A stretch of DNA of 62,881 bases from Nostoc linckia z4 (GTDB taxonomy: Bacteria > Cyanobacteriota > Cyanobacteriia > Cyanobacteriales > Nostocaceae). How positions within the stretch are numbered: position 1 is the first letter of the stretch; each line of letters begins with the position of its first letter. The stretch spans positions 14,453-77,333 of the forward strand of contig NZ_LAHA01000035.1 in NCBI RefSeq assembly GCF_002608075.1, written 5' to 3'. The position numbers and the translations under genes are program-made. Of this stretch, positions 1 to 62,881 are shown in pieces. The notes beneath the pieces were generated by a model, which made no database searches, had not been told where the DNA came from, and saw nothing but the letters and a program-made list of their open reading frames with translations.

Positions 1-130
1 CCTCTCAATTTCTGGCGTTGCAGAATCAAAATATGAATCATGCGATCGTTTCAAGCTTGCGGATCTGACTTAATTCGCACCTTGGGCATTTTATAGCGAT
101 CGCTCTCATTCATATTTCTATTCTCAAAAC

Positions 131-703
131 ATGGTGACGTTCCTCAATGACTTAAACAATAACGTCAAAGGTTTTGACAACTCCAATGATGTCATTAATG
201 GTCAAGGCGGTAATGACACAATTGATGGTTTAAGTGGCAATGACTATCTGCGTGGTGGAGCAGGCAATGATATCCTCATCGGTGGTGCAGGCAATGATAC
301 TCTAGCTGGCGGTGCTGGTAACGATGTGCTTACGGGTGGCAATAATGCCGATTCTTTTATTTTCAACACCAATGCCACTTTCACTAACTCTGCTGTTGGT
401 ATCGACCAAATCACTGACTTCACACGTTCTCAAGGTGACAAAATAGTTTTAGATAAAACCACCTTCAGTCAAATTACCTCTGCTGCTGGAAATGGTTTTA
501 GTAATGTGGCTGATTTTGTGGTTGTCAATTCCACCCAAATTCAACAAGGCATCACCAGCGCTGCAATTGTTTATGATGCTGTCAGTGGGGGGTTATTCTA
601 CAACGAAAATGGTAGTGCCCCTGGTTTTGGCAATGGCGGTCAATTTGCAACTCTGGCTGGTCTGCCAAATCTGTCGGCATCTGATTTTGTTATCCAAGCC
701 TAA
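131..703 (+). CDS. hemolysin-type (RTX) calcium-binding repeat protein
   Basis: 190-aa ORF with tandem GGxGxD nonapeptides ([29 protein letters not shown]). Confidence 0.7.
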
Positions 704-1135
704 GACACCCAATACTCACAGCAGGGTGCAAACAGCGTTAGATCTTCATTAAGCTAAAAAACATCTAAATTGCATAATCAAAATCTAATCATCATTAGAC
801 TTCTAAGAGAAGTGGGGAAAAGGGTAAGGGGTAAAGGGGAAAGCGGCTCATAAAAACCCTTTTCCCTTTAACCGAAACGTATTGAGGGAGAGGCTGTTGG
901 CGGCAGTCTCTCCTTTCCTCTGGGAATGACGATGGTTCAAAGAATTTGTATATTTTATTTTTTTGGAACTTCCTTAATTGAAGTGAGAAACAGCAAAGTG
1001 CTGCGGGAGCAGTGTGATACTAAATCCCAGAATTGTCCCACAATTAGGTCAAACCTCTGTAGCTGCGTTGTTGCTTGATACTCGATGCAACATTCCGCAA
1101 CAAATAAACCCTAATTAAGCAACCCTTATCAATGA

Positions 1136-1169
1136 AAAACCCGCCCTCGAACGCGAGAAAGCGGGTTTT
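1136..1169. terminator. hairpin between convergent genes (AAAACCCGC ... GCGGGTTTT)
   Basis: 9-bp GC-rich stem flanked by A-run and T-run, lying between the 3' ends of 131-703(+) and 1205-1651(-). Confidence 0.45.
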
Positions 1170-1204
1170 AAGCAGAATGGATTTGTTTTGCTTATATCAA
1201 AGAA

Positions 1205-1651
1205 TCATTCAAGACTATTTGGGAAGAAAGCAGCAGGTGAAATATGAAAAAATTTCGCTAGTTCTTCAATGTGTCTAGTTGTTAGTTTACGCTGCTTTTT
1301 CAATATGGCCGATATAATAGATTCTGTTTTGAAAATGGGTAGTAAATCTTTTTGACGTAATCCATTTTCTTCTATCAAAACCTGAAGTAAATCTATTCCA
1401 TAAATATCAGGTATAGGCTCTTGTGCTTGTTCATACTCGTAAACCAGAGTGCCTAAAATATTAAGATAATCTTTTTCATCTAATGTTAATGGGGCACTAT
1501 CTATCAAAGAATTAATAACTTCTTGAGTAGCAAATAACTCCTCCTCAGTCTTGATAGGACGAGGAGGGAATGCTTGCAACAGTTCAATGTATGTAGGGCG
1601 TTTATTTAAACCAAGGGTCATTTTTCCATTTATTTGTATCGTACTCTGCAT
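1205..1651 (-). CDS. higA: HigA-type antitoxin / HTH transcriptional regulator
   Basis: 148-aa ORF directly downstream of and overlapping a HigB-like toxin ORF. C-terminal HTH-like region (LTTRHIEELAKFFHISPAAF). Start may be the internal Met at 1621. Confidence 0.65.
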   Translation of the reverse strand: MQSTIQINGKMTLGLNKRPTYIELLQAFPPRPIKTEEELFATQEVINSLIDSAPLTLDEKDYLNILGTLVYEYEQAQEPIPDIYGIDLLQVLIEENGLRQKDLLPIFKTESIISAILKKQRKLTTRHIEELAKFFHISPAAFFPNSLE

Positions 1652-1904
1652 GAGTTAATACGTTGCGAATAAATACTTTTTGACTTTGATAGTCAATAAA
1701 AGTAATAAGCCGATATTTATTTCCTTGAATATTAAAAACCGTAAGTTCACCTACTGAATCGGCAGAGTTGAAAGTTTCACGAACTTCAAGTATATTTTGC
1801 CACTTGGCTGATTTTACGGCTTTGTTCCAACCACGTAAACTAGATTCAGCATCAGGATACTTTTGATAAAAAAGTTTTAATGCTGTATTGGAAATTACAT
1901 GCAT
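1602..1904 (-). CDS. higB: type II toxin HigB (RelE-fold mRNA interferase)
   Basis: 100-aa ORF of typical HigB size and sequence pattern (WNKAVKSAKW..FNIQGNKYRLITFIDY), with toxin-first order typical of higBA. Confidence 0.7.
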   Translation of the reverse strand: MHVISNTALKLFYQKYPDAESSLRGWNKAVKSAKWQNILEVRETFNSADSVGELTVFNIQGNKYRLITFIDYQSQKVFIRNVLTHAEYDTNKWKNDPWFK

Positions 1905-2091
1905 AGTAGATGTATTTTTTCAGAATAAATTTCATGATTTGACTTCCTTTGCAGTAGTTGAAACGACTCATAATTAATTACAACTTAGCAAATTGCTAAG
2001 TGAATGTCAACAGTTTAATGATTGGCTTTCGCTTTACCCTTATACTTCAATTAAACTCGTATACATGTTTAATGAAACAGAGAGTAGCTTT

Positions 2092-2109
2092 AAACCTGTA
2101 TACAGGTTT
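2092..2109. promoter_or_regulatory. 18-bp perfect palindrome AAACCTGTATACAGGTTT (half-site copy at 2322-2339)
   Basis: Read directly. The second copy AAACCTGTATACAAGTAT sits 24 nt upstream of the small ORF start at 2298. Confidence 0.35.
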
Positions 2110-2172
2110 CTAGACTTCATTTAAAGGATAAAGTAATTCGTAATGGTCTACGGTTTTATCGACTTCTTGACC

Positions 2173-2298
2173 TTAAAACCATTCAATCCAGTCCTCTATA
2201 TCATCAGTTTCTACTACTCTCATTTTTACTTCATCAAAATCCTCTATTGTATAAAAAACTTTATATTTTCGGTTTATATCTAATGTGCTATCGCTCAT
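2173..2298 (-). CDS. possible 41-aa acidic small protein (MSDSTLDINRKYKVFYTIEDFDEVKMRVVETDDIEDWIEWF)
   Basis: Manual translation. Below the track threshold, no recognisable family, flanked by the palindromes. Confidence 0.25.
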   Translation of the reverse strand: MSDSTLDINRKYKVFYTIEDFDEVKMRVVETDDIEDWIEWF

Positions 2299-2752
2299 AC
2301 ATTTATAAAATCTAAAACTATAAACCTGTATACAAGTATTTAATTACGCTTTTCATAATTTTATTTTTATACAAAAGTCAGTAAACTACCCTGTTTTTGA
2401 AAAAAGCAGGGGAAGCAGGGGAGGCAGGGGGAGAAGAAAGAGGGGTTATAAAAACGGATTTGGTATGAGGTAAGAAAATTAAAGTAATTTTGTCTAAATA
2501 GCTAAAACCTTCACCAGACAAGGAATCTAACCAAAATGCCAGTATGAGTGCGCCCTATTGGCGCTTGGCTGTGAGTAAATTCCAAAATTGCTTGATGTCA
2601 AAGGTTTTCAAGCATTTTGATGCAACTGAACTATTCTTCACATCTCAAGGTTGCATATTTTGATTTCAGTTCTCCCAAGAAGTAATACAGAAGGCAGTCA
2701 AACGATTACCTCAAACCAAATCAAACATCATTCTCATCTAAATCTAAAGTAT

Positions 2753-3745
2753 ATGCCTAACCCAAATTTGACAGACATTGCAAACAATCCAATTGTATAT
2801 GCACCTACGCAGACTGAGCCAGCAAACAAATATGCAAATTACTCACAAGCGAGTTCAGCGTTTGATATTTCTGAGGTAGATAACTTTCCCTTGGACAGCG
2901 ATTACGACCTCACAACCGAGCAAATCCATAACTTTCAGCACGATGGACATTTGCTGGTGCGCGGTGTAGTTTCTCCCAAAGAAATAGCTATCTACAAACC
3001 TGCGTTAGTAGAAACAGTTGACCGCTATGACCGAGAACAGCAAGCGATGGAAAAGACTGTTAGCGGTCAAAGTCAAGGATGGCAGTTTGTTGAAAACCTT
3101 TACCAACTCGATTTAGTTGCCCAACGCTTTGTTTTAGCTCGTCGGTTTGGCAAGATTGCTGCCGATTTATTAGGAGTTGATACTGTCCGCTTATTCCGCG
3201 ACCAATCTTATTTCAAAAAACCAGGAGGCGGTAATACACCGTGGCATCAAGATGGTTACTTTATGCCCCTAGATACAACTCAAATAGTCACAATGTGGAT
3301 TGCTTTGTCGGAGGTTTCCCCAGAAATGGCACCGATGACTTTTGCTAGCGGTTCCCACAAACAGGGCTATATCGGGGCTTCAATGCCGCTGGATGAGTCA
3401 ATGGATGAGTTTGAGCAATCCATTATTAAATCGGGGTTTCAACTCAAAAATTATGGAGCAATGGCAGCCGGAGATGCAAGTTTCCATTCTGGCTGGACGC
3501 TGCACAGTTCGCGCAAAAACACAAGCGATCGCACCCGCGAAGCCTTAGTGATTGTTTTTTACGCCGATGGAGCCAGGGTAACGATGCCCCCTGTACCCGC
3601 CAATGCTCTACCGCAGGAGCAGTTTGCCGCTGTAATTCGCCAACGCAACTTATCTACCTGTTTGCCAGGATTGAAACCGGGAGACTTGGCTGAAACTTCC
3701 ATGAATCCAATCGTTTACCGAAGAACTCTGACTTCTGAATTCTGA
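2753..3745 (+). CDS. phytanoyl-CoA dioxygenase (PhyH) family Fe(II)/2-oxoglutarate oxygenase
   Basis: Track ORF 2651-3745 starts at TTG, so the ATG at 2753 is preferred. HxD motif PWHQDGYF and distal His (FHSGWTLH) typical of PhyH. Confidence 0.7.
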   Translation: MPNPNLTDIANNPIVYAPTQTEPANKYANYSQASSAFDISEVDNFPLDSDYDLTTEQIHNFQHDGHLLVRGVVSPKEIAIYKPALVETVDRYDREQQAMEKTVSGQSQGWQFVENLYQLDLVAQRFVLARRFGKIAADLLGVDTVRLFRDQSYFKKPGGGNTPWHQDGYFMPLDTTQIVTMWIALSEVSPEMAPMTFASGSHKQGYIGASMPLDESMDEFEQSIIKSGFQLKNYGAMAAGDASFHSGWTLHSSRKNTSDRTREALVIVFYADGARVTMPPVPANALPQEQFAAVIRQRNLSTCLPGLKPGDLAETSMNPIVYRRTLTSEF

Positions 3746-3830
3746 ATTCTTCTTCATTTTCCCATCTCAAACCTAGCGAACCAGCAACCGCCGAAATTAA
3801 TCCGATCGCTTACTCATCTTTGTTTCTGTC

Positions 3831-6068
3831 ATGGTTTACCAACGCACTCATACCTGGCTCTACTCTTTAAAAGACTCTCTGCAACCCCTCAAGCCGCATC
3901 TGACCCCCCTAGTCTGCCCGCAAGCGATAGAACAACTCGACTCTGTAAGCAGTTACTTTCCAGATGCGATCGCTTCGACTTATGGCTTTGAATATCGCCT
4001 GCAACCTTCTGCTCCAGTAGTTGACTTTGCTTTTCAAATTACCGATACCGGTCGAGACATTTTAGCAGGCTTAAACCCCCATACACGTCTGTCGGAGGAT
4101 TTTAACAAACATCCCGTTTGGCAACAAATTCAGAAGTTCTCCACCGAATGGGCAGATCCTTCTTCCTTACTCCATTACTTCATTAGCGATCTTTGGTTAG
4201 AGTTTGATTTAAAGCTGGATGGCGATACTAGTAGCTCGCCAAGTTCACTTGGCGGGGTAAAGGGGAAAGGGGAAAGGGGAAAGGTTTTAAATCCCTTACC
4301 CTTTACCCCTTCCCCCAGCCCTGACCCAGCATTTTTGGGTTGCCAGACTACTAATATCCCCATACCTGGGTTATTTTTCGGAGTGACTAGCCCACCAGAT
4401 AATTCAGGAATCTCCTTCAACTACTCTTGGATTTGGGAACAAGCTATGCCTTTATTATTAGGCACGCCTTTGCCTCCCGCCTTAGAGAAAAAATTCATCG
4501 ACTGTATCAAACGGTTGCCTCCCCGAACCAGCATTTTTCAGGTTGGGCTGATGTTTTCCCGAACCGTGGAAGCAATAAGACTCTGCCTTGTCGGTTCTCC
4601 TTCGGAATTGCTGCCATACTTGAATGAAATAGGCTGGACGGGACAGCTTGCGGAGGTAGAAAAGCTCGTCAACTCCCTTTCTGGCTGCGTTGATGGCATT
4701 ATCCTCGACCTTGATATTGGCGAACAGATTTACCCGCGAATTGGCATTGAAGGAATTTTTCTCACCCGGTACCAAGCCTGCGTAAACGGACAATGGGAAT
4801 CGCTGCTAGATTATCTAACTTCCCAAGGTTTATGTGCCAAAGAAACCAAAGATGCTTTGCTCAAATACTCTGGTTATAGCTTAGTAAAGCATCTGGGCGA
4901 TCGCATTTACGTCCGGGGGTTGAACCATATCAAACTCATTTATCAATCAGGGCAACCCCTAGCAAGCAAAATTTATTTTGGTGCAATGCATCAACCCCTG
5001 AGTAAAATACCTGGGCGTTCTGCTGAGACGGTAAGTACAGAGGACGCAACCAAGCAAGAACGTGGCGACGGGGGGAGAGTTTCCCATATCGAATCAGCCG
5101 TTACTTTTTTGCTAACTGCACGGAATTCTGAGGGGTGGTGGATTGATTTTCACCTAGCGGCTGGCTTGAGCGATGAATGGGTGACTGGTTATGTAGGAAC
5201 AATGTTAGCGAATATACCCGATTCCCGCGTTTCTAAAGCTGTTTCCACAGCTTGGAATCTGCTCAATAGTCGCCGCCATCGCGTCAATGGCAAATGGGGT
5301 TACAATCGTTTGCCCCCTGGCGATGCAGATAGTACTGGTTGGGTACTCCAGCTTGCCCGCGCTATTGGTGAGAGTAATTCAGAACGGGCGCGTCAAGCGA
5401 TGCAATCCCTAGCAGATCATAAGCGGCCGGATGGAGGTATTTGCACCTATGAGAGTGAGGAATCGATTCGGGCTTTTATTCATGCTTCTCCGGAAATCGG
5501 ATTTGCGGGTTGGTGCGGTTCCCATACTTGCGTGAGTGCGGCAATAGCAGCTTTGCCGGAATACCGCTTTCAGCTTCAAGATTATTTGCGATCGACTCAG
5601 CAAAATGATGGTAGCTGGCTGGCTTACTGGTGGCAAGATCCCGAATATGTAACAGCTCTAGCGGCTGAGGCGATCGCCGCTTGTTATCCAAATTCTGATT
5701 GTATTACCAACGCCGTGGCGTGGGGAATGAACCGCCTTAGTTCTCAGGGATTTGTCGCAACTAGCGATTGCCCCTCTGGTTCGCCATTTGCCACAGCTTG
5801 GTGCTTGCGACTGCTGATACTGAGACGGCAAGATACCGCAGTACAAGCAGCGATCGCCAAGGCAACTGATTGGTTATTAGCACAGCAACAGCCCAATGGT
5901 TCTTGGATTTCGTCAGCCAGGTTGCAAGTTCCATTACCGGATGACCTAAATCCCAATAAATTTAACCAGTGGATTTACCACGGCACGATTCAAGGCAGTG
6001 TAGTTTTTGACAAGTATTGTGTCTTCACCACCGCCACCGTATTACAAGCTCTACATCGTAGTTTATAA
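3831..6068 (+). CDS. two-domain protein: unknown N-terminal ~400 aa plus C-terminal terpene-cyclase/prenyltransferase-like alpha/alpha-toroid repeats
   Basis: 745 aa. C-terminal repeats of the squalene-cyclase type (EGWWIDF, DADSTGWVLQ, RPDGGICTY, QQNDGSWLAYWW, QQQPNGSWIS). Ends 12 nt before lanM. Confidence 0.65.
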   Translation: MVYQRTHTWLYSLKDSLQPLKPHLTPLVCPQAIEQLDSVSSYFPDAIASTYGFEYRLQPSAPVVDFAFQITDTGRDILAGLNPHTRLSEDFNKHPVWQQIQKFSTEWADPSSLLHYFISDLWLEFDLKLDGDTSSSPSSLGGVKGKGERGKVLNPLPFTPSPSPDPAFLGCQTTNIPIPGLFFGVTSPPDNSGISFNYSWIWEQAMPLLLGTPLPPALEKKFIDCIKRLPPRTSIFQVGLMFSRTVEAIRLCLVGSPSELLPYLNEIGWTGQLAEVEKLVNSLSGCVDGIILDLDIGEQIYPRIGIEGIFLTRYQACVNGQWESLLDYLTSQGLCAKETKDALLKYSGYSLVKHLGDRIYVRGLNHIKLIYQSGQPLASKIYFGAMHQPLSKIPGRSAETVSTEDATKQERGDGGRVSHIESAVTFLLTARNSEGWWIDFHLAAGLSDEWVTGYVGTMLANIPDSRVSKAVSTAWNLLNSRRHRVNGKWGYNRLPPGDADSTGWVLQLARAIGESNSERARQAMQSLADHKRPDGGICTYESEESIRAFIHASPEIGFAGWCGSHTCVSAAIAALPEYRFQLQDYLRSTQQNDGSWLAYWWQDPEYVTALAAEAIAACYPNSDCITNAVAWGMNRLSSQGFVATSDCPSGSPFATAWCLRLLILRRQDTAVQAAIAKATDWLLAQQQPNGSWISSARLQVPLPDDLNPNKFNQWIYHGTIQGSVVFDKYCVFTTATVLQALHRSL
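4254..4316. repeat. G/A-rich hairpin repeat (GGGGTAAAGGGGAAAGG...CCCTTACCCTTTACCCCTTCCCCC) embedded in frame in CDS 3831-6068
   Basis: Imperfect inverted repeat. The same family occurs intergenically at ~815-880 and 24700-24750. Translates to GGVKGKGERGKVLNPLPFTPSPSP. Confidence 0.6.
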
Positions 6069-6079
6069 GGAAAATTAAG

Positions 6080-9000
6080 ATGAACCCAGTTATTTCTAGT
6101 ATCTCTACACAGCAGTTGCCCGCGATCGCCAACCCCGTTATTTCTACAACTCAGTTGCAAAGCATCGTTAGCCGCGCTAGCAATCTGTTTGAACGACTCG
6201 ATCGCCAGATTTTCTCACCCTCCCCCGAAACTGATGAAAAACTCTTGCAATCGCGTCTTGAGACTTGGTGTCAGACAGTAGCAAAAGGAAATTTCGAGCA
6301 TTTTCAACAATACTTGCAATGGGATGGGCTGAATTTAGAAACAGCAAAAAGCGCGATCGCACCTGTATGTTTGCGCCACGATGCTCCCCTACCCAACTGG
6401 GCAAAGACACTCTCATCTGTTCTCAATCTTGCCTTTTCTCAGGCAGCAACAAATCTTGATGCAAAGACCTCACATCGCTTTTTGATTCCCCAGTCTCCCC
6501 TTCCCTTTGAAGAGATTCTCGCTCCATTTGTTTTATTTGCTCAACAAGAACTAATTGCTAGAACTGGCGAGTCTTACCAGAGATTAACCGATGAGGTTCA
6601 TGGTGTATTTGAACGCAGTTTGCTAGGTCAGTTAATTGACATCGCCACACAACCTTTACAGATAGCTTTTACCAGTTGGCGAGTCGCTCAACAATCCTCT
6701 TTTACTCGTCTACTGACACAGACACAAGAACTGCAAAGCCGCAACCTCTATATCCGCTTTGTTCGGGAAATGTTGCAGGGCAAACTAACTTCTTTTTTTG
6801 TAGAATATGCTGCTTTAGCAAGGTTACTGGCTACGGCAACCGAACTTTGGGTAGAATCGCAGTTAGAATTTCTGCATCACTTGGACGCAGACTGGTCAGA
6901 AATTGCAGAGAAATTTAACAACGGTTTACCTCTCGGTCAGGTGACAGCGGTGCAGCCTCTCCGATCTGACCCCCATCGCGGCAGACGCTCTGTAATTACA
7001 CTGAAAATCGAGCCAAATCTGCACTTAGTATACAAACCCAAGCATTTAGGCATTGAACAGGCGTACAATCAGTTTTTGGCTTGGTTAAACGAACAGGGTT
7101 CTCCTCTGCCTCTAAAAACCTTGCAAGTAATTAACCGCGATACTCACGGCTGGGTAGAGTTTGTCACCTCCCAAGCCTGTGAAGATACAGCCCAAATAGA
7201 ACGCCATTACCAACGGGCAGGGATGTTATTATGTTTGGTTTACGTGCTAGATGCTACCGATTGTCACTACGAAAATATCATTGCCTCTGGAGAATATCCA
7301 GTTCTAATTGATACCGAAGCTGTGATGCAGCATCGACCGAAAAACGAGTCATCAGCAAACCTACAGACTGCTCAACAACTCGCATTCCATCGCGTAGATA
7401 ATTCCGTGATGCGTACTGCCTTATTACCTGTCTGGCATCCAGCAGCCAATGGTAACTCCGGCTTTGATTTCAGTGGCTTGGGCAGCCACAATCAAGAGAC
7501 TAGGCATTATAAAGGACTCCAGTGGTCTGGCGTAAATACAGACCAGATGGCTTTAAATCAAAAGCTGCTGGCGATCGATCCATTTTTAGCTCACGTGCCA
7601 ACCTTAAATGGACAACCTGCCAATTTATCAGACTGGATAGAGGCAGTGGTGGAAGGATTTGAGCAGATGTATCGCTTCCTGCAAGAGAAACAAGACGTGT
7701 TACTCTCCCCAGATAGCCCGCTGCGGACAATGGCAAAACAGCTTGTGCGCTTTGTGTTTCGCCCCACAAACACTTATTTGAGAATTTTAAGCAAGCTCCG
7801 TAGTTCAGAGTACTTGCGGGATGGAGTTGACCGCAGTATTGGACTGGAAATCCTCAAGTTAACAGCAGCAGGCGCAACTGAAAAACCAAAATTCTGGTCT
7901 CTTCTCCAGTCTGAACGCCAACAAATGGAGCAGTTGGATGTTCCTTTTTTCTCAATTTATCCTGATACAGATGTGTTGGAGTTATCCCCAGATAGTCGCG
8001 TTGAGGGATTTTTCCAAGGTTCTAGCTTTGAATTAGTACTAGAGCGCATCAACAACCTGAGCAAATCTGATTTGGCGATACAAGTTGATTTTATCCGCAG
8101 CACTCTATATTTAAGAATGGTTCCCGGTCAAGAGATAGCTGCACCGGAAAAACCTGCCAATCAAACTTCTCTAAGCGTGCAGCAATCATCTGAGGCGATG
8201 CTGGATGAGTCAGATTTGGTTGCTGAGGTCATGGCAATTGCCCGCAGATTAAAAGAGCGAGCGATTTGCGCTCCTGATGGATCTGTAACTTGGCTTGCTC
8301 CTCAGTTTATCGCTCAACAACAGCGATTCCAATTTCAACCCACAGAACTGAGCCTTTTTGATGGCAAATTAGGAATTGCATTATTTCTGGCAGCGGTAGA
8401 GCATATTAAAAAAGATGGAGAGTTTCGAGAACTGTGTTTGGGAGCGTTGCAGGAGTTTCGTCAGGCGGTAGCCAAAATTGAACAGCCAAAAGGTGAATTC
8501 TCAAACCTGAATCTTGGCTTATCAACTGGACTAGGAGGATGGATTTACAGCCTGACTAAAATCGGTCAGTTTCTCAATGACGATCGCTTGCTTGCAGATG
8601 CTCTAAATTTGGCATACTCGATAGTACCAGAGGCAATTACTAGCGATCGCAGTTTGGATATCGCCGGCGGTACAGCAGGTACGCTTTTGAGTTTATTGGC
8701 ATTGTACCAGGTTGTTCGCGACCCAATTGTGCTAGAACGTGCCTGCCTGATTGGTCGTCATTTATTAGCCGAAAGTGTAATAACTTCTAAAGGCAGAGCT
8801 TGGAAAACGCTGGATGGTCGATTGTTAACGGGCTTTTCCCACGGAGCAGGCGGAATTGCCTACGCCCTGCTGAAACTGGCACAGGTGACGAATGATGCTG
8901 AGTTTCGGGCGGCTGCCGCAGAAGCGATCGCCTACGAACAAAGTATATTTTTACCAGAGGTAGGCAACTGGCCGGATCTCAGGGACTTTTCTAAATTTCT

Positions 9001-9448
9001 CCAAGCAAGTGCCAAATCCGAATCTTCTTCACTGATGTCTAGTTGGTGTCACGGTGCAACCGGTATCGGTTTAGCCCGCCTTGGCGGACTGCCAATGTTA
9101 GAAACTGAAGCAATCGATCGGGATATCCAAGTGGCAATCAAAACTACCCAAAAGCAACTCACCCAGAAACAAGGGATAGTAAACCAACTATGCTGCGGTC
9201 AGATGGGACAGATTGAATTTCTGCTATGTGCAGCCAGCCGATTGGGAAAACCAGATTTGTTGACAAATGCCAAAATTCATGCATTACAAATTGTGCAGCA
9301 AGCAAGACACAAAGGATATTATCTCGAACCCGCCCTACACTCAAGCGTATACGTTCCTGGTTTATTCCGTGGTGAGGTTGGTATTGGTTATACTTTGCTG
9401 CGCCTAACTCATCTGGAACAACTGCCTTCAATTCTTTTATGGGAATAG
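6080..9448 (+). CDS. lanM: class II lanthipeptide synthetase LanM
   Basis: 1122 aa. N-terminal dehydratase-domain motif DCHYENII. C-terminal LanC-like cyclase motifs SHGAGGIAYAL, WCHGATGIG, CCGQMG. Confidence 0.85.
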   Translation: MNPVISSISTQQLPAIANPVISTTQLQSIVSRASNLFERLDRQIFSPSPETDEKLLQSRLETWCQTVAKGNFEHFQQYLQWDGLNLETAKSAIAPVCLRHDAPLPNWAKTLSSVLNLAFSQAATNLDAKTSHRFLIPQSPLPFEEILAPFVLFAQQELIARTGESYQRLTDEVHGVFERSLLGQLIDIATQPLQIAFTSWRVAQQSSFTRLLTQTQELQSRNLYIRFVREMLQGKLTSFFVEYAALARLLATATELWVESQLEFLHHLDADWSEIAEKFNNGLPLGQVTAVQPLRSDPHRGRRSVITLKIEPNLHLVYKPKHLGIEQAYNQFLAWLNEQGSPLPLKTLQVINRDTHGWVEFVTSQACEDTAQIERHYQRAGMLLCLVYVLDATDCHYENIIASGEYPVLIDTEAVMQHRPKNESSANLQTAQQLAFHRVDNSVMRTALLPVWHPAANGNSGFDFSGLGSHNQETRHYKGLQWSGVNTDQMALNQKLLAIDPFLAHVPTLNGQPANLSDWIEAVVEGFEQMYRFLQEKQDVLLSPDSPLRTMAKQLVRFVFRPTNTYLRILSKLRSSEYLRDGVDRSIGLEILKLTAAGATEKPKFWSLLQSERQQMEQLDVPFFSIYPDTDVLELSPDSRVEGFFQGSSFELVLERINNLSKSDLAIQVDFIRSTLYLRMVPGQEIAAPEKPANQTSLSVQQSSEAMLDESDLVAEVMAIARRLKERAICAPDGSVTWLAPQFIAQQQRFQFQPTELSLFDGKLGIALFLAAVEHIKKDGEFRELCLGALQEFRQAVAKIEQPKGEFSNLNLGLSTGLGGWIYSLTKIGQFLNDDRLLADALNLAYSIVPEAITSDRSLDIAGGTAGTLLSLLALYQVVRDPIVLERACLIGRHLLAESVITSKGRAWKTLDGRLLTGFSHGAGGIAYALLKLAQVTNDAEFRAAAAEAIAYEQSIFLPEVGNWPDLRDFSKFLQASAKSESSSLMSSWCHGATGIGLARLGGLPMLETEAIDRDIQVAIKTTQKQLTQKQGIVNQLCCGQMGQIEFLLCAASRLGKPDLLTNAKIHALQIVQQARHKGYYLEPALHSSVYVPGLFRGEVGIGYTLLRLTHLEQLPSILLWE

Positions 9449-9460
9449 CAGCTTTTGAAT

Positions 9461-9497
9461 TTACCGCGACGTGATGCGTAGAATCAAGTCGCGGTAA
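9461..9497 (+). terminator. hairpin TTACCGCGAC-N17-GTCGCGGTAA after lanM
   Basis: 10-bp perfect stem starting 13 nt after the lanM stop, followed by T-rich sequence. Confidence 0.4.
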
Positions 9498-9718
9498 GCT
9501 GTTTGTTATTGTCACAATTAATTTTGCAGTTGTAGTCTAACTACCAAATCCCAACTTGTATATCTATAGAATATAGTGATAGCTATTGAGCCTAACACCA
9601 ATTATCCTCTGCTTCTATCTGTAATTGAAAAGCAATGAGATGAGATTCAATTATATTTGCTACGTCAGTTTTTTTAATTTATCTAGCGATCGCACCTTTA
9701 ATATTGCAAATAGTCTGC

Positions 9719-10174
9719 TCACTCCACCAACAACCCACTCACTACCAAAACCCTCAACTCCGTCACCCGCTTAAAAGCCGCATCATTAGTCAAAAACGCC
9801 TCACAACCAGCCATTAAAGCCGCCGCCACCTGCAACGCATCGGGTAACTGAAGGTTATAACGCACCCGAATTTTCGCGGCTTCTCGCGCAATAGCAGCAT
9901 TAATTTCTACAAAAACTACTTGTTCTTGTTGCAACATATCGACAAAAGCCTGCTCTAAATCCACTAACCCCAGACGTATAGCACCCACCAAACACTCTGA
10001 TAACGTTATTCCAGATACTACTGCTGTAATGTCAGCTTCTAACCGATCAAAAATTGGATCGACTAAATCCACAAACAACGGATTCCGTTCTACAAAATAA
10101 ATTACGGGTGCTGTGTCGAGAAATAAGCGAGAAACTCCAGCTAAGGCATCACTAATCTTCATTGTTCTGTTCAC
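9719..10174 (-). CDS. vapC: PIN-domain toxin VapC
   Basis: 151 aa. PIN acidic residues in context (FLDTAPVIY, LTNDAAF). GTG start overlaps the upstream stop (GTGA). Alternative ATG at 10162. Confidence 0.75.
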   Translation of the reverse strand: MNRTMKISDALAGVSRLFLDTAPVIYFVERNPLFVDLVDPIFDRLEADITAVVSGITLSECLVGAIRLGLVDLEQAFVDMLQQEQVVFVEINAAIAREAAKIRVRYNLQLPDALQVAAALMAGCEAFLTNDAAFKRVTELRVLVVSGLLVE

Positions 10175-10428
10175 AACAACCGTTCTCGATGCTCATCTCC
10201 TTCCCGTCGAGTCCGCGAAACCCATTCTTGAGCATCTTCACCTAATAATGGATAGGGAGCCATACCCTTCAAATCGCTCCACTTGCGTTTTGGTTGCGCC
10301 TGAGTGATATGTTTCTTTACACGCTCCAGCAAATGCCCCATCACTGTCAATTGCTCCTCTGGAGTCAGTTGTTCAATCTCGCTTAAAACTTTTTCAAGTG
10401 ATGGACTCATCAACCTAACCCTTATCAA
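10171..10428 (-). CDS. antitoxin partner of VapC
   Basis: 85-aa ORF overlapping vapC by 4 nt, consistent with type II TA architecture. Confidence 0.6.
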   Translation of the reverse strand: MIRVRLMSPSLEKVLSEIEQLTPEEQLTVMGHLLERVKKHITQAQPKRKWSDLKGMAPYPLLGEDAQEWVSRTRREGDEHRERLL

Positions 10429-10793
10429 CAGAATTAAATTGTAGCGTCTTTACTCTTCTGCTCTGGCGTAACTTTTAGATAACGTTGCAACCTTCCCTCT
10501 TCGCTCGGATCGCTACCTATGGGGTTTTCTCAGCAAAATAGATAAAAATTTCAGTAGGTCGAAAACTTTTATTAGAGGATGTTTGAAACAGTCGAAACCA
10601 GTCAAAAATCATGCTAGTCATCCGATCGTAATACGAATCATGACAAGATAAATGAATGTCTTTGAGGTTTCAGGTAGTCTTTTATAATCCTTTATTTAGA
10701 TTAAAAACTTGGTGAATTTGACGAAATGATGGGGTTTCAGCCGATGATGTTGGAAAGAGCGATCGCTCTATTCGTTTATCCAATACTAGGTAC

Positions 10794-13700
10794 TTGAAAA
10801 TCAGATTTTACAGTAATTCAGTAATGGCTACCTACTTTGAGGGTGTGATGTCTAAAGTAAGTATGGGTGAAAACTGGTTTTTAAAGCTAGGGATGGTTGC
10901 GGTTAATGTCAGACATTTAGATTGGTTACTTACATTAGGAATGGCGATCGCATTTCACCCAAATATCGCCATTGCACAAATCACCCCAGATACAACATTA
11001 CCCAATAATAGCAATGTAAATACACTAAATAACATTACAAATATCACTGGTGGCACACAAGCAGGAACTAATCTGTTTCACAGTTTCAGCGAATTTTCTG
11101 TTCTCAAAGATACTACAGCTTACTTTAATAATCCTCCAGATATTCAAAATATTATTAGTCGAGTTACAGGTGGTTCGCAATCAAAAATAGACGGAATTTT
11201 GCGGACGAACGCTACAGCGAATTTATTTTTAATTAATCCAAACGGCATTATTTTTGGAGAAAATGCCCGCTTAGATATTGGTGGTTCATTTATTGCTAGC
11301 ACAGCAAGTAGCATCAAATTTGCTAATGGTTTTGAGTTCAGTGCTACGACTCCTGAATCTACACCTTTACTAACGATAAATACACCCATTGGCTTGCAAT
11401 ATGGAGTTAATCCAGCCACTATTGAGGTCAAAGGCGACGGTCAAGGTGTAAGGCTCACAGATGAATTGATTGATACAACAAATGCACTGCGAGTACCAGC
11501 CAATCAAACTTTAGCCTTGGTGGGTGGCGATATTTCCTTAGAGGGAGCAACGCTAAAGACAGCAGGGGGAAGAATAGAGTTAGGCAGTGTAGGGGATAAC
11601 AGTTTAGTTAGTCTCACACCGATAACTAAAGGTTTTGCCTTGAGCTACGATGGAGTGCAAAACTTTGGCAATATTCAACTATCAAAACTTTCAGCGGTAG
11701 ATGCCAGTGGCGCAGGTAGCGGTGACATCCAAATCCAGGGTCAGCGGGTTACCATAGCCGATGGTTCCCAGATAGAAGCAAGTACTCTGTTAGAAGAAAA
11801 AGGTGGGAATTTAGTAGTCAATGCTACTAATTCAGTAGAATTAATTGGTACATCTGCTGATGGTTACTTTTCCAGTGGCTTGCTTGCTTCTGCTTACTCA
11901 ACCGGGGATGCCGGAGACTTGACAATTAATACTCAAAATTTGCTTGTGCTAGATGGGGCGCAAGTAAGTACAGCCACATTTGGTACGGCTAAGGGCGCTT
12001 CTTTAACTGTCAATGCTCAAGATGTGCAACTGATTGGTACTACTGCCGATGGTCTTTTTCCCAGTGGCTTGTTTGTTTCTACTCAATCAACAGGAGATGG
12101 CGGAGACTTGACAATTAATACCCAAAATTTGCTGGCGATCGATGGGGCACAGGTAGCTGTATATACATCTGGTGCAGGTAAGGCGGGTTCTTTAACTGTC
12201 AATGCTAAAGATGTGCAAATGATTGGTACTGTCAATAGTCAGTTTCCCAGTGGCTTGTTCAATTATGCTTACTCAACCGGGGATGCCGGAGACTTGAGGA
12301 TTAATACCCAAAATTTGCTTGTGCGCGATGGAGCTAATGTTGCTACGCAGACATATAGTGCAGGTAAGACGGGTTCTATAACTGTCAATGCTGAAGATAT
12401 ACAACTAATTGGTAGGAGTCCAAATGGTGACTTTGCCAGTGACTTATCTGTTAACGCTGGTTTAGGGTCAACTGGGGATGCTGGAAATTTGACGATTAAT
12501 ACCCAACGTTTGCTCGTGCGGGATGGGGCATACGTTGATGCCAGCATATACGGTACAGGTAAGGGTGGTTCTTTAACTATCACTGCTAATGATATACAAC
12601 TGATTGGTACTTCTACTGATGGTCGCTTTAGGAGTGGCTTGTTTACTCAAGCTTATTCAGGAATAACTGGGGATGCCGGAAACTTGACAATTAATACCCA
12701 ACGTTTGCTTGTGCTAGATGGCGCACAAATAGATGCAGAGACATATGGTGCAGGTAAGGGGGGTTTTTTAACTATCACTGCTAAAGATGTACAACTGATT
12801 GGTACTTCTAGTAATGGTTACTTTCCTAGCGGCTTGTTGACTTCTACTCTCTCAACCGGAGATGCAGGAAACTTGAAAATTGATACCCAACAGTTGCTTG
12901 TGCGGGATGGGGCACTGATAAATACCAGTACATCGGGTACAGGTAAAGGAGGTTCTTTAACTGTCACTGCTAACGATGTGCAACTGATTGGTGAGTCTAT
13001 TGATGGTTATCTTAAGAGCCGTTTATTTACTACTGCTGCCGTTGGAACAACTGGCAATGCAGGAGATTTGACAATTAATACTCAATATTTGCTGGTACGG
13101 GATGGTGCATTTGTTGATGCCAGTACACAAGGTACAGGTAAAGGAGGTTCTTTAACTGTCAATGCTCAAGATGTGCAACTGATTGGTGTCTCTAGTGATG
13201 GGCGTTCTGGCAGTGGTTTGAATACATCTGCTCAGTCAGGGTCAACTGGCGATGCTGGAGACTTGACAATTAATACTCAACAGTTGCTCGTGGGCGATGG
13301 GGCACAGGTGGGTGCAACCACATCGGGCGTAGGCAAGGGAGGTTCTTTAACTGTCAATGCCAAAGATGTGCAATTGATTGGTACTACTGCTGATAGTCGC
13401 TTTCCCAGTGGCTTGTTTACTACTGCTTACACAGGAGCAACTGGGGATGCAAAATTTTTGACAATTAATACCCAACAATTGCTTGTACGTGATGGGGCAA
13501 AAATCAGCGCCGGAACACAGAGTGCAGGTAAAGGGGGTTCTTTAACTGTCAATGCTCAAGATGTGCAATTGATTGGTACGTCTGCTGATGGTAGTTCTAG
13601 TAGTGGCTTGTTTGCTTCTACTGAATCAACTGGGGATGCAGGAGATTTAAAGATTAGTAGCGATAAATTACTCGTTCAAGATGGGGCGATAATCACTGTC

Positions 13701-14528
13701 AGAAGCTCAGGTAAAGGAATTGCAGGGAATTTAAATATTGATGCTGACTTTATCCGTTTGAACAACAAGGCTTCTGTTGATGCTAATACCCAGGCTGTCA
13801 ACACTGACCCGACTCAAGAACAAGCTACTATTACTTTGCGCTCTCAAAATTTACTATTGCTTCGTAATAGTAAAATCACCACTAATGCTTCTGGAGAAAA
13901 TGTCATCGGTGGCAATATCAATATTAATACTGATTTTTTAGTTGCATCTGACAATAGTGATATCAGTGCTAATTCTGCTGACTTTCGAGGTGGTCAGGTG
14001 ATAATCAATGCCAAAGGAGTATTTGGTACTCAATTTCGTGATGCACTCACCCCAAATAGCGATATCACTGCTACAGGAGCTAATCAGCAGTTGAATGGTA
14101 CAGTGCAACTCAATACACCACAACAAGATCCCACAAATGGTTTAGAGGAATTGCCATTAGAAGTAGTGGATGCCTCACAATTAATTAACCAAAACTTCTG
14201 TGCCAAAAGAGGTAATAGTAGCTTCACCATCGTTGGACGTGGTGGTTTACCTTCTTCCCCCAACACTGTGCTTAACAATAATACAGTTTGGGAAGATTGG
14301 CGAGTCACTGCTGTGCCAACACAAGCAGCAGAGTACACCAGTAAAAGAGATATTGAGAAAACTTCAGCACTCAGTACAGAGATTGTAGAAGCTCAGGGGT
14401 GGGTTGTGAATGCTAAAGGTGAAGTGATACTGACAGCTGCTGCACCGACTCCAAGACCCCACAGCTTGAGGAATTTACTTCAAGGGGCGACAAGCGAGTT
14501 AAAGTGCTTGCTGTATAAGCAGCATTGA
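10794..14528 (+). CDS. two-partner-secretion (filamentous haemagglutinin N-terminal domain) repeat exoprotein
   Basis: TPS domain (ITGGTQAGTNLFHSFSEFSV, LFLINPNGIIFG), then about ten ~72-aa repeats (GDAGDLTINTQ.LLV.DGA...GKGGSLTVNA.DVQLIGT). The true start is probably an ATG downstream of the TTG at 10794. Confidence 0.8.
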   Translation: MKIRFYSNSVMATYFEGVMSKVSMGENWFLKLGMVAVNVRHLDWLLTLGMAIAFHPNIAIAQITPDTTLPNNSNVNTLNNITNITGGTQAGTNLFHSFSEFSVLKDTTAYFNNPPDIQNIISRVTGGSQSKIDGILRTNATANLFLINPNGIIFGENARLDIGGSFIASTASSIKFANGFEFSATTPESTPLLTINTPIGLQYGVNPATIEVKGDGQGVRLTDELIDTTNALRVPANQTLALVGGDISLEGATLKTAGGRIELGSVGDNSLVSLTPITKGFALSYDGVQNFGNIQLSKLSAVDASGAGSGDIQIQGQRVTIADGSQIEASTLLEEKGGNLVVNATNSVELIGTSADGYFSSGLLASAYSTGDAGDLTINTQNLLVLDGAQVSTATFGTAKGASLTVNAQDVQLIGTTADGLFPSGLFVSTQSTGDGGDLTINTQNLLAIDGAQVAVYTSGAGKAGSLTVNAKDVQMIGTVNSQFPSGLFNYAYSTGDAGDLRINTQNLLVRDGANVATQTYSAGKTGSITVNAEDIQLIGRSPNGDFASDLSVNAGLGSTGDAGNLTINTQRLLVRDGAYVDASIYGTGKGGSLTITANDIQLIGTSTDGRFRSGLFTQAYSGITGDAGNLTINTQRLLVLDGAQIDAETYGAGKGGFLTITAKDVQLIGTSSNGYFPSGLLTSTLSTGDAGNLKIDTQQLLVRDGALINTSTSGTGKGGSLTVTANDVQLIGESIDGYLKSRLFTTAAVGTTGNAGDLTINTQYLLVRDGAFVDASTQGTGKGGSLTVNAQDVQLIGVSSDGRSGSGLNTSAQSGSTGDAGDLTINTQQLLVGDGAQVGATTSGVGKGGSLTVNAKDVQLIGTTADSRFPSGLFTTAYTGATGDAKFLTINTQQLLVRDGAKISAGTQSAGKGGSLTVNAQDVQLIGTSADGSSSSGLFASTESTGDAGDLKISSDKLLVQDGAIITVRSSGKGIAGNLNIDADFIRLNNKASVDANTQAVNTDPTQEQATITLRSQNLLLLRNSKITTNASGENVIGGNININTDFLVASDNSDISANSADFRGGQVIINAKGVFGTQFRDALTPNSDITATGANQQLNGTVQLNTPQQDPTNGLEELPLEVVDASQLINQNFCAKRGNSSFTIVGRGGLPSSPNTVLNNNTVWEDWRVTAVPTQAAEYTSKRDIEKTSALSTEIVEAQGWVVNAKGEVILTAAAPTPRPHSLRNLLQGATSELKCLLYKQH

Positions 14529-14593
14529 TAAGTGATATCAGGTTCGGTTAAAGACCCGTAGTTAGGACTGATATCATGTCCGCATAATTAGTT

Positions 14594-15322
14594 ATGATTC
14601 CCAGGAGCATTTTGAGAATGCAAGTTACAGTTGAACAACTCAAGCAAATACCACTGCTTTCTGGGCTGGAACTACAACAGCTTTTGGCATTACAAGCTCA
14701 TGCGATGGTGAAGCAATATTTCCCAGGAGAAATCATTTTACATGAGGGTGACCCTTTGCCTGGTCAACTTTTTGCCGTTCTAGGTGGCAGAATTGAAATC
14801 AAAAAAATAGCAGCTACGGGCAAAGAAACGATTCTGCGAACACTACCAGCCGGAGAAATATTTGCTGCAACGGCGCTGTTAGAAAATGGCTTTGCACCAG
14901 CAACGGTAGTAGCACAGCAAAACTGCAAAATTCTGATGCTGGAGCGTACTGCTTTACTAGCACTGATTCACCATACTCCAGAAGTGGCTTTGCGGATTAT
15001 TGCAGTTTTGACAGAGCGTCTCCAGCATCTACATCAAACGGTGCATGGATTAGTTTCAGAACGCGCAATTGTGCGTTTAGCGCAATACCTGAAGTTCTCA
15101 GCACTTACAGAAGGAACGGAAGTAACTGAACAGGGAGAATTGTTGCGATCGCGTTTACCATATTATCAAATTGCTCGTAGCATTGGAATTACCTATGAAG
15201 AGTGTGTAAGATTGTTCAAGCAAATCCATTCGAGCGTCCGCTATCATCGAGGCGGAAAAATTTTGGTATTAGACCGAGCGAAGTTAGATGCTCTCGCCCA
15301 AGGTGAATATACAATTATTTAA
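14594..15322 (+). CDS. Crp/Fnr-family transcriptional regulator
   Basis: cNMP-binding-like N-terminal domain plus C-terminal HTH (YYQIARSIGITYEECVRLF). Likely start at Met 14618. Confidence 0.75.
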   Translation: MIPRSILRMQVTVEQLKQIPLLSGLELQQLLALQAHAMVKQYFPGEIILHEGDPLPGQLFAVLGGRIEIKKIAATGKETILRTLPAGEIFAATALLENGFAPATVVAQQNCKILMLERTALLALIHHTPEVALRIIAVLTERLQHLHQTVHGLVSERAIVRLAQYLKFSALTEGTEVTEQGELLRSRLPYYQIARSIGITYEECVRLFKQIHSSVRYHRGGKILVLDRAKLDALAQGEYTII

Positions 15323-15409
15323 ATAATTTTTAATTGACTATGTGTGAAAGTAATTCATACTTTCAATCAGCAACGCCTTTATTTTTCATGGTTGACTTAA
15401 TAATTTTAA

Positions 15410-16811
15410 GTTTCAATCCCTAATAGGGATTAAGAAAAATTGTAACTCTGCTTTATGTTGCCTTAACTCGCAGTAAATCAGGTTTCAATCCCTAATAGGG
15501 ATTAAGGAAAATTGTAACGCAGGCATTTATGGGGTTATCACGCCTAAATGATGTTTCAATCCCTAATAGGGATTAAGAAAAATTGTAACCTGTTGTAAAT
15601 ATTCAACGCTATTCTCCTCATAGTTTCAATCCCTAATAGGGATTAAGAAAAATTGTAACCGACTACCCTGTATCTGGAATTTTTATTGACTGGGGTTTCA
15701 ATCCCTAATAGGGATTAAGAAAAATTGTAACTCAGAAGATCCTTTACCACCGATTAATTTGAGTTGGTTTCAATCCCTAATAGGGATTAAGAAAAATTGT
15801 AACTACAACAAGTTTCTGTAAGGTGTCTTGCGTACTCTCGAAGTTTCAATCCCTAATAGGGATTAAGAAAAATTGTAACTCTAACAGTTGGTAGCACTCC
15901 ATACCATCCAGTTTCAATCCCTAATAGGGATTAAGAAAAATTGTAACCAAAGGGAAAGACGCGAGCAATCGCATGGATTCTGTTTCAATCCCTAATAGGG
16001 ATTAAGAAAAATTGTAACATTGGCGATGATTGGGAATATGCCTAGAATTCGTTTCAATCCCTAATAGGGATTAAGAAAAATTGTAACGCAAAGTCTAGCT
16101 GTTCATCTTCTGCAAAGTTTTCGTTTCAATCCCTAATAGGGATTAAGAAAAATTGTAACTTGTTAATCTAGTGGCGTCACGATACTTTTCTCTTGGTTTC
16201 AATCCCTAATAGGGATTAAGAAAAATTGTAACCCGGTCACTGCGGCACTTCCTAAAGTTGCTACACCAGTGTTTCAATCCCTAATAGGGATTAAGAAAAA
16301 TTGTAACTTAAACTACTCTGAGTGTAATAGTCAATATCTAAGTTTCAATCCCTAATAGGGATTAAGAAAAATTGTAACTCCTTGTCGGTTGCTGGGTTTT
16401 CACCTTTTCCTATGTTTCAATCCCTAATAGGGATTAAGAAAAATTGTAACTCTTAGCTGTAGACCCATGCGAGATAGATGAAGAGTTTCAATCCCTAATA
16501 GGGATTAAGAAAAATTGTAACCACCATTTAGCAGAATTTGAATCTCACGAATCACGTTTCAATCCCTAATAGGGATTAAGAAAAATTGTAACAGTTTTAT
16601 TTGGTCTTTTGATAGAGTTATGAACTCAGTTTCAATCCCTAATAGGGATTAAGAAAAATTGTAACAACTTAATTGCTTGTACTACAACTTCTTGAGGTAA
16701 CGTTTCAATCCCTAATAGGGATTAAGAAAAATTGTAACACCAGTCTGAGAAACGTAAGCTTGAGCAACTTCGATGTTTCAATCCCTAATAGGGATTAAGA
16801 AAAATTGTAAC
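15410..16811 (-). CRISPR. CRISPR array, 20 repeats / 19 spacers
   Basis: 37-bp repeat GTTTCAATCCCTAATAGGGATTAAGAAAAATTGTAAC (repeat 2 has one A>G change). Unique spacers of 31-39 bp. The reverse complement ends in ATTGAAAC, hence the minus-strand call. Confidence 0.95.
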
Positions 16812-17717
16812 CGCCAAAGCCTTAGAGCTAATGTGTATTTGGTTTTCAAGGTTCAGTTGCGCGGATGGGTCAATTGTATCACTAGAAAATTTCAATTGAT
16901 TGACACTAAATCGCTGAAATGCTGTCTGGGCATGATGCGCGGGTGATTTTGATTTACTTTTGCCTGAAAGGTTTGTGCTGAGAGGAACACAGAGATTTTT
17001 GTCAAAGGTTGATTTTCTACACCTACCCATCCGCGCATTTGGATAAAAATTTTGTGGCGTTTGCTGGTCTTTTCACTTTTGACTAAGTAAGTCGGTGAAA
17101 TAAAACCAAACTATGCAAAGAAAAGTAAATAAGGCTCAAACTCTTTCTCCCCCTGCTCCCTGCTCCCTGCTCCCAGCAAGAACTGCCTTATCCCAACAAT
17201 AATTATTTACATCGGCCTACTTATAGCCGCCGATCTAACTTTACCTGAGGGTATGCAGTTACATGAAAAGCGATACAAAAGTTTGCAGCGAACAATTCAG
17301 AATATTTATTGCGATCGCCAAGTCATGTTAGATTAAATTTGATTGTTTCGTCAAAACACAAAATTCACAACAAATAACAATCAAAAAACTCCCTCATCTC
17401 CTTCATCCCTCTTATCTCTTCATCCTTGGAATGAAAAAAACGAGCTAAAAGTTAAATTTTTTGAAAAACATGTGCATCAACACACCCATTTTGACGAGGC
17501 TGTATGCCTTACCAGCTAAAAGTTAGAACCCTAATTGCATATCATTGCCAAAGTAAAAGTTAAAAAAATATGAATTGCATTTTTAGCCCAAAAAAAATGA
17601 TATGTTGGATACAGAATTGAATTTCGCACGTATCTGGAGTAGTACGACATATTCTGCTCCAGTTTTTCCCCCAAATTCCTTAGTCTTTGTTGCTTTTGAC
17701 GGGATTTGAGGAGAATT

Positions 17718-17924
17718 TGAGTACACATTTAAATAACTCAAACTGAGTTTCAAGTGAATTAAAATCCTTGCTGGAAGCGAGTTTTGGCTGAGTACAAAGA
17801 AATCCTGAACCCCCTTCTCTAAACACTAGAACCCCAATCCAAAAATACTAGAACCCCTACCCGAAAAAATTTTTTTTAATTCTTGTAAAGCTCAAAGAAT
17901 TAGAGTTTTTCCTATTTGAGTACA
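17718..17924 (+). promoter_or_regulatory. three copies of octamer TGAGTACA upstream of nifB (17718, 17789, 17917)
   Basis: Read directly. Located 380-590 nt upstream of the nifB ORF. Function not established. Confidence 0.3.
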
Positions 17925-18303
17925 AGCTTAATAAATCCAATAAATTCTATCCTAGATAGACGCGTTCCCTGGGTCAAATACGGCTGATATAAATCTTATA
18001 TCGCCAATTACCTAACGCTCCTACACAAAAAGGCAGCGAAGAGTAAGTGGAGGGATGACATAGCACCATGCCCCAAATGAATAGAAGTCGTGGCTGCAAG
18101 CACAATTCTCCCAAGAACCGAACGTTGACACACACCAGCCCAAAATCACAGCCCAAAATCAAATATCTACCGCCTGCCCTACTTGATAACAAGTCGCCTA
18201 AACCTAAGCGTTTGCAGGCAGTGTACCAGCCACGACTTCAATTTCCGGGCATAGAGAGTAGCCACTGCATCTCCCACAGTGGCAGCCAAGTCCACCGATC
18301 CTT

Positions 18304-19749
18304 TTGCGAAATTCAATGACACCACCGTCTACACGACTCGTCACCTCCCCCGCCACGGACTCGACAACAACCCAAGCAAAATCCGGTGGTTGCGGCTGCG
18401 ATAGCAGTACCACCGTGGAAATGGACGAAAAACTCCAAGAACGCATTGCTCAACATCCCTGCTACAGCGAAGACGCCCATCACCACTACGCCCGGATGCA
18501 CGTTGCAGTTGCTCCTGCCTGTAACATTCAATGCAACTATTGTAACCGCAAATATGATTGTGCCAACGAAAGCCGTCCTGGAGTAGTTAGCGAGTTGCTG
18601 ACACCAGAAGAAGCAGCACACAAAACTCTGGTCATTGCAGGCAAGATTCCCCAAATGACAGTTTTGGGAATTGCTGGCCCTGGCGACCCACTAGCCAACC
18701 CAGAAAAGACTTTCCGCACATTTGAGTTAATTGCACAGCAAGCACCAGATATTAAACTTTGTTTATCTACTAACGGTTTAATGCTCTCGGAATACATCGA
18801 TCGCATTAAACAGTTAAATATAGATCACGTGACGATCACCATCAACATGGTAGATCCAGAAATCGGTGCTAAGATTTACCCCTGGGTTCACTACAAACGC
18901 AAACGTTACAGAGGCATCGAAGGGGCGAAACTGCTGCACGAAAAGCAGATGGAAGGATTGGAAGCCTTAAAAAAAGCTGATATCTTGTGTAAAGTCAACT
19001 CCGTAATGATTCCCGGAATTAACGACAAACACTTGATTGAAGTCAATCGCGTCATTCGTGAAAAAGGTGCATTCCTGCATAACATCATGCCCTTGATTTC
19101 TGCACCAGAACACGGCACACACTTTGGTTTAATCGGTCAACGCGGCCCCACACCCAAAGAACTTAAAGAACTCCAAGACAGCTGCTCCGGTAACATGAAA
19201 ATGATGCGTCACTGTCGCCAGTGCCGTGCCGATGCAGTGGGATTATTGGGAGAAGACCGCAGCCAGGAATTTACCAAAGATAAATTCTTGGAAATGGCCC
19301 CAGAATATAACCTAGAAATGCGCCAAGAAGTTCACGAAGGTATTGAGAAATTTAAACAAGAAATTAAAGCAGCCAAAGAAAAGGCACTAGCTGGCAAAAA
19401 AGTTGCCAACAACCCCAAAATCTTAGTTGCAGTAGCAACCAAAGGTGGCGGTTTAGTTAACCAGCACTTCGGTCACGCCAAAGAATTCCAAATTTACGAA
19501 GTAGATGGTAATGAAGTTCGCTTTATCAGTCATCGCAAAATCGATCAATATTGCCAAGGTGGATACGGCGAAGAAGCTTCCTTTGAGCATATTATGAAAG
19601 CGATCGCAGATTGCAAAGCAGTTTTAGTTTCCAAAATTGGTAACTGCCCCAAAGAAAAATTGCAAGAAGCTGGTATACAGACTGTTGAAGCTTACGACGT
19701 AATTGAGAAGGTTGCTTTAGAGTTTTACGAACAATGGAGTAAGGAATAG
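18304..19749 (+). CDS. nifB: FeMo-cofactor biosynthesis radical SAM protein NifB
   Basis: 481 aa. [14 protein letters not shown] radical-SAM motif. C-terminal NifX-like domain. nif synteny. Confidence 0.95.
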
Positions 19750-19811
19750 GGCATGGCGCATGGGTCATGGGGCATAGGGAGATGAGGAAGATGACGGAGT
19801 GTGGAGAGAAT

Positions 19812-19853
19812 AACTCCTAACTCCTAACTCCTAACTCTTAACTCTTAACTCAG
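19812..19853. repeat. tandem heptamers (AACTCCT x3, AACTCTT x2, AACTCAG)
   Basis: Read directly in the nifB-fdxN spacer. STRR-like heptamer array typical of heterocystous cyanobacteria. Confidence 0.8.
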
Positions 19854-19963
19854 CACTCACCATCCCCAATGCCCAATGCCCACTTGCCCTGAGCGAAGCC
19901 GTTCGCGTAGCGTCTCGCAGAGAAGGGATGCCCAATGCCCCATCTTCAAAAAGGAGAATAATC

Positions 19964-20317
19964 ATGGCTTACAAAATCACTAGCCAATGTATTTCCTGTG
20001 ATTTGTGTCTATCTGTATGTCCTACCGGTGCAATCAAAATAGTTGATGGCGATCGCTGGATAGATCCCGAACTTTGCACCAACTGTGTTGGTAGCATTCA
20101 TACAGTGCCTCAGTGTAAAGCTGGTTGTCCCACCTGCGACGGTTGCGTGAAACAGCCTGCTGATTATTGGGAAGGCTGGTTTGCCAATTACAATCGCGTC
20201 CTTGCAAAATTAACTAATAAAGAAGATTACTGGGAACGTTGGTTTAAGTGCTATTCTCAGAAGTACTCTGAACAATTACAAAAACGTCAACCCCGCACAA
20301 TGGGAGTAGAAGCCTAA
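19964..20317 (+). CDS. fdxN: 2x[4Fe-4S] ferredoxin FdxN
   Basis: MAYKITSQCISCDLCLSVCPTGAI...CTNCVG...CKAGCP. AAGGAG lies 8 nt upstream of ATG 19964. The track start at 19928 is probably too early. Uninterrupted. Confidence 0.9.
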   Translation: MAYKITSQCISCDLCLSVCPTGAIKIVDGDRWIDPELCTNCVGSIHTVPQCKAGCPTCDGCVKQPADYWEGWFANYNRVLAKLTNKEDYWERWFKCYSQKYSEQLQKRQPRTMGVEA

Positions 20318-20486
20318 TAAGATAATTCGTAATTCGTAATGCAAAATTCAACTCAAAAATTACGAATTGTTGAAGCTTAAAAGTTAAAGGGTAACGGGTA
20401 TCAGGTTAGAGAATCAAAAGATTGGTAATTATCCCTCATTCCCTATTCCCCACATTGGTAATTATTCTGATATCAAATTACAAACA

Positions 20487-21695
20487 ATGGAAAAGAACTG
20501 CATCTATCTCGATAATAATGCTACTACCAAGGTAGATCCGCAAGTTGTAGAGGCAATGCTGCCTTACCTGACGGACTTTTACGGCAATCCCTCTAGTATG
20601 CATACTTTTGGCGGACAACTTGCCAAAGGCGTGAAAACAGCCAGAGAACAATTAGCAGCCTTATTGGGAGCCGATGAGTCAGAGATTGTCTACACCAGTT
20701 GCGGAACTGAGGGAGATAACGCCGCCATTCGCGCTGCATTGTTAGCGCAACCAGAAAAGCGACACATCATCACCACCCAAGTAGAACATCCAGCAGTACT
20801 GAATGTCTGCAAACAATTAGAAACCCAAGGTTACAACGTTACCTACCTTTCGGTGAACAATCGAGGGCAGTTGGATCTCAATGAACTAGAAGCTTCCTTG
20901 ACTGGTAACACGGCGTTGGTAACAATTATGTACGCCAACAACGAAACCGGTACGGTTTTCCCCATTGAGCAGATTGGGTTACGAGTAAAAGAGCATGGCG
21001 CTCTCTTCCACGTTGATGCGGTGCAAGCAGTGGGTAAAATTCCCATGAATATGAAGAATAGCACCGTAGATATGTTAACTCTGTCCGGTCACAAGCTACA
21101 CGCACCCAAAGGAATTGGTGCTTTGTATGTGCGACGCGGTGTGAGATTCCGTCCTTTGCTGCTTGGCGGACACCAAGAACGCGGACGCAGGGCGGGAACA
21201 GAGAATGTTCCGGGAATTATTGGCTTGGGTAAAGCTGCGGAACTAGAACTGTTACACTTGGAAGAAGCAACAAAAAGAGAAAGAAGGCTGCGCGATCGCC
21301 TAGAACAAACTTTACTCGCCACCATTCCCGATTGTGTAGTTAATGGTGACCCTACGCAGAGATTACCCAACACCACCAATATCGGCTTCAAGTACATTGA
21401 AGGTGAAGCAATTCTACTGTTATTGAACAAATTCGGTATCTGTGCCTCATCTGGTTCTGCCTGTACCTCTGGTTCGCTCGAACCTTCCCACGTCCTCCGG
21501 GCAATGGGCTTACCCTACACCACCTTGCATGGTTCCATCCGCTTCAGCCTTTCTCGCTACACCACAGAAGCTGAAATCGATAAAGTTATCGAAGTCATGC
21601 CCGGTATTGTAGAACGTCTACGCGCCCTCTCACCCTTCAAAAACGACGACGCAGGTTGGCTGCAAGGACAAGAACAAGCACTAGCGCACCGTTAG
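20487..21695 (+). CDS. nifS: cysteine desulfurase NifS
   Basis: 402 aa. PLP-lysine motif SGHKLHAPKG. Active-site SSGSACTSG. Synteny. Confidence 0.95.
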   Translation: MEKNCIYLDNNATTKVDPQVVEAMLPYLTDFYGNPSSMHTFGGQLAKGVKTAREQLAALLGADESEIVYTSCGTEGDNAAIRAALLAQPEKRHIITTQVEHPAVLNVCKQLETQGYNVTYLSVNNRGQLDLNELEASLTGNTALVTIMYANNETGTVFPIEQIGLRVKEHGALFHVDAVQAVGKIPMNMKNSTVDMLTLSGHKLHAPKGIGALYVRRGVRFRPLLLGGHQERGRRAGTENVPGIIGLGKAAELELLHLEEATKRERRLRDRLEQTLLATIPDCVVNGDPTQRLPNTTNIGFKYIEGEAILLLLNKFGICASSGSACTSGSLEPSHVLRAMGLPYTTLHGSIRFSLSRYTTEAEIDKVIEVMPGIVERLRALSPFKNDDAGWLQGQEQALAHR

Positions 21696-21861
21696 GGACT
21701 GGGAAGATGGGGAGATAGGGAGATGGGGAGATGAATTAATAACCAATGCCCCATACCCAATGACGGCAGTTGCTCCACTTGGGGAGACCCCAAGACCGCA
21801 CTGCCTCCCCCATACCAAATCCCTCAATCTAAAATCCAAAATCTAAAATCTAAAATTCACC

Positions 21862-22761
21862 ATGTGGGACTACACAGATAAAGTATTAGAACTGTTTTAC
21901 AATCCCCAAAACCAGGGAGAAATCGAACAAGTCAGCGAACCTGGTGTTAAGGTTGCAACGGGGGAAGTTGGTAGCATTGCTTGTGGTGATGCTCTGAGAT
22001 TGCACCTCAAGGTTGAAGTAGAATCTGATAAGATTCTGGATGCGCGCTTTCAAACCTTTGGCTGCACAAGTGCCATCGCTTCTTCTAGCGCATTAACCGA
22101 AATGGTTAAAGGTTTGACTTTAGATGAAGCTTTGAAAGTGTCCAATAAAGACATTGCAGATTACTTGGGTGGTTTACCAGAAGCTAAAATGCACTGCTCT
22201 GTCATGGGACAAGAAGCTTTAGAAGCGGCAATTTATAATTATCGTGGCATTCCTTTAGATAGCCACGATGACGATGATGAAGGCGCATTAGTTTGTAGCT
22301 GTTTTGGTATTAGCGAATCTAAGATTCGTCGCGTGATTTTAGAAAATAATCTCACTGATGCCGAACAAGTAACAAATTATGTAAAAGCTGGTGGCGGATG
22401 CGGTTCCTGTCTGGCGAATATTGATGATATTATTAAATCAGTAAGACAAGAAGCAACCGCACCGGATCTCAACAATTACGGCGTAAAAGTTGCCACAGAA
22501 ATTGTTACTTCTAAGGAGCGATCGCTAACCAACGTTCAAAAAATCGCCCTCATTCAAAAAGTTCTCGACGAAGAAGTTAGACCCGTTTTAATTGCAGACG
22601 GAGGAGATGTAGAACTGTATGATGTAGAAGGCGATCGCGTGAAAGTAATTTTACAAGGTGCTTGTGGTTCTTGCTCCAGTAGCACAGCAACCTTGAAAAT
22701 TGCGATCGAAGCCAGATTACAAGATCGTGTCAGCAAAAACCTTGTAGTTGAAGCAGTTTAA
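21862..22761 (+). CDS. nifU: Fe-S scaffold protein NifU
   Basis: 299 aa. IscU-like N-terminus (FQTFGCTSAIASS), central 2Fe-2S cysteines (CSCFG, GGGCGSC), C-terminal Nfu CGSC. Confidence 0.95.
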   Translation: MWDYTDKVLELFYNPQNQGEIEQVSEPGVKVATGEVGSIACGDALRLHLKVEVESDKILDARFQTFGCTSAIASSSALTEMVKGLTLDEALKVSNKDIADYLGGLPEAKMHCSVMGQEALEAAIYNYRGIPLDSHDDDDEGALVCSCFGISESKIRRVILENNLTDAEQVTNYVKAGGGCGSCLANIDDIIKSVRQEATAPDLNNYGVKVATEIVTSKERSLTNVQKIALIQKVLDEEVRPVLIADGGDVELYDVEGDRVKVILQGACGSCSSSTATLKIAIEARLQDRVSKNLVVEAV

Positions 22762-23042
22762 AAATTCCTGTAGAGTTTACGTACTCTACAAATACGCCCG
22801 AATAAGCATCAGCTAACAACAAAAAGTAGGATTGGACTTGAATAATTGTCTCCACTCAATGTTTTATACCAATTCGTCAACAGAAAGTTCCAGATTGAAA
22901 TCAGCAAATCTAAATCAAATCTTACTTTCTTCATTACGAATTACGAATTGGTATCAGTCCTACTAACAACAGCATATAGGCGAAAATAGTCAAGCGCCTA
23001 ATTGCAAATTCCGTCATTCAACTCGCTTCAAAGGAGACAAAC

Positions 23043-23399
23043 ATGAGTACATTGTACGAAAAAATTGGCGGAAAACCTACTATTGAGAAAGTAGTAGATG
23101 AGCTTCACAAACGCATTCTTGCAGATAACAGCCTCAAGGGTTTTTTCGCTAACACAGACATGGTAAAGCAACGTAATCATCAGATTACTTTCTTTTCTCA
23201 AATATTTGAAGGGCCAAAGGAATACGGCGGCCGTGCGATGGACAAAACCCACACAGGTATGGCACTACAACAGTCACACTTCGATGCGATCGTCAAACAC
23301 CTGAGTGAATCAATGGCTGTAGCTGGAGTATCCGCAGATGATACAAAAGCTGCACTAGATAAAGTCTCGAACTTGAAACCCGCTATTTTGAACAAATAA
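23043..23399 (+). CDS. glbN: group I truncated haemoglobin (cyanoglobin)
   Basis: 118 aa. MSTLYEKIGG...FEGPKEYGGRAMDKTHTGM...HFDAIVKHL closely resembles Nostoc commune GlbN. Same nifU-glbN-nifH position. Confidence 0.88.
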   Translation: MSTLYEKIGGKPTIEKVVDELHKRILADNSLKGFFANTDMVKQRNHQITFFSQIFEGPKEYGGRAMDKTHTGMALQQSHFDAIVKHLSESMAVAGVSADDTKAALDKVSNLKPAILNK

Positions 23400-23500
23400 T
23401 CGGACTTAAACATCAATTGTTGACGAATATTTAGGTCAATTCCTACTAAGTTTTGGAAGCTGAGACACATGACGACGTATTTGTAAATTGCGTAATCTCT

Positions 23501-23528
23501 TAGTCATTAGTCAAATGACTAATGACTA
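23501..23528 (+). promoter_or_regulatory. perfect 13-bp-stem hairpin TAGTCATTAGTCA-AA-TGACTAATGACTA in the nifH 5' region
   Basis: Read directly, ~270 nt upstream of the nifH ATG. Possible transcript-stabilising or processing structure. Confidence 0.35.
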
Positions 23529-23744
23529 GGACAAAAGACAAATTACCAATAATTATTTAAGCTTACAAGCGTCCGCATTTTTCAGTGGAATTAATCCAAA
23601 ATCCAAAATCTAAAATTGCCTGTCCAAAAGAAAACAAATTTAACGAGGAAGTATATGCAGTTACTTATTTATGTTTTTACTGTGGAGCGATCGCCACCGG
23701 CGATGTTCTACAAACCCTCACAGCCATAGCTCCGACAGGCGTGA

Positions 23745-24692
<948 letters not shown>

Positions 24693-24853
24693 ACTCTGAT
24701 GTAGGAAAAGGGAAAGGAAACAATTGCATAATTTACCTTTTACCTTGTTTCTACCGATTACCTGTATCCCCCAAGGGGACTGCAAGTCCCCAACCCCACA
24801 GGGGACGAAGTTCCCCTTCCTATCCCCGTTCCTTAGGAGCTAGAGAGGCAAAA

Positions 24854-26216
24854 ATGACTCCTCCAGAAAATCAAAACATCATCGAAGAAAGAAAAGAACT
24901 AATTAAGGAAGTACTAAGCGCTTATCCCGAAAAAGCAGCTAAAAAACGGGAAAAGCACCTAAACGTATACGAAGAAGGTAAGAGCGATTGCGGCGTTAAA
25001 TCTAACATCAAATCTCTTCCTGGTGTAATGACCGCTCGTGGTTGTGCTTACGCCGGTTCAAAAGGTGTGGTTTGGGGCCCTATTAAGGACATGATCCACA
25101 TCAGCCACGGGCCTGTAGGTTGCGGTTACTGGTCTTGGTCTGGTCGTCGTAACTACTACATTGGTACTACAGGTGTAGACACCTTTGGTACCATGCACTT
25201 CACCTCTGACTTCCAAGAACGGGATATCGTTTTCGGTGGTGACAAAAAACTCACCAAACTCATCCAAGAATTGGAAGTTCTTTTCCCTCTCAACCGTGGT
25301 GTTTCCATTCAATCTGAATGTCCCATCGGTCTAATCGGGGATGACATCGAAGCAGTAGCTCGGAACACATCCAAAGAAATTGGCAAGCCAGTTGTTCCCG
25401 TTCGTTGCGAAGGTTTCCGCGGTGTTTCTCAGTCCTTGGGTCACCACATCGCTAACGACATGGTGCGTGACTGGGTGTTCACCAGAGCCGACAAAGAGAA
25501 AAAAGAAGGCAAATTACAATTCGAGTCTACTCCTTACGACGTAGCAATCATCGGTGACTACAACATCGGTGGTGATGCTTGGGCTAGCCGGATTCTGTTA
25601 GAAGAACTGGGCTTGCGCGTAGTTGCTCAGTGGTCTGGTGATGGTACAATCAACGAAATGTTGATGACACCGAACGTGAAGATGAACTTGATTCACTGCT
25701 ACCGTTCGATGAACTACATCAGCCGTCACATGGAAGAAGCTTATGGTATACCCTGGTTGGAGTACAATTTCTTCGGCCCCACCAAGATTGCTGAATCCTT
25801 ACGGGAAATCGCTTCTAAATTTGACTCCAAGATCCAAGAAAACGCTGAGAAGATCATCGCTAAGTATCAGCCCACAATGGATGCGATCGTTAACAAGTAT
25901 CGCCCCCGTTTGGAAGGTAAGACCGTTGCGATGATGGTTGGTGGTTTGCGTCCTCGCCACGTTGTACCCGCTTTCCAAGATTTGGGTATGAAGATGGTCG
26001 GTACAGGTTATGAGTTCGCTCACAACGACGACTACAAACGTACCACCCACTACATCGAAAACGGCACCATCGTTTACGATGACGTAACTGCTTATGAATT
26101 CGAGGAATTTGTAAAAGCACTCAAGCCAGACTTAATTGCTTCTGGTGTGAAAGAGAAGTACGTCTTCCAAAAGATGGGTCTACCCTTCCGTCAAATGCAC
26201 TCCTGGGATTACTCCG
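24854..26216 (+). CDS. nifD: nitrogenase MoFe protein alpha chain NifD, 5' segment (interrupted by element)
   Basis: [31 protein letters not shown]. NifD similarity stops at the 11-bp repeat. The track ORF continues 31 unrelated codons to 26308. Confidence 0.95.
26206..26216 (+). repeat. left 11-bp recombination core GGATTACTCCG
   Basis: Identical to 58705-58715. Flanking bases differ on both sides. Confidence 0.9.
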
Positions 26217-26591
26217 AACCTAGCGATGCCTTCTCTTTCAGAGACGCTACCGCGAACGGCGGGCTTCGCCAACGCACTTACAAGTCAATTAAATCAATAT
26301 TTTTTTAGCTATCGGAGAAAAAAGAGCCTATTTCTAGCCTAAATCCAAATTACAAGCTTATTCATTAACAATCTGTTTTAATACTTCAGACAGTATAACT
26401 CTTATGTAATCTGGTTTTTAGATTTGAAAAGCATTTTGCTCCAAGAAAAACTGTTAAATAAAAGACTATTTTAGATGACGATTTTTTAGATTAAATGGCT
26501 AAATTTTTTTGTGTAGCACAAAGACGCAAATAAGAATGCAAAAATTCTGAATTTTTCTAAAGTGTAAGGTAATACTATATGCTGGTCTAAC

Positions 26592-26924
26592 TTAAACTCG
26601 CAATGCATCACGCATAAAAATCACTAATTTTGGAAGTGCCTGAAAAAATTCCTTTTCGTTATTGAATTGGTGAGTTTCAAGAAAGACATTGTTACTTGTA
26701 GATATTTCAATAATTTCCATTACACAAGCTCCTGACTCCCAAACTGTTACTCTACCAAGATGTAATAAACTCTCAAAATCAAGACACATAGCTGAATTAT
26801 CACTAGGTTGACAGTAGGTCAGCGTGTATTTCAGCTGATAAGCAGCAAAACGTGACTTTAATCCTGATTGAAATCTGTCAAAACCTCGTTCTGAGATTAG
26901 TTTTGTTAGTGGATTGATACTCAT
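26592..26924 (-). CDS. hypothetical protein
   Basis: 110-aa ORF with no recognisable motif. Confidence 0.45.
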   Translation of the reverse strand: MSINPLTKLISERGFDRFQSGLKSRFAAYQLKYTLTYCQPSDNSAMCLDFESLLHLGRVTVWESGACVMEIIEISTSNNVFLETHQFNNEKEFFQALPKLVIFMRDALRV

Positions 26925-27014
26925 TTATGATTATAGAAGTTTTCATTTGCTGTGACTATACATTAGTAGCTTCAAGTTAGAATATGATACTTTACACCAA
27001 TTTTTACTTTATCC

Positions 27015-27677
27015 ATGACAATTTTGATCGTAGAAACTCTATGCTCCGAAGCTGCTATATTTTCAGCAACCGAGTCTTTACATCCAGAACCTTTGCTATA
27101 TGGTGTGACTGATGGTAAGGCTGTCGGGACATACTTGGAACAAAAATTTAGACTTTATCTCAAACAGCGATATGAATTTGTAGAGGGTAATTCTGCAAGC
27201 AGTATTGACTTTCCAGGGTTACTTGTAGATGTGAAGGTAACAAGCATTCGACAACCACAATCATCATGTCCTTTCAAATCTGCACGTCAAAAGATATTTG
27301 GGCTTGGGTATTCGCTGCTGATTTTCGTCTACGATAAAACAGACAATAGTACGAACCGCACAGCAACCCTAAATATTTTGCATACTATTTATGTAAGCGC
27401 CGAAAGAACCGCAGATTTTCAGATGACTCGTGCAATTCGCAATATCATAGCAAACGAAGGTAATAAAGATGATTTAATTGCCTTCATGCTCGATCGCAAT
27501 TTACCCGTTGATGAAATTGAGGCAAGCAACATTGCCGATGAAATTATGAGCAATCCACCGGTACAGGGTTTTCTGACTATTTCCAACGCTTTGCAATGGC
27601 GACTCCAGTATGGAAGAGTAATAGAACGTGCTGGTCAAGAAGATGGTATAATTCCTGTTTACAAAATTAATCAATGA
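27015..27677 (+). CDS. probable type II restriction endonuclease
   Basis: 220 aa. PD-(D/E)xK-like IDFPGLLVDVKVTS. 4-nt ATGA overlap with the downstream methyltransferase. Confidence 0.55.
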   Translation: MTILIVETLCSEAAIFSATESLHPEPLLYGVTDGKAVGTYLEQKFRLYLKQRYEFVEGNSASSIDFPGLLVDVKVTSIRQPQSSCPFKSARQKIFGLGYSLLIFVYDKTDNSTNRTATLNILHTIYVSAERTADFQMTRAIRNIIANEGNKDDLIAFMLDRNLPVDEIEASNIADEIMSNPPVQGFLTISNALQWRLQYGRVIERAGQEDGIIPVYKINQ

Positions 27678-29116
27678 CTCATACTGCACATAAAACAAAG
27701 ATAGAGTACGGAGATTTCCAGACACCATTAGAATTAGCTAATAAAGTATGTAAAAAGCTAGTTGCACTCGGCATAACACCAGATATTATAGTTGAGCCAA
27801 CGTGTGGAGTTGGTAATTTTATTGAAGCAGCTTTAGATTCATTTCAATCAGTAAATAAAATTTTTGGAGTTGAAATCAATCCCGATTATTTAAATCAAGC
27901 TCAAACAAAAGCTAAATTTGTTAATCATAAAAGAATTGAAATTATATATGGAAATTTTTTTAAATTTGATTGGTCATCAATTATAGAAAAATCAAATCAT
28001 CAAATATTAGTAATTGGTAATTTACCTTGGGTAACAAACTCGCAGCAAGGTAGCATTGATGGAAAGAATTTACCAAATAAGAGTAATTTCCAAAACTATT
28101 CTGGTTTAGATGCAATTACAGGTAAGAGTAATTTTGATATATCTGAATGGATGTTAATTCAAGTTGTGCAATGGCTACAAAAGCGTGAAGGTTATCTAGC
28201 GATTTTATGTAAGAGTTCTGTTGCTAGGAAAATATTAACGTATATTAGTTCTCAAAAATTACATCTTGCTTACTGTGCAACTTACAAAATAGATACAAAA
28301 AAATATTTTGATGCTACTGTTGACGCGTGTTTACTGTTATGTAGATTTGAGTCAAATTCCAAAAATTATTTCTGTGATGTATTCAGTAGCCTTGAAACTT
28401 CTAATTATTATCGAATAGGTTATTGGAATAATGTACTTGTCAGAGATATTATTACATTTGAAAAACTACAAAATCTATACGATAAAAAATCAAAAATAAA
28501 ATGGCGCTCTGGTATTAAGCATGATTGCGCCAGTGTGATGGAGTTTCGCAAAATTAACAACACTCTGATTAATGGATTGGGAGAAGCTGTTGGTATTGAA
28601 GAAACATATCTGTTTCCTTTGCTTAAAGGTTCCTATGTTGCTCAAAATAAAACAAAGGTTACTGATAGATATGTTTTAGTAACTCAAAGATTTGTGGGTG
28701 AATCTATCGAACATATTAAAAATTACGCTCCTAAAACTTGGAACTATCTAGAAGCATATTCACAATACCTCGACAAAAGAAAAAGTAAGATTTATCAAAA
28801 TAACCCTCGATTTTCTATTTTTGGTGTAGGTTCGTATACTTTTGCACCTTGGAAAATTGCAATTTGTGGACTTTACAAAAAATTGGACTTTAGATTGATA
28901 GGTAAGATAGAAGAAAAACCTACTGTTTTTGATGATACAGTTTACTTTATTAGCTTTGATGATGAGAAAATTGCATATAAAACTTTTGAACTTTTGACTT
29001 CTTCAATAGCAAAAGAATTTTATTCGTCTCTAATTTTTTGGGATGAAAAGCGCCCAATCAAGTCTAGTATTTTAAATAAATTAAACTTGGCAGCTTTGGC
29101 AGAAGTATTAATTTGA
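27674..29116 (+). CDS. N6-adenine DNA methyltransferase
   Basis: 480 aa. SAM motif I EPTCGVGNFIEAA and motif IV-like VIGNLPWV. AT-rich gene. Confidence 0.75.
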   Translation: MTHTAHKTKIEYGDFQTPLELANKVCKKLVALGITPDIIVEPTCGVGNFIEAALDSFQSVNKIFGVEINPDYLNQAQTKAKFVNHKRIEIIYGNFFKFDWSSIIEKSNHQILVIGNLPWVTNSQQGSIDGKNLPNKSNFQNYSGLDAITGKSNFDISEWMLIQVVQWLQKREGYLAILCKSSVARKILTYISSQKLHLAYCATYKIDTKKYFDATVDACLLLCRFESNSKNYFCDVFSSLETSNYYRIGYWNNVLVRDIITFEKLQNLYDKKSKIKWRSGIKHDCASVMEFRKINNTLINGLGEAVGIEETYLFPLLKGSYVAQNKTKVTDRYVLVTQRFVGESIEHIKNYAPKTWNYLEAYSQYLDKRKSKIYQNNPRFSIFGVGSYTFAPWKIAICGLYKKLDFRLIGKIEEKPTVFDDTVYFISFDDEKIAYKTFELLTSSIAKEFYSSLIFWDEKRPIKSSILNKLNLAALAEVLI

Positions 29117-29240
29117 TTATCTAACAAAATTAGATGAAATCATCGGGTAAGAAAGGGTGGCTTCGAGAACATAGATAAAGGCGATCGCAACTGAGAAATT
29201 GCTGCATTCTCACGGTGTACGATCGCCATCAATCGCTAAA

Positions 29241-30779
29241 TCACTGCCCGTTAATCCGAATCAAGTCTGTCAAAATATTATCCAAACTGCCGTTAACTTG
29301 AATGCGATCGATTTTCTCTGCAATGCGTTCTAAAACTTCGAGTTCCTTGAGACGCAAAGCTACAGGGTTATCTTCCATCACTTTGGCAGTGTTTAACATA
29401 CTGCGGGTGGCGGCGGTTTCTTCTCTGCGTCTGACTACGTTTGCTTGAGCAGCTTTTTCGGCTTCGACTACTTTGCTCAAGATTGTCTTAATCTCGCCGG
29501 GTAAGATAATATCTTTGACGCCTACAGAATCTACTTCGATTCCATAGTCGGCGGTTTTTTGGCGGATATATTCAGATATGCTTGTGTCAATTGCACCTTT
29601 ATCTTCTAATAAGGCATCTAAGTTGCGTTCGCCGATCGCACCACGCAATGCAAATTGTAATTCTTTGTATAAGAAGCCGGCAATATCTGACAAGCCGCTT
29701 TTTGCTCTCAAGGGATCGAGGATGCGGAAGCCAGCTGTCAAATTTAACCGCAGAGGTACTTTATCCTTAGAAAGGATATCTTGACCTGATACTTCCATGT
29801 TTTGCAGTCTCAAGTCGATGGTTTCGGTTTGAAAGGAGCGTCCAAATAACCACCAAGCGTGTATACCTGGCGATCGCTGTCCTTGAAACTCTTGATTAAT
29901 ATACAGTAGTCCGGTGTGCTGTGCGGGTACTTGGCATGTATGCAAACAGTTGCGACTGAGCAATTTCACTTCTGCCGAACCTTCAACCAACTCAGCAACT
30001 AAGCGAGGCTCTAACTGAGCATCAGTGCTGATGTCGATAATTTCCACCTCAACACCTTGCCAAAACAGCTTGCGACTTGTGGGTGGTAAAATAGAAATCG
30101 CTTTACCTCGATACCGCACAATTGCAACTTGCCAATTCAGTAATTGTACTGTTTGGCAGTAAGCAGCAATAAAATCTGGATGTTTTTCAATTAGAACATC
30201 TTCTAGAGGAAAGTCTGGGTTAGGAACAATTCGGCTAAGAGTCCGTACTGTAACATCCCGATCCACTGACCAAAAAGCATATTCTCCAGGTTCTAGAGGT
30301 CGCACAAAATCATTTTGTACATACAGTAAACCAATCTCATACTCCGAAATTTGGAACTTTTTCACTCCATTCAAGCTGATTTTACGTAGTTGCTGCACAA
30401 AAGAACTAGGCAATTCTAAACTTTCTTCTAAGTTGAAGACATAAGATTCTACCTCAATAAAACCACGCCAAAAAGCTACCAATTGATTTGGTGCAACGCT
30501 TACCCAATTCTGGCCGTAGCGTACTAAAGCGGCTTGGTTGTATGCGGTTCTGATAATCAGTAAATGTTGTTGCAGTTCAGTCTGATGATTTCGCAACAAC
30601 AGCTCCAGGTTTTCAATTTGAGCTTGTGGCTGGTTGAGGTCATAAGTTTTTACTTGCCAATGACGACCAAAATAAGTATGTGTACCAGGCTGTAAAATTT
30701 TCTGGAAGTCGCTGCGGTGATATAAAATACCGATTTCGTTAGGTTTTATATAAAATGTTTTCCACATAGTAATTTGCAT
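29241..30779 (-). CDS. SPFH/band-7 (slipin-like) protein with triplicated N-terminal domain
   Basis: 512 aa. C-terminal SPFH core plus coiled coil (GIEVDSVGVKDIILPGEIKTILSKVVEAEKAAQANV). Three N-terminal repeats (EIGILYHRSDF, EIGLLYVQNDF, HTGLLYINQEF). Confidence 0.8.
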   Translation of the reverse strand: MQITMWKTFYIKPNEIGILYHRSDFQKILQPGTHTYFGRHWQVKTYDLNQPQAQIENLELLLRNHQTELQQHLLIIRTAYNQAALVRYGQNWVSVAPNQLVAFWRGFIEVESYVFNLEESLELPSSFVQQLRKISLNGVKKFQISEYEIGLLYVQNDFVRPLEPGEYAFWSVDRDVTVRTLSRIVPNPDFPLEDVLIEKHPDFIAAYCQTVQLLNWQVAIVRYRGKAISILPPTSRKLFWQGVEVEIIDISTDAQLEPRLVAELVEGSAEVKLLSRNCLHTCQVPAQHTGLLYINQEFQGQRSPGIHAWWLFGRSFQTETIDLRLQNMEVSGQDILSKDKVPLRLNLTAGFRILDPLRAKSGLSDIAGFLYKELQFALRGAIGERNLDALLEDKGAIDTSISEYIRQKTADYGIEVDSVGVKDIILPGEIKTILSKVVEAEKAAQANVVRRREETAATRSMLNTAKVMEDNPVALRLKELEVLERIAEKIDRIQVNGSLDNILTDLIRINGQ

Positions 30780-30916
30780 AGATAATTTGACCAGATTTAA
30801 TCAAAACATTTATAACCTCGCTGGAAACTAAATACCACCTATAATTCTGGAGTTGACAAACCTATAAATAAAGGTTGAAGGATTTGTTTGAGGTTTTGTA
30901 GTATTATATTACATTT

Positions 30917-31287
30917 TACTCTGCCGGCGCAGGTGTTTATAGTTTGGGATGCGGGCAAAAGCTTCTCCAGAACTGGATTAAGATTGCTGTTAGTTTTAAT
31001 AGACGGCTCAAAGGCAATCTAGAAAAACAGAACCGCGCTCAAATATGCCGATCGCTTTGCCAATCTAGAATTTCCGAAGTCAAAGCAGATATAGGAAAAC
31101 GAAGGTACATACTCAAGTTGGGGAGAGATTACAGTTGCGCTGGCTCCTTTACTGTTACGAACACCTGCATGACAGAGTACAAAAAACAAAAAGTTTTTTC
31201 ACTGGGTTTTTTTGAATCGCCCAATACATCTAGCTGTGACACTGCCTTGTCCCTAACAAGGTGCCCGTACCCAGGGCAGGGGTTTTT
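30917..31287 (-). ncRNA. structured non-coding region, module B body (homologue of 32604-32968)
   Basis: Patchy but strong conservation with module A (41-nt block with 1 mismatch, 30950-30990 vs 32634-32674; 31094-31155 vs 32761-32821). Many local hairpins. No conserved ORF. Strand inferred from the tRNA orientation. Confidence 0.5.
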
Positions 31288-31363
31288 TGGCTGAAAGTAT
31301 AGGAATCGAACCTATAATGAATCGGCGATACACCGATCGCTCTACCAAATGAGCTAACTTTCA
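31288..31363 (-). tRNA. tRNA-like cloverleaf with encoded CCA but non-canonical anticodon loop (UGUAUCG)
   Basis: Manual fold: TGAAAGT/ACTTTCA acceptor, GCTC/GAGC D stem, ATCGG/CCGAT anticodon stem, ATAGG-TTCGATT-CCTAT T arm, G-CCA. G at position 33 and C at position 37, so probably non-decoding. Confidence 0.6.
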
Positions 31364-31411
31364 TGGTGAAATAGTTGGAAGCATTAAGCGGTATACGCTA
31401 TTACCAGAGGT

Positions 31412-38710: not shown

Positions 38711-40909
38711 ATGAAGACTCGCTACTTTAGCAAAAACAAGGCGCTACCATTACAAATTTTTCTTGTTGTTCCCTTCGCAATCCAAATTTTTGCCGCAGTG
38801 AGTTTAGTGGGTTATTTGTCCTTTAAAAATGGACAAAGGGCTGTTAATGATTTAGCAGAACAGTTGATAGATCGTACTAGTGGCGTAGTGGATGAACACC
38901 TCAAGTCTTATCTTGCCATTCCCCAAACCCTGAATCAGATTAATGCAGATGTTATTCGCAGAGGAATATTAGATGTGCGCGATCGCCAAACTGTTGGTAA
39001 GTATTTCTGGGATCAAATCCAAGCCTATGACCTGACTTATATTGGTATTGGATTAACAACGGGTGAAGGAGTAGGTGCTGCTCGTTATGATGGCAAAACC
39101 ATTACCATTGATGATTGGACAGCTAAGCCTCCTAACAATGTTTACACTTATGCTACTGACAATCAAGGCAATCGAACTCAAGTAAATGCCCGTTGGAATT
39201 GGAAAAATTCCCAGCAATCTTGGTACACTCAACCAATAGCCGCCGGTAAACCCATTTGGACAAAGATTTTAGTTGAAAACTTTCCCACAGGCCCCTACAT
39301 CGTCACCTCTGCAAGTCGTCCAATTTATGATTCGCAAAATCGCTTGCTAGGGATGATTGGCTGCGATATTCATCTGCTGAAACTCAGCGATTTTTTACGT
39401 AGTTTGGATATTAGTCAATCTGGACGGGTGTTCCTTTTGGAACGAGATGGTAGATTAATCGCCACTTCTGGCACAGAAAAGCCTTTTACTTTGATTAATC
39501 AAAAGGCTGAGAGATTGCGGGCCGTGGACAGCACTGACCCAATAATACAGACTGTTGCTAAACACTTACAAACTTCTAATGGGTTTCAGTCCATTACCAA
39601 AGACACAGATTATAGGCTGGAGTTACAAGGAAAAAATTATTTTGTAGATATTACACCTTGGCGTGACGAGTATGGTTTAGATTGGCTATTGGTGGTGAGT
39701 GTGCCAGAAAACGCATTTATGGCGCAAATTAACGCCAACACCCAAACCGCCATCACCCTTTGTTTTGCTGCATTAATCGTTGCTTCAATTATCGGTATCT
39801 TTACCTCCCATTGGATTGTACGCCCGATTCTACGTCTAAATCGGGCAAGTAAGGCAATGGCTTCTGGTAATTTAGCTCAAACAGTAGAAACTAGCCCCAT
39901 TCATGAACTCAATACCCTGTCTAACTCATTTAATTACATGGCAGGGCAATTGCATGAATCGTTTACAGCTTTAGAAAAAACCAAAGACGAACTAGAAGAC
40001 AGGGTACAAGAACGTACTACTGAACTCAAAAATACATTACAGGAATTACAGCGCACTCAATCTCAAATAATTCAAACTGAAAAAATGTCCAGTCTGGGAC
40101 AACTAGTTGCTGGAGTCGCACACGAAATCAATAATCCAGTGAATTTTATTCATGGCAACCTCATCCATGTGGAACAATATACCCAGGATTTATTAGCAAT
40201 TTTGCAATTGTATCAGCAGCACAATTCTAATGCTGCTCCAGAAATTCAAATTGCTGCCGAAGAAATGGATTTGGAGTTTTTGCTACAAGACTTACCCAAA
40301 GTCTTATCTTCCATGAAAGTAGGCACAGATCGCATTCGCCAAATTGTACTTTCTCTGCGAAACTTTTCCCGCATGGACGAAGCGGAATTTAAACGCGTCG
40401 ATATTCATGAAGGTATTGACAGTACTTTGATGATTCTGCAACATCGCCTCAAAGGTAAACCACAACAACCTGAAATTGAAGTCATCAAAGACTACGGCAA
40501 TTTACCTTTAGTAGAATGCTATGCCGGACAACTAAATCAGGTGTTTATGAATATTTTAGTGAATGCCATTGATGCCTTAGAAGAAAATCATTTTCAAAGG
40601 AATCATCAGCAAAGCCAGGATAATTCTCATCAAATTATCATTCGTACATCAGTGATGAATTCAACGTGGATAAAAATAGCGATCGCTGATAACGGAGTTG
40701 GTATTTCTCAAGAATTGCAGCAACGAATATTCGATCCCTTTTTCACTACTAAACCCATTGGCAAAGGAACCGGAATGGGTATGTCTATTAGCTACCAAAT
40801 TATTACAGAACAACATGGCGGCAAACTAGAGTGTTGCTCAACTTTAGGAAAAGGAACTGAGTTTATCATTCAAATCCCTGTACGCAGAAAACCTCAAACA
40901 GCAAGTTGA
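38711..40909 (+). CDS. sensor histidine kinase (Cache-like periplasmic domain, HAMP, HisKA, HATPase)
   Basis: H-box VAHEINNP, N-box NILVNAIDA, G-boxes DNGVGI and GKGTGMGM. Two TM segments. ATG at 38711 preferred over the TTG at 38696. Confidence 0.85.
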   Translation: MKTRYFSKNKALPLQIFLVVPFAIQIFAAVSLVGYLSFKNGQRAVNDLAEQLIDRTSGVVDEHLKSYLAIPQTLNQINADVIRRGILDVRDRQTVGKYFWDQIQAYDLTYIGIGLTTGEGVGAARYDGKTITIDDWTAKPPNNVYTYATDNQGNRTQVNARWNWKNSQQSWYTQPIAAGKPIWTKILVENFPTGPYIVTSASRPIYDSQNRLLGMIGCDIHLLKLSDFLRSLDISQSGRVFLLERDGRLIATSGTEKPFTLINQKAERLRAVDSTDPIIQTVAKHLQTSNGFQSITKDTDYRLELQGKNYFVDITPWRDEYGLDWLLVVSVPENAFMAQINANTQTAITLCFAALIVASIIGIFTSHWIVRPILRLNRASKAMASGNLAQTVETSPIHELNTLSNSFNYMAGQLHESFTALEKTKDELEDRVQERTTELKNTLQELQRTQSQIIQTEKMSSLGQLVAGVAHEINNPVNFIHGNLIHVEQYTQDLLAILQLYQQHNSNAAPEIQIAAEEMDLEFLLQDLPKVLSSMKVGTDRIRQIVLSLRNFSRMDEAEFKRVDIHEGIDSTLMILQHRLKGKPQQPEIEVIKDYGNLPLVECYAGQLNQVFMNILVNAIDALEENHFQRNHQQSQDNSHQIIIRTSVMNSTWIKIAIADNGVGISQELQQRIFDPFFTTKPIGKGTGMGMSISYQIITEQHGGKLECCSTLGKGTEFIIQIPVRRKPQTAS

Positions 40910-40937
40910 ATTGGTAATTCATATTCGTAAAAGCTAC

Positions 40938-41117
40938 TTAAAATTTTCTTTTGTCATCAGCAATATCTCCTTCAAAAGGTTGAACCCCGCTAGCTGGATA
41001 ATCATCATCCTTGGGTGCAAAAATTCTGCTAACAGCAGTTAATATGTAGTTGATGATTTTTCCGAAAAATTCTTGAATTGAGTTGATAAATTGCCGTATT
41101 TTTGTAGAAATTTTCAT
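40938..41117 (-). CDS. possible 59-aa small protein (MKISTKIRQFINSIQEFFGKI...)
   Basis: Manual translation, just below the track threshold. No family recognised. Confidence 0.3.
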   Translation of the reverse strand: MKISTKIRQFINSIQEFFGKIINYILTAVSRIFAPKDDDYPASGVQPFEGDIADDKRKF

Positions 41118-41576
41118 AAAATAATTCCTTGCTCAGACGTTTTCCATTTAACTTTCCCGTCAACAGTCAACAATCAACACTCAACAACCACCACAATTGA
41201 TTATGCTTTTTTAGCGTCCATTATTTTATACTTGCAAGCATCATATAGTAATCCGATTTGATTCCTGAAATTATCTGCGTAGGTAGGGAACAGGGAATAG
41301 GGAACAGGGAACAGAAAAGAAGGGTATAGATGTGTAATGAATCTTGTTCAAAAATCAAATAGGAGTCCTATACTTTATATACAATCAAAATAAATTATCT
41401 CTACTCCAAGAGTGAGTTTTGTGAGTAATTTAGTCAAAAGTATTAGTAATAATTTCCCTCCAAAGAAAGAATAAACTACCAAGGATGATAGCCAGAATTA
41501 GGTAGTTTAATCTAATGATTTGACAATAGTCAGTACTCTATCTGCCTCCGTTTGTGATGTGCGGGGGTCTTTTGCT

Positions 41577-43979
41577 ATGAACAAGCAGGCTGCGAAAATT
41601 TTTTATCACCATAAATCACAGGCATCAGTAGCAAGTTTTTTTACTTTTACTGCCGTGTCTGCTCCCTTGGCAATCTCTTTGATTGCTAATCCAGTGTTGG
41701 CTCAATCATCGAATGCTAATGTTAATACTTCTTTTCCGGTTCCGCAATCCATTCCTAGTGGAACACAAGTGCGGATTAATGGTACAACCAGCATGGAAAA
41801 GATTAATCAAGCATTAGCGCAGGAGTTTCAAAGCAAGTATCCTAATACAAATGTCACCACTGGATATGATGGAACAGATGCGTCTTTGAAAGCATTGCCA
41901 AATGGACAGATTGATTTAGCGGCCATTGGTCGTTCGTTAACTGACTCGGAGAAAGCCCAAGGGCTTGCAAGTATTCCCATTACTCGGAATAAAATTGCGG
42001 TAATTGTCGGCAAGGATAATCCATATATCAACAATCTGACTTCTGAACAATTTGCTCAAATCTTTCGGGGTGATGTTAATGACTGGTCACAAGTAGGGGG
42101 TTCTGCCCACAGAATTCGCTTGATCGATCGCCCAGAAAATAGCGACTTGCGGCAAGCATTCCAGAATTATCCTGTTTTTCAAAAAGCTCCTTTTAAAACA
42201 GGTAAAAATGCGATTCAAGTTTCCGCAGACAGTACAGAAGCGGTAGTCAAAGAATTAGGGACAGATGGTATTGGATATGCGATCGCCGACGGGGTAATCA
42301 ATAACCCCAATGTAAAAATTGTGGCACTACATAATGTTCTGCCCACCGATACCCGTTATCCCTTTTCTCAACCTTTGGCTTATGCCTACGATAAATTTAA
42401 TCCAAGTCCTGCTGCCACGGCATTTTTAGGCTTTGCTACTGCACCGGCTAATGGGGGAATCATTGAACAAGCCAGGGTGAACAATGCCAACCAAACAGCA
42501 TCCACGCCTACAGGAGCAATTCCTCCCACCACTCGGACTGTAACACAACCCCAACGTGAATCTTCATGGTGGTGGTTATTGCTGATTCCTTTACTAGGTG
42601 GATTATTATGGTGGTTAAGTCGGCGCAACGCAACTTTAACCCCCACTGGAGTTGCTACACCTGTTTTAGGGAGCGGCCAAACCTCAGAGAATCGTATCGT
42701 CCTCACACCTCGAAGTTGCAGAGATGCCTATGTTTACTGGGAAGTTTCCAATCAAGTAAAAGAAGATTTGCAACGGCAAGGTGGACGTGGTTTGAAGTTG
42801 CGTCTTTATGATGTCACTGATATTGACGACATAGACCGGCAAACACCACATAGCATGAAGGAATTTGATGTAGATGGACAAGCGCGAGATATTCACCTGC
42901 CCATCGAGCTAGATAACCGGGATTATGTTGTTGAGCTTGGTTGTTTGAGCAACAATAATCGCTGGTTAAACATCGCTCGTTCGGCGAAAGTGCGAGTTCC
43001 TGCTTGCCAACCGGTTGGCGTTATCCCTACAGTGGCAAGTGGTGTTGCGGCTGCTTCTTTAGGGGACAATAACTCCATAACTACAAAAGATGAAGGTCGT
43101 GTAATTTTAGTACCTCGTAACTCCCAAGATGTCTATGCTTATTGGGAAATTCCCGAAGCACGCAAGGCAGAACTGCAACGCCAGGGGGGAAGACAGTTGG
43201 CGCTTCGTCTTTATGACAGTACAGGCATGGATTTGGAACGGCGGAGTGCCCAAAGTTTTCGGCAGTTTGAGTGTGACGAATCAACACAAGATTTACACAT
43301 TCCCATTGCCCAAAGCGATCGCGACTATGTGGCAGAATTAGGATACATTACTGCCAATGGGCATTGGCTAAAAGTGGCTGAGTCAGCACCGATAAAAGTT
43401 TCATCCACTGTTAAAGAAGGTAGTGCCGTCACATCCTCTGATGGGGCAACTAACTTGCCACAGTTGCAACGGAGCGATCGCACATCTAACCCAATTGTTG
43501 ATGTCAGAAATAGAGTTAACGAAACCATTGCAGAAACTACACCTATGGTAGGAGGCTTGGGAGCCACTGCTCACTCACTTTTAGGCAGAAAACAAGGTGA
43601 TGGCTTACAAACACCTTTAAGCGATCGCTCGACCATCAAAAGAGATTGCCGGATTATCCTAGTACCTCGCAACACGAAGGATGCTTATGCCTACTGGGAA
43701 ATTGCAGATGAGTACAAAGCAGCTGCCCGCATACAAGGCGGACGCAGATTTATCCTGCGAATTCACGATGTCACAAATTTAGACATTGAACATCAGTCGC
43801 CCCATAGTACTCAAGAATATCCATGCAATGAACGCGAACAAGACAAACACGTGGCCATTCCAGCAAGCGATCGCGATTATCTTGCAGAAATAGGTTATTA
43901 CACAGATGATGGCCGCTGGCTGAGTATTATTCGCTCCTTTGACGTTCACATACCATCCAATAAGCTGTTGAGCATTTAA
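41577..43979 (+). CDS. PstS-like substrate-binding domain protein with TM segment and three DUF4912-like repeats
   Basis: N-terminal PBP-type domain (RINGTTSM...LAAIGRSLT), TM WWWLLLIPLLGGLLWWL, and three repeats (I.LVPR...DAYAYWEI...QGGR.L.LR.YDVT). Confidence 0.7.
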   Translation: MNKQAAKIFYHHKSQASVASFFTFTAVSAPLAISLIANPVLAQSSNANVNTSFPVPQSIPSGTQVRINGTTSMEKINQALAQEFQSKYPNTNVTTGYDGTDASLKALPNGQIDLAAIGRSLTDSEKAQGLASIPITRNKIAVIVGKDNPYINNLTSEQFAQIFRGDVNDWSQVGGSAHRIRLIDRPENSDLRQAFQNYPVFQKAPFKTGKNAIQVSADSTEAVVKELGTDGIGYAIADGVINNPNVKIVALHNVLPTDTRYPFSQPLAYAYDKFNPSPAATAFLGFATAPANGGIIEQARVNNANQTASTPTGAIPPTTRTVTQPQRESSWWWLLLIPLLGGLLWWLSRRNATLTPTGVATPVLGSGQTSENRIVLTPRSCRDAYVYWEVSNQVKEDLQRQGGRGLKLRLYDVTDIDDIDRQTPHSMKEFDVDGQARDIHLPIELDNRDYVVELGCLSNNNRWLNIARSAKVRVPACQPVGVIPTVASGVAAASLGDNNSITTKDEGRVILVPRNSQDVYAYWEIPEARKAELQRQGGRQLALRLYDSTGMDLERRSAQSFRQFECDESTQDLHIPIAQSDRDYVAELGYITANGHWLKVAESAPIKVSSTVKEGSAVTSSDGATNLPQLQRSDRTSNPIVDVRNRVNETIAETTPMVGGLGATAHSLLGRKQGDGLQTPLSDRSTIKRDCRIILVPRNTKDAYAYWEIADEYKAAARIQGGRRFILRIHDVTNLDIEHQSPHSTQEYPCNEREQDKHVAIPASDRDYLAEIGYYTDDGRWLSIIRSFDVHIPSNKLLSI

Positions 43980-44038
43980 TCAGCAGTCATCCGCCGATTA
44001 TATCAAGTCATGAATTTTAAATGAGAGAGGAATTAATC

Positions 44039-44560
44039 ATGGGACTTTTTTTTGAGGTTCTCAGTGCCATTAATAATCCCAATCAACGCGGAAATGTTAC
44101 TCAGTTAGAGTCAATTATCAACTCAATTCAACAAGTGGCAACTAGTCGAGGCATTCAACCATCTCAAATGCAAAATATTATGTCAGTTGTGGGTAATATG
44201 CTTCGTCCAGTACTTAGGCAGCAGCAGTCATTACCGGATGGAAATCAGTTACAAAATCTGATTAGTCAAGCTGGTAGTACTAGCACCAGTGGAGTGGGAA
44301 TGCAATCTTTACTCTCACCTCAGTTGCAGCAGCAAATTGTTCAAACAGTTTCCCAAACAACAAGAATCAGCCCGAATGTAATTGACGCTATTTTGCCCAC
44401 AATCATTTCAGCCGTACAAAGTATGCTCAGTATGGGTTCTACCAGTGGTGGATCTGTAAATTCAAATTCTATTTTGCATACTTTTTTAGATAGCGATCGC
44501 GATGGCGACACCGACTTAAGTGACGTTCTGAGATTTGGCGATCGTTTTCTTCATCCATAA
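44039..44560 (+). CDS. hypothetical protein (DUF937-like?)
   Basis: ORF with Met at 44039 (MGLFFEVLSAINNPNQ). Low-complexity Q/S-rich middle. Confidence 0.45.
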   Translation: MGLFFEVLSAINNPNQRGNVTQLESIINSIQQVATSRGIQPSQMQNIMSVVGNMLRPVLRQQQSLPDGNQLQNLISQAGSTSTSGVGMQSLLSPQLQQQIVQTVSQTTRISPNVIDAILPTIISAVQSMLSMGSTSGGSVNSNSILHTFLDSDRDGDTDLSDVLRFGDRFLHP

Positions 44561-44840
44561 TATACATACTGGGTTGCGATAGCGATGATTCCCACAGCCA
44601 TTGCACCCCACCCCTTGACAAGATGCAGCTGGTGAATAGAGGATGAGACCCCTCGTCGAGCCACAAATTGGTTTGTAGAGACGTAGCATTGCTACGTCTC
44701 TACATAGGGTGGAATGACTTCTGCAAGAAGTCAATTGTGAAGTTATTTTGCTGGTAATATAATATACGAAGTTTAATCCTTAACAGGTTATACAGTTGAA
44801 CAGATAGTTACAACTAATAATCTTATTTGTTAATAAACTT

Positions 44841-45488
44841 ATGCAGATAAATCAAGTCATTGAAACCTACGATCGCGGTGCGGTGGATTATGACGCAATC
44901 ATGAAGCGTTACTGGCACATTGAACGCGAACCGCTAATTGCTTCCTTACAGCTTCAGCCAGGACAAACCGTACTCGATGCTGCGGTGGGAACTGGTCTTA
45001 ATCTTAGTGCTTATCCCCAAGGAGTACATGTTGTCGGTGTCGATCTTTCTCATAAGATGATCGATGAAGCACGTGAAAAAACTGTATCCGCAGACATCAC
45101 CTTCAAGGTGTCGGATATCTGCAATTTAGATTTTCCTGATAATAACTTTGATGCAGCAGCATCGGGATTTACCCTGTGTGTTGTTGACGATCCCGTTCGT
45201 GCTTTGGAAGAAATTTTAAGAGTTACCAAACCTGGTGCTTTAATTGCCATTCTTGATTATTGCAAATCACGAGATCCAGAGATTGCAAAATGGCAAGAAT
45301 TAATATCTGATGCAGCCTCACAACTAGGTTTTCCCACTGACAAAATCAAGTGGAATGCATTGATGGATTATGACGAATTAATTTACAACAGTAAGCTGAA
45401 CATTGAAGTGCTGGTAGATAATCGCATAGAAAGTGCCAACCCATTTTCATGTGGTTGTCAATTACTATTGAAAAATTCCAAAGTTTAG
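44841..45488 (+). CDS. class I SAM-dependent methyltransferase
   Basis: Motif I VLDAAVGTGLNL and post-I VGVDLSHKM. Confidence 0.8.
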   Translation: MQINQVIETYDRGAVDYDAIMKRYWHIEREPLIASLQLQPGQTVLDAAVGTGLNLSAYPQGVHVVGVDLSHKMIDEAREKTVSADITFKVSDICNLDFPDNNFDAAASGFTLCVVDDPVRALEEILRVTKPGALIAILDYCKSRDPEIAKWQELISDAASQLGFPTDKIKWNALMDYDELIYNSKLNIEVLVDNRIESANPFSCGCQLLLKNSKV

Positions 45489-45674
45489 AAACTATTTATA
45501 ACGTAAATCTTAACTAGATGCGTTACGGCTGAACGCCTGACACACCGCCATACAAGATGGTGTGTTAGGCGCTTAGTTCATATTTTTCTTAACGGGGAAC
45601 AGGGAACTCTTAACAGACTTTGCTGTTGCCTGTTGCCCGTTCCCTGTTCCCTCTCCCGAAGGGAGTTGACAATT

Positions 45675-46046
45675 CTATACCTGTAAAAGAATTCGTGCTG
45701 CAATACCAGTCACATGATGAAGTGCATCTAGAAGTCTAGTTTCGTTTTCAGGTTTTTCTAATTCTTTATTCAAGGAATTAATACTTGCTTTTAAATCTGA
45801 TTGAAGCCTTTCAATTTGACCAGCAATTTTTTCCAAGATAGCATTCTCTATCTTAGCTATAGCGACAATTAAATCTCCTCTAGCTTGCACAAAAGATTTT
45901 GCTAAACACAAATTGGTTTCTGATGTGCAAATTAATATAACTTCTTCAAGAGAACCAAGCTTGAATTCAACATCTCTGAGTTCTTCAAGTAGTTCTTCTC
46001 TAAGAATATCAATTGGGTTTAGGCGTTCCGGAATAAAAGTAGACAT
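45675..46046 (-). CDS. small coiled-coil protein with hydrophobic C-terminus (paralogue of 46214-46597)
   Basis: ATG at 46046 preferred over the TTG at 46061. Shares the LQSDLKASINSLNKELEK / VTGIAARILL pattern with its neighbour. Confidence 0.5.
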   Translation of the reverse strand: MSTFIPERLNPIDILREELLEELRDVEFKLGSLEEVILICTSETNLCLAKSFVQARGDLIVAIAKIENAILEKIAGQIERLQSDLKASINSLNKELEKPENETRLLDALHHVTGIAARILLQV

Positions 46047-46213
46047 TTTTTCGATCCTCAAAAATTACAATTATTAATGCTTAAAGGTAAGTTGATAGTA
46101 CTTACGCATTGACCGAAAATTCCAAATGTGAATGAGTTTAAAAACCATATCTTTCGTATGGGTTTAGCATTGCTAAACCCAAACTAATTAGCTGATATAT
46201 ACCTTGAATATTC

Positions 46214-46597
46214 TTATCTAGCTAAAAGAACGATTCTTGAAACAATACCGATTACCCGCTCTATAGTTTGCAAAACTGTGATGGTATTTTCTAATTTTGC
46301 TAGCTCTTTTTTTAAGTTAGCAATGCCTGATTCTAAGTCTCCATTAAGTTTTTCAAGTCGTTCTGCAATACTGCCTATTGATGCATCTTGTAGCTTTCGT
46401 TTGCAAAGTATATAATCTTTTCTGGCTTCAAGATATCTTTTCCATTTAACTTCATCTTTATCATTTTCAAATTCTTTTTTAAATTTTAAGAATGTTCTAA
46501 CAGAATCTAAATCTACTTGTGTTTCTTCTAATTCTCTAAGCCGATTGTTTCTGATGTTATCTACATTAGTTAGACGACTAATAATTAGACTTGTCAT
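46214..46597 (-). CDS. small coiled-coil protein with hydrophobic C-terminus
   Basis: 127 aa. Starts 2 nt after the upstream stop. LNGDLESGIANLKKELAK ... VIGIVSRIVLL. Confidence 0.55.
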   Translation of the reverse strand: MTSLIISRLTNVDNIRNNRLRELEETQVDLDSVRTFLKFKKEFENDKDEVKWKRYLEARKDYILCKRKLQDASIGSIAERLEKLNGDLESGIANLKKELAKLENTITVLQTIERVIGIVSRIVLLAR

Positions 46598-46599
46598 AT

Positions 46600-47475
46600 T
46601 TACTCCTTGGTTTTTAATGTTTCAATTACAGATAAAAGATCTTCAATGTCTGTTAGTAATGCGTTAATCCGTCCACTACTAGACCGACCCTCTACAAAAT
46701 CTTGAAATATGTTTTGAAAATCTCCCAGTGCTTGACTTGCATTTTCAAGTTCTGCGGCAGTGAGTTCTTGAGTTAATAGTTCTCTGCGAGTAGCTATCCA
46801 TGTATCTTCATCAGCGATGGGTGTGGGTTGGAGCAATGGGTTAATGACAAGTCTTAGTTCTTGTCTATCTTGAATTCCCTTTAAATCACCTTTAATTTGA
46901 GTACTCAGAACATTGAGTAACTCTTGCTGTGTCTTTAATTCAAGCATAATAGTCTGATTGCGTTTTTGCAGTTCTTCTTTAAGAGCGCCCCGAATCTTAG
47001 AACTGACGATTAGTTTTCCTATACCTTGAAAAACCTCTTTATTTTCTATTAAGTTGCTTTCTCGTAAGGTCTGACCTATTGTATTTAAATTATCTACTAC
47101 CCCTCCAATAGCAGTTTGTGTTCGCTCAGGAGCATCAGACCCAGCTAAGTCCTGTAGTAATTTAAAATACTTACTCAGCAAGCTGTTGTGTTTTTTGAGC
47201 CGATTAATTAAGTCAATTCTATTACTATCTGAATCTGAAAATTCATTGTAATCATCAGATGTTTGATTATTTTCTCTGTCTTGTAATAAAAGTTCTTCAG
47301 AGCTTTCGTCAATTCGAGTTACAACAGCTAGATCTAATAGTTGGTTGAGAGCTTTGGAATAATTAGTTCCTGCCTGTGCTAGTTTTTTATATTCGTCAGT
47401 GGAACGACAAGCACTCAAACAAGTTGTGGCTATTGCTACAGCAATTATTATTGGAAAGTGAATTTTATTTTTCAT
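46600..47475 (-). CDS. putative lipoprotein, helical
   Basis: 291 aa. Signal peptide plus lipobox (IAVAIATTCLSAC). Coiled-coil-like remainder. Confidence 0.6.
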   Translation of the reverse strand: MKNKIHFPIIIAVAIATTCLSACRSTDEYKKLAQAGTNYSKALNQLLDLAVVTRIDESSEELLLQDRENNQTSDDYNEFSDSDSNRIDLINRLKKHNSLLSKYFKLLQDLAGSDAPERTQTAIGGVVDNLNTIGQTLRESNLIENKEVFQGIGKLIVSSKIRGALKEELQKRNQTIMLELKTQQELLNVLSTQIKGDLKGIQDRQELRLVINPLLQPTPIADEDTWIATRRELLTQELTAAELENASQALGDFQNIFQDFVEGRSSSGRINALLTDIEDLLSVIETLKTKE

Positions 47476-47551
47476 CTATTGTTTTCAAAGTTGCCCAAAA
47501 ATTATCGCATCAAATGTAGTTTTTGATTGAAAAATAGTAAAATAGATTAAA

Positions 47552-49222
47552 TTATCCATTTTTTAAATTCAGAAAATTTTGTCGAATCCACAATCTAAAT
47601 ATGCGTTTTAAAAGCCACTTTGTTAAGGGTTTTCCAATAAATATCCGGACATTCAGCTTAATAAAACTCCATAACTTAGATAAACGAGAACCATTATTTT
47701 TCATATCAAGCGGTTCTAGCCTGTCATTGATTAGATCCACCAAAGATTCTAAACGGAAGCTTAACTGATTTACAATTTCTTGACGTGTTTCTATGTCAAC
47801 CTCTGCCATTAACCTTCGTAATTCTGCAAGTTGATCTCGTTTGATGGCGTCATTATCTTGTAGTTGTTCTCCTTCTGGTGAACGAGGTTTTGCTAATTGA
47901 CTTAACTCTTTTTTTGCTTCATCCCAAGTATTTAAATTTTTATCGTTAACCTTACAATTAACTATCCACTCAAGAGGTGGCATTTTATTAAGTTCAAGGT
48001 TGAGTAAATCTTGGAGTTGACTCTTTGCTTGAAGATTGGACAGTTCAAATTGAGTGCGTTCCCGACCAATGTTGTAATCATAAGCCCGGAATTTCTTTTC
48101 AAGAAATCCAGCAAAGGCTGAGAAGACATCGCCAATTAACTCAAAGTCATTAGCTGTAATGGAAAATACTGGAGCATCCATTTCTTCCATAATCCAATCT
48201 TGGAAGCGAGACTGGTGAAAAATTGAACTCAGCAATGCAATTCCTGTTACCAAGAGATCGTTATCTTTTTTGATAAAAGGATTTTCGGGTAATTGGCGTT
48301 GACCTGGTGCAATATAAAGGTAATATCTTTTATCAGATAAATCTTGATTTTGATCGATGCGATCCACGAGGAGTTTAGCCATACCAATAGGCTCATTTTC
48401 AAAAACTCCACCATCTGTGTACAGATACTCCTCATTACGATCGCGACGCTTACCAAATCCACCAAAACGTCGAATTTTCCGAAGTTTAAAAGCGAAGGGA
48501 AATGCACCAGATGATAGACCGGCTTCGCGTAACTCACTCCAGTTAGTATCTCTAAGTTTTTTCCATTCTATTGACTCGCGTCCTGTTCTTGGATCTCTTA
48601 TTGTCTCTCGATCTATTTCATCAAGCGTCACATTCCCAAATCCATCGCGACGAGCTAGACACACAAATTGATCCTTATAACGGGTATATGCAAACTTTAG
48701 TGTTCCTTCTTTTCGGCCTTCACGAGCGTAATCAGTTGTAAGAGGGAAAGTATAGCCAGACAAGTTGGACATAGCTATACCAACATAAATCTCAGACGCA
48801 GCAGCCGGATGCTTTTGGTTGATTTGAACACGATCTTGCAGATATTTATTCCCAATTTTTTCAACAACTGCTGTTTGTAAAAGTGAGTATTTTTGATCTT
48901 CTTTTTCAACTTTAATTAATTCCCGAATATCAACTTCATCAACCCATGCATTGTAGAGTGGATTATTATATGGTTTGCGTAAAGACTGGTCTGGACGAAA
49001 GGGTGCAGGCTGATCGCCACAAAGAAGATGTTGGACTAAAATACAAGCCGTCATCCCACCCGCCGAAGCACCTGTAATTACATCAATTTCAATGGGTTCT
49101 TCATGATTTTTTATATCTTCGTTATGTCTGGCGATCGCTTCCAAAATTTCATACATAACGCCAGCTTCATAACTGCCAAGTGATACTGCTCCACTGATAA
49201 CAACGGCAAGCTTTTTGGGCAT
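47552..49222 (-). CDS. patatin-like phospholipase with extended C-terminal domain
   Basis: 556 aa. Oxyanion-hole motif SGAVSLGSYEAG, nucleophile GASAG, catalytic Asp motif YTDGGVFENEP. Confidence 0.85.
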   Translation of the reverse strand: MPKKLAVVISGAVSLGSYEAGVMYEILEAIARHNEDIKNHEEPIEIDVITGASAGGMTACILVQHLLCGDQPAPFRPDQSLRKPYNNPLYNAWVDEVDIRELIKVEKEDQKYSLLQTAVVEKIGNKYLQDRVQINQKHPAAASEIYVGIAMSNLSGYTFPLTTDYAREGRKEGTLKFAYTRYKDQFVCLARRDGFGNVTLDEIDRETIRDPRTGRESIEWKKLRDTNWSELREAGLSSGAFPFAFKLRKIRRFGGFGKRRDRNEEYLYTDGGVFENEPIGMAKLLVDRIDQNQDLSDKRYYLYIAPGQRQLPENPFIKKDNDLLVTGIALLSSIFHQSRFQDWIMEEMDAPVFSITANDFELIGDVFSAFAGFLEKKFRAYDYNIGRERTQFELSNLQAKSQLQDLLNLELNKMPPLEWIVNCKVNDKNLNTWDEAKKELSQLAKPRSPEGEQLQDNDAIKRDQLAELRRLMAEVDIETRQEIVNQLSFRLESLVDLINDRLEPLDMKNNGSRLSKLWSFIKLNVRIFIGKPLTKWLLKRIFRLWIRQNFLNLKNG

Positions 49223-49751
49223 TAATTTCCCTCACTTCATGTCTAAAAATTTAGAATAAACGGAATTTTTTTGTATAAATGCTTTTTTTGGGCAGTTTTT
49301 TAACACTTTTCCGTAGATTTCCTGATTGTATCAGCAATTATTTTTTTTAAAACTACAGATGTATTAAAAAATATTACACAGATGGTAATTGAATTTTAGA
49401 ATTTTTTTATATCTCTGGACATAGAAAAATAAGATGCCGCTCTGGAACTTATTTGCCAACAAGCATAGATAAATCAGGTTTAAAATATTCTCTAATGAAA
49501 TAAATAAAAAGAGTCTTGGGTTACTACATCCAAAAAAGCTGCTTTAGTAGATGTAAAATATAGCTAGAGGTAATTTAATAAAGTTAAAATAAATAAAGTT
49601 TTCTTTACACATGAATGCTTTTCAGACTAAAGCCAGTATTATTCTTAATAAAAAACAAAAAATATACATCAAAGTCATCAAAATTTTTAATTTATGAAAT
49701 TGTGGTGCGTTGCATTTGAGAACAAGACACCACAATCTACATCATTTAGTT

Positions 49752-50549
49752 TTACAAATGATTTTTAAACAATTCTAAAACATGTTGCCAAGCATCAGGA
49801 GCAGCTTCAGGATTGTAACTTGGATGTTGTTCCATAAATGGGTACTTATCTTTGAAAAATCCGGCGAAAAATCCGTGCCCGGCATCGTATCTAAATACAC
49901 GATGATTGATTTGATGTTTTTTTAATTCTGCTTCAATTTGTTCAGTTTCCTCCTGAGAAATAAATGTATCTCTTGTACCGAAAAAGGCATAAATAGTACC
50001 TTGAATTTGTGAAGTGCGATTAATAGTTGGAGTTTCTTCACCATAACTAGAAGTGGTAATTCCAGCACCGTAAAACGAAGCTGTAGCTTTGATATCCGGG
50101 AAAGTTGCAGCGATGTAAGCAACATGACCGCCAAAACAAAAACCAACGACACCAATGGCATCATGTTTAACATTGGGTAAAGTTTTTAAGTAGGCGATCG
50201 CCGCTTGAATATCACTTAAGATATCTTGATACTTTACTTGTTGATAGTATTCCAATCCCAGCCGATAGGCTTCTGGACTAAATCCAACATCTTCAGCACT
50301 AAGATCCGCTGCAAAACCAGGAGCAATCCGTTGATACATCGCGGGAGCTATTACTACATAACCTTGTTTAGCAATTAATTCAGTGATGTCTCGAATGTTA
50401 TTATTGATGCCAAAAATTTCTGGAAAAACGATAACGGCGGCAAAGGTTCCTTCATGTGCTGGTTGAGCTAAGTAAGCATCAATTTCTAAGTTATTGTTAG
50501 GTATTTTGACTTTTGCGGTGTTAATTTCGATGTTTGTGATTTCTACCAT
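49752..50549 (-). CDS. dienelactone hydrolase family protein
   Basis: 265 aa. Nucleophile elbow GFCFGG and C-terminal His (YDAGHGF). Confidence 0.8.
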   Translation of the reverse strand: MVEITNIEINTAKVKIPNNNLEIDAYLAQPAHEGTFAAVIVFPEIFGINNNIRDITELIAKQGYVVIAPAMYQRIAPGFAADLSAEDVGFSPEAYRLGLEYYQQVKYQDILSDIQAAIAYLKTLPNVKHDAIGVVGFCFGGHVAYIAATFPDIKATASFYGAGITTSSYGEETPTINRTSQIQGTIYAFFGTRDTFISQEETEQIEAELKKHQINHRVFRYDAGHGFFAGFFKDKYPFMEQHPSYNPEAAPDAWQHVLELFKNHL

Positions 50550-50948
50550 CTTTTTTCAGGTTATTTGATACCAACTTTTCTATTTTGGCTGTTTTTTGAC
50601 ACGGATGATAAACTGGCATTGCATTTAAGTCAGAAATGTTTTGGTGTTGATTGTTGACTGATGACGGTTGACTGTTGACAGTATGAGTGAGTGTATAATT
50701 TAAAAGTTTAATAATCTGCAACAAGCTAATTTTTTCCGTTTACACAGCAACCACAAGCTAGACGGTCGTATGATAAATCACACAACCAAGGCATGAAAAT
50801 ATTTATTTCTCAGTCAACAGTCAACATTGAATTTATAACTTTTGAATAGACAACATCTCGAACTTCTGGATGATACTAAGGGTTTTTGATTTGTGCGACC
50901 TTACAAAGGTAAGCATAAAGACTCAATATTAAGAAGCACAAAAAAACT

Positions 50949-51488
50949 ATGCCAGATCAAACATTTAGAGCAAACATACCAGAAGTTGACCCAACGGAGA
51001 TTGAAGATACTCGAACTGCCATCGCTGACGAACATCGTTCATTTTTAGAAAAAGTCATGGTGAAAGGTGGGTTTGCAGACATCTATGACGCCAGAGACTT
51101 TACCGAAGTTGTGTTTCGCGTCATGCGTGATTTGATGACAACAGAAGCAAGCGATCGCGTCGAGGGAGAACTGCATAAAGAAGCCGTATCTACCGATGAA
51201 AAAGCACTCCAGTTTGATATTGCCGATCTTTGGAAAGATACCAATCCAATTGTGGGATTTTTAAGCCGAGTTCGTCCACCCTGGCAAGGCCCTGGAATTT
51301 TCAAAATCGATTCCGATCGCTTTTTGTTCCGAGTTGCTAATGAAGGGGGCAAACCAGAAACAGTTGACCGAGAACAGGCAGTAAAAGCCGTATTTTCTGC
51401 CACCAAAGACGAACTTTCCCAAGAAAGAATTGAAGAAATTGCTAGTTGGCTACCTGACTATGTACGTCAGCTTTGGCAACAAGCTTAA
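50949..51488 (+). CDS. hypothetical protein (DUF2267-like?)
   Basis: 179-aa ORF with a clean start. Family assignment from memory only. Confidence 0.5.
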   Translation: MPDQTFRANIPEVDPTEIEDTRTAIADEHRSFLEKVMVKGGFADIYDARDFTEVVFRVMRDLMTTEASDRVEGELHKEAVSTDEKALQFDIADLWKDTNPIVGFLSRVRPPWQGPGIFKIDSDRFLFRVANEGGKPETVDREQAVKAVFSATKDELSQERIEEIASWLPDYVRQLWQQA

Positions 51489-51555
51489 TTACAAGTGTGA
51501 AAAAGTCAAGCCTGTTTGCAGTTGACGATAATTGCAAGCAGACTTTTTATATAAA

Positions 51556-51924
51556 TCACTCCGCAGACTTCACCGTTTGATTTGCCACCAAGCGTGGTTT
51601 CTTTCGTTCTGACTTACGCGTTCCACCAGCCATACCATATTCATCACTATTTTTGCCATAGCGAGACGCAACACTCAGCAGCATGTGTTCAGAATAATCA
51701 TTCAACACACGTTCAGCTTCTTCTAATGCATTCTGCGTTTTATCTATCATCGTTCGTGCTTGATTATGGGCGGCTAGCTTTTCTCGCAAATCCTGAATCA
51801 TAGTATTGTAACTAGTTATTGATAACCCATTACCAAAATCTAAGTCAGGCTTAATCGCCTGCATTCCTTCAACCCGTCGTTCAGCTTTCGTCAGTGCAAC
51901 TGAGTTTCGTCTGCGTTGCGGCAT
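51556..51924 (-). CDS. hypothetical coiled-coil protein (paralogue of 36699-37124)
   Basis: 122 aa. Colinear similarity to the 141-aa protein. Also preceded by a tandem repeat array. Confidence 0.65.
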   Translation of the reverse strand: MPQRRRNSVALTKAERRVEGMQAIKPDLDFGNGLSITSYNTMIQDLREKLAAHNQARTMIDKTQNALEEAERVLNDYSEHMLLSVASRYGKNSDEYGMAGGTRKSERKKPRLVANQTVKSAE

Positions 51925-52120
51925 AAAGTTTTCCTTTTTGGATTAATTTATAAAGAACGCTAATGTTCCTTGACACTGAGTTCTTTATATACCACTAAAT
52001 TACGCAATTAGCAGATGCACCAGCCTGAGTAAAGCTACATAATTTATAGAACATTCACAATACAGCATAAATACGGTTATATTTGCTGAAATTTTTGAAT
52101 ATTAAGGGATTTACGACTTG

Positions 52121-52294
52121 AAAACTTGATTTAGAAGTCCAAAACTTGATTTAGAAGTTCAAAACTTGATTTAGAAGTCCAAAACTTGATTTAGAAGTTC
52201 AAAACTTGATTTACAAGTCCAAAACTTGATTTACAAGTCCAAAACTTGATTTACAAGTCCAAAACTTGATTTACAAGTCCAAAACTTGATTTAC
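52121..52294. repeat. tandem repeat, 20-bp unit x ~8.7 (AAAACTTGATTTAGAAGTCC / ...TTACAAGTCC)
   Basis: Exact 20-bp periodicity. The first four units are of G type (alternating C/T at one position), the next four of C type. Confidence 0.92.
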
Positions 52295-52349
52295 CAGCAA
52301 GCTGTTGCACAGCACAGCCTAAATTAGGGATGCGATCGCGCTTATTTTC

Positions 52350-52685
52350 TCAGGCTACGCCATATTGCGTATATTGGCGCAAGTGTGATGGCTGTAGTCC
52401 TAAAACAATATCCTCTCTGGGTACTCCCATTTCAGTCAACTCTTGGGCAATTTGGATATCAGTCATATTACGCTGAATCCATATTTTTTCATCTTTAATA
52501 TCGAGATGTATCACACAATTATAAATGCGATCGTATCCATACCAGCCAATCTCTAAAATCTGGTAATGGTCTCGCGCTGTATCGAATATCAGTTGAATTT
52601 CAACATCTTCCTCTGAAGGTTGGTAACTGCTATATTTAGTTAATAACTTTTGAATATATTCACGATATTGGTCTAGCTTTGCCAT
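52350..52685 (-). CDS. xisI: XisI family protein
   Basis: 111 aa. Characteristic YREYIQKLL...DTARDHYQILEIGW...IHLDIKDEKIWIQ. Confidence 0.82.
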   Translation of the reverse strand: MAKLDQYREYIQKLLTKYSSYQPSEEDVEIQLIFDTARDHYQILEIGWYGYDRIYNCVIHLDIKDEKIWIQRNMTDIQIAQELTEMGVPREDIVLGLQPSHLRQYTQYGVA

Positions 52686-53089
52686 TGCACAATCACCTCA
52701 TCATTTGGATCGTAAACTATTAATTTAACTTGATATTCTTGTACTGAACTTTGGGCAAAGTCCCGGCTAAATAGCGATCTATACGTTGACAGTGGAACTG
52801 CTAGGAACAAAACTCTCTCAGGTTCTCTGAGTCGCAAAGCTAATCGATAATTGAGAAACTGCCCCAAAGCCGCATGGTAGTCAAAAAGTTCTGAATCCCC
52901 TAAAAAACTTTTGATTTCAACAGCAATTTTCTCTGTTCCTCGCTCAGCTGCTAAGATTTGTTCCGCACCTAAATCGATTGACATTTTATCTTTGCCAAAC
53001 TTAACCACTAGCGGATCGTGCGTAATAATCCACCCTTCTTTTTCTAGTCCCCGTTTAACGGCTTCATGAAAAATGTCTTTTGCAGACAC
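52673..53089 (-). CDS. xisH: XisH family protein
   Basis: 138 aa. Characteristic MSAKDIFHEAVKRGLEKEGWIITHDPL...AVEIKSF. Overlaps xisI by 13 nt. Confidence 0.82.
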   Translation of the reverse strand: MSAKDIFHEAVKRGLEKEGWIITHDPLVVKFGKDKMSIDLGAEQILAAERGTEKIAVEIKSFLGDSELFDYHAALGQFLNYRLALRLREPERVLFLAVPLSTYRSLFSRDFAQSSVQEYQVKLIVYDPNDEVIVQWQS

Positions 53090-53309
53090 GGACAGAACCA
53101 GAACCCAATAACCTTATGATACCGAACTATGATTATGCTGCATTGCACTTTGCGATAAATATAGGAGGAATGCGATCGCCTGCTGATACAATGAAGGTGC
53201 GTTGCCCTTTGCGACAACGCACCCTACATTAGAGATGCGATATTATAATTTGATTTCCTGTCTTATTAGAATTACCTCAAGATTCAGGATTGCTATATCG
53301 TTTACATTA

Positions 53310-54332
53310 TCATTCCAAAACTGTAGATGATGAGGATTTAGATACTTGAGTCATTTGATACTCGATCTGCGTAATTGCAGACATTATACTGTATTCATGC
53401 CCTTCTAATAGAGCATTTTTAATCTCTCTAACTTGCTCTAGGAGAGCTTTTCTAAGATATGGCTTTTGTTTAGATACGTAAGAATGATGACTCCAAATAT
53501 CAGAACCAATGATAAGAAATCCTGCTATCCAACCAGCAGCACACTTCGCTGCAAATGATGTTATTGCCTTGCCTAATCCTGCTTTAAGAGCAGTTTTACA
53601 GCCTAACTTCGCTAAAATTTTAGTGGCTTGTTTGCCGACATAAGCAATAAATTCTGTAGAAGATAATGTCATTTTCATGCCATATACTGCGCCTGTTATT
53701 GCCATGTCCTTTCCCCCCTTTTCAATCCAATATGCGATGTTACTAAACTGATAAATAATTCCCCCTTTTTCATAAGTTATCTTGCTGAGTTCCATGCTTA
53801 ATTCCTGAAACTCAACATTAGAAAGTTCATACTTGCATTGAATTTCCATAAAACCTTTTGCTAGTTCTACTGCATAAACATCAACCGTCTGTGTGAGTAT
53901 ATTCTGCATTTTTCTTTCCATCTGAGTAGGTGATAAAATATATACTTCAATCTTTTGTGCAACTTCTGTCTGTAGTGACTCTTTAGAAATAAGAGACATT
54001 AGACCTATTTTCTTTTGATAAAAATAATCAAAATATTCTTCCATGAAAACTTCTATATTTGGTTGCAGAGATTGAATCCACTCTTCTAAATGCTTATCTG
54101 CAAAGTCCTTGGCTTTAATTTTTGATTTCTCAAAAACAGCTAAAATTTCTTCAAGGAATTTCTCGCGGCTAAAATGTCTGTTAACTCTGTGCTTTTTATT
54201 TGAACCGCCAGGATTGTCTGACAAACTATATCGAGCAGTAAACAAGTAGATAAAGCACCAAAATATCAATAACATGGCTGTACCATAGCCTAGTACACTG
54301 CCGAAGGAATCAAGAAAATGGGAAAGCATCAC
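53310..54332 (-). CDS. hypothetical membrane protein
   Basis: 340 aa. N-terminal TM (GYGTAMLLIFWCFIYLF) and C-proximal hydrophobic segment (CAAGWIAGFLIIG). AT-rich. Confidence 0.55.
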   Translation of the reverse strand: MMLSHFLDSFGSVLGYGTAMLLIFWCFIYLFTARYSLSDNPGGSNKKHRVNRHFSREKFLEEILAVFEKSKIKAKDFADKHLEEWIQSLQPNIEVFMEEYFDYFYQKKIGLMSLISKESLQTEVAQKIEVYILSPTQMERKMQNILTQTVDVYAVELAKGFMEIQCKYELSNVEFQELSMELSKITYEKGGIIYQFSNIAYWIEKGGKDMAITGAVYGMKMTLSSTEFIAYVGKQATKILAKLGCKTALKAGLGKAITSFAAKCAAGWIAGFLIIGSDIWSHHSYVSKQKPYLRKALLEQVREIKNALLEGHEYSIMSAITQIEYQMTQVSKSSSSTVLE

Positions 54333-54527
54333 TTACTCGTAATGAATTACGCAGATAGCTTACCAAAACACTGATTTCGGAAGTTTCGGGAGAAAGGTAG
54401 TCCGCACTCAACTACTCCTACAAGGATTTCCAGACCTCAAGAACAAAAAATCCTTAGGTTCTCATGAGGTTTTTTCGTAAATTTTTTGTAAATTTTTTAT
54501 AAATTTTTATTAAAAATGGGGGCTAGG

Positions 54528-56225
54528 TTAATCTTGAAGGAAACGTAACAAGTCTGAATTTTGTAAAAAGTAACTAAAACTAGGATGATATAACCTATAG
54601 TGCAACTTTCCGTCCACTTCTTGTTTATATAGAAACTGTTTCCACTCCTCTAGTATTAACTGAAGTTCATATTGAGATTCAAATAAAGAAACCATATCAG
54701 TGAAAGATATTAGGCTAACATGACCTGAACTAGCATTAGCTAACTTACGAAGAAGCCGCTTGTGTCTGATATCACTTTTGTGATTAATATTCATACGGCG
54801 TAAATGACTCTCGTAATACCCTCTCAAACCTTCTGGAAGATTATCAAGACTATCCAAGTTTTTATAAACGCCTCGCTCAATATCTACTAATACATTTTTT
54901 AAATACCTAAAGTTTCTTTGACTTTTAAGTGTAAGAGTTTCAATAAGTTTTTCTTCACTTTCAAAAAGTCTTTCTTCACTACATGTTTTATCATCTTGTG
55001 AAGTGCGAAGCTTTTCTCTTCTGTCTAAATACTTTTTGATATATGTTCTACAATCTTCCTTCCATGTGTCACCAATAAGGCAGCTAATATCTTCTATCAT
55101 TAAAGGCACTTCAATTTCTAAGAAAATATTTTTTGGACGCTGAGACATAAAGAAAAAAATACCTTCTGGAAGATATTCCGGCAATTTTAGTATATTTTCT
55201 GACTCGTTGCTTAAATATACTTCGTCCAAAGCATCTATGACAATAACTAACTGTGACTTGTGCTTATGTAAAACTTTTTTACTTATCTCCTCAAGTAAAC
55301 TATTAAGTAGCGAAATATCAACATTTTCTAACTTTTCTTTAAAATGTCTTAGTTGATCATAATATTTATGATATAATTGGTTACAAATACTTTCTAGAAA
55401 ATCATAAATCTGGTTAAGTCCTTGGGGTTGCTGTACAAAAAAACAGGGACATTTATTTTCTAATACATACTTAGCTAGTATTGCTGTTTTTCCAACTCCA
55501 GGATCGCCCTGCAATATAAAATATCCTTGTGAATGATCTTTTTGAAATTTTTTAAATCTCTCAATAATATCTTTTCTTTCAATAAAATCTTCTGGATCTG
55601 TATGGTACTTAATTAAAGTCTGAAATTCTAAAGGAGGTTCAAATATATTGCTATTAATAAAGGAATTTGAATTGCCAAAAAATTCATTTTCATAACGTTC
55701 TTTTAGGGATTTAATAGTTTCATCGTTACTTTCGCTGATAACAATATTGTTGACAGTAAATCTCCAATCTTTAGACCCCTGCCTTGTAGATTTATGGCGA
55801 TCATCTTTTAGAAGTTTGTGTTCATCTGCATCCTTTATTACGTCTCCAAGTGATTTAATTACAGTTTCCTTTTGAAAATCGTTGGATATATCAGGATAAT
55901 TTTTACAAAAATCCTGTGATTCTTGTGAGCATATTGAATTTTTTACATACGAATTAACTAGATTTTCTAAATTTTTTAGAGTGCAACAAACTTCAATAGT
56001 TTTATTCCTTATATCATCACTAATGTTTCCCTTGAAATCCGGATATGGTTTATTTTCATCCTCACCTTGATTGCGAATGTAGTCTTTTAATGCCATAATA
56101 AGTAAAATAGCCCGTTGCATTTTTTTGTTACTAATTTTTCTGTCTTCTTTCGATGCGTTCATATTTGATAATATATATAAATAAGAGTTTGCACATTTTT
56201 TAGGTAAGTATATATAAATATACAT
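54528..56225 (-). CDS. STAND/NACHT-like P-loop NTPase with unknown N-terminal domain
   Basis: Walker A GDPGVGKTAILAKY, Walker B LVIVIDALDEV. Likely start at Met 56162 (MNASKEDRK). AT-rich, no HIP1 seen by eye. Confidence 0.7.
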   Translation of the reverse strand: MYIYIYLPKKCANSYLYILSNMNASKEDRKISNKKMQRAILLIMALKDYIRNQGEDENKPYPDFKGNISDDIRNKTIEVCCTLKNLENLVNSYVKNSICSQESQDFCKNYPDISNDFQKETVIKSLGDVIKDADEHKLLKDDRHKSTRQGSKDWRFTVNNIVISESNDETIKSLKERYENEFFGNSNSFINSNIFEPPLEFQTLIKYHTDPEDFIERKDIIERFKKFQKDHSQGYFILQGDPGVGKTAILAKYVLENKCPCFFVQQPQGLNQIYDFLESICNQLYHKYYDQLRHFKEKLENVDISLLNSLLEEISKKVLHKHKSQLVIVIDALDEVYLSNESENILKLPEYLPEGIFFFMSQRPKNIFLEIEVPLMIEDISCLIGDTWKEDCRTYIKKYLDRREKLRTSQDDKTCSEERLFESEEKLIETLTLKSQRNFRYLKNVLVDIERGVYKNLDSLDNLPEGLRGYYESHLRRMNINHKSDIRHKRLLRKLANASSGHVSLISFTDMVSLFESQYELQLILEEWKQFLYKQEVDGKLHYRLYHPSFSYFLQNSDLLRFLQD

Positions 56226-56381
56226 AAAAAATTATTATACATTTAGTCTTTGAATAAACTCTTTGCTTTATATTTACTTTACAAATAAAATTCAACAGGT
56301 TTATCAATGATTATTTTAGAACGAGTTTTTTACCTGACGGGGCAATAAGCACCTCAGAATCCTTATCATGTATAAATTTAA

Positions 56382-56600
56382 CTATATGAACTGATTGCGT
56401 GTTATTGTCGCATCTGTGATGCTAATACTTCCACTGCGCGATCGCCTCGTAATTGCTGCTATAATTTCCACACCAGTTATTGCAGCAATAAATACCTCAT
56501 TGTTGAGAGTTGGATCGAATAAGCCTAACACCCAAGCAGATCCAGTTTCACTTATATAACGCTTAACTAATGCGCTACTATCTATGAAGTATCTTGCCAT
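56382..56600 (-). pseudogene. vapC: truncated PIN-domain toxin vapC (N-terminal half only)
   Basis: 72 aa (MARYFIDSSALVKRY...AAITGVEI...). Stops after ~half of a normal ~135-aa PIN domain, and no continuation is seen downstream. Confidence 0.6.
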
Positions 56601-56873
56601 TTAACGGCGTTCCTCAATGATAGTTTCAGAGACAGGCTTTCCCTCGACCTGAATTAGTCTTCGTTCAGCTATTGGTTCGTAAGCAAAATGCTTAATTTGC
56701 TTTACTAAGCCAGAATCGATTAAAGCTTGGTGAAATGCTGTTTGCTTAAGATTTTCCTCTTTAACAGCAAGATACTTTTGAATTGTTTGGCTAAGTTGTT
56801 GAAGCTCTGTTGTTTCCAGTGTCTCAAGTTGCTTAAGTATTTGGTTTAAGGTTTCTAGTGCCATACCTTTCAA
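56601..56873 (-). CDS. antitoxin partner of truncated VapC
   Basis: 90-aa ORF abutting the vapC fragment start. Confidence 0.5.
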   Translation of the reverse strand: MKGMALETLNQILKQLETLETTELQQLSQTIQKYLAVKEENLKQTAFHQALIDSGLVKQIKHFAYEPIAERRLIQVEGKPVSETIIEERR

Positions 56874-57049
56874 ATAATTATTGCTTTTATAGAGTTTTTT
56901 GCTTAACAGTTGAATTTAATAAATCTAAAATTTAGATACACTTAGCTCGAATATCTAACAAAGTGGAAACCTATACAGATGAGTTACTATAAGCTTATAT
57001 TAGTAGTAAATTTGACAATTGAACACACTACACAAAATTTTTTAACAAT

Positions 57050-58351
57050 TCAACTTCGCTTATAAACGATTTCCATTTTCAACTTCTCAACCTCTAATCT
57101 CAACTTTTCATTTTCCATTCTCAATTTAGCATTTTCTTCCCTAATTAACTCAACTTCATTCCTCTTACTCAACGCCTGATTCATTGCTAACTTTCGCATA
57201 TCTAGCGAAAACCATCGCTGATAAGTTTGCGTGTGAACTTGGACGCTATGACCTAGATTATCTGCTGCTGCTTTAATTGGAATTCCTAAAATATGCGCTC
57301 GAATTGCCCAAGCGTGGCGTAAATCATAAGGCTTAAAATCTAAGCCGATTTTACGAAACCACCAACTGACTCGTTGTGTTAATGCCGTGATTTCTGCATA
57401 ATTAGTATTATCTTTTTTACTAATTGCCGTTGCCAGCATTTCTAAATATTTGGGATTCCTTAAATCAAATTCCTCAATCCATTGTTTATATAAAGGTAAA
57501 GCTTCTCTCTCGCCAGTCTTACAATCTTTATGAACCTTCCAGGTTAAATCCAAATTTTCTTGACTTAACCACCAATCGATGTCAGGATTAATAAAAAGCT
57601 CGCGCGGTCGTAAACCGAAAACTGCTAACATTCCATAAGTCCAGCGCCAAAGCTGCCAGCTATCTTGGACATTTTGGTTAACTTGATTGCCTCTGGTATT
57701 TAAGTATTGTTCAAACTTGCCAATCCCCTCAGCTATTTCTGCATCAGTCGGTATATTGCGGGAATTATTCTCTGGCATTTTGGAGTATTTTGATAAATCG
57801 ATTTCGATTTTGAACGTCTGACAAAATACAGCGATCGCTCTTGCTGCATTATACTTAGACCATTCCTTATCGATTCTTTCAATCGCATTTATCAAATTCT
57901 CAGAAGTCGCCAAATCAGCAGGATTAGTAAATCGCTTAGTTCGGGAAATATAATAAAAAAAAGTATGTTCGCTTTTAGTCGTCCGTTTGTGAGTTTTAAA
58001 ATATTCATCTTCAAATTTTTCCAGCAATTCGCCAATTGTTTTACAATCTTTTTTAATTGCCTCATTGCCTAAATATTTTTCATTCCATGCAAAAGTTTTA
58101 CGAGCAATTAACTTTCCTAACTCATAAGCTTCTTCCTCAGCCGTTTTTAACCCATCCAAATTAGCAGGAATATTCAAGCTGAGATTGTATTGCTTTCTAC
58201 CAGTGCCATTTTTATCCTTGTCCCCAGGTTTAATCGGTAACGTAGCGCGTAATTGCAGACTTCCATTAGATTCTCGAATTGTTACCTTAGTCTTTGCAGA
58301 CTTCAAACGCAGATTTACCGTCTCTAATTCCAGTAATACTTTTGATTTCAT
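57050..58351 (-). CDS. xisA: nifD-element site-specific tyrosine recombinase XisA
   Basis: 433 aa. Integrase motifs RPRELF, YDLRHAWAIRA, LGHSVQVHTQTYQRW. N-terminus (NGSLQLRATLP) resembles Anabaena XisA. Located at the inner right border of the element. Confidence 0.9.
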   Translation of the reverse strand: MKSKVLLELETVNLRLKSAKTKVTIRESNGSLQLRATLPIKPGDKDKNGTGRKQYNLSLNIPANLDGLKTAEEEAYELGKLIARKTFAWNEKYLGNEAIKKDCKTIGELLEKFEDEYFKTHKRTTKSEHTFFYYISRTKRFTNPADLATSENLINAIERIDKEWSKYNAARAIAVFCQTFKIEIDLSKYSKMPENNSRNIPTDAEIAEGIGKFEQYLNTRGNQVNQNVQDSWQLWRWTYGMLAVFGLRPRELFINPDIDWWLSQENLDLTWKVHKDCKTGEREALPLYKQWIEEFDLRNPKYLEMLATAISKKDNTNYAEITALTQRVSWWFRKIGLDFKPYDLRHAWAIRAHILGIPIKAAADNLGHSVQVHTQTYQRWFSLDMRKLAMNQALSKRNEVELIREENAKLRMENEKLRLEVEKLKMEIVYKRS

Positions 58352-58704
58352 GTGTTCTGTTTACAGCTTTGCAGACTTGAAGCGAAATAATTCGTAATTT
58401 AAGACTCTTGATTGCGGGCATTGCTGAATTCTTACTCTCTGCGACTCTCTCTTGAAAAGTTCAGATGCCTGCGGCAAGCCCCTTCGGGTCTACGCCGGAA
58501 GCCGGCGCTCCGACTTTTCGCTGCGTCTGTGCGTGAGTAAACTCATATTTTAAATCAGCAACACATAATTACAAATTACGAACTACGAATTCTCCTTTAG
58601 CCTATATTTAGTCTAAAAATAAATGCGTTCTCAACGAACAATGTTTAATTCTGACATTGCTCATTGCAAACATTAACCCCTCTAAAAAAATAAAAGCATT
58701 AAAA

Positions 58705-58715
58705 GGATTACTCCG
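58705..58715 (+). repeat. right 11-bp recombination core GGATTACTCCG
   Basis: Identical to 26206-26216. Confidence 0.9.
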
Positions 58716-58855
58716 GCCCTTATCACGGTTATGATGGCTTTGCTATCTTCGCTCGCGATATGGATTTGGCACTCAACAGCCCAACCTGGGGATTAATTGG
58801 CGCTCCCTGGAGCAAAAAAGCTGAAGCTAAAACCAAAGCTAAAGCAACCGCCTAA
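58716..58855 (+). CDS. nifD: nifD 3' segment (C-terminal 46 codons plus stop)
   Basis: In frame after the repeat: [46 protein letters not shown]. No start codon of its own. Confidence 0.9.
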
Positions 58856-59137
58856 AAAAACGAGAGAGACATAAGTATCTGGGGTTAATACCCCAGGAGG
58901 GAGTCGGGAATTCAAAATTCAAAATTAAAAATTCAAAATGATGTGTTTTGCTTTTTGCATTTTGAGTTTTGAGTTACATTTCCACTCCCTACGAAGAAGT
59001 AAAAAGTAAAAAGGCAAAAGGCAAAAGAGGTTCGATTAAGTTTTTCTTCTCTTTTTACTTTTTACTTTTACCTTTTAACTTACTAGTTCTGCCGATTCCT
59101 CCATTAGTAATTAACTCAGCAAGCTTGGAGATCAGAA

Positions 59138-62881: not shown

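What the first reader, a model, noticed from the sequence alone, without database searches (positions are those of the whole stretch)
2753..9448. LanM cluster with a PhyH dioxygenase and a toroid-repeat protein but no visible precursor peptide
Three co-directional, tightly spaced genes: a PhyH-family oxygenase, a 745-aa protein and a full-length LanM. In the 745-aa protein the C-terminal half has squalene-cyclase/prenyltransferase-type repeats and the N-terminal half is unknown; it ends 12 nt before lanM. I found no Nif11/NHLP-type or other LanA-like small ORF in the flanks (1905-2750, 9449-9718). The substrate is therefore either encoded elsewhere, as happens in cyanobacteria, or the enzymes act on something else. 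The oxygenase and the putative prenyl/terpene-fold protein would predict unusual tailoring (hydroxylation, prenylation) if a lanthipeptide is made.
Basis: partly seen in the sequence, partly recalled or inferred. Interest (0 to 1): 0.55.

Follow-up and report, generated by a model that had tools for sequence, protein, structure and literature searches.

The report
Lanthipeptide cluster with terpene-cyclising prenyltransferase
This Nostoc gene cluster matches a pathway first described in 2024 that rings a ribosomal peptide with thioethers, attaches a C20 isoprenoid to a tryptophan and cyclises it; its "missing" precursor genes lie just beyond the window's left edge.

Summary
No precursor gene exists anywhere in the window.

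That absence is a window-edge effect. The same Nostoc linckia contig (L009, 1 mismatch in 16,068 nt) carries two 203-aa NHLP-leader precursor genes. They end 197 and 1,312 nt before window base 1. A ~2.66-kb insertion (an RTX-repeat ORF plus a HigB toxin gene and an adjacent unassigned ORF) pushed them away from PhyH.

The 745-aa protein is a two-domain fusion.
- **C-terminal half:** about 57% identical to MstE, the monodomain class II terpene cyclase of Scytonema. The catalytic Asp is conserved.

All precursors in related loci share an invariant core motif, W-T-G-C.

This architecture fits what a 2026 review reports for NctPC (Hubrich et al., Chem 2024): Trp geranylgeranylation followed by cyclisation. 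A second paper reports that LanM ring formation came before prenylation.

Verdict: a further member of a recently characterised kind. The role of PhyH is unresolved. In a Hymenobacteraceae genome PhyH is fused to the cyclase domain.

The parts
1..2576 (.). Block absent from the orthologous Nostoc calcicola locus. It separates the off-window NHLP precursor genes from PhyH. It holds an RTX-repeat ORF 131-703 (+), an unassigned ORF 1205-1651 (-; possible antitoxin by position only) and the HigB toxin gene 1602-1904 (-). It is not part of the pathway, but it explains why no precursor is visible.
   Evidence: blastn of L013 against L009: colinear up to L009 2091 and again from L009 4754. L009 2092-4753 equals window -86..2576 and has no counterpart. 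Pfam HemolysinCabind and HigB_toxin hits.
2753..3745 (+). PhyH-family Fe(II)/2-oxoglutarate dioxygenase (330 aa), a probable hydroxylase of the pathway. His-x-Asp (WHQDGYF) and a distal His (FHSGWTLH) are present.
   Evidence: Pfam PF05721 E 1.3e-25. Translation. 70-98% identical orthologues sit directly upstream of the PC gene in all 10 other distinct cyanobacterial loci carrying PC and LanM. Fused to the cyclase domain in L038.
3831..5006 (+). P domain of the 745-aa 'PC' protein: an ABBA-fold aromatic prenyltransferase barrel (aa 1-392), predicted to prenylate the core Trp.
4209..4358 (+). In-frame 150-nt G/A-rich hairpin-repeat insertion inside the P domain (aa 127-176). Present only here and, in a different form, in L006. 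It is modelled as a disordered loop.
   Evidence: Alignment gap in all other homologues. pLDDT below 50 for aa 136-173. Sequence and a related repeat at 814-843. Unrelated Nostoc proteins hit only this segment (P0020-P0024).
5070..6068 (+). C domain of the PC protein: an MstE-type monodomain class II terpene cyclase (aa 414-745) with the D498-A-D500 acid motif.
   Evidence: phmmer against PDB: MstE E 7e-119, aligned over aa 6-329 of the 332-aa query. Foldseek E 5e-27, 55-57% identity, TM (target) 0.84. D500 aligns with MstE D109, the residue changed in the 6sbd and 6sbe mutants. D498/A499/D500/S501/T502 are invariant in 12 homologues.
6080..9448 (+). Class II lanthipeptide synthetase LanM (1122 aa) with dehydratase and LanC-like cyclase domains. 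WCHG and LCCG motifs are visible in the cyclase domain.
   Evidence: DUF4135 E 3.6e-122, LANC_like E 2.2e-60. TIGR03897 894.9 bits against a cut-off of 304. Translation.

Best explanation
The window holds the enzyme half of a cluster for an NHLP-leader (proteusin-type) lanthipeptide that carries a cyclised polyprenyl group on tryptophan. This is the pathway type reported for NctPC, whose product is called steromaze. The proposed order is as follows. (1) Two identical-core 203-aa precursors are encoded just left of the window. Each has a tandem NHLP leader, an ELVAGG cleavage motif and the core SDTQNHSWTGCASGQSGCVATKGCDAAVATVGVTLAATAAL. (2) LanM dehydrates Ser/Thr and forms thioether rings with the three core Cys. 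(3) The ABBA P domain of the 745-aa protein transfers a polyprenyl group, probably C20 geranylgeranyl taken from the cell's own GGPP pool, to the invariant Trp of the W-T-G-C motif. (4) The MstE-like C domain protonates the terminal olefin through D500 of the D-A-D motif and cyclises the chain into a polycyclic terpenoid attached to the peptide. (5) PhyH adds a hydroxyl, most likely on the Trp-terpenoid part. (6) A C39-peptidase ABC transporter with a HlyD partner cleaves after GG and exports the product. These two genes are present in related loci but not in this window or contig. What is shown here: gene content, folds, catalytic residues, co-conservation and the precursor genes. What comes from the literature: Trp geranylgeranylation followed by cyclisation by NctPC, and ring formation before prenylation. 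What is inferred: that this orthologue does the same, the prenyl chain length, and the target of PhyH.
For: The triad PhyH-PC-LanM is conserved in order and orientation in all 10 other distinct cyanobacterial loci carrying PC and LanM: Nostoc calcicola, Nostoc spp., Nostoc sp. C052, a Chroococcidiopsidaceae MAG and a JGI metagenome contig. Nine of these 10 have 1-8 NHLP precursor genes directly upstream. L006 has none within 10 kb. L009 is the same contig as the window (1 mismatch in 16,068 nt) and carries two precursors at L009 255-866 and 1370-1981. TIGR03793 leader_NHLP scores 126.8 bits against a cut-off of 50.9, in two stretches. The core motif W-T-G-C is invariant in the 24 cores picked out by a motif search that required it and in every called precursor listed. 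It is also kept in the Acidimicrobiaceae locus L010 (SEWTGCASGQSGCVATNGC), which has P, C and LanM but no PhyH. The P domain has an ABBA prenyltransferase fold. The C domain is about 57% identical to MstE with the catalytic Asp conserved. MstE uses DxD rather than DxDD (PMC12324236). [quoted passage not shown] Macrocyclisation preceded lanthipeptide prenylation in that report (PMC12715784). The product is named steromaze (PMC13647313).
Against: The primary paper (PMC11484575) and the NctPC sequence are not held in the library, so identity with or orthology to NctPC was not measured. No experiment exists for this locus. MstE Y157 is Phe here (F549, invariant in the family), and the MstE loop carrying R337 is absent, so the cyclisation outcome may differ from MstE's. 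The precursors are separated from the enzymes by a 2.66-kb insertion containing two minus-strand ORFs, one of them the HigB toxin gene. The P domain carries a 50-aa repeat insertion. No transporter or protease gene is in the window or on the contig. Nostoc linckia NIES-25 keeps only an 86-aa fragment of the PC gene. The locus may therefore be decaying in this lineage.
Confidence: 0.85

Rival explanations
1. Orphan LanM cluster: the enzymes act on precursors encoded far away in the genome, as with the prochlorosins, or on a non-peptide substrate.
For: No precursor anywhere in the 62.9-kb window. One relative, Nostoc sp. DSM 114161 (L006), really has no NHLP gene within 10 kb of its triad.
Against: Two NHLP precursors with the family's W-T-G-C core lie on the same contig 2.95 kb upstream of PhyH and on the same strand. 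Nine of the 10 other distinct cyanobacterial loci have them adjacent.
Confidence: 0.04
2. The 745-aa protein makes a small-molecule meroterpenoid, as MstE does with geranylgeranyl-dihydroxybenzoate, and is only a neighbour of the lanthipeptide genes.
Against: It is co-conserved with NHLP precursors and LanM in two phyla. Stand-alone P-domain homologues also sit beside NHLP precursors without any LanM (L011). Other PC loci sit next to Nif11-like peptides (L038). The core Trp is invariant. The MstE loop with R337 has no counterpart here; that this residue binds the substrate carboxylate is my assumption. No UbiA-type prenyltransferase or aromatic-acid biosynthesis gene is nearby.
Confidence: 0.04
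3. The cluster is a decaying remnant in this strain. The genes are intact but no longer make a product, because the operon was split by the insertion and the transporter is missing.
For: A 2.66-kb insertion with two oppositely oriented ORFs, one the HigB toxin gene, lies between precursors and enzymes. There is a repeat insertion in the P domain. No C39-ABC or HlyD gene is on the contig. The PC gene is reduced to a fragment in N. linckia NIES-25 and to 343 aa in N. calcicola FACHB-389.
Against: All three enzyme ORFs are full length with catalytic motifs intact. Both precursor genes are intact, with identical cores and leaders differing at 4 of 162 residues. The contig starts only 254 nt upstream of the first precursor, so the transporter may simply lie on another contig. 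The repeat insertion sits in a loop that is variable in the family.
Confidence: 0.12

Closest known systems
[quoted passage not shown]
   Same: A bifunctional fusion of an ABBA-barrel prenyltransferase with an MstE-like cyclase. It works together with a class II lanthionine synthetase, and Trp is the prenyl acceptor. From my recollection of the abstract only: the published system is cyanobacterial and its precursor is a proteusin (NHLP) type.
   Different: Whether the published cluster includes a PhyH oxygenase or a tandem NHLP leader could not be checked. In this strain the precursors are displaced by an insertion.
MstE, merosterolic acid synthase of Scytonema sp. PCC 10023 (PDB 6SBB-6SBG)
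   Same: About 57% identity over the whole C domain. Monodomain beta-only class II cyclase. D-A-D acid motif with D500 equivalent to D109. The GWCG(S/A)HTCVSAA segment is shared.
   Different: MstE is a free-standing enzyme acting on geranylgeranyl-dihydroxybenzoate. Here the domain is fused to a prenyltransferase. Y157 is Phe (F549), and the six-residue loop containing R337 is missing.
MppC/MppM of Moorena producens (PMC12715784)
   Same: A cyanobacterial class II lanthipeptide whose ring forms first. A leader-dependent ABBA prenyltransferase then prenylates a core Trp.
   Different: MppC is a stand-alone cyanobactin-family prenyltransferase using C10 GPP, with no cyclase domain and a Nif11 leader. 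The P domain here has no detectable sequence similarity to that family (no Pfam hit).
ChrPC (trans-IDS-like P domain fused to a cyclase; PMC13290415)
   Same: The same two-step logic on a RiPP Trp: prenylation, then cyclisation by a fused C domain.
   Different: Its P domain belongs to the isoprenoid-synthase fold, not the ABBA barrel found here.
ProcM / prochlorosin-type LanM systems
   Same: A cyanobacterial LanM with the CCG-type motif and long NHLP or Nif11 leaders ending in GG.
   Different: Prochlorosin precursors are many, diverse and often remote. Here the cores share a fixed W-T-G-C-A-S-G-x-x-G-C motif and are normally adjacent. An added prenyl-cyclase and oxygenase are present.

Membership tests
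RiPP prenyltransferase-terpene cyclase (PC) fusion maturases, NctPC type | N-terminal ABBA (alpha-beta-beta-alpha barrel) prenyltransferase domain | tested here: met
RiPP prenyltransferase-terpene cyclase (PC) fusion maturases, NctPC type | C-terminal domain resembling the monodomain class II cyclase MstE, with its catalytic Asp | tested here: met
   phmmer E 7e-119, about 57% identity. D500 aligns with MstE D109. Foldseek E 5e-27.
RiPP prenyltransferase-terpene cyclase (PC) fusion maturases, NctPC type | Encoded with a RiPP precursor that offers a Trp acceptor | tested here: met
   Precursors on the same contig (L009 255-866 and 1370-1981), outside the window. W-T-G-C is present in every precursor core examined in related loci.
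RiPP prenyltransferase-terpene cyclase (PC) fusion maturases, NctPC type | Sequence orthology to NctPC itself | not tested
   The primary paper and the sequence are not held.
RiPP prenyltransferase-terpene cyclase (PC) fusion maturases, NctPC type | Catalyses geranylgeranyl transfer to Trp followed by cyclisation | not testable with these tools
   Needs heterologous expression with MS and NMR.
Class II lanthipeptide synthetase (LanM) | N-terminal DUF4135 dehydratase domain plus C-terminal LanC-like cyclase domain in one polypeptide | tested here: met
   PF13575 E 3.6e-122, PF05147 E 2.2e-60. TIGR03897 895 bits against a cut-off of 304.
Class II lanthipeptide synthetase (LanM) | Zinc-ligand motifs of the cyclase domain | tested here: met
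   WCHG and LCCG are read directly in the translation. Assigning them as the three-Cys, ProcM-like type rests on my own knowledge.
NHLP-leader (proteusin-type) RiPP precursor | Nitrile-hydratase-alpha-like leader domain above the family cut-off, with a Gly-Gly cleavage motif before the core | tested here: met
   TIGR03793 126.8 bits against a cut-off of 50.9, two stretches (tandem leader) for L009 1370-1978. ELVAGG motif. Not inside the window.
PhyH Fe(II)/2-oxoglutarate dioxygenases | PhyH domain with the His-x-Asp...His iron triad | tested here: met
   PF05721 91.3 bits against a cut-off of 22. WHQD and FHSGWTLH in the translation. No equivalog-level match in NCBIfam, so the substrate cannot be assigned.
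MstE-type small-molecule meroterpenoid pathway | Free-standing cyclase that keeps the residues probed by the MstE mutant structures (Y157, R337) | tested here: not met
   The domain is fused to a prenyltransferase. Y157 is replaced by F549. The six-residue loop with R337 is absent. No UbiA-type prenyltransferase is nearby.
Cyanobactin F-type prenyltransferases | Detectable sequence membership in the family | tested here: not met

The most novel reading that the evidence does not exclude
PhyH may be an integral third activity of the prenyl-cyclase module rather than a generic peptide hydroxylase. It would oxidise the cyclised terpenoid or the Trp it hangs on. The tandem-duplicated NHLP leader of the Nostoc precursors might offer separate docking sites for LanM and for PC/PhyH. 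Support: PhyH follows PC, not LanM, across phyla. In a Hymenobacteraceae locus without LanM it is translationally fused to the C domain (674-aa ORF, L038 11020-13044) next to a Nif11-type peptide ending in GWS. It is absent from the Acidimicrobiaceae locus, which has the same core motif. I could not check whether the 2024 paper already covers this.
Probability: 0.3. Interest if true: 0.45.

Novelty: new member of a known kind. Interest (0 to 1): 0.3.

Why it matters
It turns a puzzling "LanM without a substrate, plus an unknown 745-aa protein" into a concrete and testable assignment: a lanthipeptide-terpenoid hybrid of the kind first described in 2024. Public annotation still calls this protein a [quoted passage not shown] or "hypothetical". 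The domain assignment, the catalytic Asp, the conserved W-T-G-C acceptor motif and the list of about a dozen cyanobacterial and actinobacterial loci are therefore useful for annotation and genome mining. The C-domain-PhyH fusion in Bacteroidota and the tandem NHLP leader are leads for enzymology. The case also shows that a "missing precursor" call near a window edge should be checked against the full contig.

Tried and rejected
(1) Weak recurring tblastn hits of precursors at 33389-33427 and 52610-52554. The first is a short ORF in a repeat-like stretch. The second lies in a 111-aa ORF that looks XisI-like, next to an XisH-like ORF, judged by eye only. Both were rejected as chance.

(2) The idea that invariant C562/H565/C567 form a LanC- or farnesyltransferase-like zinc site for thiol alkylation. 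Rejected, because the same GWCG(A/S)HTCVSAA segment occurs in MstE, a protonation-type cyclase.

(3) The canonical DxDD motif is absent. This is explained by MstE's DxD variant.

(4) The full-length AF2 model was poor in the N-terminal half (pLDDT 64 overall). I re-ran the N domain alone with 28 stand-alone homologues, which solved it.

(5) P0019 appeared to be a PhyH-cyclase fusion in a close relative. On inspection it is PhyH residues 1-233 joined to the C domain, without the P domain or the distal His, on a 2.1-kb contig. It is probably a deletion or a misassembly, and I did not use it.

(6) Attempts to read Hubrich et al. 2024 and Hubrich's 2026 review failed because neither is held. Searches for the core motif and for 'steromaze' or 'NctPC' found only secondary citations.

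(7) No transporter, protease or GGPP synthase gene was found among the 20 large ORFs of the rest of the window that I scanned.

(8) I did not run the 1.84-billion-protein representative search, because the answer did not depend on it.


Full report
**Observation**

The window is from Nostoc linckia. The 745-aa protein is 100% identical to WP_099068204.1, and the window matches contig LAHJ01000032.1 with 1 mismatch in 16,068 nt.

Three co-directional genes are present as described.
- **PhyH dioxygenase**, 2753-3745 (PF05721, E 1.3e-25).
- **A 745-aa ORF**, 3831-6068. It has only a threshold-level SQHop_cyclase_C hit in its last third and nothing in its first 400 residues.
- **Full-length LanM**, 6080-9448 (TIGR03897, 895 bits).

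The gaps between them are 85 and 11 nt. I found no LanA-like ORF in the flanks. tblastn with 20 precursors from related loci found nothing significant anywhere in the window. A motif search for GG...W[TS]GC cores also found none. Two recurrent weak hits were examined and dismissed.

**Where the precursors are**

Homologues of the 745-aa protein form a small family: 19 clusters at 90% identity, and every one that carries an organism name is cyanobacterial.

In every distinct cyanobacterial locus I fetched, the order PhyH, 745-aa gene, LanM is kept. These loci are Nostoc sp. C052, a Chroococcidiopsidaceae MAG, a JGI metagenome contig, N. calcicola FACHB-3891, Nostoc sp. DSM 114161 and five Nostoc MAGs. 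In nine of these ten loci, one to eight NHLP-leader precursor genes lie directly upstream. A HlyD and C39-peptidase ABC transporter pair is usually nearby.

The record that contains the window (L009) extends 2,177 nt further left. There it carries two 203-aa precursor genes, at L009 255-866 and 1370-1981. In window coordinates these are -1923..-1312 and -808..-197.

The precursors score 126.8 bits on TIGR03793 (cut-off 50.9) in two stretches, so the leader is a tandem NHLP duplication. The leader ends in ELVAGG. Both genes encode the same core, SDTQNHSWTGCASGQSGCVATKGCDAAVATVGVTLAATAAL.

Comparison with the N. calcicola locus shows that L009 2092-4753 (window -86..2576) is an insertion. It carries an RTX-repeat ORF, a HigB toxin gene and an adjacent unassigned ORF. 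The "missing precursor" is therefore a window-edge effect made worse by this insertion.

**What the 745-aa protein is: C-terminal domain**

A full-length AlphaFold model was confident only in the C-terminal half. Foldseek against the PDB gave MstE as top hit. MstE is the monodomain class II terpene cyclase of Scytonema. The match had E 5e-27, 55-57% sequence identity and TM (target) 0.84. A sequence search confirmed it: E 7e-119 over residues 419-742.

Comparing the deposited MstE mutants located three functional residues.
- MstE D109 aligns with D500, the second Asp of an invariant P-G-D-A-D-S-T-G-W segment.
- MstE Y157 is replaced by the invariant F549.
- The six-residue MstE loop containing R337 has no counterpart between I720 and Q721.

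MstE is known to use DxD instead of DxDD (PMC12324236).

**What the 745-aa protein is: N-terminal domain**

A profile search with the N-terminal domain found 37 stand-alone homologues, mostly 320-420 aa, none with a Pfam domain.

The protein is therefore a fusion of a prenyltransferase (P) domain and a terpene cyclase (C) domain.

**Link to the peptide**

All 24 cores picked out by the motif search (which required W[TS]GC) carry W-T-G-C, usually as SWTGCASG(Q/R)xGC, and so does every called precursor listed. The C-terminal tails after this motif vary.

An Acidimicrobiaceae locus (L010, also fetched as L019) has an NHLP precursor with the core SEWTGCASGQSGCVATNGC. It also has a separate P-domain gene, frameshifted C-domain pieces and LanM, but no PhyH.

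Other stand-alone P-domain genes sit beside NHLP precursors and C39-ABC transporters without any LanM (L011). PC fusions also occur in Acidimicrobiia, Solirubrobacteraceae and Bacteroidota without LanM. The P and C activities are thus tied to RiPP precursors in general. The W-T-G-C/LanM version is one subfamily.

**Comparison with the literature**

A 2026 review describes NctPC in these terms (PMC13290415). [quoted passage not shown] It transfers a C20 geranylgeranyl group to tryptophan, and the C domain then cyclises it. [quoted passage not shown]

Wakeel et al. state that in that report macrocyclisation preceded lanthipeptide prenylation (PMC12715784). The product is referred to as steromaze (PMC13647313).

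From my own memory of the abstract, unverified here, the characterised product was a cyanobacterial proteusin bearing a pseudosteroid-like polycycle.

The primary paper and the NctPC sequence are not held, so I could not measure identity. I also could not check whether the published cluster contains PhyH.

**Mechanism**

My best reading, with confidence about 0.85, has six steps.
1. The NHLP precursors are made.
2. LanM dehydrates Ser/Thr and installs up to three thioether rings with Cys11, Cys18 and Cys24.
3. The P domain prenylates Trp8. The donor is probably geranylgeranyl diphosphate; that cyanobacteria make it for pigments is my own background knowledge.
4. The C domain protonates the distal double bond through D500 and cyclises the chain.
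5. PhyH hydroxylates the product.
6. A C39-ABC transporter with HlyD removes the leader after GG and exports the product.

The last component is absent from the window and from the contig, which begins only 254 nt upstream of the first precursor.

Steps 3 and 4 rest on fold and homology found here plus the published activity of NctPC. Step 2 rests on family membership plus the published order of events. Step 5 is inference.

**The role of PhyH**

PhyH has an intact iron-binding pattern: WHQD and FHSGWTLH are both present. No NCBIfam equivalog assigns a substrate.

It accompanies PC in all the distinct cyanobacterial loci and is missing from the Acidimicrobiaceae locus with the same core motif.

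In a Hymenobacteraceae MAG (L038) a Nif11-like peptide gene comes first. Its product scores 29.8 bits on TIGR03798, just under the 32.3-bit cut-off, and ends in GTSIGWS. A P-domain ORF follows, and then a single 674-aa ORF in which the C domain is fused in frame to PhyH.

This fusion argues that PhyH works with the cyclase on the Trp-terpenoid part rather than on the lanthipeptide backbone. I put about 0.3 on this being both true and not yet described.

**Rivals**

- A remote-precursor or non-peptide substrate is refuted for this locus by L009.
- A small-molecule meroterpenoid role conflicts with the co-conservation with precursors and with the missing R337 loop.
- A decaying, silent cluster is possible (about 0.12). 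Evidence for it includes the insertion between precursors and enzymes and a 150-nt repeat insertion inside the P domain (4209-4358). N. linckia NIES-25 and N. calcicola FACHB-389 also carry only fragments of the PC gene. Against it, all ORFs and catalytic motifs are intact.

**Verdict**

The feature is a further member of a recently characterised kind of RiPP pathway, not a new system.

Its residual interest lies in three points:
- the unresolved role of PhyH;
- the tandem NHLP leader;
- the differences from MstE at Y157 and R337.

Interest 0.3.

Noticed in passing
window 24854-26308 and 58703-58855; repeats at 26206-26216 and 58705-58715: nifD is split by a 32.5-kb element. The ORF leaves NifD homology after ...HSWDYS, and the true 3' end ([20 protein letters not shown]...) lies just upstream of nifK. 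The same 11-bp direct repeat, GGATTACTCCG, flanks the element (2 matches against 0.01 expected). From memory, this is the repeat of the classic Anabaena nifD excision element, but that element is 11 kb, so this one is about three times longer. nifB, nifS, nifU and nifH lie upstream, and nifK and a further nitrogenase-component-1-type ORF lie downstream.
   Followed up: partly
window 57050-58351 (-): A 433-aa ORF with no Pfam hit at the nifK-proximal end of the nifD element. By position it is a candidate for the XisA-type recombinase. XisH/XisI-like ORFs (judged by eye) lie at 52350-53089 (-).
   Followed up: no
window 26300-58700: Cargo of the element includes a protein with an MmeI-like methyltransferase domain (27674-29116), an SPFH protein (29241-30779), a group II intron-type reverse transcriptase (31534-32586), an RTX-repeat protein (37198-38385), a Cache/HAMP histidine kinase (38696-40909), a DUF4912/PBP protein (41520-43979), a patatin-like lipase (47552-49222) and a STAND NTPase with an effector-associated domain (54528-56225).
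   Followed up: no
window 4209-4358 (also 814-843): An in-frame 150-nt G/A-rich hairpin repeat (GGGGTAAAGGGGAAAGGGGAAAGGGGAAAGG...CCTTACCCTTTACCCCTTCCCCC) is inserted in a loop of the prenyltransferase domain. The same kind of segment gives spurious hits to unrelated Nostoc proteins (a kinase, a glycosyltransferase, TrbI).
   Followed up: partly
L038 9592-13044 (Hymenobacteraceae MAG): A Nif11-like peptide gene (product ends ...GTSIGWS), a separate P-domain ORF, and a 674-aa ORF that fuses the MstE-like cyclase domain to a PhyH dioxygenase. No LanM lies within 10 kb.
   Followed up: partly
L001 8557-9996 (Nostoc sp. C052): The PhyH orthologue carries a 186-aa N-terminal extension with a faint Nif11-leader-like segment (TIGR03798, 17.7 bits, below the cut-off). 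It may be a leader-like domain fused to the enzyme.
   Followed up: no
L006 (Nostoc sp. DSM 114161, 8.68-Mb chromosome): The PhyH-PC-LanM triad is 87-97% identical to the window's, with an ABC transporter upstream but no NHLP precursor within 10 kb on either side. This is a real case of a remote or lost precursor.
   Followed up: partly
L011 and L012: Stand-alone P-domain homologues. L011 has two NHLP precursors with unrelated Cys-rich cores, a C39-ABC transporter, a 375-aa P-domain protein and a 389-aa protein with no family hit, but no LanM. L012 has two tandem P-domain paralogues (411 and 414 aa) next to a shikimate-dehydrogenase-like gene and a flavoprotein gene.
   Followed up: no
window 9719-10428 (-) and 10794-14528 (+): A PIN-domain toxin gene with a small upstream partner ORF lies directly downstream of lanM. 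It is followed by a 1244-aa TPS-domain (two-partner-secretion, haemagglutinin-like) repeat protein.
   Followed up: no

Follow-up and report, generated by a model that had tools for sequence, protein, structure and literature searches.

The nifD gene of Nostoc linckia is split by a 32,499-bp insertion that is, with little doubt, a classical XisA-type nifD element of heterocyst-forming cyanobacteria. The window (the whole 62,881-nucleotide stretch of DNA analysed here) contains the nif cluster of N. linckia (z18/z1-type), in the gene order nifB-fdxN-nifS-nifU-nifH-nifD'...'nifD-nifK-nifE. GC content is 0.377 within the element and ~0.44 in the nif flanks. The features of the locus are as follows.

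19928-20317: fdxN, a single unbroken ORF with both Cys clusters present
23799-24692, plus strand: nifH (TIGR01287, 468.8 bits, model positions 1-273 of 275), gene 1 of the nifHDK operon interrupted by the element
24854-26216, plus strand: nifD 5' part, codons 1-454 and base 1 of codon 455, with the left core at its end
26206-26216, plus strand: left 11-bp core GGATTACTCCG, nifD nt 1353-1363
26217-58715: nifD element, 32,499 bp with one core copy counted
58705-58715, plus strand: right 11-bp core GGATTACTCCG
58716-58855, plus strand: nifD 3' part, the rest of codon 455, 45 codons and stop
59138-60673, plus strand: nifK (TIGR01286, 908 bits, model positions 1-516 of 516)

The original prediction, of a nifD split by an XisA element between exact 11-bp repeats, agrees with what we find. 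The core GGATTACTCCG occurs exactly twice in the window, and a search of the whole window allowing one mismatch gave no extra match. The bases flanking the two copies differ (5' G in the left copy and A in the right; 3' A and G, respectively), which limits the exact repeat to 11 bp. When 24854-26216 is joined to 58716-58855, recomputation returns the 1503 nt first reported: 500 sense codons and a terminal stop codon, uninterrupted by any other stop. The joined NifD matches TIGR01282 (NCBIfam nifD) end to end (positions 1-466 of 466, 875 bits) and is colinear with the alpha chain of a solved MoFe protein (9hbc_A), with no alignment break across the junction. By contrast, the unjoined ORF (24854-26308, 484 aa) consists of 454 NifD codons followed by unrelated codons, as had been noted, although these number 30 sense codons and a stop rather than 31. 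Recurrence of the core is weak evidence when taken alone, because 9 of 100 shuffles matched the 11-mer twice by chance (≤1 mismatch). The right core, however, lies exactly where NifD resumes in frame, for which the chance is ~2.4e-7 for one given position; this placement, together with the position of the core next to xisA in relatives, argues that the arrangement is not due to chance. An insertion at nifD nt 1353 corresponds to the 'nifD 1353-1357' variant (Hilton 2016, Table B; PMC4874684).

As the original prediction states, the recombinase gene lies at the inner right border, 353 bp from the right core, on the strand opposite to nifD and transcribed away from the border.

57050-58351, minus strand: xisA, tyrosine site-specific recombinase, 433 aa
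58352-58704, minus strand: xisA upstream region and right inner border
26217-26335, plus strand: left inner border

XisA shares 100% identity with the integrase of N. linckia z18 and 85% with Ava_3928, which is listed as the recombinase of the A. variabilis nifD element; identity to orthologues is 85-95% across 100% of the length. The orthologues are named XisA in NIES genomes and carry Pfam XisAC_N and XisAC_2nd, and the protein matches the phrog_1 integrase (2.5e-10). Box I reads G-L-R248-P-R-E, and the Box II residues Y342-x-x-R345-H346, G367-H368 and Y377 align to the XerC-like chain 4a8e; the predicted structure of XisA is a model of poor quality. Annotated 472-aa forms have a 39-residue N-terminal extension, which is impossible here. 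The 120 bp adjoining the right core (58585-58704) are conserved across ~80 species and include three adjacent TGT-N9-ACA-like sites (58658-58672, 58642-58656 and 58626-58640), two of which carry one mismatch each. The region upstream of xisA measures 353 bp rather than the usual 236 bp, being lengthened by a MITE-like, GC-rich insert of ~115 bp (~58430-58545), which could have altered regulation. An anchored comparison with 11 loci showing both ends revealed two conserved stretches at the left inner border, AACCTAGCGAT adjoining the core and a TTTTTTAGC...GAGAAAAAAGAG block, separated by a short GC-rich repeat.

Comparison with related nifD elements, suggested along with the original prediction, shows that 76 of 80 related genomes have the identical 11-mer beside xisA; the other four retain TACTCCG. 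Across these 80 genomes, the distance between xisA and the core is 213-541 bp, with xisA beside 'nifD-nifK. For C. fritschii PCC 6912 we estimated an element of 7,899 bp, reproducing the published 7.899 kb. Sequences matching both products of precise recombination exist in nature. A JGI metagenome contig from a Nostoc with 98-99% identity, Ga0314816_1000573 (L170), carries nifH-nifD(500 aa)-nifK, the predicted fused arrangement; it matches the window at 23660-26216 (98.6%) and at 58705-58990 (99.65%), and the two matches overlap by the core 11 bp only. A circle junction is present on a lichen-Nostoc scaffold (L059, Nostoc sp. DedSLP03).

We propose that, in the DNA of vegetative cells, nifD is interrupted after nt 1363, leaving nifH and nifD' 32.5 kb from 'nifD and nifK. 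Before excision NifD could be made in truncated form only (454 residues and 30 unrelated), and nifK would remain separated from the nifH promoter for as long as the element is in place. XisA, the element's own tyrosine recombinase, is encoded at the nifK-proximal end, and the regulatory region lies between its gene and the recombination site. Late in heterocyst differentiation, XisA would recombine the two directly repeated cores, yielding a 32,499-bp circle and one core copy left in a restored 1,503-nt nifD; because excision restores nifD, nifHDK would become expressible. That this strain excises the element, that the timing is heterocyst-specific and that xisA is under NtcA-type control are extrapolated from the PCC 7120 paradigm.

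Two other readings of the locus were weighed. The insertion might be a fossil that no longer excises, with nifD a pseudogene and nitrogen fixation either lost or performed by another nitrogenase. The xisA upstream region, with its insert and two slightly degenerate regulator-like sites, would fit such decay, but the cores are identical, neither part of nifD is damaged and both are highly conserved, xisA retains its full length, its catalytic motifs and close similarity to its orthologues, and the same proteins are maintained in several N. linckia strains. The original prediction had also allowed that an intact second nifD elsewhere would make this a dead locus; the literature answers this point, as N. 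linckia lacks nif2 and vnf and nifD1 is therefore its sole alpha-subunit gene (PMC8461463). We thus regard a fossil insertion as extremely unlikely.

Alternatively, this could be a general integrative element for which nifD is a mere attachment site, with stochastic or stress-driven excision and with natural fused copies representing element-free strains. We consider this very unlikely: the block upstream of xisA, with its three putative NtcA/VF1-type sites, is kept in ~80 species, the orthologous elements have been shown to excise specifically in heterocysts (Golden 1985; Golden and Wiest 1988; as cited in PMC4874684 and PMC11249958), and phage or conjugation machinery is absent from the element save for a lone TraX. 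On the other side, cargo content changes fast between relatives, and the L170 contig differs from the window by 1-2.5% and so is not the same clone; strains free of the element exist, A. variabilis FSR being one (PMC8461463), and the contig could derive from a sister strain of that kind and not from heterocyst DNA.

As an XisA-type nifD element, that of N. linckia is new in neither kind nor size; it is textbook biology, already tabulated. Published nifD elements range from 4 kb to >328 kb, and in a survey of 34 the 1353-1357 variant spanned 7.9 to 35 kb and >328 kb (PMC4874684). For N. linckia z1, a nifD element of 32 500 bp is listed (Pratte & Thiel 2021, Microb Genom 7:000595, Table 2 and Fig. 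3; PMC8461463): same species and same size as the 32,499 bp found here. Strain z1 lacks fdxN and hupL elements as well as nif2 and vnf genes (PMC8461463), and fdxN is likewise intact in the window, as originally stated. The XisA, SPFH and reverse transcriptase (RT) proteins of the window have accessions common to z18 and z1, and no difference from the z1 element is detectable; any would be at most strain-level (z18 versus z1).

The 11-kb element of PCC 7120 and A. variabilis ATCC 29413 (Golden 1985; Lammers 1986) has the same nifD nt 1353 insertion and the identical core, as stated in the original prediction (Golden 1985, as quoted in PMC11249958). There too xisA is nifK-proximal and oppositely oriented, and the regulator-site block upstream of it is conserved here. 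The N. linckia element is, as claimed, about three times larger (32.5 kb versus 11.3 kb in PCC 7120; 11.1-11.3 kb for the pair). No cytochrome P450 (cyp110) was detected in it; extra are a restriction-modification pair, an RT-tRNA-SPFH module, a STAND NTPase, a patatin block, a PstS-like protein and others. A closer match is the element of Nostoc sp. DSM 114161, whose XisA is 94% identical and whose size, ~25-26 kb, was reconstructed from L171 and L081 with ~4 kb between the pieces outside the comparison. Its order is that found here: xisA, xisH, xisI, DUF2267, DLH, methyltransferase, PBP/DUF4912, histidine kinase ... TraX, Alr1449, tRNAs, RT, SPFH, MTase and NspV. Neither the STAND/340-aa insertion nor the patatin block is present in it.

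The hupL (XisC) and fdxN (XisF, XisH, XisI) elements of PCC 7120 follow the same principle, namely developmental excision from a heterocyst gene by an element's own end-located recombinase, with target genes and core sequences other than those of the nifD element. XisC and XisA are paralogues (Pfam XisAC families), whereas XisF is a serine recombinase; neither xisF nor xisC is found in the window, and XisH/XisI homologues are present in the N. linckia nifD element.

The ~31 kb of cargo consists of a backbone common to smaller elements and several insertions of defence-like genes, and is the sole part of the element that deserves a second look; Pratte & Thiel (2021) go no further than to state that the cargo lacks genes with a known function (PMC8461463). 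The backbone set comprises the Alr1449-family gene, the histidine kinase, the methyltransferase, DLH, DUF2267 and XisH/XisI.

26592-26924, minus strand: TriTu immunity-protein family, 110 aa (Pfam PF24689, 8e-24)
27015-27677, plus strand: type II restriction endonuclease, NspV-like (PADLOC REase_II, 1.2e-132; the L081 orthologue has Pfam NspV)
27674-29116, plus strand: type II DNA methyltransferase (PADLOC MTase_II, 1.2e-238), overlapping the endonuclease stop
29241-30779, minus strand: SPFH/Band_7 (slipin-like) protein, 512 aa (Pfam PF01145, 5e-29)
30918-31487, minus strand: non-coding unit B, with leader, tRNA-Ile(TAT) 31288-31363 and structured ncRNA 30918-31178
31534-32586, minus strand: retron-type RT, 350 aa (Pfam RVT_1 1.7e-23; PADLOC RT_XIII 9.6e-150)
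32603-33244, minus strand: non-coding unit A, with leader, two tRNA-Met(CAT) 33046-33121 and 32969-33044, and ncRNA 32603-32880
33541-34233, minus strand: Alr1449-family hypothetical, backbone (tblastn matches in 25/80 loci; orthologues Pfam PF27270 Alr1449)
34876-35526: TraX
35714-36223: DUF6653
36699-37124: hypothetical, 141 aa
37198-38385: RTX-repeat protein
38696-40909, plus strand: sensor histidine kinase, dCache-HAMP-HisKA-HATPase, backbone (23/80 loci)
41520-43979, plus strand: PstS-like PBP and DUF4912
within 41520-45488, plus strand: hypothetical, 179 aa
44841-45488, plus strand: SAM methyltransferase
45675-49222, minus strand: patatin block, hypotheticals of 128, 127 and 291 aa and a 556-aa patatin-like phospholipase (2/80 loci only)
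49752-50549: dienelactone hydrolase (DLH), backbone (43/80 loci)
50949-51488: DUF2267, backbone (43/80 loci)
within 49752-51924: hypothetical, 122 aa, backbone
52350-52685, minus strand: xisI, backbone (Pfam XisI 3.8e-45)
52673-53089, minus strand: xisH, backbone (Pfam XisH 1.1e-55)
53310-56225, minus strand: 340-aa hypothetical and 565-aa STAND NTPase with N-terminal EAD4 domain (0/80 related loci)

The Alr1449-family gene ranks with the most frequent genes in the backbone of nifD elements and is probably the Ava_3922/Npun_F0406 gene described as common to all elements (PMC8461463). The xisH/xisI pair occurs in about 17-23 of 80 loci, the histidine kinase gene is flanked by 58-nt inverted repeats (I1), and the PstS-like PBP/DUF4912, 179-aa hypothetical and SAM methyltransferase genes also occur in Nostoc sp. 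DSM 114161.

We found no description in the literature of a conserved cargo combining a retron-type RT, structured ncRNA, tRNA genes and an SPFH protein. The comparison with type XIII retrons (Mestre et al. 2020, NAR 48:12632) concerns this RT cargo only: the RT, whose YADD motif is intact, scores 498 bits against the PADLOC RT_XIII model, and a structured ncRNA with a long-range closing helix adjoins it. However, the RT is ~120 aa shorter at the N terminus than type XIII, the WH-SWIM (cluster 114) and HEAT/ARM proteins that define the type are missing, and tRNA genes precede each ncRNA copy; the canonical type XIII locus, L084, has none of these features. The partner here is instead the SPFH protein, which is conserved as such and follows the RT in L081, L082, L083, L165, L167 and L169. 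Unit A is a diverged copy of unit B, whose ncRNA (30918-31178) is closed by a long-range helix, and the unit A ncRNA ends 17 nt before the RT start codon.

The nifD gene is split by a 32,499-bp element (one repeat copy counted), which has a GC content of 0.377 versus about 0.44 in its flanks. The nifD reading frame starts at 24854 and passes through the left copy of an 11-bp direct repeat, the core GGATTACTCCG, which begins at nifD nucleotide 1353, near the 3′ end of the frame. It then runs into unrelated codons, of which we count 30, not the 31 of the original prediction, before a stop at 26308. The core bounds the split and is exactly 11 bp long, as predicted: only two copies are found in the 62.9-kb window, allowing up to one mismatch adds none, and the bases flanking the two copies differ on both sides. 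Recurrence of an 11-mer is by itself weak evidence (two matches at up to one mismatch arise in 9 of 100 shuffles); the placement of the core at both break points of the protein, together with its conservation in relatives, is not chance.

Main features of the nif region and element borders (window positions)
18304-19749, nifB, matching its model end to end
19928-20317, fdxN, a single continuous open reading frame with both cysteine clusters
23799-24692, nifH, matching its model end to end
24854-26216, 5′ part of nifD
26206-26216, left core
57050-58351, minus strand, xisA (433 aa)
58705-58715, right core
58716-58855, 3′ part of nifD
59138-60673, nifK, matching its model end to end

Joining the two parts of nifD gives the predicted 1503 nt (500 codons plus a stop), with the C terminus in frame directly after the right core. 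The joined protein matches the NCBIfam nifD model over positions 1-466 of 466 (875 bits) and aligns unbroken across the junction with a solved MoFe-protein α-chain. For annotation, this means that the 484-aa 'NifD' in the database (WP_244918148.1) is the truncated vegetative-cell form, and that the functional protein is the 500-aa fusion. The window gene order is nifB, fdxN, nifS, nifU, a small ORF, nifH, nifD′, the element, ′nifD, nifK, a small ORF and nifE. Since nifB, nifH and nifK match their models from end to end and fdxN is uninterrupted, as had been claimed, nifD is the sole interrupted gene here.

The xisA gene lies where it was expected, at the inner right border, starting 353 bp from the right core; it occupies the nifK-proximal end in the orientation opposite to nifD and is transcribed away from the border. 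Its product is 100% identical to an integrase of N. linckia z18; its full-length identity to ABA23533 (Ava_3928), which is listed as the recombinase of the Anabaena variabilis nifD element (Hilton et al. 2016, PMC4874684), is 85%. The orthologue is named XisA in several NIES genomes, XisA orthologues carry the Pfam domains XisAC_N and XisAC_2nd, and residues 21-398 match the PHROG integrase family phrog_1. In an alignment of 23 XisA sequences, G-L-R248-P-R-E, Y342-D-L-R345-H346, G367-H368 and Y377 are invariant, and the last three are aligned with box II and the nucleophilic tyrosine of the XerC-like protein of known structure 4a8e. XisA is thus predicted from these residues to be a tyrosine site-specific recombinase, having the box I Arg, the box II H/Y-x-x-R, the second His/Trp and the Tyr. 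The box II match to 4a8e was all that a PDB profile search with this alignment recovered; the AlphaFold model of XisA has a mean pLDDT of 47 and a pTM of 0.27, the 23-sequence alignment being shallow and too uniform.

The borders of the element are themselves conserved. On the element side of the right core, about 120 bp, including a duplicated TAGGCTAAA, are conserved across 80 related loci, and the left inner border opens with a conserved AACCTAGCGAT. Within the conserved stretch at the right core, upstream of xisA, the consensus of about 80 loci contains three adjacent TGT-N9-ACA motifs; in the window, at 58626-58672, one site is perfect and the other two each carry a single mismatch. We take these motifs to be putative NtcA/VF1 sites as described for PCC 7120, where such sites upstream of xisA were reportedly the subject of work by Chastain in 1990 and Ramasubramanian in 1994. 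GC-rich, MITE-like short repeats are dispersed in the element (58430-58545, 34217-34252 and 26230-26290), and the 30 unrelated codons at the end of the truncated NifD come from one of them. The copy at 58430-58545 is an insert that brings the xisA upstream region to 353 bp, versus 236 bp in most species, and rules out for this locus the 39-codon N-terminal extension of annotated 472-aa XisA forms.

The 80 loci were returned by an XisA scan with one genome per species and span Nostoc, Desmonostoc, Calothrix, Tolypothrix, Scytonema, Fischerella, Chlorogloeopsis and others. In every locus whose contig reaches that far, xisA lies 213-541 bp from a core beside ′nifD and nifK. The 11-mer is identical in 76 of the 80, and the remaining 4 retain TACTCCG. 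Both ends of the element fall within the fetched DNA at 11 loci, giving sizes of 6.4-11.6 kb; the sizing method is validated by C. fritschii PCC 6912, for which it gives 7,899 bp and the published size is 7.899 kb. Apparent second cores in two loci (L021 and L069) were chance TACTCCG matches without nifD flanks and were discarded.

Both products of recombination at the core are present in related DNA. The exact 500-aa fused NifD was found in a protein collection by exact-sequence look-up; in a homologue search with the same protein, the matches listed reach at most 87% identity, the nearest Nostoc entries being truncated ORFs. The fused protein is encoded on a 4.5-kb JGI metagenome contig, Ga0314816_1000573 (L170, 3300031481), with the order nifH-nifD-nifK. 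This contig matches the window at 23660-26216 (98.6%) and at 58705-58990 (99.65%), and the two matches overlap by exactly the 11 core bases. Thus, a near-identical Nostoc carries precisely the predicted excision product, the contig deriving either from heterocyst DNA or from an element-free sister strain. The reciprocal product is seen in a MAG scaffold of Nostoc sp. DedSLP03 (L059, 1-330), which reads chromosomal right junction, gap, inner-left border, core, inner-right border and xisA; this arrangement is the junction of an excised circle. Two further contigs break at the core, one at position 1 (L011) and one within 45 nt, at position 45 (L076), as expected where both DNA forms are present in one sample. 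The circle junction and these breaks, which are indirect evidence for excision, resemble the traces that a mixture of excised and unexcised DNA leaves in an assembly.

A classical XisA-type element, excised in heterocysts, very probably explains the split nifD. In vegetative cells, the element would leave the nifHDK operon broken. Late in heterocyst development, XisA would join the two cores by conservative site-specific recombination, and the 32.5-kb element would leave as a circle carrying xisA and all of the cargo. One core copy would remain in the restored nifD, and the nifH promoter would then drive transcription of nifHDK. Our analysis directly shows the anatomy, the orthology and the occurrence of both recombination products in relatives. 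The timing and regulation of excision, and its occurrence in this strain, are presumed by analogy with work on PCC 7120 and A. variabilis.

Two other explanations were weighed. A non-developmental mobile element would be compatible with the sequence by itself, but the conserved putative regulatory block upstream of xisA and experiments on orthologous elements speak against this reading, which we regard as very unlikely. A fossil element is, if anything, slightly less likely still, since the two cores, the two parts of nifD and xisA are all intact and the species has no other nitrogenase. On the last point, the original prediction had warned that an intact second nifD copy would make this a dead locus; for this species the literature answers in the negative, both N. 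linckia strains, z1 and NIES-25, lacking nif2 and vnf (Pratte and Thiel 2021, PMC8461463).

The XisA-type element found here is of a familiar kind. The same 11-bp core was named for PCC 7120 in the original prediction, and it is so given by Golden et al. 1985 in the form quoted in PMC11249958. Dozens of genomes have been catalogued, with nifD elements of 4 kb to >328 kb. Hilton et al. (2016, PMC4874684) list 34 nifD elements in four variants; in the variant at nucleotides 1353-1357, repeats range from TACTCCG to GGATTACTCCGG and sizes are 7.9, 11.1, 14.2, 18.4, 23.4, 35.2 and >328 kb. The window element belongs to this XisA variant by its site, its (GGAT)TACTCCG repeats, the place and orientation of xisA and the restoration of the frame by deletion. 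Pratte and Thiel (2021, PMC8461463) list the nifD element of N. linckia z1 at 32,500 bp, together with those of NIES-25 (31,130 bp), Moss3 (32,989 bp) and 2RC (58,153 bp), with maps. As the z1 element has been tabulated and the window proteins carry accessions common to N. linckia z18 and z1, the finding is already in the literature. The observation of a split nifD is confirmed and its interpretation as an XisA element supported, but both are already known: this is one more case of a developmental DNA rearrangement known since 1985 and matters little in itself.

The cargo of the element comprises a common backbone and insertions. Twenty-seven ORFs cover 75% of the element. The backbone, made up of genes found at many of the 80 loci, runs xisA, a 90-aa ORF, xisH/xisI, a 122-aa ORF, a DUF2267 gene, a dienelactone hydrolase, a SAM methyltransferase, a sensor kinase, a 141-aa ORF and an Alr1449-family gene; 10-11 kb elements, for example those of the related loci L005 and L008, have this order too. 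The extra ~20 kb consists of insertions.

Insertions in the element (window positions where available)
53310-56225, between xisA and xisH/xisI, STAND NTPase (565 aa, EAD4 N terminus) and a 340-aa ORF, GC 0.31-0.35
Patatin block
PstS-like/DUF4912 protein
RTX, DUF6653 and TraX genes
Between the Alr1449 gene and the left border, RT module with SPFH protein (together 29241-33244, minus strand), NspV-like type II restriction-modification (R-M) pair and TriTu immunity protein

Neither the STAND NTPase nor the 340-aa ORF has a counterpart in the 80 related loci, and no family match was found for the 340-aa ORF. The two were considered as an EAD4 effector pair, a reading rejected as no EAD similarity exists between the proteins. 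Nostoc sp. DSM 114161 carries a sister element, about 25-26 kb long, in which the gene order is the same but the STAND and patatin insertions are missing. A prophage reading was also rejected, PHROGs having given no phage structural or replication genes among the hypothetical cargo proteins. Large Nostoc nifD elements are thus a backbone of roughly 10 kb plus defence-type insertions, and 'no genes of known function' has ceased to describe them accurately.

Several smaller features of the cargo were recorded. The xisH/xisI pair (52068-53089 region) lies inside the nifD element of a window that has neither an fdxN element nor xisF; homologues of the pair occur in about a quarter of related nifD elements, and immediately next to xisI is a 20-nt tandem repeat in about ten copies (52068-52333). 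Another tandem repeat, with five 62-nt copies (36264-36573), is intergenic in the element. Inverted repeats of 58 nt (38564-38621 and 41245-41302) flank the sensor-kinase gene, which suggests that this gene arrived as a separate insertion. At 26592-29116, just inside the left border, the stop and start codons of the NspV-like restriction enzyme and methyltransferase overlap, and the TriTu immunity-family gene adjoins them.

The reverse transcriptase (RT; 31534-32586, minus strand, 350 aa) is matched by the PADLOC model RT_XIII at 9.6e-150 and 498 bits, the next model scoring 306 bits, and on this basis belongs to retron clade 10. On either side of it is a copy of a non-coding unit (32603-33244 and 30918-31487), each about 0.6 kb long, and the two copies have diverged. 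In each unit, a 118-nt leader is followed by one or more tRNA genes and then by a structured non-coding RNA (ncRNA) of about 265-290 nt. The upstream unit has two tRNA-Met(CAT) genes (32969-33044 and 33046-33121) and the downstream unit one tRNA-Ile(TAT) gene (31288-31363), all three with encoded CCA ends; tRNA-Met(CAT) pairs are also found in the nifD elements of three related loci (L004, L006 and L061). For a bacterial tRNA-Ile, a UAU anticodon is unusual. In the genes of the RT, the R-M pair, the STAND protein and the patatin, AUA accounts for 24-33% of Ile codons, versus 0-6% in the nif genes. The three tRNA genes ride on an element that would leave the chromosome in heterocysts.

Homologues of this short RT are found in Nostoc sp. 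DSM 114161, Nostoc sp. C052, another Nostoc, Oscillatoria nigro-viridis PCC 7112, Scytonema millei and Cyanosarcina radialis. A 508-529-aa SPFH protein is encoded 0.7-0.9 kb downstream of each (512 aa in the window), and the RT-SPFH spacer is conserved at 70-94%, even between orders. A tRNA-Ile(TAT) gene is present in this spacer at all eight loci with the spacer available, the window included, sometimes together with tRNA-Tyr or tRNA-Met. Eleven ncRNA copies share a common fold with a 14-bp long-range closing helix. The statistics carry the caveat that they come from the alignment that also yielded the structure: pairing holds in 94% of cells, compensatory changes are seen at 14 pairs (as many as in 1 of 500 shuffles) and the covariation score is 0.226 versus at most 0.089 for slid controls. 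Searching the units against Rfam at gathering and permissive thresholds returned tRNAs only and no ncRNA family.

The canonical type XIII retron locus (L084) combines HEAT and SWIM genes with a 469-aa RT and has neither tRNA nor SPFH genes. By contrast, the cargo RT is not linked to the WH-SWIM and HEAT/ARM genes of a type XIII retron: genes of these families (clusters 114 and 216, respectively) are not beside the RT in the window or in six compared loci (L081, L082, L083, L165, L167 and L169). A metagenome scan with an alignment of the short-RT subgroup returned 80 loci at 35-62% identity; at none of them was the RT next to an SPFH gene or were the tRNA genes arranged in this way, so the RT-SPFH set was not enlarged. 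The SPFH protein is not represented among the PADLOC models, neither SPFH nor tRNA is mentioned by Mestre et al. 2020 on retrons, and full-text literature searches linking retrons with SPFH, stomatin or slipin gave nothing relevant. As the RT-tRNA-SPFH module has no match in PADLOC or the retron literature searched, we flag it as possibly an undescribed retron variant, and claim no function for it. A fuller reading, which we advance tentatively, is that the cargo includes an undescribed retron-like system in which a clade-10 (type XIII-like) RT and an ncRNA of ~270 nt with a long-range closing helix would be combined with a 512-aa cytoplasmic SPFH protein replacing SWIM/HEAT and with tRNA genes immediately upstream of each ncRNA; tRNA-Ile(UAU) would always be one of these, in many cases accompanied by tRNA-Met(CAU). 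Such a system would extend from Nostoc to Oscillatoria, Scytonema and Cyanosarcina and, in a Nostoc subclade, would lie within the nifD element with the R-M, STAND and patatin genes. If so, the element would be a small defence island leaving the chromosome in heterocysts. The RT-ncRNA-tRNA-SPFH module would merit its own study.

Outside the element, between nifB and a crp-family gene, is a CRISPR array (15410-16836) with 20 repeats, each 37 nt long (Rfam CRISPR-DR5). The window contains no cas genes, and the spacers of the array have only chance matches of 11-12 nt in the rest of the window. The region 2651-9448 encodes a PhyH-family dioxygenase, a 745-aa protein with a weak C-terminal match to squalene-hopene cyclase, and a LanM class II lanthipeptide synthetase (DUF4135 and LANC_like, 1122 aa), and is a probable natural-product cluster. 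Finally, a PIN-domain gene (9719-10174) is found upstream of a gene (10794-14528) for a 1244-aa protein with a two-partner-secretion (TPS) domain, made of 189-195-nt tandem repeats.

What the first reader, a model, noticed from the sequence alone, without database searches (positions are those of the whole stretch)
26592..56873. The developmentally excised element is loaded with defence-type and addiction-type cargo
The element contains the following: a type II R-M pair (27015-29116), the SPFH gene, the retron-type RT locus, a patatin-like phospholipase operon (45675-49222), a STAND NTPase with a neighbouring membrane protein (53310-56225), xisH/xisI, and a decayed vapBC pair (56382-56873). 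These are mixed with ordinary-looking genes: a histidine kinase, a PstS-like protein, a methyltransferase and a dienelactone hydrolase. The cargo is present in every vegetative cell but is cut out of the chromosome in terminally differentiated heterocysts. By eye, HIP1 (GCGATCGC) occurs in the RT, SPFH and patatin genes but not in the AT-rich MTase or STAND genes, which suggests cargo of different ages.
Basis: partly seen in the sequence, partly recalled or inferred. Interest (0 to 1): 0.6.

Follow-up and report, generated by a model that had tools for sequence, protein, structure and literature searches.

The report
Conflict-gene cassettes inside the nifD excision element
The 32.5-kb DNA element that interrupts the nitrogenase gene nifD in this Nostoc strain has a conserved backbone, and the gaps between backbone genes have filled with restriction, retron-like, STAND, patatin and toxin-antitoxin genes, including an apparently undescribed module of reverse transcriptase, structured RNA and stomatin-like protein.

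Summary
The window carries a XisA-type nifD element of 32,499 bp, bounded by exact GGATTACTCCG repeats at 26206 and 58705. Removing it in silico restores a 500-aa NifD.

Only the NspV-type R-M pair is a complete, recognised defence system. The RT is retron-class (PADLOC RT_XIII, 1e-149) but lacks the canonical type XIII partners. It forms one conserved module with the SPFH gene and a ~590-nt structured RNA that contains a tRNA-like unit. The STAND, patatin and TriTu genes are conflict-type by domain only. vapC is truncated.

Comparison with 80 Nostocales xisA loci shows a syntenic backbone: xisA, vapBC, xisHI, DUF2267, DLH, methyltransferase, histidine kinase, Alr1449. All defence-type genes lie in variable slots between backbone genes, and other strains hold different conflict genes in those slots.

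GC3 heterogeneity is real (defence-type 0.25, other element genes 0.33, chromosome 0.40). The HIP1 pattern is not significant, and the AT-rich MTase is not a recent arrival.

The parts
26206..26216 (+). Left 11-bp recombination repeat GGATTACTCCG inside nifD
   Evidence: Exact match; it is one of only two copies in the window.
58705..58715 (+). Right 11-bp recombination repeat GGATTACTCCG
   Evidence: Joining the two repeats restores a 500-aa NifD.
57050..58351 (-). xisA, the tyrosine recombinase of the element
   Evidence: Relatives at 86-95% identity lie next to nifK in 80 Nostocales loci. There is a weak Phage_integrase hit.
26592..26924 (-). Orphan TriTu immunity-protein gene in a variable slot.
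   Evidence: PF24689, 8e-24. It also occurs in the nifD element of Nostoc C052, L088.
27015..29116 (+). Type II R-M pair: NspV-family REase (27015-27677) and N6-adenine-type MTase (27674-29116). The two ORFs overlap by 4 nt.
   Evidence: The same pair occupies the same slot in L081/L082, L073 (REase internally deleted) and L066.
29241..30779 (-). SPFH / stomatin-like protein of 512 aa, the conserved downstream partner of the RT
   Evidence: Band_7 5e-29. PH stomatin 1.7e-23. It follows every short-form RT that has enough downstream flank, by 0.72-0.93 kb.
30912..31492 (-). Structured non-coding element, copy A, between RT and SPFH. It has a ~125-nt leader, a tRNA-like unit (31288-31363, aberrant anticodon loop U-G-UAU-C-G, CCA encoded) and a ~390-nt domain closed by a long-range helix.
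   Evidence: Rfam finds only the tRNA part.
31534..32586 (-). Retron-class reverse transcriptase, short form (350 aa). YADD, NAxxH and VTG motifs are present.
   Evidence: PADLOC RT_XIII 9.6e-150. Retron Ec86 RT 1e-39. The motifs are read from the translation.
32589..33246 (-). Structured non-coding element, copy B, upstream of the RT. Same architecture as copy A, with two tRNA(CAU) units (32969-33121).
   Evidence: The copy upstream of the RT was found only in the Nostoc and Oscillatoria loci and is absent in L176 and L097.
33541..34233 (-). Alr1449-family backbone gene
   Evidence: PF27270 on record. Present in 26 of 80 loci.
36699..37124 (+). Backbone gene of unknown function, paralogous to 51556-51924
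   Evidence: Present in 24 of 80 loci. It clusters with orf122.
38696..40909 (+). Backbone histidine kinase (dCache, HAMP, HATPase_c)
   Evidence: Full-length relatives in 24 of 80 loci.
44841..45488 (+). Backbone SAM methyltransferase
   Evidence: Present in 23 of 80 loci.
45675..49222 (-). Patatin cassette in the variable slot between the methyltransferase and DLH. It holds patatin (47552-49222, GASAG and DGG motifs intact), a putative lipoprotein (46600-47475) and two paralogous coiled-coil ORFs (46214-46597, 45675-46061).
   Evidence: Among the 80 loci it occurs only in L002 (partial) and L003. PADLOC gives only 6e-5.
49752..51924 (.). Backbone block: dienelactone hydrolase, DUF2267 and orf122
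   Evidence: Present in 44, 43 and 24 of 80 loci respectively.
52350..53089 (-). xisI and xisH, part of the backbone
   Evidence: Present in 25 and 18 of 80 loci.
53242..56386 (-). Strain-lineage-specific 3.1-kb cassette carrying the STAND NTPase (54528-56225) and an all-helical protein of unknown function (53310-54332). Its insertion removed the 3' half of vapC.
   Evidence: Homology to L008 and L001 breaks at 56387 and resumes at 53241. Neither gene has a relative in any of the 80 loci. GC is 0.30-0.35.
56382..56873 (-). vapB-like ORF (56601-56873, intact) and a truncated PIN/vapC (56382-56600, 72 of about 154 aa)

Best explanation
The nifD element of this Nostoc linckia-group strain is a vertically inherited, XisA-excised genomic island with two layers.

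The first layer is a syntenic backbone shared by many Nostocales nifD elements: xisA, vapBC, xisHI, orf122, DUF2267, DLH, a methyltransferase, a histidine kinase, orf141 and Alr1449.

The second layer is a set of variable slots between the backbone genes. Independent cassettes have been inserted, swapped and eroded in these slots. In this strain the slots hold mostly conflict-type genes:
- an intact NspV-type R-M pair;
- a retron-derived RT, structured RNA and SPFH module;
- an orphan TriTu immunity gene;
- a patatin cassette;
- a recently inserted STAND cassette that truncated vapC.

What is shown: the boundaries, the precise in-silico restoration of nifD, the backbone-and-slot architecture, the domain identities, and a compositional gradient by GC3 (chromosome > backbone > variable genes).

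What is inferred: the element tolerates insertions because it is dispensable DNA whose only cost, the interruption of nifD, is removed by excision. On this view it behaves like the defence hotspots of other mobile-element-derived islands. The R-M pair, and formerly the vapBC pair, may in addition penalise loss of the element from dividing vegetative cells.
For: - Boundaries and ORF restoration.
- Backbone conservation and synteny across 80 xisA loci.
- All defence-type genes of the window lie between backbone genes and are rare or absent in other elements within the 10 kb sampled next to xisA. STAND and orf340 occur in 0 of 80 loci, patatin in 2, RT in 0, SPFH in about 3 and MTase in 2.
- The vapC|xisH slot holds a different gene in L001 and L010: a 1215-1223-aa NB-ARC/APAF1/TPR STAND.
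- The cassette breakpoints map to 56387 and 53241.
- A pooled scan of 150 non-backbone ORF representatives from the other elements finds TIR/ThsB, AriA/OLD-type ATPases, PIN, Uma2, a C5 MTase, HEC-01A and PDC candidates. It also finds P450, SDR, epimerase, PPK2 and EAL genes.
- Other nifD elements carry GmrSD, DUF2357/PDDEXK_7 and a DUF4011 helicase.
- GC3 is 0.40 for chromosomal genes, 0.33 for backbone and 0.28 for variable genes. Defence-type genes are at 0.25 against 0.33 for the rest of the element, p = 0.001.
- The flanking 30 kb gives only a weak TIR hit and one PD-Lambda-2_B fragment.
Against: - About 60% of the element is not conflict-related.
- Only one complete, recognised system (R-M) is present. 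PADLOC gives no hit or only weak hits for SPFH, patatin, orf340 and the STAND.
- No genome-wide baseline was available. Enrichment over the Nostoc accessory genome, which from general knowledge is itself rich in R-M, TA and STAND genes, is therefore not demonstrated.
- The related loci cover only 10 kb next to xisA, so rarity of the genes distal to xisA (RT, R-M, TriTu) is under-sampled. Targeted look-ups found RT-SPFH and the R-M pair in several other elements.
- Variable slots of other elements also carry many metabolic genes.
Confidence: 0.72

Rival explanations
1. There is no special loading. The cargo is a random sample of the Nostoc accessory genome, which is rich everywhere in R-M, TA, STAND and retroelement genes. 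The element is simply non-essential DNA where anything can land.
For: - Variable slots of other elements carry many non-defence genes, including P450, SDR, epimerase, PPK2, EAL and MarR.
- The patatin relatives of other cyanobacteria sit in ordinary chromosomal neighbourhoods, one of them purely housekeeping.
- No genome-wide baseline could be computed.
Against: - Roughly 8-13 of the 28 element genes are conflict-type, against two weak or partial hits in 30 kb of flank.
- The same slot holds different STAND genes in different strains. That pattern is typical of defence hotspots.
Confidence: 0.3
2. The R-M pair and vapBC are addiction modules that stabilise the element. If the element excised and was lost from a dividing vegetative cell, residual REase or toxin would kill that cell. 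A non-dividing heterocyst keeps the excised circle and is unharmed.
For: - The REase and MTase are both intact, and their ORFs overlap.
- vapBC lies next to xisA in 12 of 80 elements.
- R-M and TA post-segregational killing is established knowledge.
- From my own knowledge (Golden et al. 1985), the excised nifD circle persists in heterocysts.
Against: - vapC is truncated in this strain.
- The REase has decayed in related elements: it is internally deleted in L073, and in L081 the gene calls split it into 84- and 50-aa fragments.
- Many nifD elements have neither module.
- TTCGAA is absent from the whole window and from 90 of 95 related loci. The chromosome therefore offers few or no targets for post-segregational cleavage.
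Confidence: 0.15
3. The element is a decayed prophage or integrative element, and the conflict genes are leftover superinfection-exclusion genes of that ancestor rather than later insertions.
For: - A tyrosine recombinase sits at one end, and the element has short direct-repeat attachment sites.
- Hilton et al. 2016 (PMC4874684) cite the hypothesis that these elements originated from phages.
Against: - None of the Pfam hits to the 28 ORFs is to a phage structural or replication family.
- The conflict genes are the variable part and the backbone is not conflict-related.
- The STAND cassette is demonstrably a later insertion that destroyed vapC.
- A conserved motif of the RT-linked RNA is absent from IMG/VR viral contigs.
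Confidence: 0.1

Closest known systems
The 11-kb nifD element of Anabaena/Nostoc sp. PCC 7120 (XisA; Golden et al. 1985), and the nifD-position-1355 element variant surveyed by Hilton, Meeks and Zehr 2016 (PMC4874684)
   Same: - Identical 11-bp repeat GGATTACTCCG.
- Same insertion point near the 3' end of nifD.
- xisA lies at the end nearest nifK, on the opposite strand.
- Shares Alr1449-family and other backbone genes.
- Hilton et al. already reported highly variable length and gene content.
   Different: - This element is three times larger (32.5 kb).
- Hilton et al. contains no occurrence of 'restriction', 'toxin', 'defense' or 'reverse transcriptase'.
- The layering into backbone and slots, and the conflict-type nature of the slot contents, are not described in that paper.
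Defence islands and defence hotspots of mobile-element-derived islands, such as the P2/P4 hotspots and integrative islands
   Same: - Conserved flanking genes with a variable middle.
- Different immune genes occupy the same position in related strains.
- Lower GC than the host.
- Systems erode: truncated vapC, and decayed REase in relatives.
   Different: - The island is not known to transfer horizontally.
- It sits inside an essential developmental gene and is excised in a programmed way in a terminal cell type.
- The slots also take up metabolic genes.
Retron type XIII (Mx162/Mx65 clade; Mestre et al. 2020, PMC7736814)
   Same: - The RT scores best against the PADLOC RT_XIII model (1e-149).
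- It carries the YADD, NAxxH and VTG motifs.
- A structured non-coding RNA with a long-range closing helix lies adjacent to it.
   Different: - The RT lacks the N-terminal ~100 aa of the cyanobacterial long form.
- There is no WH-SWIM (cluster 114) or HEAT/ARM (cluster 216) partner. The conserved partner is instead a 508-528-aa SPFH protein.
- The RNA contains a tRNA-like unit with an encoded CCA.
- In the minimal loci the RNA lies downstream of the RT.
- Nostoc and Oscillatoria carry two RNA copies.
The skin element in sigK of Bacillus subtilis, and similar intervening elements excised in a terminally differentiated mother cell (from my own knowledge)
   Same: A mobile-element-derived insertion in a developmental gene. 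A dedicated recombinase removes it only in a terminal, non-reproducing cell. It carries accessory cargo.
   Different: - Different recombinase family and different host phylum.
- No sequence relationship was tested here.

Membership tests
XisA-type nifD excision element | Interrupts nifD near its 3' end and is bounded by the 11-bp direct repeat GGATTACTCCG | tested here: met
   Exact repeats at 26206 and 58705.
XisA-type nifD excision element | xisA recombinase gene inside the element, at the end nearest nifK | tested here: met
   57050-58351(-). Relatives in 80 Nostocales loci are 86-95% identical, and 77 of those loci have nifK adjacent.
XisA-type nifD excision element | Precise excision restores an intact nifD reading frame | tested here: met
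   The in-silico join gives a 500-aa NifD.
XisA-type nifD excision element | Excision occurs specifically during heterocyst differentiation | not testable with these tools
   This needs DNA from purified heterocysts.
Type II restriction-modification system (NspV family) | Adjacent full-length REase and MTase genes | tested here: met
   REase matches positions 1-219 of the 220-position PADLOC profile and scores 347 bits on NCBIfam (cutoff 290). MTase matches positions 2-472 of 475. The Pfam family NspV is on record for this protein.
Type II restriction-modification system (NspV family) | Enzymatic activity and TTCGAA specificity | tested here: inconclusive
   TTCGAA occurs 0 times against 22.7 +/- 4.1 expected. 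It is also absent from 90 of 95 related loci whether or not they carry this R-M pair.
Retron type XIII | RT belongs to the type XIII / clade 10 retron RT lineage | tested here: met
   PADLOC RT_XIII 9.6e-150, the best of 75 RT models. The closest solved structures are all retron RTs.
Retron type XIII | Linked WH-SWIM (cluster 114) and HEAT/ARM (cluster 216) accessory proteins (Mestre 2020) | tested here: not met
   No such ORF lies near the RT. The neighbours are SPFH and the Alr1449-family gene. A long-form cyanobacterial RT (L089) does have a WGR/HEAT protein and a 546-aa partner.
Retron type XIII | msr-msd ncRNA flanked by a1/a2 inverted repeats, adjacent to the RT | tested here: inconclusive
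   A ~300-nt domain closed by a 14-bp long-range helix has covariation support: 97% of cells are paired against 35-48% in the slid controls, and 18 pairs show changes on both sides. The branching G was not identified. The RNA lies downstream of the RT in the minimal loci.
Retron type XIII | Production of msDNA | not testable with these tools
   This needs nucleic-acid gels or RT-DNA sequencing.
Avs-type / STAND anti-phage NTPase | STAND P-loop NTPase core | tested here: met
   NPHP3_N 49.7 bits (cutoff 24.8); PADLOC STAND_TPR 4.5e-11.
Avs-type / STAND anti-phage NTPase | Fused N-terminal effector and C-terminal repeat sensor (TPR or WD40) | tested here: not met
   Only a sub-threshold EAD4 adaptor-type hit (25.9 against 27 bits). 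No repeat domain was detected, the protein is 565 aa, and Avs1b scores only 9e-5.
EAD-coupled NTPase conflict system (Kaur et al. 2020) | A second copy of the same EAD on an adjacent effector gene | tested here: not met
   orf340 shares nothing with the STAND N-terminus (BLASTP E = 3.2). The one close orf340 relative has no STAND neighbour.
VapBC toxin-antitoxin | Intact PIN-domain toxin with an upstream antitoxin | tested here: not met
   The toxin ORF stops after 72 aa. Its orthologues are 154-172 aa and PIN-positive at 25.6-26.8 bits (cutoff 23.6). The upstream 90-aa ORF is intact but matches no antitoxin family.
Patatin-effector defence systems (for example CBASS phospholipase effectors) | Patatin catalytic core | tested here: met
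   Patatin 52.8 bits (cutoff 27.7). The GASAG and DGG motifs are present in the translation.
Patatin-effector defence systems (for example CBASS phospholipase effectors) | A linked sensor or signal-generating partner (cyclase or similar), or a recognised defence-family assignment | tested here: not met
   PADLOC gives only 6e-5 over 57 residues. The three co-operonic ORFs have no family. They are not conserved next to relatives in Cylindrospermum or Synechococcus, and whether the two unassigned ORFs downstream of the Pseudanabaena relative are related was not compared.
Polymorphic-toxin immunity (TriTu) | Immunity domain with an adjacent cognate toxin | tested here: not met
   The domain is present (8e-24). 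No toxin gene is adjacent, so it is an orphan immunity gene.

The most novel reading that the evidence does not exclude
The RT, its flanking structured RNA and the SPFH gene (29241-33246) form a previously undescribed retron-derived system of cyanobacteria. The proposed order is a short type-XIII-lineage RT, then a ~590-nt non-coding RNA, then a stomatin-like protein that would act as the membrane-associated effector in place of the SWIM and HEAT proteins. The RNA has a leader, a tRNA-like unit ending in CCA, and a ~300-nt domain closed by an a1/a2-like helix. The tRNA-like unit would act either as an RNase P/Z processing signal that frees the template RNA, or as a recognition or priming handle for the RT.
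Probability: 0.4. Interest if true: 0.75.

Novelty: new variant of a known kind. Interest (0 to 1): 0.58.

Why it matters
What the heterocyst interruption elements carry, and why they are kept, has been an open question since 1985. Hilton et al. 2016 call it 'yet another mystery'.

If the slots between backbone genes are recurrent landing sites for immune and addiction genes, the elements would be part of the Nostocales pan-immune system. That would give them a selectable function in vegetative cells. It would also make the question testable, by deleting cassettes and challenging with cyanophages, or by forcing excision and scoring viability.

Separately, the RT, tRNA-like RNA and SPFH module would add a new effector class and an unusual RNA architecture to retron biology. 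It would also provide a conserved large structured RNA that is absent from Rfam.

Tried and rejected
- **HIP1 as an age marker.** Rejected. The counts are too small (probability of zero sites is 0.33-0.39 per gene), the core nif genes also have none, and the difference in rate gives p = 0.09.
- **Low GC as proof of recent arrival of the MTase.** Rejected. The same R-M pair lies in the same slot in L081/L082, L073 and L066.
- **TTCGAA avoidance as evidence that this R-M copy is active.** Rejected as uninformative, because the avoidance is clade-wide.
- **STAND and orf340 as an EAD4-coupled pair.** Rejected.
- **Function of orf340.** Led nowhere. The word-indexed search of the 5.8-billion-cluster collection found only two close relatives. 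An exhaustive phmmer search of 1.84 billion representatives found 112 distant ones, and no informative Pfam domain was found in the ten longer or fused relatives scanned. The AlphaFold model is all-helical with pLDDT 75. Foldseek against the PDB gave nothing below E = 0.03, and the ClyA-family hits have TM scores of only 0.13-0.17.
- **The patatin operon as a conserved four-gene system.** Not supported. The accessory ORFs are absent next to the Cylindrospermum and Synechococcus relatives. The two unassigned ORFs beside the Pseudanabaena relative were not compared.
- **Rfam identity for the RT-linked RNA.** Only the tRNA part matches. YrlA scores 28 bits against a gathering score of 69.
- **The RNA as the canonical type XIII ncRNA.** An nhmmer profile of the element found no match in the long-form RT loci, except L104/L105.
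- **Promoter prediction for the two RNA copies.** The simple sigma-70 scan found nothing at the expected positions.
- **Viral origin of the RNA motif.** No match in IMG/VR contigs.
- **The tRNA units as ordinary decoding tRNAs.** Doubtful. The anticodon triplet drifts between CAU, UAU and AUU in the upstream copies, and the downstream copy has G33 and C37. The acceptor and T arms are invariant.

Full report
**Anatomy of the window**

The window is a Nostocales nif cluster. It reads nifB-fdxN-nifS-nifU (about 18.3-22.8 kb), nifH 23799-24692, nifD from 24854, nifK 59138-60673, then nifE.

The 11-bp sequence GGATTACTCCG is the recombination site of the Anabaena PCC 7120 nifD element (my own knowledge). 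It occurs exactly twice, at 26206-26216 and 58705-58715. Removing one repeat and everything between the two restores a 500-aa NifD ORF ending at 58855. The element is therefore 32,499 bp, with xisA (57050-58351, minus strand) at the end nearest nifK.

An exact-protein look-up places the sequence on contig LAHG01000027.1 of assembly GCA_002608345.1. An identical orf340 is annotated in Nostoc linckia z18.

**Checking the listed genes**

All are present as described.

- The R-M pair is the strongest call. The REase matches a PADLOC type II model end to end (1.2e-132), passes the NCBIfam equivalog cutoff (347 against 290 bits), and has the Pfam family NspV on record. The MTase matches its PADLOC model at 1.2e-238.
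- The RT is retron-class. Its best PADLOC model is RT_XIII (9.6e-150), the closest solved structures are all retron RTs (Ec86, 1e-39), and the YADD, NAxxH and VTG motifs are visible in the translation.
- The SPFH protein is stomatin-like.
- The patatin protein keeps its GASAG and DGG catalytic motifs. Its only PADLOC hit is 6e-5.
- The STAND protein has a genuine NTPase core (NPHP3_N 49.7 bits), a sub-threshold EAD4 N-terminus and no repeat sensor.
- xisH and xisI are clear.
- The 72-aa ORF at 56382-56600 is the N-terminal half of a PIN protein. The orthologue is 154 aa in L001 and 172 aa in L008, and both pass the Pfam PIN cutoff.

**Backbone and slots**

A scan of one genome per species returned 80 xisA loci, each with 10 kb of element interior. 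tblastn with the window's proteins shows a recurrent, syntenic set of genes. Counted by full-length matches, these are DLH (44 loci), DUF2267 (43), the Alr1449-family gene (26), xisI and xisH (25 and 18), the histidine kinase (24), orf122 and orf141 (24 each), the methyltransferase (23) and vapB/vapC (12 and 11).

Every defence-type gene of the window lies between two backbone genes:

- TriTu, the R-M pair, SPFH and the RT lie between the nifD border and Alr1449.
- The patatin cassette lies between the methyltransferase and DLH.
- STAND and orf340 lie between xisH and vapC.

The last case is an insertion with mapped breakpoints. Homology to L008 and L001 stops at 56387, exactly where vapC is cut, and resumes at 53241. 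In L001 and L010 the same slot holds a different gene, a 1215-1223-aa NB-ARC/APAF1/TPR STAND.

I pooled 150 non-backbone ORF-cluster representatives from the other elements and scanned them. They include TIR/ThsB-like, AriA/OLD-type, PIN, Uma2, C5-MTase, TnpB, HEC-01A and PDC-candidate proteins. They also include P450, SDR, epimerase, PPK2, OCP-N, EAL and MarR genes. Targeted look-ups found GmrSD, DUF2357/PDDEXK_7 and a DUF4011 helicase in other nifD elements.

The flanking 30 kb of the window gives only a weak TIR hit and a PD-Lambda-2_B fragment.

**Ages and composition**

Mean GC3 falls from 0.40 in chromosomal genes to 0.33 in backbone genes and 0.28 in variable genes. Defence-type genes average 0.25 against 0.33 for the rest of the element (Mann-Whitney p = 0.001). 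Heterogeneity is therefore real.

The HIP1 argument does not hold. Zero sites is the expected outcome for a 1.4-1.7-kb gene about a third of the time. The four nif genes have none in 5.2 kb. The difference in rate gives p = 0.09.

Presence or absence across elements is a better clock:

- STAND and orf340 have no relative in any of the 80 loci, so they are the youngest.
- The patatin cassette is shared with L002 and L003 at a divergence similar to that of the backbone.
- The R-M pair, despite a GC of 0.30, sits in the same slot in L081/L082 (94-97% identity), L073 (MTase 79%, REase internally deleted) and L066. It is therefore not recent.

TTCGAA, the NspV site, is absent from the window (22.7 +/- 4.1 expected). 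It is also absent from 90 of 95 related loci. This reflects clade-wide history and says nothing about the activity of this particular copy.

**The RT-SPFH module**

The RT and the SPFH gene are one unit.

- Short-form RTs (347-368 aa, 62-98% identical to the window's) were recovered in three Nostoc genomes, Oscillatoria nigro-viridis PCC 7112, Scytonema millei and seven metagenome contigs. In every one with enough downstream flank, a 508-528-aa Band_7 protein follows 0.72-0.93 kb downstream. Several of these loci are outside any nifD element.
- About sixty long-form RTs (mostly 466 aa or more) have no SPFH. One of them (L089) shows the canonical WGR/HEAT protein plus a 546-aa partner.
- The intergenic DNA is more conserved than the RT protein. 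It has a ~125-nt leader, then a tRNA-like unit with an encoded CCA, then a ~390-nt region.
- In that region RNAalifold finds a ~300-nt domain closed by a 14-bp long-range helix. Of 87 predicted pairs, 18 change on both sides. 97.1% of cells are paired against 35-48% when the partners are slid. None of 500 shuffles reaches the observed score.
- The tRNA-like unit between RT and SPFH has an aberrant anticodon loop (G33, C37). In the upstream copies the anticodon drifts between CAU, UAU and AUU while the acceptor and T arms stay invariant.
- Nostoc and Oscillatoria carry a second copy upstream of the RT (window 32589-33246). Scytonema millei and the L097/L098 metagenome contigs have only the copy between RT and SPFH.
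- L006 has the RNA plus SPFH without an RT, and L004 has the leader and tRNA units next to SPFH without an RT.
- One long-form RT (L104) has the RNA but an OmdA-domain gene in place of SPFH.
- Rfam recognises only the tRNA part. A conserved motif of the RNA has no match in IMG/VR contigs.
- Mestre et al. 2020 contains no mention of SPFH, Band 7 or tRNA. Full-text searches found no paper linking a retron RT with SPFH or a tRNA-like RNA.

**Most likely mechanism of the module**

This is inference. I read the module as a retron-derived abortive-infection system. The RT would copy part of the closed RNA domain into DNA. The resulting nucleoprotein complex would restrain the oligomeric, stomatin-like effector until infection perturbs it.

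It fails membership of type XIII on accessory genes. The ncRNA criterion is unresolved, and msDNA production is untested.

**The other candidates**

- The patatin family is widespread in cyanobacteria. It often sits beside NB-ARC STAND genes and, in one case, a caspase gene. Its three co-operonic ORFs were not found next to the Cylindrospermum or Synechococcus relatives, and the two unassigned ORFs beside the Pseudanabaena relative were not compared.
- orf340 belongs to a sparse, unannotated, all-helical family.
- orf340 shares nothing with the STAND N-terminus. Its one close relative has no STAND neighbour.

**Overall reading and limits**

The element is best seen as a vertically inherited island whose backbone is unrelated to conflict and whose inter-gene slots behave like a defence hotspot.

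- I could not compute a genome-wide baseline.
- The related loci cover only 10 kb next to xisA.
- Nothing about expression or excision can be tested here.
- Hilton et al. 2016 documented the variable content of these elements, but the paper contains none of the terms 'restriction', 'toxin', 'defense' or 'reverse transcriptase'. Two further full-text searches found no paper linking nifD elements with defence systems.

Noticed in passing
window 29241-33246 (minus strand); also L081, L083, L086, L088, L092-L098, L176: The RT, a ~590-nt structured RNA containing a tRNA-like unit, and a 508-528-aa SPFH protein form a conserved module in filamentous cyanobacteria, inside and outside nifD elements. 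The RNA is absent from Rfam and has strong covariation support.
   Followed up: yes
window 31288-31363, 32969-33121: Three tRNA genes are predicted inside the element, all with an encoded CCA. The one between RT and SPFH has G33 and C37 in the anticodon loop. Anticodons drift among orthologous copies, so these are probably tRNA-like RNA modules rather than decoding tRNAs.
   Followed up: partly
whole window and 90 of 95 fetched loci: The hexamer TTCGAA (NspV/AsuII site) is completely absent: 0 found against 22.7 expected in the window. The avoidance is clade-wide.
   Followed up: partly
window 26592-26924: An orphan TriTu immunity-protein gene lies directly inside the left border of the element. 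A relative sits in the nifD element of Nostoc sp. C052 (L088 2881-3225).
   Followed up: partly
window 36699-37124 and 51556-51924: Two paralogous small backbone genes (141 and 122 aa, arginine-rich N-termini) of unknown function are both conserved across many nifD elements. They lie in opposite orientation.
   Followed up: no
L001 12979-16626; L010 12001-15672: Other nifD elements hold a 1215-1223-aa NB-ARC/APAF1-helical/TPR STAND protein in exactly the slot where this window has its unrelated 565-aa STAND cassette.
   Followed up: partly
L073 18994-19370; L081 10937-11599: The NspV-type REase is eroded while the MTase stays intact. It is internally deleted in L073, and in L081 the gene calls split it into 84- and 50-aa fragments. 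This is the usual route to an orphan methyltransferase.
   Followed up: partly
L104 2557-5557: A long-form (484-aa) RT is followed by the same tRNA-like structured RNA, but then by an OmdA/YdeI-domain gene instead of SPFH. The RNA therefore travels with the RT lineage as well as with SPFH.
   Followed up: partly
window 1205-1651 and 14594-15322: Outside the element, a 148-aa ORF matches the N-terminal quarter of PADLOC PD-Lambda-2_B (3.6e-17), and a 242-aa ORF gives a weak TIR-effector hit (2.5e-4).
   Followed up: no
window 60822-61178: A small ORF between nifK and nifE has an N-terminal His-Thr repeat (HTHTHTHTHPHP) and several cysteine pairs.
   Followed up: no

What the first reader, a model, noticed from the sequence alone, without database searches (positions are those of the whole stretch)
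31288..31363. Third cloverleaf keeps the tRNA shape and CCA but has lost a usable anticodon loop
All four stems are perfect: TGAAAGT/ACTTTCA, GCTC/GAGC, ATCGG/CCGAT and ATAGG/CCTAT. The T loop TTCGATT and the G-CCA end are retained. The anticodon loop is UGUAUCG, with G instead of U33 and C instead of a purine at position 37, and the first pair is U1-A72. Keeping the fold while decoding features decay suggests selection on tRNA shape (processing, RT or CCA-enzyme recognition) rather than on translation. It sits between the RT stop and the module B body, in front of the SPFH gene.
Basis: partly seen in the sequence, partly recalled or inferred. Interest (0 to 1): 0.6.

Follow-up and report, generated by a model that had tools for sequence, protein, structure and literature searches.

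The report
tRNA-shaped domain in conserved leader RNA
A tRNA look-alike that cannot read codons is a conserved, selected part of a long structured RNA lying between a retron-type reverse transcriptase gene and a stomatin-like (SPFH) gene in cyanobacteria, and its odd "anticodon" hairpin is fixed rather than decaying.

Summary
The cloverleaf is real. It lies on the minus strand at 31363..31288, and ARAGORN and Rfam both call it a tRNA (51.9 bits). It is not decaying. In 16 distinct orthologues, with RT identity down to about 61%, the anticodon arm ATCGG-TGTATCG-CCGAT never changes from position 28 to 43, while the variable loop, T stem and 3' tail do change. More distant loci keep the loop through compensatory stem swaps. 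The arm is predicted to close into a long stem with a UAU triloop, so it is not a decoder.

It is one domain of a roughly 570-nt RNA module: a promoter-like box, a structured "head", tRNA-like unit(s), hairpins, and a body closed by a covarying inverted repeat. One copy precedes the retron-type (type XIII-like) RT and a paralogous copy precedes the SPFH gene. The same module sits upstream of this SPFH gene across cyanobacteria, including PCC 7120, and in GC-rich non-cyanobacterial-looking contigs, usually without an RT. There the equivalent unit has a canonical CUCAUAA-type loop. The UGUAUC loop occurs only where an RT, or an RT remnant, lies just upstream.

Best reading: a tRNA mimic kept for its shape, probably for processing, with an arm repurposed as a specific recognition hairpin. 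Function is untested. No match for the module was found in Rfam or the searched literature.

The parts
31288..31363 (-). tRNA-like unit 't3' (the finding): acceptor 31363-31357/31298-31292, D arm 31354-31339, anticodon arm 31337-31321, variable loop 31320-31316, T arm 31315-31299, G-CCA 31291-31288
   Evidence: ARAGORN; Rfam tRNA 51.9 bits; sequence; cloverleaf MFE fold, z -3.35; pair counts on 16 orthologues
31321..31337 (-). Anticodon-arm hairpin ATCGG-TGTATCG-CCGAT (loop 31332-31326). Predicted to close into an 8-bp stem with a UAU triloop.
   Evidence: Positions 28-43 unchanged in 16 distinct orthologues. Compensatory stem variants in L038 and L143. Fold. The loop occurs only next to an RT or an RT remnant.
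31371..31488 (-). Module B 'head': structured RNA domain. It begins with a conserved extended -10-like box TGTGCTAAATT (31488-31478; hexamer TAAATT at 31483-31478).
   Evidence: Direct repeat D2, 79% identical to 33128-33245. Alignment of 27 heads. RNAalifold gives 29 pairs, 10 with compensatory changes. Promoter function is inferred only; the simple -35/-10 scan did not flag it.
31245..31278 (-). Two linker hairpins directly 3' of t3: TGCCC-TGGGTAC-GGGCA (31278-31262) and CCTTGT-TAGGG-ACAAGG (31261-31245)
   Evidence: Conserved in all B-type modules. The first hairpin covaries (GCCC/GGGC, GTCC/GGAC, GCTC/GAGC).
30918..31178 (-). Module B 'body': 261-nt structured RNA closed by the inverted repeat a1 (31178-31160, ACTCTGTCATGCAGGTGTT) and a2 (30937-30918, AACACCTGCGCCGGCAGAGT)
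   Evidence: Alignment of 37 bodies and RNAalifold. The a1/a2 stem has many compensatory changes: pair 8:343 in 16 sequences, 14:336 in 13, 12:338 in 6.
29241..30779 (-). SPFH / slipin-family gene (512 aa) downstream of module B
   Evidence: Pfam Band_7 5e-29. PDB stomatin hits. 78-97% identical in related loci. About 80% identical across cyanobacteria. AF2 model pLDDT 81.
31534..32586 (-). Retron-type reverse transcriptase (350 aa) immediately upstream of module B
   Evidence: Pfam RVT_1 1.7e-23. PADLOC RT_XIII 9.6e-150. NAQPH, YADD and VTG motifs in the translation.
32603..33245 (-). Paralogous module A upstream of the RT: head 33245-33128, t1 33121-33046, t2 33044-32969 (both with CUCAUAA loops), body a1..a2 32880-32603. 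It ends 16 nt before the RT ATG.
   Evidence: Module A and B are 74% identical over about 640 nt. Repeats D1-D8. ARAGORN and Rfam.

Best explanation
t3 is a selected, non-decoding tRNA mimic. It forms one domain of a conserved composite noncoding RNA, or long leader, called the 'module' here: promoter-like box, structured head, tRNA-like unit(s), hairpins, and a body closed by the a1/a2 inverted repeat.

Shown:
- The module is an old companion of this SPFH gene. It is found in many cyanobacteria and in GC-rich contigs.
- In this lineage it is duplicated, so that one copy precedes a retron-type RT and the other, carrying t3, precedes SPFH.
- The L-shape determinants of t3 are conserved and its stems covary.
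- Its anticodon arm is fixed as ATCGG-UGUAUCG-CCGAU. It is predicted to be a closed hairpin with a UAU triloop, and it lacks U33 and a purine at position 37.
- This loop type is found only in modules that lie directly downstream of an RT or an RT remnant. RT-less loci carry canonical CU-NNN-AA loops, mostly CAU.

Inferred:
- The primary transcript starts at the conserved TGnTAAATT box or reads through from the RT gene.
- The tRNA shape recruits RNase P at the 5' side, and RNase Z and the CCA-adding enzyme at the 3' side. This 'punctuation' would separate the head (and the RT mRNA 3' end) from the downstream body and SPFH mRNA.
- The remodelled anticodon hairpin no longer serves anticodon recognition. 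It acts as a sequence-specific recognition site. The RT is the most likely partner, and the SPFH protein or another RNA segment are alternatives. The hairpin would mark the SPFH-proximal copy as distinct from the CAU-type copy upstream of the RT.
For: - Real tRNA-like fold.
- 16 distinct orthologues are 99.1% paired. T-stem pairs 50:66 and 51:65 change on both sides, against 38-48% pairing in slid controls.
- Arm positions 28-43 never vary, while the variable loop, tail and pair 1:72 do.
- Loop kept with compensatory stem swaps in L038 (where the T and D arms are degraded) and in PCC 7424.
- In the paralogue family, 18 distinct t2 sequences have CTCATAA with covarying stems (ATCGA/TCGAT, ATTGG/CCAAT, ACGGT/ACCGT). 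13 distinct t3 sequences have TGTATCG.
- Module architecture and duplication.
- Head and body are structured, with covariation.
- The module sits upstream of SPFH without an RT in PCC 7120 and in metagenomic loci, and in GC-rich contigs where SPFH is only 40% identical.
- Loop state tracks the RT state on the SPFH tree.
- The conserved TGCTAnATT box lies at the 5' edge of every cyanobacterial head.
- Established knowledge: RNase P and RNase Z recognise the acceptor/T-arm stack and the elbow, not the anticodon. tRNA mimics such as YrlA and mascRNA are processed this way.
Against: - There is no expression or processing data for any of these loci. Promoter, cleavage and CCA addition are all inferred.
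- The simple promoter scan did not flag the box.
- A pure processing role does not need an invariant anticodon arm, and no ligand for it was identified.
- A search for a covarying complementary RNA site found only an 8/9 match to the RT codons for YTRYADD. That match is absent in this window.
- The link between the RT and the loop is not phylogenetically independent. RT-less loci such as L130 look like deletions between the two repeat copies, which would remove t3 and the RT together.
- L027, L088 and L117 have an RT directly upstream of a module that keeps a CAU loop.
- PCC 7424 keeps the t3-type arm although only a short RT remnant is left.
Confidence: 0.5

Rival explanations
1. t3 belongs to the retron's own ncRNA in the strict sense. 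Module B, which is the only module in single-module RT loci, would be the RT's cognate template RNA. The a1/a2-closed body would be the msr-msd equivalent. The tRNA-like unit would be the RT-binding handle, or would supply a processed 3' end (CCA-3'OH) or a fixed 5' boundary for cDNA synthesis. SPFH would be the effector.
For: - The RT is retron-type: PADLOC RT_XIII 1e-149, with NAxxH, VTG and YADD motifs.
- The body is flanked by a long covarying inverted repeat, like a1/a2.
- Module A ends 16 nt before the RT start, the usual ncRNA-RT layout.
- Single-module loci are arranged RT-module(t3)-SPFH (L013, L095/L113, L132/L134).
- The UGUAUC loop occurs only next to an RT or an RT remnant.
Against: - The same module, with the same a1/a2 body, precedes SPFH in many genomes that have no RT within 4-9 kb: PCC 7120, L082, L106, L125 and L130. 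The RNA therefore does not depend on an adjacent RT.
- t3 lies outside the a1/a2 stem.
- Canonical type XIII RT loci (L012-L080) lack the module motifs and lack tRNA-like units.
- No branching-G context could be identified.
- The encoded CCA is not conserved.
Confidence: 0.22
2. t3 is a plain tRNA pseudogene, or the relic of a tRNA-gene integration site duplicated when the RT was inserted. It would be drifting, with no function of its own.
For: - It is a paralogue of a neighbouring CAU-type unit (80% identical to t2).
- It has lost U33 and a purine at position 37.
- Direct repeats flank the RT.
- Degraded versions exist in L038 and L075.
Against: - Stems stay paired with compensatory changes, and arm positions 28-43 are unchanged across Nostoc, Microcoleus, Kamptonema, Chroococcidiopsis and metagenomic loci, with RT identity down to about 61%.
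- Loop kept with compensatory stem swaps in L038 and PCC 7424.
- The repeat is about 640 nt of structured RNA, not a tRNA 3' half.
- No integrase lies next to it.
Confidence: 0.04
3. t3 is a working tRNA-Ile(UAU) that decodes AUA, as ARAGORN labels it.
For: - ARAGORN call.
- Good cloverleaf, T loop and D loop.
- Encoded CCA in this window.
Against: - G33 and C37 break two nearly universal features of a decoding loop (established tRNA knowledge).
- The loop is predicted to be closed to a triloop.
- Pair 1:72 is often mismatched and the CCA is not conserved.
- The orthologous position in other genomes carries CAU, GUU, GAU or short closed loops on the same acceptor stem. This is incompatible with a fixed amino-acid identity.
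- It is embedded in a larger conserved RNA.
Confidence: 0.02
4. The conservation acts on DNA rather than RNA. The arm would be a palindromic protein-binding site or a HIP1-related (GCGATCGC-like) sequence maintained by a DNA-level process.
For: - The arm is an inverted repeat and overlaps GCGATCG-like strings typical of cyanobacteria.
- A terminator-like hairpin on the + strand abuts the 3' end.
Against: - The symmetric G-C to C-G and C-G to G-C swaps in L038 and PCC 7424 keep the pairing but change the bases a DNA-binding protein would read.
- The whole cloverleaf, head and body covary as RNA.
- The loop itself is asymmetric.
Confidence: 0.03

Closest known systems
Bacterial Y RNA-like YrlA (tRNA-mimic domain of Ro60/Rsr-bound ncRNA)
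   Same: A noncoding RNA with a module that mimics the tRNA acceptor/T/D architecture and does not decode. Such mimics are handled by tRNA processing and modification enzymes (own knowledge: Chen et al. 2014; Sim and Wolin 2018). It is encoded next to the gene of a large ring- or cage-forming protein.
   Different: - The Rfam YrlA model scores only 28 bits against a gathering score of 69, and that hit lies on t1/t2, not on t3.
- None of the nine neighbouring ORFs scanned with Pfam matched a Ro60/TROVE, RtcB or PNPase family.
- Here the mimic is a complete cloverleaf with a remodelled anticodon arm, set inside a roughly 570-nt module.
tRNA-like processing signals (MALAT1 mascRNA; tRNA-mRNA co-transcripts such as the E. 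coli thrU-tyrU-glyT-thrT-tufB operon; mitochondrial tRNA punctuation)
   Same: A tRNA-shaped element embedded in a longer transcript. RNase P and RNase Z cleavage at its borders would define the ends of the flanking RNAs. Units sit in tandem upstream of a protein gene.
   Different: Those cases use real tRNAs or mimics with no sequence constraint on the anticodon arm. Here the arm is the most constrained part. Cleavage has not been shown.
Retron msr-msd ncRNA (type XIII retrons, Mestre et al. 2020, PMC7736814)
   Same: The adjacent RT matches the type XIII retron RT profile best. The module body is closed by a long covarying inverted repeat and sits just upstream of the RT, like a1/a2-flanked msr-msd.
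   Different: - Type XIII is defined by WH-SWIM and ARM/HEAT partners. Here the neighbours are an SPFH protein and a 230-aa ORF with no family match.
- tRNA-like units are not reported for any retron type in that paper (0 occurrences of 'tRNA').
- The module mostly occurs without an RT.
- t3 lies outside the inverted repeat.
3' tRNA-like structures recognised by reverse transcriptases or replicases (Mauriceville retroplasmid, plant-virus TLS)
   Same: A tRNA-like fold ending in CCA, next to an RT gene.
   Different: Those elements sit at the 3' terminus of the template and need the CCA. Here the CCA is not conserved, the element is internal, and retron RTs prime from a 2'-OH of an internal G (own knowledge).
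Vault particle (major vault protein plus vault RNA plus TEP1)
   Same: - The SPFH protein has repeated N-terminal beta domains, an SPFH core, long helices and no N-terminal membrane anchor.
- Small structured RNAs are encoded next to the protein gene, and an RT is sometimes attached.
   Different: - The protein is 512 aa against about 860 aa for MVP.
- There is no evidence that the RNA binds the protein.
- This is an analogy, not a membership claim.

Membership tests
Canonical decoding tRNA | Cloverleaf with 7/4/5/5-bp stems and elbow nucleotides (G18G19, T54-Psi55-C56) | tested here: met
   Sequence; Rfam tRNA 51.9 bits; conserved in 16 orthologues
Canonical decoding tRNA | Open 7-nt anticodon loop with U33 and a purine at position 37 | tested here: not met
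   The loop is UGUAUCG with G33 and C37. It is predicted to close into a stem with a UAU triloop. This state is fixed in all orthologues.
Canonical decoding tRNA | Stable amino-acid identity: the anticodon and acceptor identity elements are conserved together | tested here: not met
   The same GAAAGU/ACUUUC acceptor carries CAU, GUU, GAU, UUU, UAU or short closed loops in orthologous or paralogous positions. Pair 1:72 is often mismatched.
Canonical decoding tRNA | Aminoacylation and use on the ribosome | not testable with these tools
   Needs charging assays or tRNA-seq
tRNA pseudogene | Random decay of stems and loops among homologues | tested here: not met
   99.1% of cells paired, compensatory changes, and an unchanged arm over positions 28-43
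Retron (msr-msd ncRNA plus RT plus effector) | Retron-clade RT with NAxxH and VTG motifs | tested here: met
   PADLOC RT_XIII 9.6e-150; NCBIfam retron families; motifs in the translation
Retron (msr-msd ncRNA plus RT plus effector) | ncRNA flanked by the a1/a2 inverted repeat, next to the RT | tested here: inconclusive
   The module body has a covarying 15-19-bp closing stem and module A abuts the RT. However, the same RNA occurs widely without an RT, and t3 itself lies outside the stem.
Retron (msr-msd ncRNA plus RT plus effector) | Production of branched msDNA from a priming G | not testable with these tools
   Needs RT-DNA isolation and sequencing
Type XIII retron (Mestre 2020) | Linked WH-SWIM protein, usually with an ARM/HEAT protein | tested here: not met
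   The genes adjacent to the RT are an SPFH protein and a 230-aa ORF with no Pfam or PADLOC match. Definition taken from PMC7736814.
YrlA / bacterial Y RNA | Match to the Rfam RF02553 covariance model | tested here: not met
   28 bits against a gathering score of 69, located on t1/t2
YrlA / bacterial Y RNA | Neighbouring rsr (Ro60/TROVE) gene | tested here: not met
   No TROVE-family hit among the nine ORFs between 24854 and 36223 that were scanned with Pfam
tRNA-like processing signal (mascRNA type) | RNase P and RNase Z cleavage at the borders, releasing the flanking RNAs | not testable with these tools
   Only the substrate determinants (acceptor/T stack, elbow) could be checked. They are conserved.

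The most novel reading that the evidence does not exclude
The module RNAs and the SPFH protein would form a vault-like ribonucleoprotein. In this reading the soluble, MVP-like, multi-domain SPFH protein builds a cage. The tRNA-mimic RNAs are its bound or packaged RNA components. In the RT-bearing lineages a retron-type RT copies the a1/a2 body. The fixed UGUAUCG hairpin of t3 would be the handle that couples the RT (or its cDNA product) to the SPFH assembly. This would be a prokaryotic counterpart of vault plus vault RNA plus a telomerase-associated protein, possibly acting as a new retron class with an SPFH effector.
Probability: 0.08. Interest if true: 0.9.

Novelty: new variant of a known kind. 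Interest (0 to 1): 0.62.

Why it matters
- **An apparently undescribed RNA.** The finding led to a widely conserved structured RNA that I could not find described: a head, one to three tRNA mimics, and a body of about 260-330 nt. It sits in front of a highly conserved cyanobacterial SPFH gene, including in the model strain PCC 7120, where it can be tested directly.
- **Repurposing, not just loss.** A tRNA mimic can lose decoding and also gain a new, strictly fixed hairpin. This happened exactly in the copies that sit behind a retron-type RT.
- **A possible unclassified RT system.** If the RT uses this RNA, this would be an RT-ncRNA-SPFH system outside the 13 retron types.
- **Annotation risk.** tRNA finders label the element 'tRNA-Ile(UAU)'. 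That label would give a false picture of AUA decoding in these genomes.

Tried and rejected
- **Known RNA families.** An Rfam search at E <= 1 over 30700-33400 gave only the three tRNA hits, a weak YrlA hit (28 bits) and a weak chance plastid-RNA hit (23.9 bits). Neither the head nor the body matches any family.
- **Plasmids.** A BLAST search of the whole region against plasmids matched only tRNA genes of unrelated bacteria and gave no annotated homologue.
- **Literature.** Six full-text searches covered retrons with type XIII, SPFH or tRNA-like elements, SPFH with anti-phage defence, and PCC 7120 with tRNA-like elements. None found a description of this RNA or of an RT-SPFH system. The PCC 7120 dRNA-seq paper (PMC3250118) is not held.
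- **An RNA partner for the t3 loop.** The only recurrent complementary site is the RT codons for YTRYADD, at 8/9 matches, and it is absent in this window. I judged it coincidental.
- **A long-range inverted repeat.** Head B is about 82% complementary to RT mRNA at 32026-32010. I did not pursue this.
- **A protein-coding reading of the body.** This concerned the + strand ORF at 30944-31294. I rejected it because the paralogous copy has no such ORF, the indels are not multiples of three, and the stems covary.
- **Promoters.** The simple sigma-70 scan gave nothing useful on the minus strand.
- **T-box-like pairing.** I considered a codon-anticodon pairing between the variable t2 anticodon and the body. 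I saw no covarying triplet in the alignments and did not test this formally.
- **Failed look-up.** The look-up of P0235 (Oscillatoria nigro-viridis SPFH) found no record.

Full report
**1. The observation**

On the minus strand, 31363..31288 reads TGAAAGT-TA-GCTC-ATTTGGTA-GAGC-G-ATCGG-TGTATCG-CCGAT-TCATT-ATAGG-TTCGATT-CCTAT-ACTTTCA-G-CCA.
- four perfect stems;
- T loop TTCGATT;
- G-CCA end;
- loop UGUAUCG with G33 and C37;
- U1-A72 first pair.

ARAGORN calls it tRNA-Ile(tat). The Rfam tRNA model gives 51.9 bits (gathering score 29, E = 3e-8). The MFE fold is a cloverleaf with z = -3.35. In that fold the anticodon arm closes (G26.U44, U32.G38, G33-C37) into an 8-bp stem with a UAU triloop.

**2. 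Surroundings in the window**

On the minus strand the order is:
- a 230-aa ORF with no family match;
- module A: head 33245-33128, two tRNA-like units t1 and t2 with CUCAUAA loops (33121-32969), and a body ending at 32603;
- a 350-aa reverse transcriptase (32586-31534);
- module B: head 31488-31371, t3, two hairpins, and the body 31178-30918;
- a 512-aa SPFH/Band 7 protein (30779-29241).

Modules A and B are 74% identical over about 640 nt. t3 is 80% identical to t2.

The RT is retron-type. Its best PADLOC profile is RT_XIII at 9.6e-150, it matches NCBIfam retron families, and it carries NAQPH, YADD and VTG motifs. Type XIII retrons are defined by WH-SWIM and ARM partners (PMC7736814). Neither is adjacent here.

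**3.

A genome scan with an RT alignment returned 80 loci. The arrangement 'two tRNA-like units, RT, tRNA-Ile(tat), SPFH' recurs in Nostoc, Stigonema, Microcoleus, Kamptonema and Chroococcidiopsis. A metagenome scan used a pattern that did not specify the anticodon arm, and it added more loci.

In 16 distinct t3 orthologues, positions 28-43 of the arm (TCGG-TGTATCG-CCGAT) do not change at all. Position 27, which opens the stem, is A or G, giving a G.U wobble in four sequences. Elsewhere there is variation:
- the 5-nt variable loop has at least nine variants;
- the 3' tail varies (GCCA, ACCA, CCCA, CC-AA, GGCA, none);
- pair 1:72 varies;
- the T stem changes with compensation.

Overall 99.1% of cells are paired, against 38-48% in slid controls.

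Two more distant loci keep the loop through changes on both sides of the stem. L038 has GATCGC-TGTATCG-GCGATC, although its D and T arms are degraded. Gloeothece PCC 7424 has ATGGG-TGTATCC-CCCAT.

So the stems are maintained and the 'loop' does not drift. It is the most constrained part of the element. This rules out a plain pseudogene. It also corrects the idea that the decoding features are decaying: they were replaced by a new fixed sequence.

**4. The module is a structured RNA**

*The head.* Heads from 23 modules fold into a multi-helix domain of 29 pairs, 10 of them with compensatory changes. At its 5' edge every cyanobacterial head carries a conserved TG-n-TA(A/G/C)ATT box that looks like an extended -10 element. 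Its function as a promoter is inferred. A simple -35/-10 scan did not report it.

*The body.* Bodies from 37 modules are closed by an inverted repeat, a1 ACTCTG...GTGTT and a2 AACAC...CAGAGT. Covariation in this stem is strong: pair 8:343 changes on both sides in 16 sequences, 14:336 in 13, and 12:338 in 6. The body also has internal helices.

*The linker.* The hairpins after the tRNA-like units covary as well.

Rfam 15 has no family matching the head or the body.

**5. The module belongs first to the SPFH gene, not to the RT**

The SPFH protein ('slipin family protein', 508-528 aa) is about 80% identical across cyanobacteria. This is more conserved than the RT, which is 53-82% identical across the loci.

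In Anabaena/Nostoc PCC 7120 the module lies upstream of an OmdA-like gene and the SPFH gene, with no RT within 4 kb. It has the promoter-like box, the head, a degenerate t1, a t2 with a GUU anticodon loop, and the body.

Metagenomic loci L082, L106, L125 and L130 also have module plus SPFH and no RT. GC-rich contigs where SPFH is only 40% identical (L096, L100, L109) still show part of the pattern:
- the head motifs were read directly in L096 (CCGGTGCGCC, GCGTATGCCGC), and a looser motif match precedes the units in L100;
- L096 has a t1 with a closed tetraloop;
- all three contigs have a t2 that begins GAAAGTTAGCTC and has a CTCATAA loop.

In the t2/t3 family, 18 distinct sequences have CTCATAA on covarying stems. 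A few have CTGTTAA or CTGATAA, and 13 have TGTATCG. Because one acceptor stem carries several 'anticodons' or short closed loops, these units are tRNA mimics and not decoders.

**6. Link between the t3 loop and the RT**

Every locus with an RT directly upstream of the SPFH-proximal module has the UGUAUC loop. No RT-less locus has it. On an SPFH tree the two states are interleaved.

Single-module loci (L013, L095/L113, L132/L134) are arranged RT-module(t3)-SPFH.

The association has caveats:
- L130 carries an A-type module fused to SPFH. It looks like a deletion between the two repeat copies, which would remove the RT and t3 together. The association is therefore not a set of independent events.
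- L027, L088 and L117 have an RT followed by a module that keeps a CAU loop.
- PCC 7424 keeps the t3 arm next to a mere RT remnant.
- In L075 the RT 3' end is fused into the middle of t3.

**7. Mechanism**

*Shown:* t3 is a conserved L-shaped tRNA mimic with a closed, fixed anticodon hairpin. It sits inside a conserved structured RNA, between an RT gene and an SPFH gene.

*Inferred:* the tRNA shape recruits RNase P at the 5' side and RNase Z with the CCA-adding enzyme at the 3' side. These enzymes read the acceptor/T-arm stack and the elbow, which are exactly the parts conserved here. The primary transcript would then be cut into the head (with the RT mRNA 3' end), the tRNA-like RNA, and the body with the SPFH mRNA.

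The fixed UGUAUCG hairpin is not needed for that role, so it most likely serves as a sequence-specific recognition site. From co-occurrence the RT is the favoured partner, and the SPFH protein or another RNA are alternatives. I found no convincing RNA partner. I give this combined account a confidence of 0.5. The descriptive part is much more secure than the processing and recognition steps.

**8. Rivals**

- *Strict retron reading (0.22).* Module B would be the RT's template RNA and t3 its handle. It fits the RT type and the a1/a2-like stem. It is weakened by the many RT-less modules and by t3 lying outside the stem.
- *Pseudogene or integration relic (0.04).* Contradicted by the conservation pattern.
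- *Working tRNA-Ile(UAU) (0.02).* Contradicted by G33, C37, the closed loop and the variable identity on a fixed acceptor stem.
- *DNA-level palindrome (0.03).* Contradicted by the compensatory stem swaps.

**9. Comparison with known systems**

It works most like the tRNA-mimic domains of bacterial Y RNAs (YrlA), and like tRNA-like processing signals such as mascRNA or tRNA-mRNA co-transcripts. It is not a member of YrlA: the score is 28 bits against 69, and no Ro60 gene was found among the nine neighbouring ORFs scanned. It is not a canonical tRNA, because the loop test fails. It is not a type XIII retron as defined, because no WH-SWIM or ARM partner is adjacent.

No paper describing this RNA or an RT-SPFH system was found in six searches. 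I rate it a new variant of a known kind, namely a tRNA mimic inside a noncoding RNA. It is embedded in a module that itself appears to be undescribed.

**10. Side observation on the SPFH protein**

Noticed in passing
[not shown]
   Followed up: partly
L142 2720-3300 (Anabaena/Nostoc PCC 7120, BA000019.2 about 860,560-861,140): The model strain carries the same head, tRNA-like units and body upstream of an OmdA-like gene, the SPFH gene, an RRM protein gene and rpsU. No RT is nearby. Here t2 has a GUU loop and t1 is degenerate. This is a ready experimental system.
   Followed up: partly
L096 4050-4800 (-), L100, L109: GC-rich, apparently non-cyanobacterial metagenome contigs with an SPFH homologue of 40% identity. 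All three keep a t2 with the A/U-rich GAAAGTTAGCTC 5' half and a CTCATAA loop. L096, read directly, also keeps the head motifs and a t1 with a closed tetraloop. The module is therefore old, and its acceptor stem is constrained at the sequence level.
   Followed up: partly
L130 2742-3608: This RT-less locus has an SPFH protein 94% identical to the window's, but it carries an A-type module, including the A-specific hairpin insertion, fused to SPFH. It looks like a deletion of the RT plus module B by recombination between the two direct-repeat modules.
   Followed up: partly
L143 1435-2370 (Gloeothece citriformis PCC 7424): Only a short C-terminal remnant of the RT ORF remains upstream of the module. 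The t3-type arm persists as ATGGG-TGTATCC-CCCAT.
   Followed up: yes
L075 5880-5990: The 3' end of the RT ORF (…FANFVA) runs directly into the 3' half of t3 (GGTGTATCGCCGAT…). A deletion has fused the gene and the tRNA-like unit.
   Followed up: no
window 32820-32865 (-), module A body: A-type bodies carry an extra hairpin of about 37 nt (…CTGTCGCTCATCAC…GTGATG…) just after a1. It is absent from all B-type bodies in loci that have both an RT and SPFH.
   Followed up: no
window 32997-33097 (-): A weak Rfam hit to YrlA (Y RNA-like), 28 bits against a gathering score of 69. It spans the 3' half of t1 and the 5' half of t2.
   Followed up: partly
window 15410-16811 (-): A CRISPR array of about 20 repeats matching Rfam CRISPR-DR5.
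   Followed up: no
window 26592-29116: A type II restriction-modification pair: REase at 27015-27677 and MTase at 27674-29116. A TriTu immunity-protein gene lies at 26592-26924, directly beyond the SPFH gene. This is a defence-island-like context.
   Followed up: no
window 31262-31288 (+) and 32926-32944 (+): Terminator-like hairpin plus T-run on the opposite strand, abutting the 3' ends of t3 and t2. On the minus strand these are the conserved linker hairpins preceded by an A-run.
   Followed up: no
window 31408-31424 and 33165-33181 versus 32010-32026: The most conserved head motif (GACTGGTGCGCCAACCT on the RNA strand) is 76-82% complementary to a stretch inside the RT coding region.
   Followed up: no
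window 31288-31363 and orthologues: tRNA finders label t3 'tRNA-Ile(UAU)', and label the upstream units tRNA-Met, Asn, Tyr, Ser and others. Public annotations of these genomes may therefore list spurious tRNA genes.
   Followed up: no

What the first reader, a model, noticed from the sequence alone, without database searches (positions are those of the whole stretch)
45675..49222. Patatin-like phospholipase in a tight four-gene minus-strand cluster with a lipoprotein and two paralogous tail-hydrophobic coiled-coil proteins
The 556-aa patatin has GASAG and DGG motifs and a ~200-aa C-terminal extension. It is followed after 76 nt by a 291-aa helical lipoprotein (lipobox LSAC). A 127-aa protein follows 2 nt later, and a paralogous ~123-aa protein follows after 152 nt. 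The two small proteins share a coiled-coil segment (L..DL...I..L.KEL.K.EN) and a hydrophobic C-terminus (V.GI..RI.L). Patatin domains are effectors in several anti-phage systems such as CBASS CapV, but no cyclase or other known sensor is nearby. The block is AT-rich and sits in an accessory element. It could be an uncharacterised membrane-targeting module.
Basis: partly seen in the sequence, partly recalled or inferred. Interest (0 to 1): 0.6.

Follow-up and report, generated by a model that had tools for sequence, protein, structure and literature searches.

The report
Patatin lipase beside novel lipoprotein pair
A Nostoc gene cluster places a membrane-lipid-cutting enzyme next to an undescribed two-gene unit (an exported lipoprotein plus a small coiled-coil protein). 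That unit recurs in many genomes and sits next to different lipases more often than chance predicts, which points to an unknown membrane-directed module rather than a known defence system.

Summary
The four minus-strand genes exist as described: a 556-aa patatin with an intact Ser/Asp dyad, a 291-aa helical lipoprotein, and two distantly paralogous small coiled-coil proteins with a hydrophobic C-terminal helix.

The four genes are not the conserved unit. They occur together only in close Nostoc relatives. The patatin belongs to a widespread stand-alone family of about 560 aa (cyanobacteria, Chlorobi, Acidobacteria, Verrucomicrobia). Its neighbours elsewhere are mostly housekeeping genes, or peptidoglycan hydrolases in other Nostocales.

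The conserved unit is the lipoprotein plus the small protein. They were always adjacent, 2-25 nt apart, in 14 distinct contexts. The small-protein family has at least 132 robust clusters. Neither protein matches Pfam, NCBIfam, PADLOC, PHROGs or a solved structure.

Four of the 14 contexts put a lipolytic enzyme directly beside the pair:
- patatin, in two gene orders
- a class-3 lipase
- a caspase plus alpha/beta-hydrolase protein whose N-terminus is the small-protein domain

The partner changes even where the lipoproteins are 73-84% identical.

Best reading (about 0.4): a membrane-located constant pair with exchangeable lipolytic effectors, working like a conflict or cell-death module. It is not CBASS. 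The main rival (about 0.3) is chance juxtaposition with a housekeeping lipase.

The parts
47552..49222 (-). Patatin-like phospholipase, 556 aa. It has no signal peptide. The catalytic domain spans residues 7-282, followed by a family-specific C-terminal region of about 270 aa.
   Evidence: ORF. Pfam Patatin E=7.6e-14. Full-length homologues reach E<1e-80 in cyanobacteria. N-terminal ~390-440 aa tblastn matches in other phyla sit in ORFs of ~540-620 aa.
49058..49072 (-). Codons for G51-A-S53-A-G55, the nucleophile elbow.
   Evidence: Invariant in a 21-sequence family alignment.
48407..48415 (-). Codons for D270-G-G272, the catalytic Asp motif.
   Evidence: Invariant in the 21-sequence alignment.
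47555..47689 (-). Cationic amphipathic C-terminal tail of the patatin (about residues 512-556). Inferred to be a peripheral membrane-binding segment.
   Evidence: Net charge is +10 over the last 60 residues, and positive in 18 of 21 family members. Maximum helical hydrophobic moment is 0.52. There is no TM-grade hydrophobic stretch. Membrane binding is an inference.
46600..47475 (-). Helical lipoprotein, 291 aa: the constant component 1 of the conserved pair.
   Evidence: ORF. 46 homologous clusters. Invariant lipobox Cys23. AF2 six-helix bundle. No Pfam, NCBIfam, PADLOC, PHROG or PDB relative.
47407..47475 (-). Lipoprotein signal peptide and lipobox (M1...L20-S-A-C23).
   Evidence: Read directly from the sequence. 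Cys23 and G/A22 are conserved in the family.
46214..46597 (-). Small coiled-coil protein 1, 127 aa, with a hydrophobic C-terminal helix: the constant component 2. It starts 2 nt after the lipoprotein stop.
   Evidence: ORF. Profile search found 481 cluster representatives at E<=1e-3, 132 at <=1e-10. AF2 four-helix model, pLDDT 79. Adjacent to a lipoprotein homologue in all 14 contexts.
46153..46187 (.). 17-bp inverted repeat between small1 and small2. It may act as a terminator or attenuator and separate small2 as its own transcription unit.
   Evidence: The function is inferred.
45675..46046 (-). Small coiled-coil protein 2, 123 aa from the ATG. It is an old orphan paralogue of the small family with no lipoprotein of its own.
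   Evidence: ORF and AGGA Shine-Dalgarno. It is 32% identical to small1 and 37-38% to small proteins of another pair subfamily. It is conserved in L001 and L093-L095.
45595..45651 (.). 22-bp inverted repeat just after the small2 stop. Probably the end of the transcription unit.
   Evidence: The function is inferred.
49223..49751 (-). 529-nt AT-rich (26% GC) intergenic region upstream of the patatin. Presumed promoter region.
   Evidence: The promoter scan was no better than shuffled sequence, so this is inferred only.

Best explanation
The cluster is a composite of two parts.

The first part is a self-contained two-gene unit that moves between genomic contexts. It consists of an exported helical lipoprotein and, translationally coupled to it, a small cytoplasmic coiled-coil protein. 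The small protein's extreme C-terminal hydrophobic helix probably anchors it in, or inserts it into, the membrane.

The second part is a patatin phospholipase with a cationic amphipathic tail. It has been recruited as a lipolytic partner. An orphan second copy of the small protein lies downstream.

I propose that the pair is the constant, membrane-located core (anchor, sensor or gate) and that the lipase next to it is an exchangeable executioner that hydrolyses membrane lipids. That would make it a conflict or cell-death type module, similar in logic to 'constant small membrane component plus variable caspase/hydrolase effector' systems.

What is shown:
- The gene anatomy and the intact catalytic dyad.
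- Obligate pairing of the lipoprotein and the small protein.
- Swapping of neighbours, and a fusion of the small domain to a caspase plus alpha/beta-hydrolase protein.

What is inferred:
- Membrane insertion of the small protein.
- Physical or regulatory coupling between the pair and the patatin.
- A death or defence role.
For: 1. Obligate pair. In 14 distinct contexts a lipoprotein homologue (HMM E from 1e-68 to 1e-141) is followed 2-25 nt later by a small-family gene. L089 is probably non-cyanobacterial, because it carries LptD and a sigma-54 activator.

2. Lipolytic neighbours directly adjacent in 4 of 14 contexts, from three unrelated families:
- patatin, as patatin>lipoprotein>small in the window type and as lipoprotein>small>patatin in L006
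- Lipase_3 in Chlorogloeopsis L081, E=4e-32
- Peptidase_C14 plus DUF7379/PGAP1-like hydrolase in Nostoc N6 L084, followed by a PAF-AH-like hydrolase

3. Fusion. The first ~115 residues of the 1273-aa L084 protein match the small-family HMM at E=3.7e-19. That HMM was built without the L084 sequence.

4. Partner swapping at short evolutionary distance. The L006 lipoprotein (next to patatin) is 84% identical to the L081 one (Lipase_3), 80% to L085 (unknown neighbours), 73% to L086 (no partner), and only 52% to the window's. The patatin therefore pairs with two different pair subfamilies in two gene orders.

5. Conflict-type surroundings:
- STAND-WD40 or caspase-STAND genes next to the pair in L081, L083, L084 and L085
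- CHAT-TPR in L098
- a toxin-antitoxin module in L097
- ParB/TraG in L088
- an EAD4-STAND gene 5 kb away in the window

6. Caspase-linked lipase-like alpha/beta-hydrolases are experimentally shown death effectors in prokaryotic defence (PMC12642450). Two-gene systems with a constant small membrane component plus variable caspase effectors are described in PMC7159879.

7. The patatin has an intact dyad, no signal peptide and a cationic amphipathic tail. In Calothrix, Scytonema and Brasilonema its orthologues follow signal-less peptidoglycan hydrolases, an envelope-degrading context.

8. Pseudanabaena biceps L022 repeats the pattern: patatin, then a 385-aa lipoprotein, then a 140-aa coiled-coil protein with a hydrophobic helix. 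Sequence similarity there is only marginal.
Against: - Ten of the 14 pair contexts have no recognisable lipase, so the pair does not need one.
- 77 of 80 patatin-family loci lack any such pair. Outside Nostocales the patatin sits among housekeeping genes, which fits an autonomous lipid-turnover enzyme.
- Topology is awkward. The lipoprotein is exported, while the patatin, the Lipase_3 protein and the small protein have no signal peptide. A direct lipoprotein-lipase contact is therefore not expected.
- The small protein's C-terminal helix is only borderline hydrophobic: 44% of members reach a Kyte-Doolittle score of 1.6.
- There is no hit to any defence-system model, none in viral contigs and none in plasmids.
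- The adjacent STAND proteins do not carry the small domain, so there is no EAD-type coupling.
- The enrichment estimate rests on few contexts that are not phylogenetically independent.
- There are no expression or phenotype data.
Confidence: 0.4

Rival explanations
1. Chance juxtaposition. The patatin is an autonomous, vertically inherited membrane-lipid turnover or remodelling enzyme. The lipoprotein/small pair and the orphan small2 gene happened to insert next to it in a variable region of some Nostoc genomes, and the two parts do not work together.
For: - The patatin family is widespread, about 560 aa, and stand-alone. Identity falls roughly with phylogenetic distance: 72% Cylindrospermum, 63-65% Calothrix and Scytonema, 50% Pseudanabaena, about 40% picocyanobacteria, 36-41% other phyla.
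- Its contexts elsewhere are housekeeping and syntenic within lineages: MsbA-like exporter, FKBP and LptFG; ComEC; YebC; NadA.
- Only 2 of 80 patatin loci carry the pair.
- The pair lands in very diverse places.
- The 76-nt gap and a separate hairpin before small2 allow independent transcription.
Against: - Four of 14 pair contexts have a lipolytic enzyme at the immediately adjacent position, from three unrelated families. With a generous background of 1% lipase genes, four or more hits in about 28 flanking positions has a rough probability of 2e-4. This is my estimate and the contexts are not fully independent.
- The patatin is adjacent to two different pair subfamilies in two different gene orders.
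- The small domain is covalently fused to a caspase plus lipase-like hydrolase.
Confidence: 0.3
2. Envelope-lipid maintenance module. The periplasmic helical lipoprotein binds or handles lipids, or assists lipases, in the manner of the MlaA lipoprotein or a Lif-type lipase foldase. The small protein is its inner-membrane partner. The neighbouring lipases remodel envelope lipids as part of normal physiology or stress adaptation, not conflict.
For: - The lipoprotein is all-helical and lipid-anchored, with many invariant polar and aromatic residues: Y29, H96, Y103, R162, E168, R172, E206, W226, R230.
- Neighbours include lipid hydrolases, a BON-domain protein in L006, and a hydrolase in L084 with a DUF1400 domain and a signal-peptide-like N-terminus read from its sequence.
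- In Acidobacteriaceae the patatin family is syntenic with MsbA-like and LptFG genes.
- Many pairs sit among ordinary genes.
Against: - There is no Pfam hit to MlaA or Lipase_chap, even at E<=1.
- The pair is patchy and context-hopping even at 73-84% identity, which is unlike core envelope machinery.
- The patatin and the Lipase_3 protein lack export signals.
- A fusion to a caspase is hard to fit with housekeeping.
Confidence: 0.15
3. Effector-immunity cassette. The lipases are exported antibacterial toxins, and the lipoprotein (with or without the small protein) is the periplasmic immunity factor, as in T6SS Tle-Tli pairs. Pairs found without a lipase would be orphan immunity genes.
For: - Periplasmic lipoproteins are the classic immunity proteins for phospholipase toxins (established knowledge of Tle/Tli).
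- Orphan immunity genes are common.
- Signal-less peptidoglycan hydrolases sit next to patatin orthologues in other Nostocales, which resembles effector arrays.
Against: - One lipoprotein family would have to neutralise three structurally unrelated lipase folds.
- No secretion-system, PAAR, VgrG or polymorphic-toxin markers were seen among the neighbours.
- The patatin has no export signal or trafficking domain.
- The obligate partner is a cytoplasmic small protein, which is not a feature of Tli systems.
Confidence: 0.08
4. A known patatin-based anti-phage system: a CBASS CapV-type effector or another catalogued system.
For: The only support is a partial PADLOC match to a CBASS phospholipase effector model, E=6e-5, covering residues 227-283 around the DGG motif.
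Against: - NCBIfam CBASS_lipase scores 12 bits against a cutoff of 200.
- No CD-NTase, cyclase or other catalogued partner among the flanking ORFs scanned between 38.7 and 58.4 kb.
- The lipoprotein and the small proteins match no PADLOC model above noise.
Confidence: 0.02

Closest known systems
Patatin-like phospholipase superfamily (PF01734), with the TIGR03607-type bacterial patatins as the nearest curated model
   Same: GxSxG nucleophile elbow, DGG catalytic Asp motif, and an N-terminal glycine-rich loop (SGAVSLG). The Pfam score is above the gathering threshold. TIGR03607 aligns over residues 5-317.
   Different: TIGR03607 scores 47.7 bits against a cutoff of 262. No PDB sequence relative was found, even with a family profile. 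The family has its own C-terminal region of about 270 aa, with an invariant FSAFAGFLE..F..YDYNIGR block and a cationic tail.
EACC1-caspase two-gene conflict systems (Kaur et al. 2020, PMC7159879; pore-forming EACC1 in PMC12642450)
   Same: The logic is the same: a constant small membrane-associated component encoded next to, or fused with, variable caspase or hydrolase effectors. Both are enriched in multicellular bacteria such as Nostocales. L084 shows the small domain joined to a caspase and an alpha/beta-hydrolase.
   Different: EACC1 is a single glycine-rich TM helix flanked by alpha+beta elements. Here the small protein is an all-helical coiled coil with a C-terminal hydrophobic helix. 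It has an obligate lipoprotein partner, which EACC1 systems lack. There is no Pfam EACC1 hit. Most pairs have no caspase.
CBASS with a CapV patatin effector
   Same: A patatin-domain enzyme as a possible membrane-degrading effector.
   Different: There is no cyclase and no nucleotide-sensing partner. The CBASS_lipase model is not met.
T6SS Tle phospholipase / Tli lipoprotein effector-immunity pairs
   Same: A lipase gene adjacent to a gene for an exported lipoprotein.
   Different: The same lipoprotein family accompanies three unrelated lipase folds, and often none. No secretion-system genes are nearby. An obligate cytoplasmic small partner is present.
Caspase-associated alpha/beta-hydrolase death effectors (PMC12642450)
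   Same: In L084 the module contains a caspase and a lipase-like alpha/beta-hydrolase next to a caspase-STAND-WD40 gene.
   Different: In L084 the caspase and hydrolase are in one polypeptide that starts with the small-protein domain. The window itself has a patatin and no protease.
Two-component phage spanins (Rz/Rz1)
   Same: A lipoprotein paired with a coiled-coil membrane protein, close to envelope-degrading enzymes.
   Different: An i-spanin has an N-terminal TM segment and a periplasmic coiled coil, and an o-spanin is a lipoprotein of about 60 aa. Here the hydrophobic helix is C-terminal and the lipoprotein is a helical bundle of about 290 aa. Neither the pair nor the patatin was found in viral contigs.

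Membership tests
Patatin-like phospholipase (PF01734) | Profile match above the curated threshold | tested here: met
   52.8 bits against a cutoff of 27.7, E=7.6e-14, residues 7-282.
Patatin-like phospholipase (PF01734) | Ser-Asp catalytic dyad in GxSxG and DG[AG] motifs | tested here: met
   G51ASAG55 and D270GG272 are invariant in 21 family members.
Patatin-like phospholipase (PF01734) | N-terminal glycine-rich oxyanion loop (canonical GGxR/K) | tested here: inconclusive
   A variant loop, S10-G-A-V-S-L-G16, is at least 90% conserved, but it lacks the canonical basic residue.
Patatin-like phospholipase (PF01734) | Lipid acyl-hydrolase activity | not testable with these tools
   Needs an enzyme assay.
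CBASS (CapV-type effector) | Match to the CBASS lipase equivalog model | tested here: not met
   NF041079 scores 12.2 bits against a cutoff of 200. The PADLOC effector match is partial only, E=6e-5.
CBASS (CapV-type effector) | Adjacent CD-NTase/cyclase | tested here: not met
   No cyclase among the 12 flanking ORFs scanned by Pfam or PADLOC between 38.7 and 58.4 kb.
TIGR03607 patatin subfamily | Score above the curated cutoff over the full 732-position model | tested here: not met
   47.7 bits against 262, and only positions 4-319 are matched.
EACC1-caspase two-gene system | EACC1 domain (single conserved Gly-rich TM helix with alpha+beta flanks) | tested here: not met
   No Pfam EACC1 hit for either small protein at E<=1. 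AF2 gives an all-helical four-helix model. The definition is taken from PMC7159879.
EACC1-caspase two-gene system | 3' gene encoding a caspase fused to variable effector domains | tested here: not met
   There is no peptidase in the window cluster. A caspase is present only in the related locus L084.
Effector-associated domain (EAD) / Death-like adaptor coupling | The same small domain present on both the effector and the linked NTPase | tested here: not met
   The small-family HMM finds nothing significant in the adjacent STAND proteins of L081, L084, L085 or the window. There are no Pfam EAD hits for the small proteins.
T6SS Tle-Tli effector-immunity | Effector linked to T6SS delivery markers (VgrG, PAAR, Hcp) and an immunity protein specific to that effector family | tested here: not met
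   No such genes appear in the window or in the 14 pair contexts. One lipoprotein family accompanies three lipase folds.
Lipase-specific foldase (Lif, PF03280) / MlaA lipoprotein (PF04333) | Profile or fold match | tested here: not met
Two-component spanin | i-spanin with an N-terminal TMD, a small o-spanin lipoprotein, and location in a phage lysis cassette | tested here: not met
   The hydrophobic helix is at the C-terminus in 150 of 158 members and none has an N-terminal hydrophobic segment. The lipoprotein is about 290 aa. The pair is absent from viral contigs.
Lipoprotein/small-protein pair (family defined here) | A ~290-aa lipobox protein followed within 25 nt by a ~110-130-aa coiled-coil protein ending in a hydrophobic helix | tested here: met
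   The window pair has a 2-nt gap. The same arrangement appears in 14 contexts.

The most novel reading that the evidence does not exclude
The lipoprotein plus tail-hydrophobic coiled-coil pair is the constant core of an undescribed, membrane-based conflict or programmed-cell-death system. It is concentrated in filamentous cyanobacteria and also occurs in at least one probably non-cyanobacterial bacterium. The core senses or gates at the envelope and licenses exchangeable lipolytic effectors (patatin, class-3 lipase, caspase plus alpha/beta-hydrolase) that destroy the cell's own membranes. The small-protein domain would be a new adaptor or anchor domain that can be fused directly to such effectors.
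Probability: 0.3. Interest if true: 0.75.

Novelty: new variant of a known kind. Interest (0 to 1): 0.5.

Why it matters
If the pair really partners with lipases, it defines a new, unannotated protein-family duo: at least 132 robust small-protein clusters with no Pfam, NCBIfam, PADLOC or PHROG model. It would also add a new way of wiring membrane-degrading effectors in multicellular cyanobacteria, alongside the EACC1, Pepco and caspase-hydrolase modules that are only now being characterised.

It also flags a large patatin family of about 560 aa, spread across several phyla, that has no solved or studied member.

If the adjacency is coincidental, the finding reduces to an ordinary uncharacterised lipase next to two hypothetical genes.

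Tried and rejected
- **Known defence systems.** PADLOC, NCBIfam and PHROGs on all four proteins gave only a partial CBASS-effector hit on the patatin and noise-level coiled-coil hits.
- **PDB sequence and profile searches.** No relative was found for any of the three families.
- **Phage or plasmid carriage.** No relatives in IMG/VR viral contigs or PLSDB plasmids.
- **EAD-style coupling.** No match of the small domain to neighbouring STAND NTPases.
- **A small-protein-like segment inside the patatin C-terminus.** None found.
- **A deeper patatin-lipoprotein-small trio in Pseudanabaena (L022).** The arrangement is analogous, but hhalign probabilities are only 1.5% and 12%, so it is suggestive only. 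The Verrucomicrobia locus L070 (lipoprotein, 100 aa, patatin) turned out to be unrelated.
- **Lipocone/TelC-type lipid-head-group enzymes** (preprint 10.1101/2025.01.14.632903). Considered for the lipoprotein, but no supporting profile or fold hit.
- **Regulatory RNA, promoter and terminator scans.** Nothing above background. The single Rfam hit was RAGATH-19 at 26 bits against a gathering score of 85.6.
- **Island boundaries.** No flanking repeats, tRNA or integrase delimit the block.
- **Metagenome scan for more pair contexts.** It returned only six loci, mostly close relatives.

Full report
**1. Observation**

The window is essentially Nostoc sp. 2RC: the patatin is 99% identical to that strain's protein. 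Four minus-strand ORFs lie at the stated coordinates.

- **Patatin (47552-49222, 556 aa).** It matches Pfam Patatin above threshold, E=7.6e-14, residues 7-282. G51ASAG55 and D270GG272 are invariant in an alignment of 21 diverse homologues. The rest of the protein, about 270 aa rather than 200, is a family-specific region. It ends in a cationic amphipathic tail with net charge +10 over the last 60 residues, positive in 18 of 21 members, and no TM-grade segment.
- **Lipoprotein (46600-47475, 291 aa).** It begins 76 nt downstream of the patatin stop. Its lipobox Cys23 is invariant in the family.
- **small1 (46214-46597, 127 aa).** It starts 2 nt after the lipoprotein stop.
- **small2.** It most likely starts at the ATG at 46046, giving 123 aa, with an AGGA about 10 nt upstream.

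The two small proteins are true paralogues: E=1e-14 and 39% identity over 72 aa. They are old paralogues, 32% identical overall. small2 is slightly closer to small proteins of a different subfamily, at 37-38%.

**2. The patatin family**

Full-length homologues, including the C-terminal region, occur throughout cyanobacteria (Cylindrospermum 72%, Calothrix and Scytonema 63-65%, Pseudanabaena about 50%, Microcystis 48%, Synechococcus and Cyanobium about 40%). In other phyla (Chlorobiaceae, Acidobacteria, Verrucomicrobia, deltaproteobacteria), tblastn matches cover about the first 390-440 aa, inside ORFs of about 540-620 aa. At least 442 species-level genome loci encode a relative.

The family has no solved relative detectable by sequence. 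It fails the curated TIGR03607 and CBASS-lipase models.

I clustered the neighbours in 80 loci and found that context is lineage-specific.
- Acidobacteriaceae: an MsbA-like ABC exporter, an FKBP and fused LptF/LptG.
- Chlorobiaceae: ComEC and an amylase, or an M23 peptidase.
- Other cyanobacteria: YebC or NadA.
- Calothrix, Scytonema and Brasilonema: signal-less peptidoglycan hydrolases (PG_binding_1+CHAP, or Glucosaminidase+Amidase_2) immediately upstream on the same strand.

Only L001 (a close Nostoc relative) and L006 carry the lipoprotein and small genes, by BLAST and by HMM. The four-gene block is therefore not co-conserved beyond close relatives (L001, L093-L095).

**3. The lipoprotein/small pair is the conserved unit**

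A word-indexed search found 46 lipoprotein clusters, from Nostoc, Chlorogloeopsis and Leptolyngbya. I examined their contexts and those of small-protein relatives. In every one of 14 distinct contexts, a lipoprotein-family gene (HMM E from 1e-68 to 1e-141) is followed 2-25 nt later by a small-family gene. One context, L089, is probably non-cyanobacterial: it has LptD and a sigma-54-dependent activator, and 53% GC.

An exhaustive profile search of 1.84 billion representatives found 481 small-family clusters at E<=1e-3 and 132 at E<=1e-10. Nearly all are 105-135 aa.

Properties of the small family:
- The domain ends at the extreme C-terminus in 150 of 158 members.
- The terminal ~22 residues are hydrophobic, with a mean best-19 Kyte-Doolittle score of 1.53, and 44% of members reach 1.6 or more.
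- The segment usually carries one or more charged residues, typically an Arg/Lys near the C-terminus.
- None has an N-terminal signal.

AF2 gives a four-helix coiled-coil model for small1 (pLDDT 79) and a six-helix bundle for the lipoprotein (pLDDT 75, pTM 0.71). Neither family has any Pfam, NCBIfam, PADLOC or PHROG match. Neither has an informative structural neighbour.

**4. Link to lipases**

Four of the 14 contexts have a lipolytic enzyme immediately adjacent to the pair.
- The window type: patatin > lipoprotein > small1 > small2.
- L006: lipoprotein > small > patatin.
- Chlorogloeopsis L081: lipoprotein > small > Lipase_3.
- Nostoc N6 L084: the lipoprotein is followed 25 nt later by a 1273-aa protein. 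Its N-terminal ~115 residues are the small-protein domain, matching at E=3.7e-19 against an HMM built without it. The rest contains Peptidase_C14 and a C-terminal DUF7379/PGAP1-like alpha/beta-hydrolase. A PAF-AH-like hydrolase with a signal-peptide-like N-terminus follows.

The partner changes over short evolutionary distances. The L006 lipoprotein is 84% identical to L081's, 80% to L085's (unknown neighbours, NB-ARC-WD40 adjacent), 73% to L086's (no partner), and only 52% to the window's. The patatin therefore lies next to two different pair subfamilies in two gene orders.

I estimated how unlikely this is. Assuming a generous 1% background of lipase genes, four or more hits in about 28 flanking positions has a probability of roughly 2e-4. 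This is an inference from few contexts that are not fully independent.

Surroundings are often conflict-type:
- STAND-WD40 or caspase-STAND genes (L081, L083, L084, L085)
- CHAT-TPR and DUF1822 (L098)
- PemK/ParD (L097)
- ParB/TraG (L088)
- an EAD4-STAND NTPase 5 kb away in the window itself

Pseudanabaena biceps L022 shows an analogous layout: patatin, then a 385-aa lipoprotein, then a 140-aa coiled-coil protein with a hydrophobic helix. The similarity is only marginal.

**5. Mechanism**

Shown:
- an intact catalytic dyad
- an exported lipoprotein
- an obligately coupled small protein that ends in a hydrophobic helix
- exchangeable lipolytic neighbours
- one covalent fusion of the small domain to a caspase plus hydrolase

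Inferred:
- The small protein anchors or inserts in the cytoplasmic membrane through its C-terminal helix.
- Together with the lipoprotein on the other face of the membrane, it forms a constant membrane-located core.
- The adjacent lipase is an exchangeable effector acting on membrane lipids. For the patatin this would be from the cytoplasmic side, through its cationic tail.

The logic resembles the EACC1-caspase two-gene systems (PMC7159879) and the caspase-activated lipase-like alpha/beta-hydrolase death effectors shown experimentally in PMC12642450. Every membership test for those families, and for CBASS, Tle-Tli, Lif/MlaA, spanins and EAD coupling, failed. I put this explanation at about 0.4.

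**6. Rivals**

- **Chance juxtaposition (about 0.3).** The patatin is an autonomous housekeeping-type lipase next to a mobile pair. This is favoured by the patatin's broad, largely vertical distribution and housekeeping contexts, by 77 of 80 patatin loci lacking any such pair, and by 10 of 14 pairs lacking a lipase. The recurrent, multi-family lipase adjacency and the fusion argue against it.
- **Envelope-lipid maintenance or lipase helper (about 0.15).** No profile or fold support, and it conflicts with the pair's patchy, context-hopping behaviour.
- **Effector-immunity (about 0.08).** Unlikely, because one lipoprotein family accompanies three lipase folds and no secretion markers are present.
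- **A catalogued patatin defence system (about 0.02).** Effectively refuted.

**7. Novelty and verdict**

No literature on this patatin family or on the pair was found. The patatin is a new, unstudied branch of a known superfamily. The lipoprotein/small pair is an unannotated family duo.

Taken together, the locus is best called a new variant of a known kind: a membrane-directed effector module with a constant core and variable enzymes. Its function is unproven.

Interest is moderate, at 0.5. Following it did uncover a well-supported, previously undescribed two-gene module with a testable link to lipases and caspases.

Noticed in passing
window 53310-56225 (-), with 57050-58351 (-): The 565-aa protein at 54528-56225 has an EAD4 domain plus a NACHT/nSTAND3-like STAND NTPase (Pfam; PADLOC STAND_TPR 4.5e-11). 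It is followed by a 340-aa protein with no Pfam hit and a hydrophobic N-terminus. This looks like a separate conflict system of the Kaur et al. 2020 type. An integrase-like gene lies at 57050-58351.
   Followed up: partly
window 31288-33121 (-): A tRNA cluster: tRNA-Ile with anticodon TAT, plus two directly adjacent tRNA-Met genes.
   Followed up: no
window 51556-51924 (-); L086 4667-5029: A 122-aa basic protein with no Pfam hit, 2.3 kb upstream of the patatin, is 44% identical (E=1e-31) to a 120-aa gene about 1 kb upstream of the lipoprotein/small pair in Nostoc DSM 114167. It may be a further recurrent neighbour.
   Followed up: partly
L002-L005, about 5.2-8.0 kb in each locus: Patatin orthologues (61-65% identity) in Scytonema, Brasilonema and Calothrix are preceded on the same strand by a conserved 172-186-aa protein with no Pfam hit and by signal-less peptidoglycan hydrolases (Glucosaminidase+Amidase_2, or PG_binding_1+CHAP). 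This looks like an envelope-degrading cassette.
   Followed up: partly
L022 7986-11604 (Pseudanabaena biceps): A patatin (50% identity) is followed by a 385-aa lipobox protein and a 140-aa coiled-coil protein with a hydrophobic helix near its C-terminus. The trio is analogous to the window's, but sequence similarity to the window's pair is only marginal.
   Followed up: partly
L059, L063, L065-L067, L078-L080 (Acidobacteriaceae): The patatin family is syntenic with an MsbA-like ABC exporter, an FKBP isomerase and a fused LptF/LptG permease. This hints at a role in outer-membrane lipid homeostasis in that lineage.
   Followed up: partly
L081 5020-5706; L003 4572-4910; L005 3240-3569: The 228-aa protein upstream of the pair in Chlorogloeopsis shares its N-terminal signal region (52-69% identity over 36-50 aa) with small secreted proteins in the Calothrix patatin loci. 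This may be only a common Nostocales signal peptide.
   Followed up: no
window 46153-46187 and 45595-45651: Two strong inverted repeats: a 17-bp stem between small1 and small2, and a 22-bp stem just after the small2 stop and facing the convergent methyltransferase gene. They are probably transcript boundaries.
   Followed up: no
window 41520-43979 (+): An 819-aa protein with a PstS-like PBP domain followed by three DUF4912 repeats. This is an unusual architecture and was not examined further.
   Followed up: no
L090 6001-6858: A second type of small-domain fusion: a 285-aa protein with the small domain at residues 9-119, then an extended hydrophobic stretch and a C-terminal region of about 160 aa. 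It is again directly downstream of a lipoprotein homologue.
   Followed up: partly
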